DNA from: Nemertoderma westbladi
Lineage: Eukaryota > Animalia > Xenacoelomorpha
NCBI GenBank assembly: GCA_032718475.1
Contig: JAUCBJ010009095.1
Location: 1-64,000 of the forward strand
DNA length: 64,000 nt
Reading direction: 5' to 3'
Shown here: positions 1-64,000 of the stretch, one piece after another
Layout: every line of letters starts with the position of its first letter
Position numbering within the stretch: position 1 is the first letter of the stretch
Position numbers and translations under genes: made by a program
Notes under the pieces: model-generated
What the model saw: the letters and a program-made list of their open reading frames with translations, nothing else
Database searches by the model: none
What the model was told of the DNA's origin: nothing

Positions 1-2440
1 AAATGCCTCTTTAACTTGTGCAGTTCTTTACTACAAAATGGACAAAAGTTTTTTCTGTCCCCAGATGTTTCACTCGTAACTGAAATGACTATAGAATCTG
101 AGCCCGTCTGTATTTCTGGTGAAATACGTTCTATCGCTGTAGAACTTATATTTGACGAAGTTTCATCAACTTCAGTATCATAACTTTCCGATTCACTACC
201 AAATGAAGATATCTCATCAGACAATTTGAAAAACCGTTCTTCATCAAAACTAAAATTTAGCTCTCGAGTCGGCGTACTTGTTTGATACAATGTTTTATCG
301 ATATAATCATTCATTTCCATGATGACATTATTGCTTGTTTCACCCTCATTAATCGGAACTAAGTCGTTGGGCACTGATATGGCCGGAACTACGGCGTTGG
401 GCACTATGGCTGGAACTAAGTCGTTGGGAACTGATATGGCCGGAACTACGGCGTTGGGCACTATGGCTGGAACTAAGTCGTTGGGCACTGATATGGCCGG
501 AATTAAATCGTTGGGCACTGATATGGCCGGAAGTAAGTCGTTGGGCACTGATATGGCCGGAACTAAGTCGTTGGGCACTGATATGGCCGGAACTACGGCG
601 TTGGGCACTGATATGGCCGGAACTACGGCGTTGGGCACTGATATGGACGGAACTAAGTCGTTGGGCGCTGATATGGCCGGAACTAAGTCGTTGGGTACTG
701 ATATGGCCGGAACTACGGCGTTGGGCACTGATATGGCCGGAACTAAGTCGTTGGGCACTGATATGGCCGGAACTACGGCGTTGGGCACTATGGCTGGAAC
801 TACGGCGTTGGGCACTGATATGGCCACTGATATGGCCGGAACTAAGTCGTTGGGTACTGATATGGCCGGAACTACGGCGTTGGGCACTGATATGGCCGGA
901 ACTAAGTCGTTGGGCGCTGATATGGCCGGAATTAAATCGTTGGGCACTGATATGGCCGGAAGTAAGTCGTTGGGCACTGATATGGCCGGAACTAAGTCGT
1001 TGGGCACTGATATGGCCGGAACTGCGGCGTTGGGCATTGATATGGCCGGAACTACGGCGTTGGGCACTGATATGGCCGGAACTAAGTCGTTGGGCGCTGA
1101 TATGGCCGGAACTAAGTCGTTGGGTACTGATATGGCCGGAACTACGGCGTTGGGCACTGATATGGCCGGAACTAAGTCGTTGGGCGCTGATATGGCCGGA
1201 ACTAAGTCGTTGGGCACTGATATGGCCGGAACTACGGCGTTGGGCACTATGGCTGGAACTGCGGCGTTGGCCACTGATATGGCCACTGATATGGCCGGAA
1301 CTACGGCATTGGGCACTGATATGGCCGGAACTACGGCGTTTGGCACTGATATGGCCGGAACTAAGTCGTTGGGCACTGATATGGCCGGAACTATGGCGTT
1401 GGGCACTGATATGGCCGGAACTAAGTCGTTGGGCGCTGATATGGCCGGAACTAAGTCGTTGGGCACTGATATGGCCGGAACTACGGCGTTGGGCTCTATG
1501 GCTGGAACTACGGCGTTGGGCACTGATATGGCCGGAAATAAGTCGTTGGGCACTGATATGGCCGGAACTACCCTGTTGGGCACTATGGTTGGAACTAAGT
1601 CGTTGGGCACTGATATGGCCGTAATTAAATCGTTGGGGACTAATAAGGCCGGAACTAAGTCGTTGGGCACTGATATGGCCGGAACTAAGTCGTTGGGCAC
1701 TGATATGGCCGGAATTACGGCGTTGGGCACTATGGCTGGAACTAAGTCGTTGGGCACTGATATGGCCGGAATTAAATCGTTGGGCACTGATATGGCCGGA
1801 AGTAAGTCGTTGGGCACTGATATGGCCGGAACTAAGTCGTTGGGCACTGATATGGCCGGAACTACGGCGTTGGGCACTGATATGGCCGGAACTACGGCGT
1901 TGGGCACTGATATGGCCGGAACTAAGTCGTTGGGCGCTGATATAGCCGGAACTAAGTCGTTGGGTACAGATATGGCCGGAACTACGGCGTTGGGCACTGA
2001 TATGGCCGGAACTAAGTCGTTGGGCACTGATATGGCCGGAACTACGGCGTTGGGCACTATGGCTGGAACTACGGCGTTGGGCACTGATATGGCCACTGAT
2101 ATGGCCGGAACTACGGCGTTGGGCACTGATATGGCCGGAACTACGGCGTTGGGCACTGATATGGCCGGAACTAAGTCGTTGGGCACTGATATGGCCGGAA
2201 CTACGGCGTTGGGCACTGATATGGCCGGAACTAAGTCGTTGGGCGCTGATATGGCCGGAACTAAGTCGTTGGGCACTGATATGGCCGGATCTACGGCGTT
2301 GGGCTCTATGGCTGGAACTACGGCGTTGGGCACTGATATGGCCGGAACTAAGACGTTGGGCGCTTCCTGTGTCCGAACTTTGTTATCATTGGACGCTGAC
2401 TTGGCTGGAATTGACGAATGCGGGGTGGCTTCAGCCTCAC
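1..2440 (-). CDS. Exon 4 (partial, runs off window) of Tudor/repeat/zinc-finger protein gene
   Basis: Acceptor attattgcag|GT at 2441/2440, phase 1. The frame is stop-free to position 1: GEAEATPHSSIPAK..., then (ISVPNDLVPA/ISVPNAVVPA)n, then acidic Ser-rich SDEISSFGSESESYDTEVDETSS, then KNFCPFCSKELHKLKRH (CxxC..H). Repeat indels are multiples of 3. Confidence 0.85.
355..2363 (-). repeat. Coding 30-bp minisatellite (~68 units, with 27-bp and +12-bp variants)
   Basis: Unit gccggaact(aagt/acgg)cgttgggcactgatatg; encodes ISVPN(DL/AV)VPA on the minus strand. Confidence 0.95.
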
Positions 2441-2579
2441 CTGCAATAATAAATTATTAAGTGATAAAATTAAGTAATTGAATTTTTTCCGTTGTAATAC
2501 GTAATTTTATTCTTAAACCATAGCGTACTTCTCGACAGCGGTGTAGCTCAGTTATTTGAGCGCACGCCTTACTACCTAA

Positions 2580-2719
2580 TCTTGTATGCCCACAATTTAC
2601 TCATGGACTCCCAACACATATTATTAATAATAATAATACATATATATATTAATATATTAATAATATTGTGGTATTGACAGATGGGAGGCCATGAGGAGGT
2701 AAATTGCAGACATACAAGG
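2580..2719. mobile_element. Small degenerate inverted-repeat (MITE-like) element in intron 3
   Basis: cttgtatgcccacaatttactcatggactccc is an imperfect inverted repeat of gggaggccatgaggaggtaaattgcagacatacaag, with an AT-rich spacer. Confidence 0.5.
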
Positions 2720-2753
2720 TATCAGATAGTATTTCCAGGTATATCTTTTACCT

Positions 2754-2826
2754 GAGCTGCTAGCTGAATGGTTAGAGCGTCAGACTTCCAACCCGGAGGT
2801 CTCAAGTTCGATCCCACCTGGACGTC
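2754..2826 (+). pseudogene. tRNA-derived SINE head or tRNA pseudogene (TCC-like anticodon loop)
   Basis: A box TAGCTGAATGG (2761) and B box GTTCGATCC at tRNA spacing; anticodon and acceptor stems poorly paired. A second A-box-only fragment lies at ~2536-2570. Confidence 0.6.
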
Positions 2827-2931
2827 ATTGTAGACTTTGCAGTCATCCAAGCGCTGTGCCCAACCAAAGTTGTAATAATTGTTAAAAAATTATTAATAAT
2901 ATAATTAATTAGTTTATAAATAGAAAGTTAC

Positions 2932-3021
2932 CTTTTCCAGTGTATTTTTGTAGAATCCAATTTCTAGGAATAACCTTTTCAACACCATCGTCGTAATTTA
3001 CGCGTACGAAGCTTCTACAAC
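2932..3021 (-). CDS. Exon 3 of Tudor/repeat/ZnF gene (Tudor C-terminal half)
   Basis: ttctag|GTTGT...GAAAAG|gtaact; 90 nt, phase 1-1; GCRSFVRVNYDDGVEKVIPRNWILQKYTGK. Confidence 0.9.
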
Positions 3022-3577
3022 CTAGAACACAAATGCAAACATTATATTATTATATTATATATATTATAAACTCTTACCAACCATACGTGTGTCAGGTGGT
3101 TTACCAATTAATATATTTTAATCTACTGGATATTTTTAAATAAATACTGTATATAAACCACTTAGTCACTTAAAAATTCCTAAAAAAAACAGTTTAAGTG
3201 AGTGTGTGGTTTATATATTTATTTTAAAATATAATTTAAAGTAGGCTAATGTTATATCATTATATTATATATATCTATATCTATATCTATGTCTGTCGTT
3301 CGTTTTGCATGTTTATCTGCTAGTCTGTCACAAAATATGCCCCTGACATTTTGAGTCTATGTTCTTTTAATATGGTTTAGAAAAATACTGTGTTCCACAA
3401 AAAATATAACCTAAAATAGAATTGACATAGATGCAGAAGATCAGCCAACAGAAAAACATCACGAAAATCAGCCAAATTACTTGCATTTTTCAGTTTTAAA
3501 CGTACCTACATATGTATATTTGGATAAATTTATGGATACCGAAATAATTTTATATCGGTAACTTACGTTTGAACAAC

Positions 3578-4827
3578 ACAAGCTTGAAATCAGATAGAAA
3601 CTGATAAAAAATATTTACCGGTACCGGTATAGCAGTATTGAGCATCTTGAATAGAATGCGGATACTGTCTCATACTATTACTATTAGTATTGTATTTATT
3701 ACACTACAGTTTGTAGAACACGACTGTTACTGTATTACAGTACTGGGCCTAGGCCTACTGTAAGTGTTACTGTCATGGCTGAATTGAATTTTATTGAGAT
3801 TGGGAAACTGATCGAGACTGAGGAGCGCGTTATTGAATTTGCGCAAAGCGCCGGAGCTTCTCGCCCGAACTCTACAACCAAATGGGCAACTACCGGTACG
3901 TCTTTGTCCTTTTCCGGGTTGATTCATGCTGCTTGTTTGGCTCCGGCACAAACGAACTGCATGCACGTTCTGGAACGTTTGAGAAGAGTCGGTTCGAGGT
4001 TCGGCAGATTCTAGTTTTCATTTGATCTCGACGTTCGAATGCGTACTGCGCATCTGTTGCTAGGCAACATTGTTGGGGGGCAAGGCTAATTATGGGACGA
4101 GACGAGGGCTTTTTGCAACGTGGAGAAACATGTTGCCGGTGGAAGCAAAATACAGTCCGACGAAAATATTGATAAAAATATGTATAAAAATGTCTGCGTA
4201 TTGCGGTGTAAATGTTGGCATAACAAACGCCTCCAACCTAACCCGTGGTCTGCTACCAATGGAACAGGGACCTACATACATGAAACCGTCAACCATTCGG
4301 TTGAGTGCGAGTTGTTGAATGTGAGTGTGGCAGGCAAGGCAACGTACTCAACGTACTGTATAGAGTCGATGTTGGGCCACTTCCGCTCAGGGCCACTCAT
4401 CCGCAATAAGAAATGTACAACACCGCAACTTATTGCTGGCCACCTGACAGAATTTTGGTGGAGACTTTTAAATCGCGACCGACATTTCTCGAATCTCCTT
4501 TTCAAACGCTAGTTCCCTTGCTAAATGTCTATACGACCTGACCTAACCAACCCAAACGGCCCTTTTCAGGGCCAACTACTGTACGACCTGACTTTTAACC
4601 AACCCAAACGGCCTTTTTCAGGGCCCACATACTGTATAAAATAAACAACCGTATCGCAACGCACCAGCTTTATTAGCTTGCAATATAGATTAGGCATACA
4701 TACATTAAAATACAGTAATACATTTCCTTCAAATAACTTAATAAATAATACCTGTGCAATCCTCAAGGTGGTGCACAATACTGCTATAACGCTACCGGTA
4801 CCAATATTTATCTGATTTTAGGCTTGT
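3578..4827 (+). mobile_element. Decayed Merlin/IS1595(ISXO2)-like DNA transposon in intron 2
   Basis: Frameshifted ORF pieces carry HETVNHS, IESMLGHFR and HLTEFWWR, resembling the H-x-TVNHS / IESxW / YLxEFxWR motifs of the family. Imperfect ~80-bp inverted repeats lie at ~3578-3660 and ~4750-4827 (they may belong to a host MITE). Confidence 0.7.
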
Positions 4828-4921
4828 TTGGCTAGTGTCGTACAAAAGTACTAATACTGTACATTTTTTATCTATTAACATCTACCAACAGTAGTCATTC
4901 TATAATCTTTGAATATCCTAC

Positions 4922-5000
4922 CTTCTTTCTTGATTATTTGAACAATAACGGCTTCGTAGGTCCTTCCGTCTTGCCACTTGCATAAATAACGTTCTCTGAT
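4922..5000 (-). CDS. Exon 2 of Tudor/repeat/ZnF gene (Tudor N-terminal half)
   Basis: attattgcag|ATC...GAAG|gtagga; 79 nt, phase 0-1; IRERYLCKWQDGRTYEAVIVQIIKKE fits the Tudor pattern W-x-DG-x-x-Y-x-A-x-I. Confidence 0.9.
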
Positions 5001-5180
5001 CTGCAATAATTAACATAAATTATTAATTAAATTATAATTCTTAATATATTATTGTTATAGAAGTACCCTTTTACTACTTAAGGTACTACTTTGCTTAATT
5101 CTTTTATAGTAAGTTCCTCGTTTATAAATAAATATTATCACACGATTCAGTTAATCTTAATTAAATAATTGTAAAATTAC

Positions 5181-5240
5181 CTTTAAGTCTAAATTATCTG
5201 ACGACAGGCCCTCTTTTCTCCGTTTCGACATGGCTTTCAT
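5181..5240 (-). CDS. Exon 1 of Tudor/repeat/ZnF gene
   Basis: ATG at 5240; MKAMSKRRKEGLSSDNLDLK|gtaatt, phase 0 matching exon 2; KRRK is NLS-like. Confidence 0.8.
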
Positions 5241-5391
5241 CAACTCGTGGAAATAGTTCTACTGTACACTAAGGCCGGTAAATTTAAAACAAAACAAAAA
5301 CAGCACACAAATACTGTAAAACAAGGCCAAAATAAGGTAAAACAAGCCTTCAGATGATAATTTTCCTCAGAATTTTAAACTTCACCGCGCC

Positions 5392-5620
5392 TTTTTATAA
5401 AGATTGCCCGCCCCATTGCCCATCTTAAAAAACCAATCAAAGAGTTCGTTGTTGCTTAGAAACCTATTCCCGAACTTGTGTATGTCCTCATTTCCACCCT
5501 AGTGTAGCGGGGTGTGTGTGATTACAAACCAATCAATGGCGTCCCCTTATTGCTTAGCAACGCATTCCCGAACAACCGTATGTCCCCATTACCAACCTAA
5601 TGTGTAACATGGAGTGTGTG
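5392..5620 (-). promoter_or_regulatory. Pol II promoter of the Tudor gene: TATA box, GC box, duplicated CCAAT + RFX X-box-like module
   Basis: TATAAAAA on minus strand at 5392-5399; CCCGCCCC at 5407; CCAAT at 5433 and 5529; GTTGCTTAGAAAC at 5451 and ATTGCTTAGCAAC at 5549; TTCCCGAA at 5467 and 5565. Confidence 0.6.
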
Positions 5621-6340
5621 TTCTCTCTCTGATCGACCAGTACCACTTCGTACTAATATAAATATTATTAGTATGTAATAAATAAAAATTTCATGTTTGA
5701 ACATGACAGCTCATAACAGTTTGGGAACCTCATAGTTTATTATCGCGATAGTTTGTAAATAAGTTTTAATATATTAAATAACTAACTGCATTGTCCCAAA
5801 ACATAAAATGCATTTGCTTGCGATTTTTTGTATAAAAATGCCGAACATTCTGTAAGAAATAGCTTACTACTGTAGCTTTATATATAAAAATGGGGGAGGG
5901 AGGGTGTATCGTATCAAATGACCTAACGGAGAGCCATAATCAAGAAACATAAGATACAGTATATTCTAGAATTTTGAATTTTATTCGATTAAATAATTGA
6001 ATAAAATAATGTAGTAGGCCTATGTTAATAGAGTCACAACAAACACAATACTGTTAACAATGTATACAGCATCGGCCTTCAGATGGATCTCTTTAATTAA
6101 AGAGACTTCCCTTAATCCCAGACATACGACATACTTCCGACACTACCTTCAACTTCGTCCATTGCTCCTTTCAAGACTTCGTCATCGGCGACTCCTACCA
6201 TAATAATTAAATAATCATTATTATTAATGAAGCATTATATAAATAGATTGTGATATCAAAAAATATTCAACCTAGCAACAGGATAGTCATATACTGTACA
6301 GTATAGCAACGGATGTTGTACAGTTGATGGGAAACACTGA

Positions 6341-7262
6341 AGTTAGTGATGGCGTTACACGTAAGGACTTAGATATTAAGTTAGTGATGGCGTTACACGT
6401 GAAGGACTTAGATATTAAGTTAGTGATGGCGTTACACGTGAAGGACTTAGATATTAAGTTAGTGATGGCGTTACACGTGAAGGACTTAGATATTAAGTTA
6501 GTGATGGCGTTACACGTGAAGGACTTAGTTACACGTGAAGGACTTAGAGATTAAGTTAGTGATGGCGTTACACGTGAAGGACTTAGTTACACGTGAAGGA
6601 CTTAGAGATTACGTTAGTGATGGCGTTACACGTGAAGGACTTAGATATTAAGTTAGTGATGGCGTTACACGTGAAGGACTTAGATATTAAGTTAGTGATG
6701 GCGTTACACGTGAAGGACTTAGATATTAAGTTAGTGATGGCGTTACACGTGAAGGACTTAGATATTAAGTTAGTGATGGCGTTACACGTGAAGGACTTAG
6801 ATATTAAGTTAGTGATGGCGTTACACGTGAAGGACTTAGATATTAAGTTAGTGATGGCGTTACACGTGAAGGACTTAGATATTAAGTTAGTGATGGCGTT
6901 ACACGTGAAGGACTTAGTTACACGTGAAGGACTTAGAGATTAAGTTAGTGATGGCGTTACACGTGAAGGACTTAGTTACACGTGAAGGACTTAGAGATTA
7001 CGTTAGTGATGGCGTTACACGTGAAGGACTTAGATATTAAGTTAGTGATGGCGTTACACGTGAAGGACTTAGATATTAAGTTAGTGATGGCGTTACACGT
7101 GAAGGACTTAGATATTAAGTTAGTGATGGCGTTACACGTGAAGGACTTAGATATTAAGTTAGTGATGGCGTTACACGTGAAGGACTTAGAGATTAAGTTA
7201 GTGATGGCGTTACACGTGAAGGACTTAGATATTAAGTTAGTGATGGCGTTACGCGTGAAGGA
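6341..7262. repeat. 39-bp minisatellite (~23 units)
   Basis: Unit gttagtgatggcgttacacgtgaaggacttagatattaa; truncated units recur with a ~389-bp period. Confidence 0.95.
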
Positions 7263-7856
7263 GCTGGTAATATATACGGTATTATATATCTATATAGGCA
7301 TCACCTACTGTATATAGATAGATCTCACCGCTTCCTCCTCCAGCTCGCGATATTAATCTGGAACGCTGCCTCCATACTGGGAGCCATTGACCTCCTCTGC
7401 GGGCCTCTACGATATCATCGAGTAGTTCACCGGTTGTATTTTAATTATTTTGTCGTTTAATTATTAAAGCCTTGTTAGACACCTTGTTACCCTTTATTCA
7501 ATTTATTGTTTCTAGCCCAATAACTTTTTCGCGCACCAACCCTATTCATTATATCAATGACATCGTTTATATCATTCTTGATTCTTTATATTCAATAAGG
7601 CCTACAATATCACGACGTAACCTTAATGTCTTACCCTTTACTGTGTGAATACGTCTGTTTTTACTTTGTTTTCTAAGATTGTTCCATTTGACTATTCGGA
7701 ATAATTAATTAAATCTATATATTATACTAATATACTATATAATATATAATACATATTATATTTAATACATATAATATATAATATTATTATATAAAATAAA
7801 TTATATAAATTATTGAGTACAAGTTAAATTACTGGGGGAAACGTGGGATATGAGGA

Positions 7857-10320
7857 TTGTCTGGAGATCCGTTGAAACATGCCGGAATTGAGGACCTTTG
7901 GTTTATTACTAAATCTAGAATAGATGAGATGGGATGACATATTATTGGTAGATGTGTATCTGGAGATCCGTTGAAACATAGCGGAATTGAGGACCTTAGG
8001 TTTATTACTAAATCTAGAATAGCTGGGATGTGATAACATTATTGGTAGATGTGTGTCTGGAGATCCGTTGAAACGTAGCGGAATTGAGGACCTTAGGTTT
8101 ATTACTAAATCTAGAATAGCTGGGATGTGATGACATATTATTGGTAGATGTGTGTCTGGAGATCCGTGGAAACATAGCGGAATTGAGGACCTTAGGTTTA
8201 TTAGTAAATCTAGAACAGCTGGGATGGGATGACATATTATTGGTAGATGTGTGTCTGGAGATCCGTGGAAACATAGCGGAATTGAGGACCTTAGGTTTAT
8301 TAGTAAATCTAGAACAGCTGGGATGGGATGACATATTATTGGTAGATGTGTGTCTGGAGATCCGTTGAAACATGCCGGAATTGAGGACCTTTGGTTTATT
8401 ACTAAATCTAGAATAGATGAGATGGGATGACATATTATTGGTAGATGTGTATCTGGAGATCCGTTGAAACATAGCGGAATTGAGGACCTTAGGTTTATTA
8501 CTAAATCTAGAATAGCTGGGATGTGATAACATTATTGGTAGATGTGTGTCTGGAGATCCGTTGAAACGTAGCGGAATTGAGGACCTTAGGTTTATTACTA
8601 AATCTAGAATAGCTGGGATGTGATGACATATTATTGGTAGATGTGTGTCTGGAGATCCGTGGAAACATAGCGGAATTGAGGACCTTAGGTTTATTAGTAA
8701 TTCTAGAATAGCTGGGATGGGATGACATATTATTGGTAGATGTGTGTCTGGAGATCCGTTGAAACATAGCGGAATTGAGGACCTTAGGTTTATTACTAAA
8801 TCTAGAATAGCTGGGATGTGATAACATTATTGGTAGATGTGTGTCTGGAGATCCGTTGAAACGTAGCGGAATTGAGGACCTTAGGTTTATTACTAAATCT
8901 AGAATAGCTGGGATGTGATAACATTATTGGTAGATGTGTGTCTGGAGATCCGTTGAAACGTAGCGGAATTGAGGACCTTAGGTTTATTACTAAATCTAGA
9001 ATAGCTGGGATGTGATGACATATTATTGGTAGATGTGTGTCTGGAGATCCGTGGAAACATAGCGGAATTGAGGACCTTAGGTTTATTAGTAATTCTAGAA
9101 TAGCTGGGATGGGATGACATATTATTGGTAGATGTGTGTCTGGAGATCCGTTGAAACATAGCGGAATTGAGGACCTTAGGTTTATTAGTAAATCTAGAAC
9201 AGCTGGGATGGGATGACATATTATTGGTAGATGTGTGTCTGGAGATCCGTTGAAACATAGCGGAATTGAGGACCTTAGGTTTATTAGTAAATCTAGAATA
9301 GCTGAGATGGGATGACATATTATTGGTAGATGTGTGTCTGGAGATCCGTGGAAACATAGCGGAATTGAGGACCTTTGGTTTATTACTAAATCTAGAATAG
9401 CTGGGATGTGATGACATATTATTGGTAGATGTGTGTCTGGAGATCCGTGGAAACATAGCGGAATTGAGGACCTTAGGTTTATTAGTAAATCTAGAACAGC
9501 TGGGATGGGATGACATATTATTGGTAGATTTGTGTCTGGAGATCCGTGGAAACATAGCGGAATTGAGGACCTTTGGTTTATTACTAAATCTAGAATAGCT
9601 GGGATGTGATGACATATTATTGGTAGATGTGTGTCTGGAGATCCGTTGAAACATAGCGGAATTGATAACCTTTGGTTTATTACTAAATCTAGAATAGCTG
9701 GGATGTGATGACATGTTATTGGAAGATGTGTGTCTGGAGATCCGTTGAAACATAGCGGAATTGAGGACCTTTGGTTTATTACTAAATCTAGAATAGCTGG
9801 GATGTGATGGGATGGGATGACATTATTGGAAGATGTGTGTTTGGAGGTCCGTTGAAACATAGCGGAATTGAGGACCTTTGGTTTATTACTAAATCTAGAA
9901 TAGCTGGGATGTGATGGGATGGGATGACATTATTGGTAGATGTGTGTCTGGAGATACGTTTAAACATAGCGGAATTAAGGACCTTAGGTTTATTAGTAAA
10001 TCTAGAACAGCTGGGATGGGATGACATATTATTGGTAGATGTGTGTCTGGAGATCCGTGGAAACATAGCGGAATTGAGGACCTTTGGTTTATTACTAAAT
10101 CTAGAATAGCTGGGATGTGATGACATATTATTGGTAGATGTGTGTCTGGAGATCCGTTGAAACATAGCGGAATTGAGGACCTTTGGTTTATTACTAAATC
10201 TAGAATAGCTGGGATGTGATGACATGTTATTGGAAGATGTGTGTCTGGAGATCCGTTGAAACATAGCGGAATTGAGGACCTTAGATTTATTAGTAAATCT
10301 AGAGTAGCTGGGATGAGATA
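7857..10320. repeat. 99-bp (97-102 bp) minisatellite (~25 units)
   Basis: Unit gtgtgtctggagatccgttgaaacatagcggaattgaggaccttaggtttattactaaatctagaatagctgggatgtgatgacatattattggtagat; 97-bp units shift frame; ~493-bp higher-order duplication near the left end. Confidence 0.95.
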
Positions 10321-11137
10321 TATCTTTCCAACAATACAACTGGACTCATTTTCTCAGATCACAAAAATACTGTAGGCCTCCTATATTAATAGCTTCCTAT
10401 AATAAATATATTAATAGTGACACTGTAAGTGGTATGGTATGAGGCATTATAGTTTGAAATGTCACTTTGGTGTTGTATGTATATTGTTTTATCTTTAGTA
10501 TTATAATCACAAGCTTTAATTATTCATGTTCATTATCACTCCAGCCAGCGTCAATACAGTGTAACGGAATTAAATATATTATATAATTATACCCTGAAAT
10601 ATAAAGCCCTTTTTCCTTTACCGAAATCCCTTCTTTCCATTCATAAATATTAAGGAGGTAGTTTCGCGCCCAAAGTCATCGGAGTAATCATAATGGCAGG
10701 ATGGGGTGTAGCAGGACATCTTACCACATAAAAATTAAGGATAGTTATTGTGCAACCAGATAAGTTATCCCACCACACTAAATTTTGCCCTTCTTCGTCC
10801 ATTTTATCCGTATCCTTCCCTACTGTAAATGTATCACTACAGGACGCCACCTTGCGGCAAAAATTGAAATGTATATCCCTCATTTATATACACAGGATGT
10901 GTGTCCTCATTTCCTGTCTAGGGGGTAACTAGCTATGAATGTCCTCATTGCCTATGTAACATGTGATCTCAAATATAATGAAACTTATTAATTTTCATAA
11001 TTTGTCTTCATTGGAAACATGTAGAGGATATCTTGACGTACATTTTGATACCTTGGTTGAATTCACAGCAAAAAAATGAAAAAAGTCCCCAATTCCACTG
11101 TAGGAAGTAGCAAGTCCTCAATTGGCCGCCTAGACAC

Positions 11138-11564
<427 letters not shown>

Positions 11565-11598
11565 GGTAGCCATAAATGTCGGAAGCCATGGAATAAAT

Positions 11599-12036
11599 GT
11601 CAGTCTGTCAAAACATAAAAGAGAATTCAAATTAACTAACATTCTCGCTATGGGGGTTTTAAGGGGTGCTGATTTCATTTCTGATGTCAGTTTTCAGGTT
11701 TACATAAATCTAGTCTGTCTGTTTGTCGGTCTTTCTGTCAGTCAGTCAGTCTGTCAAAACTTAAAAAAGAATACAAACTAACTAACATTCTCGTTATGGG
11801 GGTTTTAATGGGTGTTAATTTTATTTCAGATGTCAGTTTTCACGTTTAAAAAAATCTAGTCTGTCTGGCTGTCGGTCTTTCTGTCAGTCAGTCTGTGAAA
11901 ACTTAAGAAAGTATACTAACTAACCAACATTCTCGCAATGGGGGTTTAAGGGTTGCTGATTTCATTTCTGATGTCAGTTTACACGTTTACATAAATCTAG
12001 TCTGTCTGTCTGTCTGTCGGTCTCTCTGTCAGTCTG
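11599..12036. repeat. Three diverged ~145-bp tandem units with GTCT/GTCA microsatellite
   Basis: ctaacattctcg..atgggggttt...ctgatgtcagtttt...aaatctagtctgtctg recurs at ~11635, ~11781 and ~11924. Confidence 0.8.
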
Positions 12037-12281
12037 AACTACTGTACTGTGGTTGGCATTACGCCATATACCTAACACTAATAAATACAGTCTACAATAC
12101 AGCCTATCTACAGTACAGAATGGATTTTTTGCCACGAAGAGCAATAAATGTCATTAATACAATCCACCAGTATACCTACTCCAAGAGCCTTCCAATAAAA
12201 CATGTATTCCAGCATGACGTCCACTGCACGTCTTCGTGTTGACCATGGTGACGTGCAGTGGACGTCATAGGCTCTAAGGGG

Positions 12282-12666
12282 TTAAGCAACACGGTCCCTA
12301 CTTCGCCCTGTCGACACCCCAGCCATTTTTCACCAATCCTTTTTTAGAGTTTTTTTAATTTTTTTGGTATTGGTGAAAGTTCTACAGCATTAGTAGATAT
12401 GTGTTTTATGATAGCTAGTGTTTTTTTGCTAGCTAGTATTTTTTGAAATTATAAAAAATGTGAAAGTCCATGATATTTCAGGTTAAACTGTTGAAGAATA
12501 TATTAATGACCAAAATAATTTCCAAAAATTACTAGCTAGTAAAAAATACTAGCTATATACAATTGAAAATCTACTAAGGTTCTAGAATATTCACTAATAT
12601 AAAAAAAGCACTCAAAATCACAAAAAATAAAGGTTAAAAAACTCATTCGGGACCCCTTTTGCTTAA
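12282..12666. mobile_element. Palindromic MITE flanked by TTAA
   Basis: TTAA-gcaacacggtccc ... gggaccccttttgc-TTAA; long internal inverted arms (tagctagtgtttttttgctagctagta / tactagctagtaaaaaatactagcta). Confidence 0.65.
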
Positions 12667-13459
12667 GGAGTCAAAATTGTAGAACAAATTCCCGAAGTCT
12701 GCGACGTTTGCGAAATTCGCGAAGAATCCGTCAGTTTCTGTGCCCTAATGGTTTCGTGACGAAACAATCAAATCTTACACACTTAACACACACGAACTAA
12801 TTTAATGTGTGTATTAGTATGCATGAATCATTAAATATAAATTAAATTAATGAACGCTATTTCAACATGAAATCTACGGAATCAATACACAACACACGCA
12901 CACTACTGAATTTAAAAAATTATATAGATTGCAACTTATATTTGGCTACCTTTTAGGCCTAATGGGTGACTAATTTAATTATTCACCCCTATATATTTGT
13001 AGCCTTTTTAATTTGTGCCTCTAATTGAGTCAAACATTAAACTAAAATATATGTCACAATATTGGTCTGTCGGTAGCTGGTCAATGAATCTCTCATAAAT
13101 TTGTTAATTAGTCGCTGCTCAGTCATTGAACCTTTGAACACGTGCTGCTCGAAGACCCCACAACGTGTCATTTACTGCACACAGTGCACAGTGCACAGAC
13201 ATAGTGTAAATTTAAATTGGCCGCTATAATCACCACCTTAAAAAAGCACTGCTATGATAATCGTAATTGACCAATCAATGACAACAGGTGTCTAAGAACC
13301 ACACCAAATACCAGTATCACTGAGCACTGTACCAGTACCAGTACCTCATTCTCAACTAAATACATTTCAGCATTAGGCTACTAAACTGTTCAACAGTTTC
13401 AGAGGTTACCAGTACAGGAGTCAGGGAGTAGGCCTGCTGAAATATTTACAATTAACAAA

Positions 13460-13521
13460 ATGGGCTTTCAAAACATTTGGCACAGTCATCCTAAGAAATA
13501 TGGGCAAGGAGCGAGACGTTG
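13460..13521 (+). CDS. RPS29: 40S ribosomal protein S29 (uS14), exon 1
   Basis: MGFQNIWHSHPKKYGQGARR(C), then TG|gtaagt; 62-nt coding exon with a phase-2 intron inside the first zinc-ligand Cys codon. Confidence 0.97.
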
Positions 13522-13804
13522 GTAAGTAGCCCAATTAAACTAAACTAATACCGGTACTGTAAGCCCTAATTATTACTGAATAGGCCTACTGCAACTGCAA
13601 TAGGTACAGCAATCAATACCTGACAGCCCAGCAGCCTGACGCTGACAGCATGATGACTGCCCACTGCTGAATTTCAGACTGAATAGGCTAGTTTATACTG
13701 GCTGACCGGCAGATCCTGAGATCAGCAGATCGTTATCTGGTCATCTCATACCAGCATACTGTCATAGGGCATAGCCTAGCGCTGTCAGGCTGTGTAGCGG
13801 CATA

Positions 13805-14224
13805 CAGTTAGGAACACTGGTCACTTTCTGGCTGAAGCTCAGCCAAAAATTGTCCACATATTTACAGCCAGAAAGTGTCCGTGCAGCCACTATTTGTCCT
13901 TCACAGGCTGCGATTATATTTCCGGACATATTTTGGCTGTAACTCCACTAGTACCCAAAGCAGAAGCTGGGCACATTTTTATTTTTAATATTATGATAGT
14001 TAGGCCTATCCCAACGATGAGATTCTAATTCTCAAATTAATTTATACAGAATTTTATGGCGATTCTAATGGCATAATTTTTAGAATGCCAATGTTAAAAT
14101 TTCACTGCCGGTTTTCAAATGAAATTTAGCATTGTTTTCTATGGAGAAATTTCACTCTGAGAGCGTTTTCCGCGGACACATTCTGGCTGTAAATTGGACA
14201 TATTGTGACCAGTGTTCCTGACTG
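13805..14224. mobile_element. 420-bp MITE with 20-bp TIRs and 5-bp TSD in the RPS29 intron
   Basis: TIRs cagttaggaacactggtcac / gtgaccagtgttcctgactg; GCATA duplicated at 13800-13804 and 14225-14229. Confidence 0.85.
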
Positions 14225-14420
14225 GCATAGGGAGGTAGGGTAGGCCTACCGGTACCGGTACCGTACCGGCAGACCGGTACGCTGCAGCGCTGACCACGAC
14301 GTCTTTTGTATTCTTTTGTACTATTTTGTATTTTTTTGTAGGGCCTACTTTTTTGTACAAATTCGTCGTACCCGCCTACAGCTGTACAGTGAGGCCTACT
14401 TACTAGGTCTACAGTACTAC

Positions 14421-15669
14421 CATGGTGTAGGCTACTAAATAACAGGTCCCATGCAGCGAGTGGATTGCTGAAATTACTGAATTCAGAATTAGCGGTCTCT
14501 TCCCTATTTATGGCACTATTTTCATAATATTTCCTTAGAAACTTCTTTTATGCTACTTTTGTTAGTGTTAGGTTGATATAATGACTAGGGTCCAACGGTC
14601 CATCAGTCCATAGAGATGTAATAAAATGTCTTTCTGGAAGTTTTATCTTATAGTCAGATAGTTGCCAAGGTAACCGGGTGCAAATTTCAAACTTTGCGCA
14701 CCTGTCAGCCTGTATTTCAAGGCGACAATGGATTCTTCTTTCCTTGAGATTTGGTAAGTGATTAAAGGAAATAAAAGACTATCAAAATATTTTACATTTG
14801 AATTTGTTTACATTCCCGTTGCCATGGAAATAAGTATAATGCTGTAATGAAAAATTTGAAAAATTGTCTGCCAATTCTATAAAACACCATTTTTATTCCA
14901 CTGTATTCGGTTTGTCAGTCTAAATAATAAGTTAAAATTGCCAACATCTTATTTTATAATTCGTCAATTGTGAATCATATTTCTAAGAGATGAAGAGTCT
15001 AAAAGTCAATATTTGCCAATAAACAGATAAACTAAACTGCCCAATCGGTGAGCAAGACCCGTGATAGCATGATTTCAGGATTTTGACATTCCAGAATATT
15101 TAATTTCGGTTAGCAATTATTAGAAATAAAGGACAGCCACCAGGCAGCCAGGCGCAGACATGTTTGTTGAAAATTATATAAGTCATTAAGTAGTAAATAG
15201 TAACCCAATTTCTATCTGGCGGTCATAATGCGAAATTCTCGTAATTCCCCGTCACCATGGAAACGGGATTGAAAACACATTTATGTGTAAAATATTTTGA
15301 TAGGCCTAGACTTTTATTCCCTTTACTCATATATATAGGCCTACCAAATCTCAAGAACAGAATCCTTTGTCGTCTTGAATTACAGGCGCTCGAAATTTGA
15401 ACTTTTGCACCCGGTTACCGTAGCAACTACCAGACTACAAGATAAAAATTCCACAAAGACATATTATTACATTGCTTTGCTGCTTTGAGACTGTGAGAGT
15501 ATGAATCCTAGTCATCCTCATCATATCCACCTAACCAAATTAGCACATAAGAAGTTTCTAAGGAAATATTATAAAAAAAAAGTGCCATAAACTGATAAAT
15601 ATGGAAAGATCGGCCCACGCTAATTTCAGCAATCCGCTCGCTGCTTGACCTGTTATTTAGTACACCTTG
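14421..15669. mobile_element. ~1.25-kb foldback MITE, copy 1
   Basis: Inverted arms of ~400 bp (tactaaataacaggtc...ggattgctgaaatta / taatttcagcaatcc...gacctgttatttagta); colinear with the copy at 21964-23264. Confidence 0.9.
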
Positions 15670-15828
15670 GTTACTCTTACTACCACAGCTAGACTATGAT
15701 AAGCGGACAATTGCAATTCAATCAATTAATTAAATCAATCTACGGGATAATGCAGAGTAAGATCACGATCACGACACGACCCGTGCAGCTGTGCAGTAGA
15801 CAGGTCACCTAGTGTCAGACAATCTGAT

Positions 15829-16563
15829 AGTACCGGTAGTACCGGTGACTAAATCTGACAGTACCGGTAATACCGGTGACTAATAATCTGACAGTACCCC
15901 GGTACCGGTAGTACCGGTGACTAATAATCTGACAGTACCGGTAGTACCGCAGTACCGGTGACTAATAATCTGACAGTACCCCGGTAGTACCGGTGACTAA
16001 ATCTGACAGTACCGGTAGTACTGGTGACTAATAATCTGACAGTATCGGTAGTACCGGTGACTAAATCTGACAGTACCGGTAGTACTGGTGACTAATAATC
16101 TGACAGTACCAGGGTAGTACCGGTGACTAATAATCTGACATAACCCCGATACTACCGTTGACTAATAATCTGACAGTACCGGTAGTACCGGTGACTAAAT
16201 CTGACAGTACCGGTAGTACCGGTGACTAAATCTGACAGTACCGGCAGTACTGGTGACTAATAATCTGACAGTACCAGGGTAGTACCGGTGACTAATAATC
16301 TGACAGTACTGGTACCCCGGTAGTACCGGTGACTAATAATCTGACAGTACCGGTACCCCGGTAGTACTGGTGACTAATAATCTGACAGTACCCCGGTATT
16401 ACCGGTGACTAAATCTGACAGTACCAGCAGTACTGGTGACTAATAATCTGTCAGTACCCCGGTAGTACCGGTGACTAAATCTGACAGTACCGGTAGTACT
16501 GGTGACTAATAATCTGACAGTACCCGGCTAGTACCGGTGACTAAATCTGACACAGTGCCGGTA
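15829..16563. repeat. 30-33-bp TACCGGTA-rich minisatellite ending ~45 bp before the RPS29 exon 2 acceptor
   Basis: Unit taccggtagtaccggtgacta(ata)atctgacag, ~22 copies. Confidence 0.9.
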
Positions 16564-16609
16564 TAATATTTATATATAATACGCCGGTATTATTTTTGTT
16601 TACTTTTAG

Positions 16610-16718
16610 TCGAGTTTGCAGCAACAGACACGGTTTGATCCGAAAGTATTGTCTGAACATGTGTCGGCAGTGTTTCAGGGAGAACGCTAGTCAGATCGGG
16701 TTTAAGAAGGTCGATTAA
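16610..16718 (+). CDS. RPS29: 40S ribosomal protein S29, exon 2
   Basis: ttttag|T CGA...; (C)[35 protein letters not shown]; spliced CDS is 171 nt (56 aa). Confidence 0.97.
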
Positions 16719-16919
16719 TAATCTCAGGATCAAAAGAATTCCGTGTCTTCAGTTCCAGACAGTCGCTTCAGCGTTATGGGCGATTAGAACTCCTATGTCA
16801 CCCATTTATATTACTTGGTTGCTAAGATACTAGTTGTGGCAATACATGTGAAATAATGTTATTTTCATATTTTGTATTATATATTAAATGGTATATGTTT
16901 CGATTTAATATATTATATA

Positions 16920-16925
16920 AATAAA
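16920..16925 (+). terminator. Probable RPS29 polyadenylation signal
   Basis: AATAAA ~200 nt after the stop codon, followed by T/GT-rich sequence. Confidence 0.55.
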
Positions 16926-16970
16926 CGTTTAGTTTGTATCTTTACAACCTATGTGGCCTCCAATCTCCAA

Positions 16971-19900
16971 TATTTTATTGGCTCACACAGCCCCACGGTG
17001 ACATAAACCCAAGGTTATTTTATTGGCTCACACAGCCACACGGTAACATAAACCCAAGGTTATTTTATTGGCTCACACACAGCCACACGGTGACATAAAC
17101 CCAAGGTTATTTTATTGGCTCACACATAGCCACACGGTGACATAAACCCAAGGTTATTTTATTGGCTCACACACAGCCACACGGTGACATAAACCCAAGG
17201 TTATTTTATTGGCTCACACATAGCCACACGGTGACATAAACCCAAAGTTATTTTATTGGTTCACACAGCCACACGGTAACATAAACCCAAGGTTATTTTA
17301 TTGGCTCACACAGCCCCACGGTGACATAAACCCAAGGTTATTTTATTGGCTCACACAGCCACACGGTGACATAAACCCAAGGTTATTTTATTGGCTCACA
17401 CAGCCACACGGTGACATAAACCCAAGGTTATTTTATTGGCTCACACAGCCCCACGGTGACATAAAGCCAAGGTTATTTTATTGGCTCACACAGCCACACG
17501 GTGACTAAACACAAAGTTATTTTATTGGCTCACACAGCCACACGGTGACATAAACCCAAAGTTATTTTATTGGCTCACACAGCCACACGGTAACATAAAC
17601 CCAAGGTTATTTTATTGGCTCACACAGCCCCACGGTGACATAAACCCAAGGTTATTTTATTGGCTCACACAGCCACACGGTGACATAAACCCAAGGTTAT
17701 TTTATTGGCTCACAGCCACACGGTGACATAAACCCAAGGTTATTTTATTGGCTCACACAGCCACACGGTGACATAAACCCAAGGTTATTTTATTGGCTCA
17801 CACAGCCACACGGTGACATAAACCCAAGGTTATTTTATTGGCTCACACAGCCACACGGTGACATAAACCCAAGGTTATTTTATTGGCTCACACAGCCACA
17901 CGGTGACATAAACCCAAGGTTATTTTATTGGCTCACACAGCCACACGGTGACATAAACCCAAGGTTATTTTATTGGCTCACACCGCCACACGGTGACATA
18001 AACCCAATGTTATTTTATTGGCTCACACAGCCACACGGTGACATAAACCCAAGGTTATTTTATTGGCTCACACAGCCACACGGTGACATAAACCCAAGGT
18101 TATTTTATTGGCTCACACAGCCACACGGTGACATAAACCCAAAGTTATTTTATTGGCTCACACAGCCACACGGTGACATAAACCCAAGGTTATTTTATTG
18201 GCTCACACAGCCCCACGGTGACATAAACCCAAGGTTATTTTATTGGCTCACACAGCCACACAGTGACATAAACCCAAGGTTATTTTATTGGCTCACAGCC
18301 ACACGGTGACATAAACCCAAGGATATTTTATTGGCTCATACAGCCACACGGTGACATAAACCCAAGGTTATTTTATTGGCTCACACAGCCCCACGGTGAC
18401 ATAAACCCAAGGTTATTTTATTGGCTCACACAGCCCCACGGTGACATAAACCCAAGGTTATTTTATTGGCTCACACAGCCACACGGTGACATAAACCCAA
18501 AGTTATTTTATTGGTTCACACAGCCACACGGTGACATAAACCCAAGGTTATTTTATTGGCTCACACAGCCACACGGTGACATAAACCCAAGGTTATTTTA
18601 TTGGCTCACACAGCCACACGGTGACATAAACCCAAGGTTATTTTATTGGCTAACACAGCCACACGGTGACATAAACCCAAGATTATTTTATTGGCTCACA
18701 CATAGCCACACGGTGACATAAACCAAAGGTTATTTTATTGGCTCACAGCCACACGGTGACATAAACCCAAGGTTATTTTATTGGCTCACACAGCCCCACG
18801 GTGACATAAACCCAAGGTTATTTTATTGGCTCACACAGCCACACGGTGACATAAACCCAAGGTTATTTTATTGGCTCACACAGCCACACGGTGACATAAA
18901 CCCAATGTTATTTTATTGGCTCACACAGCCACACGGTGACATAAACCCAAGGTTATTTTATTGGCTCACACATAGCCACACGGTGACATAAACCCAAGGT
19001 TATTTTATTGGCTCACACAGCCCCACGGTGACATAAACCCAAGGTTATTTTATTGGCTCACACAGCCACACGGTAACATAAACCCAAGGTTATTTTATTG
19101 GCTCACACAGCCCCACGGTGACATAAACCCAAGGTTATTTTATTGGCTCACACAGCCACACGGTGACATAAACCCAAAGTTATTTTATTGGTTCACACAG
19201 CCACACGGTGACATAAACCCAAGGTTATTTTATTGGCTCACACAGCCACACGGTGACATAAACCCAAGGTTATTTTATTGGCTCACACAGCCACACGGTG
19301 ACATAAACCCAAGGTTATTTTATTGGCTAACACAGCCACACGGTGACATAAACCCAAGGTTATTTTATTGGCTCACACAGCCACACGGTGACATAAACCC
19401 AAGGTTATTTTATTGGCTCACACAGCCACACGGTGACATAAACCCAAGGTTATTTTATTGGCTCACACCGCCACACGGTGACATAAACCCAATGTTATTT
19501 TATTGGCTCACACAGCCACACGGTGACATAAACCCAAGGTTATTTTATTGGCTCACACAGCCACACGGTGACATAAACCCAAGGTTATTTTATTGGCTCA
19601 CACAGCCACACGGTGACATAAACCCAAGGTTATTTTATTGGCTCACACAGCCACACGGTGACATAAACCCAAGGTTATTTTATTGGCTAACACAGCCACA
19701 CGGTGACATAAACCCAAGGTTATTTTATTGGCTCACACAGCCACACGGTGACATAAACCCAAGGTTATTTTATTGGCTCACACAGCCACACGGTGACATA
19801 AACCCAAGGTTATTTTATTGGCTCACACCGCCACACGGTGACATAAACCCAATGTTATTTTATTGGCTCACACAGCCACACGGTGACATAAACCCAAGGT

Positions 19901-21969
19901 TATTTTATTGGCTCACACAGCCACACGGTGACATAAACCCAAGGTTATTTTATTGGCTCACACAGCCACACGGTGACATAAACCCAAGGTTATTTTATTG
20001 GCTCACACAGCCACACGGTGACATAAACCCAAGGTTATTTTATTGGCTCACACAGCCCCACGGTGACATAAACCCAAGGTTATTTTATTGGCTCACACAG
20101 CCACACGGTGACATAAACCCAAGGTTATTTTATTGGCTCACACAGCCACACGGTGACATAAACCCAAGGTTATTTTATTGGCTCACACAGCCACACGGTG
20201 ACATAAACCCAAGGTTATTTTATTGGTCACACCGCCACACGGTGACATAAACCCAAGGTTATTTTATTGGCTCACACAGCCCCACGGTGACATAAACCCA
20301 AGGTTATTTTATTGGCTCACACAGCCCCACGGTGACATAAACCCAAGGTTATTTTATTGGCTCACACAGCCACACGGTGACATAAACCCAAGGTTATTTT
20401 ATTGGCTCACACAGCCACACGGTGACATAAACCCAATGTTATTTTATTGGCTCACACAGCCACACGGTGACATAAACCCAAGGTTATTTTATTGGCTCAC
20501 ACAGCCACACGGTGACATAAACCCAAGGTTATTTTATTGGCTCACACAGCCACACGGTGACATAAACCCAAGGTTATTTTATTGGCTCACACAGCCACAC
20601 GGTGACATAAACCCAAGGTTATTTTATTGGCTCACACAGCCACACGGTGACATAAACCCAAGGTTATTTTATTGGCTCACACAGCCACGCGGTGACATAA
20701 ACCCAAGGTTATTTTATTGGCTCACACAGCCACACGGTGACATAAACCCAAGGTTATTTTATTGGCTCACACAGCCACACGGTAACATAAACCCAAGGTT
20801 ATTTTATTGGCTCATACAGCCACACGGTGACATAAACCCAAGGTTATTTTATTGGCTCACACAGCCCCACGGTGACATAAACCCAAGGTTATTTTATTGG
20901 CTCACACAGCCACACGGTGACATAAACCCAAGGTTATTTTATTGGCTCACACAGCCACACGGTGACATAAACCCAAGGTTATTTTATTGGCTCATACAGC
21001 CACACGGTGACATAAACCCAAGGTTATTTTATTGGCTCACACAGCCACACGGTGACATAAACCCAAGGTTATTTTATTGGCTAACACAGCCACACGGTGA
21101 CATAAACCCAAGGTTATTTTATTGGCTCACACAGCCACACGGTGACATAAACCCAAGGTTATTTTATTGGCTCACACAGCCCCACGGTGACATAAACCCA
21201 AGGTTATCTTATTGGCTCACACAGCCACACGGTGACATAAACCCAAGGTTATTTTATTGGCTCACACAGCCACACGGTGACATAAACCCAAGGTTATTTT
21301 ATTGGCTCATACAGCCACACGGTGACATAAACCCAAGGTTATTTTATTGGCTCACACAGCCCCACGGTGACATAAACCCAAGGTTATTTTATTGGCTCAC
21401 ACAGCCACACGGTGACATAAACCCAAGGTTATTTTATTGGCTCATACAGCCACACGGTGACATAAACCCAAGGTTATTTTATTGGCTCACACAGCCCCAC
21501 GGTGACATAAACCCAAGGTTATTTTATTGGCTCACACAGCCACACGGTGACATAAACCCAAGGTTATTTTATTGGCTCACACAGCCACACGGTGACATAA
21601 ACCCAAGGTTATTTTATTGGCTCACACAGCCCCACGGTGACATAAACCCAAGGTTATCTTATTGGCTCACACAGCCACACGGTGACATAAACCCAAGGTT
21701 ATTTTATTGGCTCACACAGCCACACGGTGACATAAACCCAAGGTTATTTTATTGGCTCATACAGCCACACGGTGACATAAACCCAAGGTTATTTTATTGG
21801 CTCATACAGCCACACGGTGACATAAACCCAAGGTTATTTTATTGGCTCACACCGCCACACGGTGACATAAACCCAAGGTTATTTTATTGGCTCATACAGC
21901 CACACGGTGACATAAACCCAAGGTTATTTTATTGGCTCACACCGCCACACGGTGACATAAACCCAAGGT
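16971..21969. repeat. 45-bp satellite (~111 units, 5 kb)
   Basis: Unit tattttattggctcacacagccacacggtgacataaacccaaggt; +/-2-bp CA slippage variants and occasional TAA variants break the frame. Confidence 0.97.
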
Positions 21970-23264
21970 GTACTAAATACCAGGTAATGCAGCGTGCGGA
22001 TTGCTGAAATTAGTGTGGGCTGATCGTTTCCCTATTTATGACACTATTCTTATAATATTTCCTTAGAAACTTATTTTATGCTACTTTGGTTAGGTGGATA
22101 TGATGACTAGGGTTCATAGAAATGTAATAAAATGTCTTTCTGGAATTTTTATCTTGTAGTTGCCAAGGTAACCGGGTGCAAAGTTCAAACTTTGCGCGCC
22201 TGTATTTCAAGGCGACAATGGATTCTTCTTTCCTTGAGATTTGGTAAGTGATTAAAGGAAATAAAAGTCTATCAAAATAGTTTACATTTTAATTTGTTTA
22301 CTTTTAATCTGTTTAATTTATTTGAAAAATTGTCTACCAATTCTATAAAACACCATTTTTATTCGGTTTGTCAGTCTTAATATTAAGGGCCATTGTAATT
22401 CGTCAATTGTGAATCATATTTCTAAGAGTCAATATTTGCCAATAAACTAAACTGTCCAATCAGAGAGCAAAATTAGATAGCATGATATTGACATTCCAGA
22501 ATATTAAATTTCGGTTAGCAATTATTAGAAATAAAGGACAGCGACCAGGCATGTGGTATAGTATCAACTAACTCATATAACATATAATGTACTTGTACAA
22601 TGTAGGCCCTATTAATTACATAATAACCGCAATAATCCCCACTCCTCATTAGTCCCACTATCACTGGGATATTGCCAACTCTTCCTAATGATTCGTTTCA
22701 TATGGACCATCAGGTCAAACAGTAATTATTATATTATGAGTTATCTGGTGGTGGTGTCACGTTTAACATCGTATAATATATTTGTCATTTTGTTGAGATA
22801 AAAATAATGTTTAAGATTAAAACAATAAACTACGTATTATAACCAAACTATACTAGCATGTTTGTTGAAAATTATATAAGTAGTAAATAGTAGCCTAATT
22901 TCTACTGTATATGGCGGTCATAATGGGAAATAATTATCGTAATTCCCGTCACCATGGAAACGGGATTGAAAATAAATTTAAATGTAAAATATTTTGATAG
23001 ACTTTTATTCCCTTTACTCATATACCAAATCTCAAGAACAGAATCCTTTGTCGTCTTCAATTACAGTCGCTCGAAATTTGAACTTTTGCACCCGGTTACC
23101 TTGGCAACTACAAGATAAAAATATATATATAACATGTAATATCATATCCACCTAACCAAAGTTGCATAAGAGAGGTTTCTAAGGAAATATTATGAAAATA
23201 GAGCCATAAATAGGGAAAAGATCGGCCCACGCTAATTTCAGCAATCCGCTCGCTGCATTACCTG
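21964..23264. mobile_element. Foldback MITE, copy 2 (hAT-like, apparent 8-bp TSD CATAAACC)
   Basis: Homologous to 14421-15669; begins CAAGG and ends CCTG; CATAAACC at 21956-21963 and 23265-23272. Confidence 0.85.
22554..22855 (+). mobile_element. Probable solo LTR (302 bp) nested in MITE copy 2
   Basis: Absent from copy 1; ends TGGTATAGT...ACTATACTA; GCATG duplicated at 22549-22553 and 22856-22860; AATAAA ~30 bp from the 3' end. Confidence 0.65.
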
Positions 23265-23960
23265 CATAAACCGGTTGTGGTTAACAATAATTACATAATA
23301 AGTAAGTAAATAGGCCCAGTCGGGTCTCTCTGTCTCTGTTTAATGCAGTTTTGTATTTATAACTATAAGAATACTGGAAATATGGAGTTAATTAATAATT
23401 TTATTAATAGCACAGCATGAATGACCGCAAATACCAAATATTATGTGTTAAGTTGATTTAAGAACTTAATTTAATTTTATACATTAAGGGAAAGGAACAG
23501 GTTACAGTGACTGTATTTTCTAACCAAAACAATAAACGAAAGTTAATTTAACTCAGGGTCAATTTACCATGGAGATAACTTTTTTAAATAGCGGTCAATG
23601 TGGGCCACTATCTGGTAAGTCTCCAGACTTTGTGCGAAATCCACGGCCTAAAACGGCCGAGAAAGCTTTACTTTTTTATATTAATAGTTTAAAACATTTT
23701 CTAAAAGGGCCGATTAATTATTAACGTTGTTACATTTATTTGAGAACAAACTGATTACGGATTATCATTGGATATTATGTTTCCTATGTAACGGATTATT
23801 AAGACGGATTCGCTTAGAGGTTCAATTCGTGCTGCAGTAATAATAATTACTTGTGCCGTGATTAATAGTTTAGCTGAGAGTTGTTTACGAGTTTCCACGG
23901 CTAATTCAATTCAATAGAATTACTTGCAGAGATATTGTATTTATTGGAATAAGGTCTGGT

Positions 23961-24265
23961 CTAGGCGAACTCAATGCCAGTAGCCGAGGTACCGAACCCG
24001 GGATTCGTGGCCCCACTCCGTCTCGATTTCGCGTAAGAAACCGCCAACCTCTTGCTCTCCCGTCGTTCCCCCTGTTTCTGGGCGTATCGGGCCAGACAGT
24101 ATAGACCCAGAACGATAAACACGAGGATGCTGACTACAACCAATGCCATGGCAACGATGATTAGGACCTGTATATGGGACCACAGAGGTCCGCTCTCGGT
24201 GTCCCCTATTGTTGGTTGTCTGTAGTCTGCCACACACTCACCGGCATTCCCAGAAACATCCACTC
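23961..24265 (-). CDS. VWA7-like membrane protein, terminal exon (TM helix and cytoplasmic tail)
   Basis: gttagcag|GA, phase 1; (G)VDVSGNAGEC...IQVLIIVAMALVVVSILVFIVLGLYCL-ARYAQKQ...NPGF...GIEFA*; joins in frame to exon 60947-61034. Confidence 0.88.
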
Positions 24266-24580
24266 CTGCTAACAATACATTTATAATAATATACATATTG
24301 TCTTAATGAAATTTTGACTATGATCATAAATAAGTTAGTAATAACAATGTTAATAATAAATTTATTAATTATTATTAACATCACAGCTGATAATACAACG
24401 GTCAGGTAATGTAACCTTTACAGCTCTATAAACAATACATCTGTGCACAGTCTGGTCGAGCCAATAAATAAATTTATAGTTGAATATATACGGGCTATAC
24501 GACAAACAATCGACTGTACCGTTCAACTGCAAACGCCGAGTATACACCAGTTACAGTGTACACCAGTTACAGTGTACACC

Positions 24581-27500
24581 ATAACAAATTCTTACCCCTC
24601 AATGTAACAACTCCAGTAATAATAACAAATTCTTACCCCTCAATGTAACAACTCCAGTAATAATAACAAATTCTTACCCCTCAATATAACAACTCCAGTA
24701 ATAATAACAAATTCTTACCCCTCAATGTAACAACTCCAGTAATAATAACAAATTCTTACCCCTCAATGTAACAACTCCAGTAATAATAACAAATTCTTAC
24801 CCCTCAATGTAACAACTCCAGTAATAATAACAAATTCTTACCCATCAATGTAACAACTCCAGTAATAATAACAAATTCTTACCCCTCCATGTAACAACTC
24901 CAGTAATAATAACAAATTCTTACCCCTCAATGTAACAACTCCAGTAATAATAACAAATTCTTACCCCACAATGTAACAACTCCAGTAATAATAACAAATT
25001 CTTACCCCTCAATGTAACAACTCCAGTAATAATAACAAATTCTTACCCCTCAATGTAACAACTCCAGTAATAATAACAAATTCTTACCCCTCAATGTAAC
25101 AACTCCAGTAATAATAACAAATTCTTACCCCTCAATGTAACAACTCCAGTAATAATAACAAATTCTTACCCCTCAATGTAACAACTCCAGTAATAATAAC
25201 AAATTCTTACCCCTCAATGTAACTAACAACTCCAGTAATAATAACAAATTCTTACCCCTCAATGTAACAACTCCAGTAATAATAACAAATTCTTACCCAT
25301 CAATGTAACAACTCCAGTAATAATAACAAATTCTTACCCCTCAATGTAACAACTCCAGTAATAATAACAAATTCTTACCCCACAATGTAACAACTCCAGT
25401 AATAATAACAAATTCTTACCCCTCAATGTAACAACTCCAGTAATAATAACAAATTCTTACCCCTCAATGTAACAACTCCAGTAATAATAACAAATTCTTA
25501 CCCCTCAATGTAACAACTCCAGTAATAATAACAAATTCTTACCCCTCAATGTAACAACTCCAGTAATAATAACAAATTCTTACCCCTCAATGTAACAACT
25601 CCAGTAATAATAACAAATTCTTACCCCTCAATGTAACAACTCCAGTAATAATAACAAATTCTTACCCCTCAATGTAACAACTCCAGTAATAATAACAAAT
25701 TCTTACCCCTCAATGTAACAACTCCAGTAATAATAACAAATTCTTACCCCTCAATGTAACAACTCCAGTAATAATAACAAATTCTTACCCCTCAATGTAA
25801 CAACTCCAGTAATAATAACAAATTCTTACCCATCAATGTAACAACTCCAGTAATAATAACAAATTCTTACCCCTCAATGTAACAACTCCAGTAATAATAA
25901 CAAATTCTTACCCCTCAATATAACAACTCCAGTAATAATAACAAATTCTTACCCCTCAATGTAACAACTCCAGTAATAATAACAAATTCTTACCCCACAA
26001 TGTAACAACTCCAGTAATAATAACAAATTCTTACCCCTCAATGTAACAACTCCAGTAATAATAACAAATTCTTACCCCACAATGTAACAACTCCAGTAAT
26101 AATAACAAATTCTTACCCCTCAATGTAACAACTCCAGTAATAATAACAAATTCTTACCCCTCAATGTAACAACTCCAGTAATAATAACAAATTCTTACCC
26201 CTCAATGTAACTAACAACTCCAGTAATAATAACAAATTCTTACCCCTCAATGTAACAACTCCAGTAATAATAACAAATTCTTACCCCTCCATGTAACAAC
26301 TCCAGTAATAATAACAAATTCTTACCCCTCAATGTAACAACTCCAGTAATAATAACAAATTCTTACCCCTCAATATAACAACTCCAGTAATAATAACAAA
26401 TTCTTACCCCTCAATGTAACAACTCCAGTAATAATAACAAATTCTTACCCCTCAATATAACAACTCCAGTAATAATAACAAATTCTTACCCCTCAATGTA
26501 ACAACTCCAGTAATAATAACAAATTCTTACCCCTCAATGTAACAACTCCAGTAATAATAACAAATTCTTACCCCTCCATGTAACAACTCCAGTAATAATA
26601 ACAAATTCTTACCCATCAATGTAACAACTCCAATAATAATAACAAATTCTTACCCCTCAATATAACAACTCCAGTAATAATAACAAATTCTTACCCCTCA
26701 ATGTAACAACTCCAGTAATAATAACAAATTCTTACCCCTCCATGTAACAACTCCAGTAATAATAACAAATTCTTACCCATCAATGTAACAACTCCAATAA
26801 TAATAACAAATTCTTACCCCTCAATGTAACAACTCCAGTAATAATAACAAATTCTTACCCCTCCATGTAACAACTCCAGTAATAATAACAAATTCTTACC
26901 CCTCAATGTAACAACTCCAGTAATAATAACAAATTCTTACCCTCAATATAACAACTCCAATAATAATAACAAATTCTTACCCCTCAATATAACAACTCCA
27001 GTAATAATAACAAATTCTTACCCCTCCATGTAACAACTCCAGTAATAATAACAAATTCTTACCCTCAATATAACAACTCCAATAATAATAACAAATTCTT
27101 ACCCCTCAATATAACAACTCCAGTAATAATAACAAATTCTTACCCCTCAATGTAACAACTCCAGTAATAATAACAAATTCTTACCCCTCAATGTAACAAC
27201 TCCAGTAATAATAACAAATTCTTACCCTCAATATAACAACTCCAGTAATAATAACAAATTCTTACCCCTCAATATAACAACTCCAGTAATAATAACAAAT
27301 TCTTACCCCTCAATGTAACAACTCCAGTAATAATAACAAATTCTTACCCCTCAATATAACAACTCCAGTAATAATAACAAATTCTTACCCCTCAATGTAA
27401 CAACTCCAGTAATAATAACAAATTCTTACCCCTCAATGTAACAACTCCAGTAATAATAACAAATTCTTACCCCTCAATATAACAACTCCAGTAATAATAA

Positions 27501-30500
27501 CAAATTCTTACCCCTCAATGTAACAACTCCAGTAATAATAACAAATTCTTACCCCTCAATGTAACAACTCCAGTAATAATAACAAATTCTTACCCCTCAA
27601 TGTAACAACTCCAGTAATAATAACAAATTCTTACCCCTCAATGTAACAACTCCAGTAATAATAACAAATTCTTACCCCTCAATGTAACAACTCCAGTAAT
27701 AATAACAAATTCTTACCCCTCAATGTAACAACTCCAGTAATAATAACAAATTCTTACCCCTCAATGTAACAACTCCAGTAATAATAACAAATTCTTACCC
27801 CTCAATGTAACAACTCCAGTAATAATAACAAATTCTTACCCCTCAATGTAACAACTCCAGTAATAATAACAAATTCTTACCCCTCAATGTAACAACTCCA
27901 GTAATAATAACAAATTCTTACCCCTCAATGTAACAACTCCAGTAATAATAACAAATTCTTACCCATCAATGTAACAACTCCAGTAATAATAACAAATTCT
28001 TACCCCTCAATATAACAACTCCAGTAATAATAACAAATTCTTACCCATCAATATAACAACTCCAGTAATAATAACAAATTCTTACCCCTCAATGTAACAA
28101 CTCCAGTAATAATAACAAATTCTTACCCCTCAATGTAACAACTCCAGTAATAATAACAAATTCTTACCCCTCAATGTAACAACTCCAGTAATAATAACAA
28201 ATTCTTACCCCTCAATGTAACAACTCCAGTAATAATAACAAATTCTTACCCCTCAATGTAACAACTCCAGTAATAATAACAAATTCTTACCCCTCAATGT
28301 AACAACTCCAGTAATAATAACAAATTCTTACCCCTCAATGTAACAACTCCAGTAATAATAACAAATTCTTACCCCTCAATATAACAACTCCAGTAATAAT
28401 AACAAATTTTTACCCCTCAATATAACAACTCCAGTAATAATAACAAATTCTTACCCATCAATATAACAACTCCAGTAATAATAACAAATTCTTACCCCTC
28501 AATGTAACAACTCCAGTAATAATAACAAATTCTTACCCCTCAATGTAACAACTCCAGTAATAATAACAAATTCTTACCCCTCAATGTAACAACTCCAGTA
28601 ATAATAACAAATTCTTACCCCTCAATGTAACAACTCCAGTAATAATAACAAATTCTTACCCCTCAATGTAACAACTCCAGTAATAATAACAAATTCTTAC
28701 CCCTCAATGTAACAACTCCAGTAATAATAACAAATTCTTACCCCTCAATGTAACAACTCCAGTAATAATAACAAATTCTTACCCCTCAATGTAACAACTC
28801 CAGTAATAATAACAAATTCTTACCCCTCCATGTAACAACTCCAGTAATAATAACAAATTCTTACCCATCAATGTAACAACTCCAGTAATAATAACAAATT
28901 CTTACCCCTCAATGTAACAACTCCAGTAATAATAACAAATTCTTACCCCTCAATGTAACAACTCCAGTAATAATAACAAATTCTTACCCCTCAATGTAAC
29001 AACTCCAGTAATAATAACAAATTCTTACCCCTCAATGTAACAACTCCAGTAATAATAACAAATTCTTACCCCTCAATGTAACAACTCCAGTAATAATAAC
29101 AAATTCTTACCCCTCCATGTAACAACTCCAGTAATAATAACAAATTCTTACCCCTCAATGTAACAACTCCAGTAATAATAACAAATTCTTACCCCTCAAT
29201 GTAACAACTCCAGTAATAATAACAAATTCTTACCCCTCAATGTAACAACTCCAGTAATAATAACAAATTCTTACCCATCAATGTAACAACTCCAATAATA
29301 ATAACAAATTCTTACCCCTCAATGTAACAACTCCAGTAATAATAACAAATTCTTACCCCTCAATGTAACAACTCCAGTAATAATAACAAATTCTTACCCC
29401 TCCATGTAACAACTCCAGTAATAATAACAAATTCTTACCCCTCAATGTAACAACTCCAGTAATAATAACAAATTCTTACCCCTCAATGTAACAACTCCAG
29501 TAATAATAACAAATTCTTACCCCTCAATGTAACAACTCCAGTAATAATAACAAATTCTTACCCCTCAATGTAACAACTCCAGTAATAATAACAAATTCTT
29601 ACCCCTCAATGTAACAACTCCAGTAATAATAACAAATTCTTACCCATCAATGTAACAACTCCAGTAATAATAACAAATTCTTACCCATCAATGTAACAAC
29701 TCCAGTAATAATAACAAATTCTTACCCATCAATGTAACAACTCCAGTAATAATAACAAATTCTTACCCATCAATGTAACAACTCCAATAATAATAACAAA
29801 TTCTTACCCCTCAATGTAACAACTCCAGTAATAATAACAAATTCTTACCCATCAATGTAACAACTCCAGTAATAATAACAAATTCTTACCCATCAATGTA
29901 ACAACTCCAGTAATAATAACAAATTCTTACCCATCAATGTAACAACTCCAGTAATAATAACAAATTCTTACCCCTCAATGTAACAACTCCAGTAATAATA
30001 ACAAATTCTTACCCCTCAATGTAACAACTCCAGTAATAATAACAAATTCTTACCCATCAATGTAACAACTCCAATAATAATAACAAATTCTTACCCCTCA
30101 ATGTAACAACTCCAGTAATAATAACAAATTCTTACCCCTCAATGTAACAACTCCAGTAATAATAACAAATTCTTACCCATCAATGTAACAACTCCAATAA
30201 TAATAACAAATTCTTACCCCTCAATGTAACAACTCCAGTAATAATAACAAATTCTTACCCCTCAATGTAACAACTCCAGTAATAATAACAAATTCTTACC
30301 CCTCAATGTAACAACTCCAGTAATAATAACAAATTCTTACCCCTCAATGTAACAACTCCAGTAATAATAACAAATTCTTACCCATCAATGTAACAACTCC
30401 AGTAATAATAACAAATTCTTACCCCTCAATATAACAACTCCAGTAATAATAACAAATTCTTACCCCTCAATATAACAACTCCAGTAATAATAACAAATTC

Positions 30501-33500
30501 TTACCCCTCAATATAACAACTCCAGTAATAATAACAAATTCTTACCCATCAATGTAACAACTCCAATAATAATAACAAATTCTTACCCCTCAATATAACA
30601 ACTCCAGTAATAATAACAAATTCTTACCCCTCAATGTAACAACTCCAGTAATAATAACAAATTCTTACCCCTCCATGTAACAACTCCAGTAATAATAACA
30701 AATTCTTACCCATCAATGTAACAACTCCAATAATAATAACAAATTCTTACCCCTCAATGTAACAACTCCAGTAATAATAACAAATTCTTACCCCTCAATG
30801 TAACTAACAACTCCAGTAATAATAACAAATTCTTACCCCTCAATGTAACAACTCCAGTAATAATAACAAATTCTTACCCATCAATGTAACAACTCCAGTA
30901 ATAATAACAAATTCTTACCCCTCAATGTAACAACTCCAGTAATAATAACAAATTCTTACCCCACAATGTAACAACTCCAGTAATAATAACAAATTCTTAC
31001 CCATCAATGTAACAACTCCAATAATAATAACAAATTCTTACCCCTCAATATAACAACTCCAGTAATAATAACAAATTCTTACCCCTCAATGTAACAACTC
31101 CAGTAATAATAACAAATTCTTACCCATCAATGTAACAACTCCAATAATAATAACAAATTCTTACCCCTCAATGTAACAACTCCAGTAATAATAACAAATT
31201 CTTACCCCTCAATGTAACAACTCCAGTAATAATAACAAATTCTTACCCCTCAATGTAACAACTCCAGTAATAATAACAAATTCTTACCCCTCAATGTAAC
31301 AACTCCAGTAATAATAACAAATTCTTACCCCTCAATGTAACAACTCCAGTAATAATAACAAATTCTTACCCCTCAATGTAACAACTCCAGTAATAATAAC
31401 AAATTCTTACCCCTCAATGTAACTAACAACTCCAGTAATAATAACAAATTCTTACCCCTCAATGTAACAACTCCAGTAATAATAACAAATTCTTACCCAT
31501 CAATGTAACAACTCCAGTAATAATAACAAATTCTTACCCCTCAATGTAACAACTCCAGTAATAATAACAAATTCTTACCCCTCAATGTAACAACTCCAGT
31601 AATAATAACAAATTCTTACCCCTCAATGTAACAACTCCAGTAATAATAACAAATTCTTACCCCTCAATGTAACAACTCCAGTAATAATAACAAATTCTTA
31701 CCCCTCAATGTAACAACTCCAGTAATAATAACAAATTCTTACCCCTCAATGTAACAACTCCAGTAATAATAACAAATTCTTACCCCTCAATGTAACAACT
31801 CCAGTAATAATAACAAATTCTTACCCCTCAATGTAACAACTCCAGTAATAATAACAAATTCTTACCCCTCAATGTAACAACTCCAGTAATAATAACAAAT
31901 TCTTACCCCTCAATGTAACAACTCCAGTAATAATAACAAATTCTTACCCCTCAATGTAACAACTCCAGTAATAATAACAAATTCTTACCCCTCAATGTAA
32001 CAACTCCAGTAATAATAACAAATTCTTACCCCTCAATGTAACAACTCCAGTAATAATAACAAATTCTTACCCCTCAATGTAACAACTCCAGTAATAATAA
32101 CAAATTCTTACCCCTCAATGTAACAACTCCAGTAATAATAACAAATTCTTACCCCTCAATGTAACAACTCCAGTAATAATAACAAATTCTTACCCCTCAA
32201 TGTAACAACTCCAGTAATAATAACAAATTCTTACCCCTCAATGTAACAACTCCAGTAATAATAACAAATTCTTACCCCTCAATGTAACAACTCCAGTAAT
32301 AATAACAAATTCTTACCCCTCAATGTAACAACTCCAGTAATAATAACAAATTCTTACCCCTCAATGTAACAACTCCAGTAATAATAACAAATTCTTACCC
32401 CTCAATGTAACAACTCCAGTAATAATAACAAATTCTTACCCCTCAATGTAACAACTCCAGTAATAATAACAAATTCTTACCCCTCAATGTAACAACTCCA
32501 GTAATAATAACAAATTCTTACCCCTCAATGTAACAACTCCAGTAATAATAACAAATTCTTACCCCTCAATGTAACAACTCCAGTAATAATAACAAATTCT
32601 TACCCCTCAATGTAACAACTCCAGTAATAATAACAAATTCTTACCCCTCAATGTAACAACTCCAGTAATAATAACAAATTCTTACCCCTCAATGTAACAA
32701 CTCCAGTAATAATAACAAATTCTTACCCCTCAATGTAACAACTCCAGTAATAATAACAAATTCTTACCCCTCAATGTAACAACTCCAGTAATAATAACAA
32801 ATTCTTACCCCTCAATGTAACAACTCCAGTAATAATAACAAATTCTTACCCCTCAATGTAACAACTCCAGTAATAATAACAAATTCTTACCCCTCAATGT
32901 AACAACTCCAGTAATAATAACAAATTCTTACCCCTCAATGTAACAACTCCAGTAATAATAACAAATTCTTACCCCTCAATGTAACAACTCCAGTAATAAT
33001 AACAAATTCTTACCCCTCAATGTAACAACTCCAGTAATAATAACAAATTCTTACCCCTCAATGTAACAACTCCAGTAATAATAACAAATTCTTACCCCTC
33101 AATGTAACAACTCCAGTAATAATAACAAATTCTTACCCCTCAATGTAACAACTCCAGTAATAATAACAAATTCTTACCCCTCAATGTAACAACTCCAGTA
33201 ATAATAACAAATTCTTACCCCTCAATGTAACAACTCCAGTAATAATAACAAATTCTTACCCCTCAATGTAACAACTCCAGTAATAATAACAAATTCTTAC
33301 CCCTCAATGTAACAACTCCAGTAATAATAACAAATTCTTACCCCTCAATGTAACAACTCCAGTAATAATAACAAATTCTTACCCCTCAATGTAACAACTC
33401 CAGTAATAATAACAAATTCTTACCCCTCAATGTAACAACTCCAGTAATAATAACAAATTCTTACCCCTCAATGTAACAACTCCAGTAATAATAACAAATT

Positions 33501-36500
33501 CTTACCCCTCAATGTAACAACTCCAGTAATAATAACAAATTCTTACCCCTCAATGTAACAACTCCAGTAATAATAACAAATTCTTACCCCTCAATGTAAC
33601 AACTCCAGTAATAATAACAAATTCTTACCCCTCAATGTAACAACTCCAGTAATAATAACAAATTCTTACCCCTCAATGTAACAACTCCAGTAATAATAAC
33701 AAATTCTTACCCCTCAATGTAACAACTCCAGTAATAATAACAAATTCTTACCCCTCAATGTAACAACTCCAGTAATAATAACAAATTCTTACCCCTCAAT
33801 GTAACAACTCCAGTAATAATAACAAATTCTTACCCCTCAATGTAACAACTCCAGTAATAATAACAAATTCTTACCCCTCAATGTAACAACTCCAGTAATA
33901 ATAACAAATTCTTACCCCTCAATGTAACAACTCCAGTAATAATAACAAATTCTTACCCCTCAATGTAACAACTCCAGTAATAATAACAAATTCTTACCCC
34001 TCAATGTAACAACTCCAGTAATAATAACAAATTCTTACCCCTCAATGTAACAACTCCAGTAATAATAACAAATTCTTACCCCTCAATGTAACAACTCCAG
34101 TAATAATAACAAATTCTTACCCCTCAATGTAACAACTCCAGTAATAATAACAAATTCTTACCCCTCAATGTAACAACTCCAGTAATAATAACAAATTCTT
34201 ACCCCTCAATGTAACAACTCCAGTAATAATAACAAATTCTTACCCCTCAATGTAACAACTCCAGTAATAATAACAAATTCTTACCCCTCAATGTAACAAC
34301 TCCAGTAATAATAACAAATTCTTACCCCTCAATGTAACAACTCCAGTAATAATAACAAATTCTTACCCCTCAATGTAACAACTCCAGTAATAATAACAAA
34401 TTCTTACCCCTCAATGTAACAACTCCAGTAATAATAACAAATTCTTACCCCTCAATGTAACAACTCCAGTAATAATAACAAATTCTTACCCCTCAATGTA
34501 ACAACTCCAGTAATAATAACAAATTCTTACCCCTCAATGTAACAACTCCAGTAATAATAACAAATTCTTACCCCTCAATGTAACAACTCCAGTAATAATA
34601 ACAAATTCTTACCCCTCAATGTAACAACTCCAGTAATAATAACAAATTCTTACCCCTCAATGTAACAACTCCAGTAATAATAACAAATTCTTACCCCTCA
34701 ATGTAACAACTCCAGTAATAATAACAAATTCTTACCCCTCAATGTAACAACTCCAGTAATAATAACAAATTCTTACCCCTCAATGTAACAACTCCAGTAA
34801 TAATAACAAATTCTTACCCCTCAATGTAACAACTCCAGTAATAATAACAAATTCTTACCCATCAATGTAACAACTCCAGTAATAATAACAAATTCTTACC
34901 CCTCAATGTAACAACTCCAGTAATAATAACAAATTCTTACCCCTCAATGTAACAACTCCAGTAATAATAACAAATTCTTACCCCTCAATGTAACAACTCC
35001 AGTAATAATAACAAATTCTTACCCCTCAATGTAACAACTCCAGTAATAATAACAAATTCTTACCCCTCAATGTAACAACTCCAGTAATAATAACAAATTC
35101 TTACCCCTCAATGTAACAACTCCAGTAATAATAACAAATTCTTACCCCTCAATGTAACAACTCCAGTAATAATAACAAATTCTTACCCCTCAATGTAACA
35201 ACTCCAGTAATAATAACAAATTCTTACCCCTCAATGTAACAACTCCAGTAATAATAACAAATTCTTACCCCTCAATGTAACAACTCCAGTAATAATAACA
35301 AATTCTTACCCCTCAATGTAACAACTCCAGTAATAATAACAAATTCTTACCCCTCAATGTAACAACTCCAGTAATAATAACAAATTCTTACCCCTCAATG
35401 TAACAACTCCAGTAATAATAACAAATTCTTACCCCTCAATGTAACAACTCCAGTAATAATAACAAATTCTTACCCCTCAATGTAACAACTCCAGTAATAA
35501 TAACAAATTCTTACCCCTCAATGTAACAACTCCAGTAATAATAACAAATTCTTACCCCTCAATGTAACAACTCCAGTAATAATAACAAATTCTTACCCCT
35601 CAATGTAACAACTCCAGTAATAATAACAAATTCTTACCCCTCAATGTAACAACTCCAGTAATAATAACAAATTCTTACCCCTCAATGTAACAACTCCAGT
35701 AATAATAACAAATTCTTACCCCTCAATGTAACAACTCCAGTAATAATAACAAATTCTTACCCCTCAATGTAACAACTCCAGTAATAATAACAAATTCTTA
35801 CCCCTCAATGTAACAACTCCAGTAATAATAACAAATTCTTACCCCTCAATGTAACAACTCCAGTAATAATAACAAATTCTTACCCCTCAATGTAACAACT
35901 CCAGTAATAATAACAAATTCTTACCCCTCAATGTAACAACTCCAGTAATAATAACAAATTCTTACCCCTCAATGTAACAACTCCAGTAATAATAACAAAT
36001 TCTTACCCCTCAATGTAACAACTCCAGTAATAATAACAAATTCTTACCCCTCAATGTAACAACTCCAGTAATAATAACAAATTCTTACCCATCAATGTAA
36101 CAACTCCAGTAATAATAACAAATTCTTACCCCTCAATGTAACAACTCCAGTAATAATAACAAATTCTTACCCCTCAATGTAACAACTCCAGTAATAATAA
36201 CAAATTCTTACCCCTCAATGTAACAACTCCAGTAATAATAACAAATTCTTACCCCTCAATGTAACAACTCCAGTAATAATAACAAATTCTTACCCCTCAA
36301 TGTAACAACTCCAGTAATAATAACAAATTCTTACCCATCAATGTAACAACTCCAGTAATAATAACAAATTCTTACCCCTCAATGTAACAACTCCAGTAAT
36401 AATAACAAATTCTTACCCCTCAATGTAACAACTCCAGTAATAATAACAAATTCTTACCCATCAATGTAACAACTCCAGTAATAATAACAAATTCTTACCC

Positions 36501-39500
36501 CTCAATGTAACAACTCCAGTAATAATAACAAATTCTTACCCCTCAATGTAACAACTCCAGTAATAATAACAAATTCTTACCCATCAATGTAACAACTCCA
36601 GTAATAATAACAAATTCTTACCCCTCAATGTAACAACTCCAGTAATAATAACAAATTCTTACCCCTCAATGTAACAACTCCAGTAATAATAACAAATTCT
36701 TACCCCTCAATGTAACAACTCCAGTAATAATAACAAATTCTTACCCCTCAATGTAACAACTCCAGTAATAATAACAAATTCTTACCCCTCAATGTAACAA
36801 CTCCAGTAATAATAACAAATTCTTACCCCTCAATGTAACAACTCCAGTAATAATAACAAATTCTTACCCCTCAATGTAACAACTCCAGTAATAATAACAA
36901 ATTCTTACCCCTCAATGTAACAACTCCAGTAATAATAACAAATTCTTACCCCTCAATGTAACAACTCCAGTAATAATAACAAATTCTTACCCCTCAATGT
37001 AACAACTCCAGTAATAATAACAAATTCTTACCCCTCAATGTAACAACTCCAGTAATAATAACAAATTCTTACCCCTCAATGTAACAACTCCAGTAATAAT
37101 AACAAATTCTTACCCCTCAATGTAACAACTCCAGTAATAATAACAAATTCTTACCCCTCAATGTAACAACTCCAGTAATAATAACAAATTCTTACCCCTC
37201 AATGTAACAACTCCAGTAATAATAACAAATTCTTACCCCTCAATGTAACAACTCCAGTAATAATAACAAATTCTTACCCCTCAATGTAACAACTCCAGTA
37301 ATAATAACAAATTCTTACCCATCAATGTAACAACTCCAGTAATAATAACAAATTCTTACCCCTCAATGTAACAACTCCAGTAATAATAACAAATTCTTAC
37401 CCCTCAATGTAACAACTCCAGTAATAATAACAAATTCTTACCCCTCAATGTAACAACTCCAGTAATAATAACAAATTCTTACCCCTCAATGTAACAACTC
37501 CAGTAATAATAACAAATTCTTACCCCTCAATGTAACAACTCCAGTAATAATAACAAATTCTTACCCCTCAATGTAACAACTCCAGTAATAATAACAAATT
37601 CTTACCCCTCAATGTAACAACTCCAGTAATAATAACAAATTCTTACCCCTCAATGTAACAACTCCAGTAATAATAACAAATTCTTACCCATCAATGTAAC
37701 AACTCCAGTAATAATAACAAATTCTTACCCCTCAATGTAACAACTCCAGTAATAATAACAAATTCTTACCCCTCAATGTAACAACTCCAGTAATAATAAC
37801 AAATTCTTACCCCTCAATGTAACAACTCCAGTAATAATAACAAATTCTTACCCCTCAATGTAACAACTCCAGTAATAATAACAAATTCTTACCCCTCAAT
37901 GTAACAACTCCAGTAATAATAACAAATTCTTACCCCTCAATGTAACAACTCCAGTAATAATAACAAATTCTTACCCATCAATGTAACAACTCCAGTAATA
38001 ATAACAAATTCTTACCCCTCAATGTAACAACTCCAGTAATAATAACAAATTCTTACCCCTCAATGTAACAACTCCAGTAATAATAACAAATTCTTACCCC
38101 TCAATGTAACAACTCCAGTAATAATAACAAATTCTTACCCCTCAATGTAACAACTCCAGTAATAATAACAAATTCTTACCCCTCAATGTAACAACTCCAG
38201 TAATAATAACAAATTCTTACCCCTCAATGTAACAACTCCAGTAATAATAACAAATTCTTACCCCTCAATGTAACAACTCCAGTAATAATAACAAATTCTT
38301 ACCCCTCAATGTAACAACTCCAGTAATAATAACAAATTCTTACCCCTCAATGTAACAACTCCAGTAATAATAACAAATTCTTACCCCTCAATGTAACAAC
38401 TCCAGTAATAATAACAAATTCTTACCCCTCAATGTAACAACTCCAGTAATAATAACAAATTCTTACCCCTCAATGTAACAACTCCAGTAATAATAACAAA
38501 TTCTTACCCCTCAATGTAACAACTCCAGTAATAATAACAAATTCTTACCCCTCAATGTAACAACTCCAGTAATAATAACAAATTCTTACCCCTCAATGTA
38601 ACAACTCCAGTAATAATAACAAATTCTTACCCCTCAATGTAACAACTCCAGTAATAATAACAAATTCTTACCCCTCAATGTAACAACTCCAGTAATAATA
38701 ACAAATTCTTACCCCTCAATGTAACAACTCCAGTAATAATAACAAATTCTTACCCCTCAATGTAACAACTCCAGTAATAATAACAAATTCTTACCCCTCA
38801 ATGTAACAACTCCAGTAATAATAACAAATTCTTACCCCTCAATGTAACAACTCCAGTAATAATAACAAATTCTTACCCCTCAATGTAACAACTCCAGTAA
38901 TAATAACAAATTCTTACCCCTCAATGTAACAACTCCAGTAATAATAACAAATTCTTACCCCTCAATGTAACAACTCCAGTAATAATAACAAATTCTTACC
39001 CCTCAATGTAACAACTCCAGTAATAATAACAAATTCTTACCCCTCAATGTAACAACTCCAGTAATAATAACAAATTCTTACCCCTCAATGTAACAACTCC
39101 AGTAATAATAACAAATTCTTACCCATCAATGTAACAACTCCAGTAATAATAACAAATTCTTACCCCTCAATGTAACAACTCCAGTAATAATAACAAATTC
39201 TTACCCCTCAATGTAACAACTCCAGTAATAATAACAAATTCTTACCCCTCAATGTAACAACTCCAGTAATAATAACAAATTCTTACCCATCAATGTAACA
39301 ACTCCAGTAATAATAACAAATTCTTACCCATCAATGTAACAACTCCAGTAATAATAACAAATTCTTACCCCTCAATGTAACAACTCCAGTAATAATAACA
39401 AATTCTTACCCCTCAATGTAACAACTCCAGTAATAATAACAAATTCTTACCCNNNNNNNNNNNNNNNNNNNNNNNNNNNNNNNNNNNNNNNNNNNNNNNN

Positions 39501-42500
39501 NNNNNNNNNNNNNNNNNNNNNNNNNNNNNNNNNNNNNNNNNNNNNNNNNNNNATTCTTACCCATCAATGTAACAACTCCAGTAATAATAACAAATTCTTA
39601 CCCCTCAATGTAACAACTCCAGTAATAATAACAAATTCTTACCCCTCAATGTAACAACTCCAGTAATAATAACAAATTCTTACCCATCAATGTAACAACT
39701 CCAGTAATAATAACAAATTCTTACCCCTCAATGTAACAACTCCAGTAATAATAACAAATTCTTACCCATCAATGTAACAACTCCAGTAATAATAACAAAT
39801 TCTTACCCCTCAATGTAACAACTCCAGTAATAATAACAAATTCTTACCCCTCAATGTAACAACTCCAGTAATAATAACAAATTCTTACCCCTCAATGTAA
39901 CAACTCCAGTAATAATAACAAATTCTTACCCCTCAATGTAACAACTCCAGTAATAATAACAAATTCTTACCCCTCAATGTAACAACTCCAGTAATAATAA
40001 CAAATTCTTACCCCTCAATGTAACAACTCCAGTAATAATAACAAATTCTTACCCCTCAATGTAACAACTCCAGTAATAATAACAAATTCTTACCCCTCAA
40101 TGTAACAACTCCAGTAATAATAACAAATTCTTACCCCTCAATGTAACAACTCCAGTAATAATAACAAATTCTTACCCCTCAATGTAACAACTCCAGTAAT
40201 AATAACAAATTCTTACCCCTCAATGTAACAACTCCAGTAATAATAACAAATTCTTACCCCTCAATGTAACAACTCCAGTAATAATAACAAATTCTTACCC
40301 CTCAATGTAACAACTCCAGTAATAATAACAAATTCTTACCCCTCAATGTAACAACTCCAGTAATAATAACAAATTCTTACCCCTCAATGTAACAACTCCA
40401 GTAATAATAACAAATTCTTACCCCTCAATGTAACAACTCCAGTAATAATAACAAATTCTTACCCCTCAATGTAACAACTCCAGTAATAATAACAAATTCT
40501 TACCCCTCAATGTAACAACTCCAGTAATAATAACAAATTCTTACCCCTCAATGTAACAACTCCAGTAATAATAACAAATTCTTACCCCTCAATGTAACAA
40601 CTCCAGTAATAATAACAAATTCTTACCCCTCAATGTAACAACTCCAGTAATAATAACAAATTCTTACCCCTCAATGTAACAACTCCAGTAATAATAACAA
40701 ATTCTTACCCCTCAATGTAACAACTCCAGTAATAATAACAAATTCTTACCCCTCAATGTAACAACTCCAGTAATAATAACAAATTCTTACCCCTCAATGT
40801 AACAACTCCAGTAATAATAACAAATTCTTACCCCTCAATGTAACAACTCCAGTAATAATAACAAATTCTTACCCCTCAATGTAACAACTCCAGTAATAAT
40901 AACAAATTCTTACCCCTCAATGTAACAACTCCAGTAATAATAACAAATTCTTACCCCTCAATGTAACAACTCCAGTAATAATAACAAATTCTTACCCCTC
41001 AATGTAACAACTCCAGTAATAATAACAAATTCTTACCCCTCAATGTAACAACTCCAGTAATAATAACAAATTCTTACCCCTCAATGTAACAACTCCAGTA
41101 ATAATAACAAATTCTTACCCCTCAATGTAACAACTCCAGTAATAATAACAAATTCTTACCCCTCAATGTAACAACTCCAGTAATAATAACAAATTCTTAC
41201 CCATCAATGTAACAACTCCAGTAATAATAACAAATTCTTACCCCTCAATGTAACAACTCCAGTAATAATAACAAATTCTTACCCCTCAATGTAACAACTC
41301 CAGTAATAATAACAAATTCTTACCCCTCAATGTAACAACTCCAGTAATAATAACAAATTCTTACCCCTCAATGTAACAACTCCAGTAATAATAACAAATT
41401 CTTACCCCTCAATGTAACAACTCCAGTAATAATAACAAATTCTTACCCCTCAATGTAACAACTCCAGTAATAATAACAAATTCTTACCCCTCAATGTAAC
41501 AACTCCAGTAATAATAACAAATTCTTACCCCTCAATGTAACAACTCCAGTAATAATAACAAATTCTTACCCCTCAATGTAACAACTCCAGTAATAATAAC
41601 AAATTCTTACCCCTCAATGTAACAACTCCAGTAATAATAACAAATTCTTACCCCTCAATGTAACAACTCCAGTAATAATAACAAATTCTTACCCCTCAAT
41701 GTAACAACTCCAGTAATAATAACAAATTCTTACCCCTCAATGATAACAACTCCAGTAATAATAACAAATTCTTACCCCTCAATGTAACAACTCCAGTAAT
41801 AATAACAAATTCTTACCCCTCAATGTAACAACTCCAGTAATAATAACAAATTCTTACCCATCAATGTAACAACTCCAGTAATAATAACAAATTCTTACCC
41901 CTCAATGAACTAACAACTCCAGTAATAATAACAAATTCTTACCCCTCAATGTAACAACTCCAGTAATAATAACAAATTCTTACCCCTCAATGTAACAACT
42001 CCAGTAATAATAACAAATTCTTACCCCTCAATGTAACAACTCCAGTAATAATAACAAATTCTTACCCCTCAATGTAACAACTCCAGTAATAATAACAAAT
42101 TCTTACCCCTCAATGTAACAACTCCAGTAATAATAACAAATTCTTACCCCTCAATGTAACAACTCCAGTAATAATAACAAATTCTTACCCCTCAATGTAA
42201 CAACTCCAGTAATAATAACAAATTCTTACCCCTCAATGTAACAACTCCAGTAATAATAACAAATTCTTACCCCTCAATGTAACAACTCCAGTAATAATAA
42301 CAAATTCTTACCCCTCAATGTAACAACTCCAGTAATAATAACAAATTCTTACCCCTCAATGTAACAACTCCAGTAATAATAACAAATTCTTACCCCTCAA
42401 TGTAACAACTCCAGTAATAATAACAAATTCTTACCCCTCAATGTAACAACTCCAGTAATAATAACAAATTCTTACCCCTCAATGTAACAACTCCAGTAAT

Positions 42501-45500
42501 AATAACAAATTCTTACCCCTCAATGTAACAACTCCAGTAATAATAACAAATTCTTACCCCTCAATGTAACAACTCCAGTAATAATAACAAATTCTTACCC
42601 CTCAATGTAACAACTCCAGTAATAATAACAAATTCTTACCCCTCAATGTAACAACTCCAGTAATAATAACAAATTCTTACCCATCAATGTAACAACTCCA
42701 GTAATAATAACAAATTCTTACCCCTCAATGTAACAACTCCAGTAATAATAACAAATTCTTACCCCTCAATGTAACAACTCCAGTAATAATAACAAATTCT
42801 TACCCCTCAATGTAACAACTCCAGTAATAATAACAAATTCTTACCCATCAATGTAACAACTCCAGTAATAATAACAAATTCTTACCCCTCAATGTAACAA
42901 CTCCAGTAATAATAACAAATTCTTACCCCTCAATGTAACAACTCCAGTAATAATAACAAATTCTTACCCATCAATGTAACAACTCCAGTAATAATAACAA
43001 ATTCTTACCCCACAATGTAACAACTCCAGTAATAATAACAAATTCTTACCCCTCAATGTAACAACTCCAGTAATAATAACAAATTCTTACCCCTCAATGT
43101 AACAACTCCAGTAATAATAACAAATTCTTACCCCTCAATGTAACAACTCCAGTAATAATAACAAATTCTTACCCCTCAATGTAACAACTCCAGTAATAAT
43201 AACAAATTCTTACCCCTCAATGTAACAACTCCAGTAATAATAACAAATTCTTACCCCTCAATGTAACAACTCCAGTAATAATAACAAATTCTTACCCCTC
43301 AATGATAACAACTCCAGTAATAATAACAAATTCTTACCCATCAATGTAACAACTCCAGTAATAATAACAAATTCTTACCCCTCAATGTAACAACTCCAGT
43401 AATAATAACAAATTCTTACCCCTCAATGTAACAACTCCAGTAATAATAACAAATTCTTACCCCTCAATGTAACAACTCCAGTAATAATAACAAATTCTTA
43501 CCCCTCAATGTAACAACTCCAGTAATAATAACAAATTCTTACCCATCAATGTAACAACTCCAGTAATAATAACAAATTCTTACCCCTCAATGTAACAACT
43601 CCAGTAATAATAACAAATTCTTACCCATCAATGTAACAACTCCAGTAATAATAACAAATTCTTACCCCTCAATGTAACAACTCCAGTAATAATAACAAAT
43701 TCTTACCCCTCAATGTAACAACTCCAGTAATAATAACAAATTCTTACCCCTCAATGTAACAACTCCAGTAATAATAACAAATTCTTACCCCTCAATGTAA
43801 CAACTCCAGTAATAATAACAAATTCTTACCCCTCAATGTAACAACTCCAGTAATAATAACAAATTCTTACCCCTCAATGTAACAACTCCAGTAATAATAA
43901 CAAATTCTTACCCCTCAATGTAACAACTCCAGTAATAATAACAAATTCTTACCCCTCAATATAACAACTCCAGTAATAATAACAAATTCTTACCCCTCAA
44001 TGTAACAACTCCAGTAATAATAACAAATTCTTACCCCTCAATGTAACAACTCCAGTAATAATAACAAATTCTTACCCCTCAATGTAACAACTCCAGTAAT
44101 AATAACAAATTCTTACCCCTCAATGTAACAACTCCAGTAATAATAACAAATTCTTACCCCTCAATGTAACAACTCCAGTAATAATAACAAATTCTTACCC
44201 CTCAATGTAACAACTCCAGTAATAATAACAAATTCTTACCCCTCAATGTAACAACTCCAGTAATAATAACAAATTCTTACCCCTCAATGTAACAACTCCA
44301 GTAATAATAACAAATTCTTACCCCTCAATGTAACAACTCCAGTAATAATAACAAATTCTTACCCCTCAATGTAACAACTCCAGTAATAATAACAAATTCT
44401 TACCCCTCAATGTAACAACTCCAGTAATAATAACAAATTCTTACCCCTCAATGTAACAACTCCAGTAATAATAACAAATTCTTACCCCTCAATGTAACAA
44501 CTCCAGTAATAATAACAAATTCTTACCCCTCAATGTAACAACTCCAGTAATAATAACAAATTCTTACCCCTCAATGTAACAACTCCAGTAATAATAACAA
44601 ATTCTTACCCCTCAATGTAACAACTCCAGTAATAATAACAAATTCTTACCCCTCAATGTAACAACTCCAGTAATAATAACAAATTCTTACCCCTCAATGT
44701 AACAACTCCAGTAATAATAACAAATTCTTACCCCTCAATGTAACAACTCCAGTAATAATAACAAATTCTTACCCCTCAATGTAACAACTCCAGTAATAAT
44801 AACAAATTCTTACCCCTCAATGTAACAACTCCAGTAATAATAACAAATTCTTACCCCTCAATGTAACAACTCCAGTAATAATAACAAATTCTTACCCCTC
44901 AATGTAACAACTCCAGTAATAATAACAAATTCTTACCCCTCAATGTAACAACTCCAGTAATAATAACAAATTCTTACCCCTCAATGTAACAACTCCAGTA
45001 ATAATAACAAATTCTTACCCATCAATGTAACTAACAACTCCAGTAATAATAACAAATTCTTACCCCTCAATGTAACAACTCCAGTAATAATAACAAATTC
45101 TTACCCATCAATGTAACTAACAACTCCAGTAATAATAACAAATTCTTACCCCTCAATGTAACAACTCCAGTAATAATAACAAATTCTTACCCCACAATGT
45201 AACAACTCCAGTAATAATAACAAATTCTTACCCTCAATATAACAACTCCAGTAATAATAACAAATTCTTACCCCTCAATGTAACAACTCCAGTAATAATA
45301 ACAAATTCTTACCCCACAATGTAACAACTCCAGTAATAATAACAAATTCTTACCCTCAATATAACAACTCCAGTAATAATAACAAATTCTTACCCCACAA
45401 TGTAACAACTCCAATAATAATAACAAATTCTTACCCCTCCATGTAACAACTCCAGTAATAATAACAAATTCTTACCCATCAATGTAACAACTCCAATAAT

Positions 45501-48500
45501 AATAACAAATTCTTACCCCTCAATGTAACAACTCCAATAATAATAACAAATACTTACCCCTCAATGTAACAACTCCAGTAATAATAACAAATTCTTACCC
45601 CACAATGTAACAACTCCAGTAATAATAACAAATTCTTACCCATCAATGTAACAACTCCAGTAATAATAACAAATTCTTACCCATCAATGTAACAACTCCA
45701 ATAATAATAACAAATTCTTACCCCTCAATGTAACAACTCCAATAATAATAACAAATACTTACCCCTCAATGTAACAACTCCAGTAATAATAACAAATTCT
45801 TACCCCTCAATGTAACAACTCCAATAATAATAACAAATTCTTACCCCTCAATGTAACAACTCCAGTAATAATAACAAATTCTTACCCCTCAATGTAACAA
45901 CTCCAGTAATAATAACAAATTCTTACCCCTCAATGTAACAACTCCAGTAATAATAACAAATTCTTACCCCTCAATGTAACAACTCCAGTAATAATAACAA
46001 ATTCTTACCCCTCAATGTAACAACTCCAGTAATAATAACAAATTCTTACCCATCAATGTAACAACTCCAGTAATAATAACAAATTCTTACCCCTCAATGT
46101 AACAACTCCAGTAATAATAACAAATTCTTACCCCTCAATGTAACAACTCCAGTAATAATAACAAATTCTTACCCCTCAATGTAACAACTCCAGTAATAAT
46201 AACAAATTCTTACCCCTCAATGTAACAACTCCAGTAATAATAACAAATTCTTACCCCTCAATGTAACAACTCCAGTAATAATAACAAATTCTTACCCCAC
46301 AATGTAACAACTCCAGTAATAATAACAAATTCTTACCCCTCAATGTAACAACTCCAGTAATAATAACAAATTCTTACCCCTCAATGTAACAACTCCAGTA
46401 ATAATAACAAATTCTTACCCCTCAATGTAACAACTCCAGTAATAATAACAAATTCTTACCCCTCAATGTAACAACTCCAGTAATAATAACAAATTCTTAC
46501 CCCTCAATGTAACTAACAACTCCAGTAATAATAACAAATTCTTACCCCACAATGTAACAACTCCAGTAATAATAACAAATTCTTACCCCTCAATGTAACA
46601 ACTCCAGTAATAATAACAAATTCTTACCCCTCAATGTAACAACTCCAGTAAAGATAACAAATTCTTACCCCTCAATGTAACAACTCCAGTAATAATAACA
46701 AATTCTTACCCCTCAATGTAACAACTCCAGTAATAATAACAAATTCTTACCCCTCAATGTAACAACTCCAGTAATAATAACAAATTCTTACCCCTCAATG
46801 TAACAACTCCAGTAATAATAACAAATTCTTACCCCTCAATGTAACAACTCCAGTAATAATAACAAATTCTTACCCCTCAATGTAACAACTCCAGTAATAA
46901 TAACAAATTCTTACCCCTCAATGTAACAACTCCAGTAATAATAACAAATTCTTACCCCTCAATGTAACAACTCCAGTAATAATAACAAATTCTTACCCCT
47001 CAATGTAACAACTCCAGTAATAATAACAAATTCTTACCCCACAATGTAACAACTCCAGTAATAATAACAAATTCTTACCCCTCAATGTAACAACTCCAGT
47101 AATAATAACAAATTCTTACCCCTCAATGTAACAACTCCAGTAATAATAACAAATTCTTACCCCTCAATGTAACAACTCCAGTAATAATAACAAATTCTTA
47201 CCCCTCAATGTAACAACTCCAGTAATAATAACAAATTCTTACCCCTCAATGTAACAACTCCAGTAATAATAACAAATTCTTACCCCTCAATGTAACAACT
47301 CCAGTAATAATAACAAATTCTTACCCCTCAATGTAACAACTCCAATAATAATAACAAATTCTTACCCCTCAATGTAACAACTCCAGTAATAATAACAAAT
47401 TCTTACCCCTCAATGTAACTAACAACTCCAGTAATAATAACAAATTCTTACCCCACAATGTAACAACTCCAGTAATAATAACAAATTCTTACCCCTCAAT
47501 GTAACAACTCCAGTAATAATAACAAATTCTTACCCCTCAATGTAACAACTCCAGTAATAATAACAAATTCTTACCCCTCAATGTAACAACTCCAGTAATA
47601 ATAACAAATTCTTACCCCTCAATATAACAACTCCAGTAATAATAACAAATTCTTACCCCTCAATGTAACAACTCCAATAATAATAACAAATTCTTACCCC
47701 TCAATGTAACAACTCCAGTAATAATAACAAATTCTTACCCCTCAATGTAACAACTCCAGTAATAATAACAAATTCTTACCCCTCAATGTAACAACTCCAG
47801 TAATAATAACAAATTCTTACCCCTCAATGTAACAACTCCAGTAATAATAACAAATTCTTACCCCTCAATATAACAACTCCAGTAATAATAACAAATTCTT
47901 ACCCCTCAATATAACAACTCCAGTAATAATAACAAATTCTTACCCCTCAATGTAACAACTCCAATAATAATAACAAATTCTTACCCCTCAATGTAACAAC
48001 TCCAGTAATAATAACAAATTCTTACCCCTCAATGTAACTAACAACTCCAGTAATAATAACAAATTCTTACCCCACAATGTAACAACTCCAGTAATAATAA
48101 CAAATTCTTACCCCTCAATGTAACAACTCCAGTAATAATAACAAATTCTTACCCCTCAATGTAACAACTCCAGTAATAATAACAAATTCTTACCCCTCAA
48201 TGTAACAACTCCAGTAATAATAACAAATTCTTACCCCACAATGTAACAACTCCAGTAATAATAACAAATTCTTACCCCTCAATGTAACAACTCCAGTAAT
48301 AATAACAAATTCTTACCCCTCAATGTAACAACTCCAGTAATAATAACAAATTCTTACCCCTCAATGTAACAACTCCAGTAATAATAACAAATTCTTACCC
48401 CTCAATGTAACAACTCCAGTAATAATAACAAATTCTTACCCCTCAATGTAACAACTCCAGTAATAATAACAAATTCTTACCCCTCAATGTAACAACTCCA

Positions 48501-51500
48501 ATAATAATAACAAATTCTTACCCCTCAATGTAACAACTCCAGTAATAATAACAAATTCTTACCCATCAATGTAACAACTCCAATAATAATAACAAATTCT
48601 TACCCATCAATGTAACTAACAACTCCAGTAATAATAACAAATTCTTACCCATCAATGTAACAACTCCAATAATAATAACAAATTCTTACCCCTCAATGTA
48701 ACAACTCCAATAATAATAACAAATTCTTACCCCTCCATGTAACAACTCCAGTAATAATAACAAATTCTTACCCATCAATGTAACAACTCCAATAATAATA
48801 ACAAATTCTTACCCCTCCATGTAACAACTCCAGTAATAATAACAAATTCTTACCCCTCAATGTAACAACTCCAGTAATAATAACAAATTCTTACCCATCA
48901 ATGTAACAACTCCAATAATAATAACAAATTCTTACCCATCAATGTAACTAACAACTCCAGTAATAATAACAAATTCTTACCCCTCAATGTAACAACTCCA
49001 GTAATAATAACAAATTCTTACCCCACAATGTAACAACTCCAGTAATAATAACAAATTCTTACCCCTCAATATAACAACTCCAGTAATAATAACAAATTCT
49101 TACCCCTCAATGTAACAACTCCAGTAATAATAACAAATTCTTACCCCTCAATGTAACAACTCCAGTAATAATAACAAATTCTTACCCATCAATGTAACAA
49201 CTCCAGTAATAATAACAAATTCTTACCCATCAATGTAACAACTCCAATAATAATAACAAATTCTTACCCCTCAATGTAACAACTCCAATAATAATAACAA
49301 ATTCTTACCCATCAATGTAACTAACAACTCCAGTAATAATAACAAATTCTTACCCCTCAATGTAACAACTCCAGTAATAATAACAAATTCTTACCCCTCA
49401 ATGTAACAACTCCAGTAATAATAACAAATTCTTACCCATCAATGTAACAACTCCAATAATAATAACAAATTCTTACCCATCAATGTAACTAACAACTCCA
49501 GTAATAATAACAAATTCTTACCCCTCAATGTAACAACTCCAGTAATAATAACAAATTCTTACCCCTCAATATAACAACTCCAGTAATAATAACAAATTCT
49601 TACCCATCAATGTAACAACTCCAATAATAATAACAAATTCTTACCCCTCAATGTAACAACTCCAATAATAATAACAAATTCTTACCCATCAATGTAACAA
49701 CTCCAATAATAATAACAAATTCTTACCCATCAATGTAACTAACAACTCCAATAATAATAACAAATTCTTACCCCTCCATGTAACAACTCCAGTAATAATA
49801 ACAAATTCTTACCCGACAATGTAACAACTCCAATAATAATAACAAATTCTTACCCATCAATGTAACTAACAACTCCAGTAATAATAACAAATTCTTACCC
49901 CTCAATGTAACAACTCCAGTAATAATAACAAATTCTTACCCCTCAATATAACAACTCCAGTAATAATAACAAATTCTTACCCATCAATGTAACAACTCCA
50001 ATAATAATAACAAATTCTTACCCCTCAATGTAACAACTCCAGTAATAATAACAAATTCTTACCCCTCAATATAACAACTCCAGTAATAATAACAAATTCT
50101 TACCCATCAATGTAACAACTCCATAATAATAACAAATTCTTACCCATCAATGTAACAACTCCAGTAATAATAACAAATTCTTACCCCTCAATGTAACAAC
50201 TCCAGTAATAATAACAAATTCTTACCCCACAATGTAACAACTCCAGTAATAATAACAAATTCTTACCCCTCAATGTAACAACTCCAGTAATAATAACAAA
50301 TTCTTACCCCACAATGTAACAACTCCAGTAATAATAACAAATTCTTACCCCTCAATGTAACAACTCCAGTAATAATAACAAATTCTTACCCCACAATGTA
50401 ACAACTCCAGTAATAATAACAAATTCTTACCCCTCAATATAACAACTCCAGTAATAATAACAAATTCTTACCCCTCAATGTAACAACTCCAGTAATAATA
50501 ACAAATTCTTACCCCACAATGTAACAACTCCAGTAATAATAACAAATTCTTACCCATCAATGTAACAACTCCAATAATAATAACAAATTCTTACCCCTCA
50601 ATGTAACAACTCCAATAATAATAACAAATTCTTACCCCTCCATGTAACAACTCCAGTAATAATAACAAATTCTTACCCATCAATGTAACAACTCCAATAA
50701 TAATAACAAATTCTTACCCCTCCATGTAACAACTCCAGTAATAATAACAAATTCTTACCCATCAATGTAACAACTCCAATAATAATAACAAATTCTTACC
50801 CCTCAATGTAACAACTCCAGTAATAATAACAAATTCTTACCCCTCAATGTAACAACTCCAGTAATAATAACAAATTCTTACCCCACAATGTAACAACTCC
50901 AGTAATAATAACAAATTCTTACCCCTCAATGTAACAACTCCAGTAATAATAACAAATTCTTACCCCTCAATGTAACAACTCCAGTAATAATAACAAATTC
51001 TTACCCCTCAATGTAACAACTCCAGTAATAATAACAAATTCTTACCCCTCAATGTAACAACTCCAGTAATAATAACAAATTCTTACCCCTCAATGTAACA
51101 ACTCCAGTAATAATAACAAATTCTTACCCCTCAATGTAACAACTCCAGTAATAATAACAAATTCTTACCCCTCAATGTAACAACTCCAGTAATAATAACA
51201 AATTCTTACCCCTCAATGTAACAACACCAGTAATAATAACAAATTCTTACCCATCAATGTAACAACTCCAGTAATAATAACAAATTCTTACCCCTCAATG
51301 TAACAACACCAGTAATAATAACAAATTCTTACCCATCAATGTAACAACTCCAGTAATAATAACAAATTCTTACCCATCAATGTAACAACTCCAGTAATAA
51401 TAACAAATTCTTACCCCTCAATGTAACAACTCCAGTAATAATAACAAATTCTTACCCCTCAATGTAACAACTCCAGTAATAATAACAAATTCTTACCCCT

Positions 51501-54500
51501 CAATGTAACAACTCCAGTAATAATAACAAATTCTTACCCATCAATGTAACAACTCCAGTAATAATAACAAATTCTTACCCCTCAATGTAACAACTCCAGT
51601 AATAATAACAAATTCTTACCCATCAATGTAACAACTCCAGTAATAATAACAAATTCTTACCCCTCAATGTAACAACTCCAGTAATAATAACAAATTCTTA
51701 CCCATCAATGTAACAACTCCAGTAATAATAACAAATTCTTACCCCTCAATGTAACAACTCCAGTAATAATAACAAATTCTTACCCCTCAATGTAACAACT
51801 CCAGTAATAATAACAAATTCTTACCCCTCAATGTAACAACTCCAGTAATAATAACAAATTCTTACCCCTCAATGTAACAACTCCAGTAATAATAACAAAT
51901 TCTTACCCCTCAATGTAACAACTCCAGTAATAATAACAAATTCTTACCCCTCAATGTAACAACTCCAGTAATAATAACAAATTCTTACCCCTCAATGTAA
52001 CAACTCCAGTAATAATAACAAATTCTTACCCCTCAATGTAACAACTCCAGTAATAATAACAAATTCTTACCCCTCAATGTAACAACTCCAGTAATAATAA
52101 CAAATTCTTACCCCTCAATGTAACAACTCCAGTAATAATAACAAATTCTTACCCCTCAATGTAACAACTCCAGTAATAATAACAAATTCTTACCCATCAA
52201 TGTAACAACTCCAGTAATAATAACAAATTCTTACCCCTCAATGTAACAACTCCAGTAATAATAACAAATTCTTACCCCTCAATGTAACAACTCCAGTAAT
52301 AATAACAAATTCTTACCCCTCAATGTAACAACTCCAGTAATAATAACAAATTCTTACCCCTCAATGTAACAACTCCAGTAATAATAACAAATTCTTACCC
52401 CTCAATGTAACAACTCCAGTAATAATAACAAATTCTTACCCCTCAATGTAACAACTCCAGTAATAATAACAAATTCTTACCCCTCAATGTAACAACTCCA
52501 GTAATAATAACAAATTCTTACCCCTCAATGTAACAACTCCAGTAATAATAACAAATTCTTACCCCTCAATGTAACAACTCCAGTAATAATAACAAATTCT
52601 TACCCATCAATGTAACAACTCCAGTAATAATAACAAATTCTTACCCCTCAATGTAACAACTCCAGTAATAATAACAAATTCTTACCCCTCAATGTAACAA
52701 CTCCAGTAATAATAACAAATTCTTACCCCTCAATGTAACAACTCCAGTAATAATAACAAATTCTTACCCATCAATGTAACAACTCCAGTAATAATAACAA
52801 ATTCTTACCCCTCAATGTAACAACTCCAGTAATAATAACAAATTCTTACCCCTCAATGTAACAACTCCAGTAATAATAACAAATTCTTACCCCTCAATGT
52901 AACAACTCCAGTAATAATAACAAATTCTTACCCCTCAATGTAACAACTCCAGTAATAATAACAAATTCTTACCCCTCAATGTAACAACTCCAGTAATAAT
53001 AACAAATTCTTACCCCTCAATGTAACAACTCCAGTAATAATAACAAATTCTTACCCCTCAATGTAACAACTCCAGTAATAATAACAAATTCTTACCCCTC
53101 AATGTAACAACTCCAGTAATAATAACAAATTCTTACCCCTCAATGTAACAACTCCAGTAATAATAACAAATTCTTACCCCTCAATGTAACAACTCCAGTA
53201 ATAATAACAAATTCTTACCCCTCAATGTAACAACTCCAGTAATAATAACAAATTCTTACCCATCAATGTAACAACTCCAGTAATAATAACAAATTCTTAC
53301 CCCTCAATGTAACAACTCCAGTAATAATAACAAATTCTTACCCCTCAATATAACAACTCCAGTAATAATAACAAATTCTTACCCCTCAATGATAACAACT
53401 CCAGTAATAATAACAAATTCTTACCCCTCAATGACTAACAACTCCAGTAATAATAACAAATTCTTACCCCTCAATGTAACAACTCCAGTAATAATAACAA
53501 ATTCTTACCCCTCAATGTAACAACTCCAGTAATAATAACAAATTCTTACCCCTCAATGTAACAACTCCAGTAATAATAACAAATTCTTACCCATCAATGT
53601 AACAACTCCAGTAATAATAACAAATTCTTACCCCTCAATGTAACAACTCCAGTAATAATAACAAATTCTTACCCCTCAATGTAACAACTCCAGTAATAAT
53701 AACAAATTCTTACCCCTCAATGTAACAACTCCAGTAATAATAACAAATTCTTACCCCTCAATGTAACAACTCCAGTAATAATAACAAATTCTTACCCCTC
53801 AATGTAACAACTCCAGTAATAATAACAAATTCTTACCCCTCAATGTAACAACTCCAGTAATAATAACAAATTCTTACCCCTCAATGTAACAACTCCAGTA
53901 ATAATAACAAATTCTTACCCCTCAATGTAACAACTCCAGTAATAATAACAAATTCTTACCCCTCAATGTAACAACTCCAGTAATAATAACAAATTCTTAC
54001 CCCTCAATGTAACAACTCCAGTAATAATAACAAATTCTTACCCATCAATGTAACAACTCCAGTAATAATAACAAATTCTTACCCCTCAATGTAACAACTC
54101 CAGTAATAATAACAAATTCTTACCCCTCAATGTAACAACTCCAGTAATAATAACAAATTCTTACCCCTCAATGTAACAACTCCAGTAATAATAACAAATT
54201 CTTACCCCTCAATGTAACAACTCCAGTAATAATAACAAATTCTTACCCCTCAATGTAACAACTCCAGTAATAATAACAAATTCTTACCCCTCAATGTAAC
54301 AACTCCAGTAATAATAACAAATTCTTACCCCTCAATGTAACAACTCCAGTAATAATAACAAATTCTTACCCCTCAATGTAACAACTCCAGTAATAATAAC
54401 AAATTCTTACCCCTCAATGTAACAACTCCAGTAATAATAACAAATTCTTACCCCTCAATGTAACAACTCCAGTAATAATAACAAATTCTTACCCCTCAAT

Positions 54501-57500
54501 GTAACAACTCCAGTAATAATAACAAATTCTTACCCCTCAATGTAACACAACTCCAGTAATAATAACAAATTCTTACCCATCAATGTAACAACTCCAGTAA
54601 TAATAACAAATTCTTACCCATCAATGTAACAACTCCAGTAATAATAACAAATTCTTACCCCTCAATGTAACAACTCCAGTAATAATAACAAATTCTTACC
54701 CCTCAATGTAACAACTCCAGTAATAATAACAAATTCTTACCCCTCAATGTAACAACTCCAGTAATAATAACAAATTCTTACCCCTCAATGTAACAACTCC
54801 AGTAATAATAACAAATTCTTACCCCACAATGTAACAACTCCAGTAATAATAACAAATTCTTACCCCTCAATGTAACAACTCCAGTAATAATAACAAATTC
54901 TTACCCCTCAATGTAACAACTCCAGTAATAATAACAAATTCTTACCCCTCAATGTAACAACTCCAGTAATAATAACAAATTCTTACCCATCAATGTAACA
55001 ACTCCAGTAATAATAACAAATTCTTACCCCTCAATGTAACAACTCCAGTAATAATAACAAATTCTTACCCCTCAATGTAACAACTCCAGTAATAATAACA
55101 AATTCTTACCCCTCAATGTAACAACTCCAGTAATAATAACAAATTCTTACCCCTCAATGTAACAACTCCAGTAATAATAACAAATTCTTACCCCTCAATG
55201 TAACAACTCCAGTAATAATAACAAATTCTTACCCCTCAATGTAACAACTCCAGTAATAATAACAAATTCTTACCCCTCAATGTAACAACTCCAGTAATAA
55301 TAACAAATTCTTACCCCTCAATGTAACAACTCCAGTAATAATAACAAATTCTTACCCCTCAATGTAACAACTCCAGTAATAATAACAAATTCTTACCCCT
55401 CAATGTAACAACTCCAGTAATAATAACAAATTCTTACCCCTCAATGTAACAACTCCAGTAATAATAACAAATTCTTACCCATCAATGTAACAACTCCAGT
55501 AATAATAACAAATTCTTACCCCTCAATGTAACAACTCCAGTAATAATAACAAATTCTTACCCCTCAATGTAACAACTCCAGTAATAATAACAAATTCTTA
55601 CCCCTCAATGTAACAACTCCAGTAATAATAACAAATTCTTACCCCTCAATGTAACAACTCCAGTAATAATAACAAATTCTTACCCCTCAATGTAACAACT
55701 CCAGTAATAATAACAAATTCTTACCCCTCAATGTAACAACTCCAGTAATAATAACAAATTCTTACCCCTCAATGTAACAACTCCAGTAATAATAACAAAT
55801 TCTTACCCCTCAATGTAACAACTCCAGTAATAATAACAAATTCTTACCCCTCAATGTAACAACTCCAGTAATAATAACAAATTCTTACCCCTCAATGTAA
55901 CTAACAACTCCAGTAATAATAACAAATTCTTACCCCTCAATGTAACAACTCCAGTAATAATAACAAATTCTTACCCCTCAATGTAACAACTCCAGTAATA
56001 ATAACAAATTCTTACCCATCAATGTAACAACTCCAGTAATAATAACAAATTCTTACCCCTCAATGTAACAACTCCAGTAATAATAACAAATTCTTACCCC
56101 TCAATGTAACAACTCCAGTAATAATAACAAATTCTTACCCCTCAATGTAACAACTCCAGTAATAATAACAAATTCTTACCCCTCAATGTAACAACTCCAG
56201 TAATAATAACAAATTCTTACCCCTCAATGTAACAACTCCAGTAATAATAACAAATTCTTACCCATCAATGATAACAACTCCAGTAATAATAACAAATTCT
56301 TACCCCTCAATGTAACAACTCCAGTAATAATAACAAATTCTTACCCCTCAATGTAACAACTCCAGTAATAATAACAAATTCTTACCCCTCAATGTAACAA
56401 CTCCAGTAATAATAACAAATTCTTACCCCTCAATGTAACAACTCCAGTAATAATAACAAATTCTTACCCCTCAATGTAACAACTCCAGTAATAATAACAA
56501 ATTCTTACCCCTCAATGTAACAACTCCAGTAATAATAACAAATTCTTACCCATCAATGTAACAACTCCAGTAATAATAACAAATTCTTACCCCTCAATGT
56601 AACAACTCCAGTAATAATAACAAATTCTTACCCATCAATGTAACAACTCCAGTAATAATAACAAATTCTTACCCCTCAATGTAACAACTCCAGTAATAAT
56701 AACAAATTCTTACCCATCAATGATAACAACTCCAGTAATAATAACAAATTCTTACCCCTCAATGTAACAACTCCAGTAATAATAACAAATTCTTACCCAT
56801 CAATGATAACAACTCCAGTAATAATAACAAATTCTTACCCATCAATGTAACAACTCCAGTAATAATAACAAATTCTTACCCCTCAATGTAACAACTCCAG
56901 TAATAATAACAAATTCTTACCCCTCAATGTAACAACTCCAGTAATAATAACAAATTCTTACCCCTCAATGTAACAACTCCAGTAATAATAACAAATTCTT
57001 ACCCCTCAATGTAACAACTCCAGTAATAATAACAAATTCTTACCCATCAATGATAACAACTCCAGTAATAATAACAAATTCTTACCCCTCAATGTAACAA
57101 CTCCAGTAATAATAACAAATTCTTACCCCTCAATGTAACAACTCCAGTAATAATAACAAATTCTTACCCCTCAATGTAACAACTCCAGTAATAATAACAA
57201 ATTCTTACCCCTCAATGTAACAACTCCAGTAATAATAACAAATTCTTACCCCTCAATGTAACAACTCCAGTAATAATAACAAATTCTTACCCCTCAATGT
57301 AACAACTCCAGTAATAATAACAAATTCTTACCCATCAATATAACAACTCCAGTAATAATAACAAATTCTTACCCCTCAATGTAACAACTCCAGTAATAAT
57401 AACAAATTCTTACCCATCAATATAACAACTCCAGTAATAATAACAAATTCTTACCCCTCAATGTAACAACTCCAGTAATAATAACAAATTCTTACCCATC

Positions 57501-60500
57501 AATATAACAACTCCAGTAATAATAACAAATTCTTACCCCTCAATGTAACAACTCCAGTAATAATAACAAATTCTTACCCCTCAATGTAACAACTCCAGTA
57601 ATAATAACAAATTCTTACCCCTCAATGTAACAACTCCAGTAATAATAACAAATTCTTACCCATCAATGTAACTAACAACTCCAGTAATAATAACAAATTC
57701 TTACCCATCAATGTAACTAACAACTCCAGTAATAATAACAAATTCTTACCCCTCAATGTAACAACTCCAGTAATAATAACAAATTCTTACCCATCAATGT
57801 AACTAACAACTCCAGTAATAATAACAAATTCTTACCCCTCAATGTAACAACTCCAGTAATAATAACAAATTCTTACCCATCAATATAACAACTCCAGTAA
57901 TAATAACAAATTCTTACCCCTCAATGTAACAACTCCAGTAATAATAACAAATTCTTACCCATCAATATAACAACTCCAGTAATAATAACAAATTCTTACC
58001 CATCAATATAACAACTCCAGTAATAATAACAAATTCTTACCCCTCAATGTAACAACTCCAGTAATAATAACAAATTCTTACCCATCAATGTAACTAACAA
58101 CTCCAGTAATAATAACAAATTCTTACCCATCAATGTAACTAACAACTCCAGTAATAATAACAAATTCTTACCCATCAATATAACAACTCCAGTAATAATA
58201 ACAAATTCTTACCCCTCAATGTAACAACTCCAGTAATAATAACAAATTCTTACCCATCAATGTAACTAACAACTCCAGTAATAATAACAAATTCTTACCC
58301 ATCAATGTAACTAACAACTCCAGTAATAATAACAAATTCTTACCCCTCAATGTAACAACTCCAGTAATAATAACAAATTCTTACCCCTCAATGTAACAAC
58401 TCCAGTAATAATAACAAATTCTTACCCCTCAATGTAACAACTCCAGTAATAATAACAAATTCTTACCCCTCAATGTAACAACTCCAGTAATAATAACAAA
58501 TTCTTACCCCTCAATGTAACAACTCCAGTAATAATAACAAATTCTTACCCCACAATGTAACAACTCCAGTAATAATAACAAATTCTTACCCGTCAATGTA
58601 ACAACTCCAGTAATAATAACAAATTCTTACCCATCAATATAACAACTCCAGTAATAATAACAAATTCTTACCCCTCAATGTAACAACTCCAGTAATAATA
58701 ACAAATTCTTACCCATCAATATAACAACTCCAGTAATAATAACAAATTCTTACCCCTCAATGTAACAACTCCAGTAATAATAACAAATTCTTACCCATCA
58801 ATATAACAACTCCAGTAATAATAACAAATTCTTACCCATCAATATAACAACTCCAGTAATAATAACAAATTCTTACCCATCAATATAACAACTCCAGTAA
58901 TAATAACAAATTCTTACCCATCAATGTAACTAACAACTCCAGTAATAATAACAAATTCTTACCCCTCAATATAACAACTCCAGTAATAATAACAAATTCT
59001 TACCCATCAATGTAACTAACAACTCCAGTAATAATAACAAATTCTTACCCATCAATGTAACTAACAACTCCAGTAATAATAACAAATTCTTACCCCTCAA
59101 TGTAACAACTCCAGTAATAATAACAAATTCTTACCCCTCAATGTAACAACTCCAGTAATAATAACAAATTCTTACCCCTCAATGTAACAACTCCAGTAAT
59201 AATAACAAATTCTTACCCCTCAATGTAACAACTCCAGTAATAATAACAAATTCTTACCCCTCAATGTAACAACTCCAGTAATAATAACAAATTCTTACCC
59301 CTCAATGTAACAACTCCAGTAATAATAACAAATTCTTACCCATCAATATAACAACTCCAGTAATAATAACAAATTCTTACCCCTCAATGTAACAACTCCA
59401 GTAATAATAACAAATTCTTACCCATCAATATAACAACTCCAGTAATAATAACAAATTCTTACCCCTCAATGTAACAACTCCAGTAATAATAACAAATTCT
59501 TACCCATCAATATAACAACTCCAGTAATAATAACAAATTCTTACCCCTCAATGTAACAACTCCAGTAATAATAACAAATTCTTACCCCTCAATGTAACAA
59601 CTCCAGTAATAATAACAAATTCTTACCCCTCAATGTAACAACTCCAGTAATAATAACAAATTCTTACCCCTCAATGTAACAACTCCAGTAATAATAACAA
59701 ATTCTTACCCATCAATGTAACTAACAACTCCAGTAATAATAACAAATTCTTACCCCTCAATGTAACAACACCAGTAATAATAACAAATTCTTACCCATCA
59801 ATGTAACTAACAACTCCAGTAATAATAACAAATTCTTACCCCTCAATGTAACAACTCCAGTAATAATAACAAATTCTTACCCCTCAATGTAACAACTCCA
59901 GTAATAATAACAAATTCTTACCCCTCAATGTAACAACTCCAGTAATAATAACAAATTCTTACCCATCAATGTAACAACTCCAGAAATAATAACAAATTCT
60001 TACCCATCAATGTAACAACTCCAGTAATAATAACAAATTCTTACCCCTCAATGTAACAACTCCAGTAATAACAACAAATTCTTACCCCACAATGTAACAA
60101 CTCCAGTAATAATAACAAATTCTTACCCCTCAATGTAACAACTCCAGTAATAATAACAAATTCTTACCCCTCAATGTAACAACTCCAGTAATAATAACAA
60201 ATTCTTACCCCTCAATGTAACAACTCCAGTAATAATAACAAATTCTTACCCCTCAATGTAACAACTCCAGTAATAATAACAAATTCTTACCCCTCCATGT
60301 AACAACTCCAGTAATAATAACAAATTCTTACCCCTCAATGTAACAACTCCAGTAATAATAACAAATTCTTACCCCTCCATGTAACAACTCCAGTAATAAT
60401 AACAAATTCTTACCCCTCAATGTAACAACTCCAGTAATAATAACAAATTCTTACCCCTCAATGTAACAACTCCAGTAATAATAACAAATTCTTACCCCTC

Positions 60501-60969
60501 AATGTAACAACTCCAGTAATAATAACAAATTCTTACCCCTCAATATAACAACTCCAGTAATAATAACAAATTCTTACCCCTCCATGTAACAACTCCAGTA
60601 ATAATAACAAATTCTTACCCCTCAATGTAACAACTCCAGTAATAATAACAAATTCTTACCCCTCAATGTAACAACTCCAGTAATAATAACAAATTCTTAC
60701 CCCTCAATGTAACAACTCCAGTAATAATAACAAATTCTTACCCATCAATGTAACAACTCCAATAATAATAACAAATTCTTACCCCTCAATGTAACAACTC
60801 CAATAATAATAACAAATTCTTACCCCTCAATGTAACAACTCCAGTAATAATAACAAATTCTTACCCCTCAATATAACAACTCCAGTAATAATAACAAATT
60901 CTTACCCCTCAATGTAACAACTCCAATAATAATAACAAATTCTTACCCCTCAATGTAACAACTCCAATA
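24581..60969. repeat. 41-bp satellite, ~885 assembled units (36.4 kb), filling the last intron of the VWA7-like gene
   Basis: Unit aacaaattcttacccctcaatgtaacaactccagtaataat; the minus strand reads ...GGAGTTGTTACATTGAGGG|gtaagaatttgttat; the last partial unit overlaps exon 60947-61034. Confidence 0.99.
39453..39552. other. Assembly gap (100 N) inside the satellite
   Basis: Run of exactly 100 N; true array length unknown. Confidence 0.99.
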
Positions 60970-61034
60970 CAACAAGATATATCAGTCCCAATTTGCACTG
61001 ATTCATTTAGTGGTTTATCTACAGACCAAATTAC
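60947..61034 (-). CDS. VWA7-like protein, penultimate exon
   Basis: ttttttatttcag|GTA...AGGG|gtaaga; 88 nt, phase 0-1; VIWSVDKPLNESVQIGTDISCCIGVVTLR(G); splicing yields SCC..V...VDVSGNAGEC, the VWA7-type C-terminal motif. Confidence 0.9.
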
Positions 61035-61219
61035 CTGAAATAAAAAAGTAGATTGATTATATTAGAAATTCACAATATTGTGGGTTGATAATGATTATAA
61101 ATAATAATCACAAGTAAAGAAGTAAGGTCTACGCGGTAGGTTTTGTGAAGCAAATACAACCAGTTAGTTACGATGCGACGCGATTAAACTCGATAAGTTT
61201 TATTAAATAACAATATAAC

Positions 61220-61396
61220 CTGGGTTTGTACCCCGTTTATTTCCTTTGAGATAGCCTTCAAACCTCCGCTGTCTGCGAAGGTTGCGTTCACGGTCCATCT
61301 CGCACCCAAACATATTTCAGTTTGGTTGTAATCCTTACAATCGGTTGCGTATGTTGAAGTCAATAATTCACATTTAGGACCAAAGCGATCAGGATT
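61220..61396 (-). CDS. VWA7-like protein, internal exon
   Basis: tattatag|AAT...CAG|gttata; 177 nt, phase 0-0; NPDRFGPKCELLTSTYATDCKDYNQTEICLGARWTVNATFADSGGLKAI matches the D...PxC..C..C....W.......D..GL pattern. Confidence 0.85.
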
Positions 61397-61832
61397 CTAT
61401 AATACGCCAGAATAAGCCAAATAAAGTATTGCACTGTTTCGTAATCTGTTTTTAACTTTTTTTCCAACATTTATAAACTCTTTCGCCCGACTTTGTAAAC
61501 TCAGAGGTAACTAACTTGGTAGTTTAATTGCACTGGTTTGCACAACGATTTACATCTATATTGGTTATTGTGAATTTGCGTTCGCCATGTAATTGCAAGG
61601 GGCAAGGCCCTTCAGCTAACCGTATATGACACTATAGGTCTATTGAACTGGCAGAATGTTTGTATGACTAATATAATGTATGTTCGTTGTTATAAAAACT
61701 AGTCCAACCAATTGAATTTGTTCTCTTAGTTTTTAAAAGTCGGTCGAACAATAAAAGTTGCCGTTCAGAATAACTACAGATGAATTTATTATCAACATAA
61801 TTTATGAAAGATGATTAATATGGTATACCAAC

Positions 61833-62001
61833 CGGATCCACAATTAGTATATTTCGTGTATGATATGCCGTAATCTCGGAACCGGAATCGTCAAACTGCA
61901 TAGCTCGGAATGTAACGGATGATATCACACCGTGTTCTGTTTCTGTGGTTGTTACCATAGAAACAAGGACTTTTTGAGTTTGATTTGGCGACATAGTAAA
62001 C
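61833..62001 (-). CDS. VWA7-like protein, internal exon (Ig-like beta-strand segment); upstream exons lie outside the window
   Basis: atttttatag|G TTT...CCG|gttggt; 169 nt, phase 2-0; FTMSPNQTQKVLVSMVTTTETEHGVISSVTFRAMQFDD...ILIVDP. Confidence 0.8.
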
Positions 62002-62059
62002 CTATAAAAATATGCAAACTGACTGTCTGGGTCCAAATGATTCAATAATCTCTGATACA

Positions 62060-64000
62060 ACTACTACTCTATAATCGGCCTGCTGCATTGAAGCTGCACA
62101 TTGAGATGCTATGCTGCTGGCTTAACATAAATATTTTTGCCACCACCATCCAATCCTCACGGTGAAAACAATGACCTTAAAAGCGGAGGCGATTTTGTTC
62201 TAGTGTCAAGCTTGGAGGAACCAATAAGACACCTCCAATGTTATATAGTGTCTGGTTGGAGATGTGTGCATTGTACTTGACACAGTGAACCCGGCGTAGC
62301 ATTCTTGTGAATGTGCCATCCAGAGATTTGGTGCCCTCAGCAGTTAGAACCCAGCATGGACTCCCATAGAGGCGTACTCGAACTACTGCTGTTCTAAATA
62401 ATCTGACCTCAAGATTCCGACGTATTCTGTGGGAGTTTCAAATCCTGAACAGTACATTTAATGATATCCGGTGATTTCAGATATCTGTCTGTATTTTTGG
62501 ATAACTCTTCAATTATCCTTCTAAGTGCCAATTTGGGCACCATGGTCCCACGACCTTTACGGAACCCATTCTGATATCCACGGAGCAGTCTCTCAATGGT
62601 ATCCCTGATGCGATTTAATAGAATTCTATTGTATAGCTTTGCAGCAATCGAGATCAATGAGATTCCCCGAAAAGAACCATCGAGTGTTAGGTTTCCCTTC
62701 TTGGGAACTGGCACCAACTAATTTGTTTTCATTTCTTGTGGGACTCTCGTCATTCTGTAGGCATACATGTTTATTAAGATTAGTGTAAATTAGCTCAAAA
62801 CACCCAGGTAATATAAAGACCTCAGGGGGAACACCATCTACTCCACTGGCACGATTGGTCTTAATGCTCTTTGCAGCAGCCTTCACTTCAGCGAAGGAGA
62901 TATCGCCGATGGGAATATCTTAATCTATCTTAATAGACTCTCCATGAAGGCAGTACAGCCCTCGCAGTTATCGTTTACCCCAGATGCAAGAGCATACGTG
63001 TTGCTTAGCTCTAGTGTGAAGCTGGATCTCACACTGGGCTGTTGCAATGGAGAGGACCAATCCAATCATGCCGTGGCAAGGTCGATTTCTTATTTTTGCT
63101 AGCGCGGAGACTAAGTCTTACCTTAACCACAATAAAACAATGATCACTAGTGAAGGTTCAAAGAGTAAATCATGTACAGAGCTCCTGTATTTCTTACGAA
63201 ACAAAATATGATCTATCTGGAACTTGTAACTACTGAATCCAGTTGTATCTACAACTTTCCAGTTCGCTTCTTGAACTGGGTCCAGTCGAACTATCCATTT
63301 CCAGAGATGAAATCTTGAAGATGCACTGAATTTCGGTTGACACTTTTGCTGTAGACCCATTGCGAAGTTTAGGAGCGCTGGAGACTGGCATTAAATTCAA
63401 CCATGAAAGATAAGAATGCATGCTGATCCACTCCATCAGTAGCTTCTTTAGATTGTGGTAGAAATTTTCCACCTCCTCTACTGGGTCAACTCTAGTTGTA
63501 GAGTAGCACACAATCAGGACACTTCTTAACCAGTCTTCCAGAATATGAGAAGTGGCAACGGATGATACGTTTGGAGATTTGTTCTATTTTGTGCTGCATA
63601 TGCAGTTGGATTCACCAATATACCAATTCCACCATTGCCACTATCATCTGCTGATGCGAGGACAAGTGCGCCAACCGCCCCCAATGCCCTTAATCAGCAC
63701 CGCATCAGTCTGTATTCGGTACTCTTGAATACCCACTCCGTTAAGAGAAAGCTTATCTGGCAAGGCAGTCAGGTCACCTTGTCGCATTGGGGACCCGAGT
63801 GTTAGGGTGTTTACTGAGGCTAGTCTAGTGACTTTTTGCCTCAGATTCACCAATGGCTTTGTTGGTCGGGGTGGAACATGAGAGTAGCCTCCTACTCCAG
63901 AATCCCTCTCCCCCTCACAATCTGGCCTCCCTGGTGACCCTGGGTTTGGGCCAGAAATGTCACCAGGAAAGGGAATTTTTCGCTGCTCGCTCTCCAGTGG
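62060..64000 (-). mobile_element. Decayed RTE-clade-like LINE (APE and partial RT) in a VWA7-like intron
   Basis: APE motifs CYSTT..EVENFY and QIDHILFRKKYRSSVHD; RT N-terminal motifs ASGVDGVPPE, PVPKKGNL..FRGISL and QNGFRKGR; C-terminal LYGSPCWVLT..LDGTFTRMLRR; several frameshifts; short (TAG)n 3' tail. Confidence 0.9.

Follow-up and report, generated by a model that had tools for sequence, protein, structure and literature searches.

An intron of a predicted Nemertoderma westbladi gene was found to consist almost wholly of copies of its own 5' splice site. The gene, a probable animal membrane-protein gene, lies on the minus strand of the 64,000-nt window (the whole stretch of DNA that was analysed), and the intron carries 882 donor copies in one tandem array. 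We consider it rather likely that the gene still works, with the first donor being chosen and the other 881 being removed as ordinary intron. The array is likely an extreme case of the known border-minisatellite oddity, and its new aspect is scale: it makes up 99% of a 36.7-kb intron, compared with 5-26 copies in the published cases.

TRF placed the 41-bp tandem array at 24581-60966 (minus strand), with 883.9 copies and 97% matches, and cutting it at the donor word on the minus strand gave 882 donor starts and 881 units, which bears out the count of about 885 in the first-pass annotation. Unit length ranged from 40 to 45 nt; 836 of the 881 units were 41 nt long and 638 were identical. There were 29 distinct unit types when the unit that holds the assembly gap was counted and 28 gap-free types. 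GT was kept in 882 of 882 donors, GTAAG in 881, and the full 11-nt context of the first donor was common to 743. The array starts at 60966, about 20 nt inside the 88-nt exon B (61034-60947), and its first monomer spans the exon/intron border, exon B being recognized here from sequence features alone. At the far end (24581), the first 15 intron bases are followed by 315 unique bases and then by the acceptor at 24266. Both the start within the exon and the return of unique intron about 315 bp from the acceptor were as first annotated. The annotated makeup of the unit (the end of the exon, the start of the intron and an added TAT) held as a layout, but the last 23 nt of the exon were exact in just 13 of the 881 units and the commonest unit is one base off them.

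The host intron measures 36,681 nt as assembled, including a 100-N gap that could hide more, and would be 330 nt long without the array. The other two introns of the gene (436 and 185 nt) are close to 330 nt in length and were counted in favor of that array-free value. The proposed growth from about 330 bp to at least 36.6 kb agrees with these lengths and treats the 315-nt tail as the original intron sequence, which it presumably is. This AT-rich tail (24266-24580, minus strand) contains a TACTAAC word at 24340-24334, a possible branch point some 70 nt before the exon C acceptor, and ends in a tandem TAG-CAG acceptor (24271-24266) whose upstream AG would add one in-frame codon. A separate 16-bp repeat of 2.7 copies (24539-24581) starts exactly at the end of the main array.

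The host gene is represented in the window by four exons on the minus strand. Exon Z (61833-62001, 169 nt) and exon A (61220-61396, 177 nt, phase 0-0, three cysteines) both have AG/GT borders and an open frame, and exon Z is predicted to form a three-strand beta sheet. Exon B, of phase 0-1, contains an SCC motif, has a pyrimidine-rich acceptor (0.86) and ends in a donor that matches 8 of 11 U1-pairing positions. This first 5' splice site (60936-60949, minus strand, with the intron running from 60946) is putatively the authentic one and is the sole donor from which the reading frame continues without a stop into exon C. Exon C (23961-24265, minus strand), which is likely terminal, completes a VD..GN.G.C motif and encodes a transmembrane segment (about 24167-24111; Kyte-Doolittle 19-residue maximum of 3.49), a basic tail and a stop codon. 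A candidate poly(A) signal, AATAAA (23940-23945, minus strand), lies 15 nt past this stop codon. The GC content of exon C was 0.55 vs. 0.31-0.33 in its flanks. Joined by their coordinates, exons Z, A, B and C gave a frame of 738 nt with no internal stop, a final stop and a spacing of eight residues between SCC and VD, in keeping with the earlier description of flanking exons that are open, compatible in phase 1 and able to rebuild the SCC...VD motif. The length of the exon C frame alone is weak evidence because it was reached in 100 of 300 composition-matched controls (and in 9 of 300 whole-region controls). The exon B acceptor directly precedes a GT (61037-61029, minus strand), and joining of exons A and B rebuilds a donor-like site that matches 8 of 11 U1-pairing positions, equal to exon B's own donor; if the rebuilt site were used, exon B would be left out and the reading frame would change. 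The first bases of exon Z are likewise GT.

Searches for the identity of the gene gave a lead only, which is toward VWA7-like proteins. We take the joined chain to resemble the C-terminal domains of such proteins, and an atlas search with exon Z returned a 'VWA7 Ig-like domain' cluster at rank 3 (score 0.76, below the trust line), 33% of whose members carry PF23619. The single-sequence model of exon Z had three strands (pLDDT 76.8), and none of 48,161 chains reached a Z of 5 in its fold search. The N-terminal VWA domain of a VWA7 protein would fall past position 64000, together with the 5' part of the gene. Pfam searches of single exons gave no matches for Z, A and B (0 of 3) and only sub-threshold transmembrane matches for exon C. 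Word searches returned 0 of 8 candidates for exon A and 0 of 156 for exon C, and no relatives of exon C were detected among 606 candidate stretches. Exon A had no usable match in the atlas search and no usable fold model (pLDDT 36), and both of its phmmer matches (a bacterial Cna-B repeat protein and a beetle trypsin) were rejected as sums over repeats. Rfam gave 0 matches, as did a search for the array repeat word in metagenome contigs.

All 881 later donors share an in-frame stop in the first unit, 12 codons past exon B, so only the first donor can yield the full protein; a transcript that used a later donor would meet this stop and lose the membrane anchor. In the splicing route that we propose, exon B would be defined by its upstream acceptor, which would cause the first donor to be bound first, and position rather than sequence would pick the donor. 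The array copies, which lack a strong acceptor in front of them, would remain silent, like those of intron 7 in human F7. On its transcribed strand, the array contained AGGT, CAG, CTRAY and AATAAA/ATTAAA 0 times each, and the polymerase could cross it because a poly(A) signal is lacking on that strand. U1 reportedly retains the nascent donor at the polymerase until an acceptor appears (an intron-loop model), suppresses premature polyadenylation and speeds the polymerase through long introns (PMC12216098). Given these reported roles, a U1-rich array without a poly(A) signal would be comparatively harmless filler, and poly(A) suppression and polymerase speeding by U1 could explain how the array is tolerated. 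Two other candidates were rejected. Predicted RNA structure showed no preference that would mark out the first donor, with an unpaired probability of 0.28 there and of 0.31-0.32 at donors 2-9. A coding role for the array is incompatible with the commonest unit, whose six frames each reach a stop within three units.

The choice of the first among about 885 donors had been put forward in the first-pass annotation as an extreme test of exon definition. The first donor is the only one that gives the full protein and F7-type arrays use the first donor, both of which agree with that claim, but the problem is not of a new kind since the border-repeat layout had been published and served as a model of 5' splice-site choice in 2006 (PMC1557585). 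Intron 7 of human F7 contains a 37-bp repeat, in 5-9 copies, that spans the border and whose later donors are functional and unused (PMC1557585, Borensztajn et al. 2006). The array described here resembles this VNTR in having its first monomer on the exon/intron border, identical donors downstream and a similar unit length. It differs in copy number (882 vs. 5-9) and in the exonic bases per unit (about 23 vs. 4), and whereas use of the most upstream donor was shown by experiment in F7, it is a prediction here. Donor-bearing repeats of 10-26 copies, none of them tens of kilobases long, are also described in 6-16, CBS, LAMIN B2 and PDGF. Only the first donor is used in the LAMIN B2 and PDGF intron 4 minisatellites, and the first donor plus two more are used in those of 6-16 intron 2 and CBS intron 13 (PMC1557585). 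Leakage to later donors is plausible by analogy because 6-16 and CBS use two further donors, and the first-donor rule may not scale because the published cases are 30-170 times smaller and come from mammals or lancelets.

A second likeness is to the amphioxus 'mirages' of Adh3, globin, troponin C and PGBD5, which are tandem duplications at exon/intron borders that reportedly leave splicing undisturbed (PMC3087553, PMC3902484) and whose interiors are uniform with more varied ends (PMC3087553). They too are invertebrate border repeats with interiors more homogenised than their ends, but those described have 2-7 units and some copy acceptors rather than donors. The array shares with the F7-type and 'mirage' layouts a border-spanning first monomer, reiterated near-identical donors and concerted evolution. 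The giant introns of Drosophila kl-3 and kl-5 are likewise almost wholly tandem repeat (PMC6508621, PMC11207136). Those introns hold megabases of simple satellites that are unrelated to splice sites and the genes are testis-specific, whereas the present intron derives its 36.7 kb from the gene's own junction; at 36,681 nt as assembled, it falls short of Y-loop-type gigantism, which runs from hundreds of kilobases to megabases. Recursively spliced introns are also long and contain internal donor-like sites, but their ratchet points need an acceptor directly before the donor, AG/GT (PMC6110457), and this juxtaposition is missing from the array. No donor arrays of hundreds of copies were found in the literature searched, mainly the main texts of open-access papers, and the array has about 34 times as many donors as the largest published case found there (26 donors).

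Variation among the units showed a pattern of concerted evolution, with a uniform interior and more varied ends, one varied interior patch excepted. The mean distance of units to the commonest unit was 0.47 differences. Over units 450-699 the commonest unit had a share of 88-100%, compared with 54% over the first 100 units, 56-74% over the last bins and 26% in the interior patch (units 250-299), and one stretch held 81 identical units in a row. Donor positions were conserved no better than the rest of the unit and there was no sign of selection on the donors: 4 of 13 substitution types fell in the 11 of 41 positions concerned (3.5 expected, p = 0.76), a comparison with little power owing to the few types. 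The TATTGG allele of the exon was present in 3 of the first 5 units vs. 40 of the remaining 876 (Fisher p = 0.001, for a first-5-unit window picked after inspection). The earlier claim that units next to the exon keep this allele holds as an enrichment, but the 40 further TATTGG units are clustered at units 246-376 and 721-831, so that the allele also occurs far from the exon.

Both the exon end and the intron start carry TTGTT..TAT.GG. We suggest that slippage at this shared word would have seeded the array by duplicating a short stretch that crosses the exon/intron border, that a TAT extension would have produced the 41-bp unit, and that unequal exchange or replication slippage would have amplified and homogenised it, latest in the centre. 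Intermediate units of 35-39 nt were not found among the array units (40-45 nt). Outside the main array, seven other tandem arrays cover 11,941 of the remaining 27,614 bases of the window, which argues that the genome is prone to such arrays, and tandem DNA accounts for 75.5% of the window. The array most likely represents a neutral satellite of recent amplification, tolerated as a passenger in a minisatellite-prone genome, and not a device.

The surroundings of the gene have several features of their own. A 45-bp array of 111 copies (16971-21969, minus strand) lies 2 kb past the host stop codon; on the strand of the gene it contains AATAAA 109 times and GTGAG 95 times, and one of its plus-strand frames is open for 601 codons, probably as a by-product of the 45-bp period. 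Two related elements of 1.2-1.3 kb (21981-23264 and 14450-15647) have long imperfect inverted arms and are foldback or MITE-like. Further arrays in 6340-16552 include 39 bp x 24 (with a 389-bp higher order), 99 bp x 25, TG x 211, 146 bp x 3 and 33 bp x 20. Upstream of exon Z is a decayed non-LTR retrotransposon, or LINE (62100-63700, minus strand), with 33 matches to relatives of the reverse transcriptase PF00078; organism names were attached to 3 of the 33, and these were the echinoderms Apostichopus and Amphiura. An 812-codon open frame without a Pfam match (3-2438, minus strand) runs off the window and includes a coding array with a 30-bp unit in about 67 copies (354-2361); upstream of the frame, near 5240-4920, lie small exon-like pieces.

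The main competitor to a working gene is a crippled allele or copy, which would be silenced or would fail in transcription or splicing over the 36-kb repeat, and whose exons would still be open only because little time has passed since the expansion. Long satellites often lie in heterochromatin, the array is young by its low divergence and its long run of identical units, and the decayed LINE lies just upstream of exon Z. We nevertheless judge this reading unlikely, given that the four exons and their splice sites are all intact and that the 28 gap-free unit types occur in local clusters, which implies that some time has elapsed. The megabase satellite introns of Drosophila, moreover, are described as transcribed (PMC6508621).

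Less probable again, and in our judgment doubtful, is an isoform switch in which donors 2 and 3 would lead to a truncated, anchor-less (secreted) protein, or in which units with a TAG would serve as 12-nt micro-exons or stepping stones. The shared stop ends 3, 44 and 85 nt before the junction when donors 2, 3 and 4 are used, respectively, and because nonsense-mediated decay follows a 50-55 nt rule, the products of donors 2 and 3 may escape it. The two extra donors of 6-16 and CBS would be a precedent. Two or three copies would be enough for such a switch, however, leaving 880 superfluous, and the truncation would probably cut the last domain ahead of its final strand. TAG arises from insertion variants in 30 units at 25255-59839 (minus strand), 12 of which lie within the first 80 units. 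A weak acceptor role for TAG could be envisaged in these 30 units, as 28 of them leave a 12-nt, stop-free, in-frame piece and their TTGTTAG is the word found before the exon C acceptor, but the sites have a pyrimidine tract of 50%, with a GAG a short way upstream, and a unit ending in a branch-like word precedes no more than 6 of the 30.

It is more doubtful still that the size of the array or the join across the gap is a product of assembly, whether as two contigs of the same satellite that were wrongly scaffolded or as a true array that is much shorter or longer. The 100-N gap (39453-39552), the sole gap in the window, falls in the most uniform zone of the array, and assemblies tend to break in such zones. 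Runs of identical units can collapse or inflate, and the two sides of the gap could derive from different haplotypes or paralogs. The sides, with 21,394 sequenced array bases toward the exon and 14,872 beyond the gap, nevertheless share orientation, and 9 of the 11 unit types on the far side, covering 359 of its 362 units, recur on the exon side. There was no double counting of one sequence since no runs with three or more variant units were shared between the sides and their best end-to-end overlap matched at just 2 of 6 informative units. Each side is also attached to the half of the single reading frame where it would be expected, and the exon side by itself amounts to 21.4 kb. The join across the gap is probably right.

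A functional array, removed stepwise at internal sites or acting through its nascent RNA as a U1 snRNP sponge that affects other genes, is the least likely reading and highly improbable: its 882 sites match 7-9 of 11 U1-pairing positions at 41-nt spacing, but donor positions are not preferentially conserved, and the stepwise processing suggested in the first-pass annotation lacks its motif, since juxtaposed AG/GT is needed (PMC6110457) and the array has 0 AGGT and 0 CAG. The suggested sponge would engage 2-25% of a pool of one million U1 at 1-5 starts per minute per allele, and more of a smaller pool, but just 0.2-0.5% at 0.1 starts per minute, so strong transcription would be needed for it to matter; all of these rates are assumed and the pool is that described for mammalian cells (PMC10870369).

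Gene predictors will probably split genes of this kind, which stand as a warning for gene prediction. The array brings together 'mirage' repeats and satellite-filled long introns, each of which was known before. Should the gene be expressed, the locus would serve as a naturally occurring stress test for commitment to a 5' splice site, in which a first donor is set against 881 near-identical rivals. A bolder proposal, to which we assign a low probability, is that an expressed gene removes, as a single piece, at least 36 kb made almost purely of 5' splice sites and that the array licenses its own growth, since each unit recruits U1 and lacks a poly(A) signal, and splicing from any wrong donor runs into a stop. 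If this were true, giant introns would arise preferentially by way of donor-bearing repeats, and the locus would offer a natural setting in which to ask whether U1 tethered to the polymerase retains the first donor while 881 near-identical ones go by.
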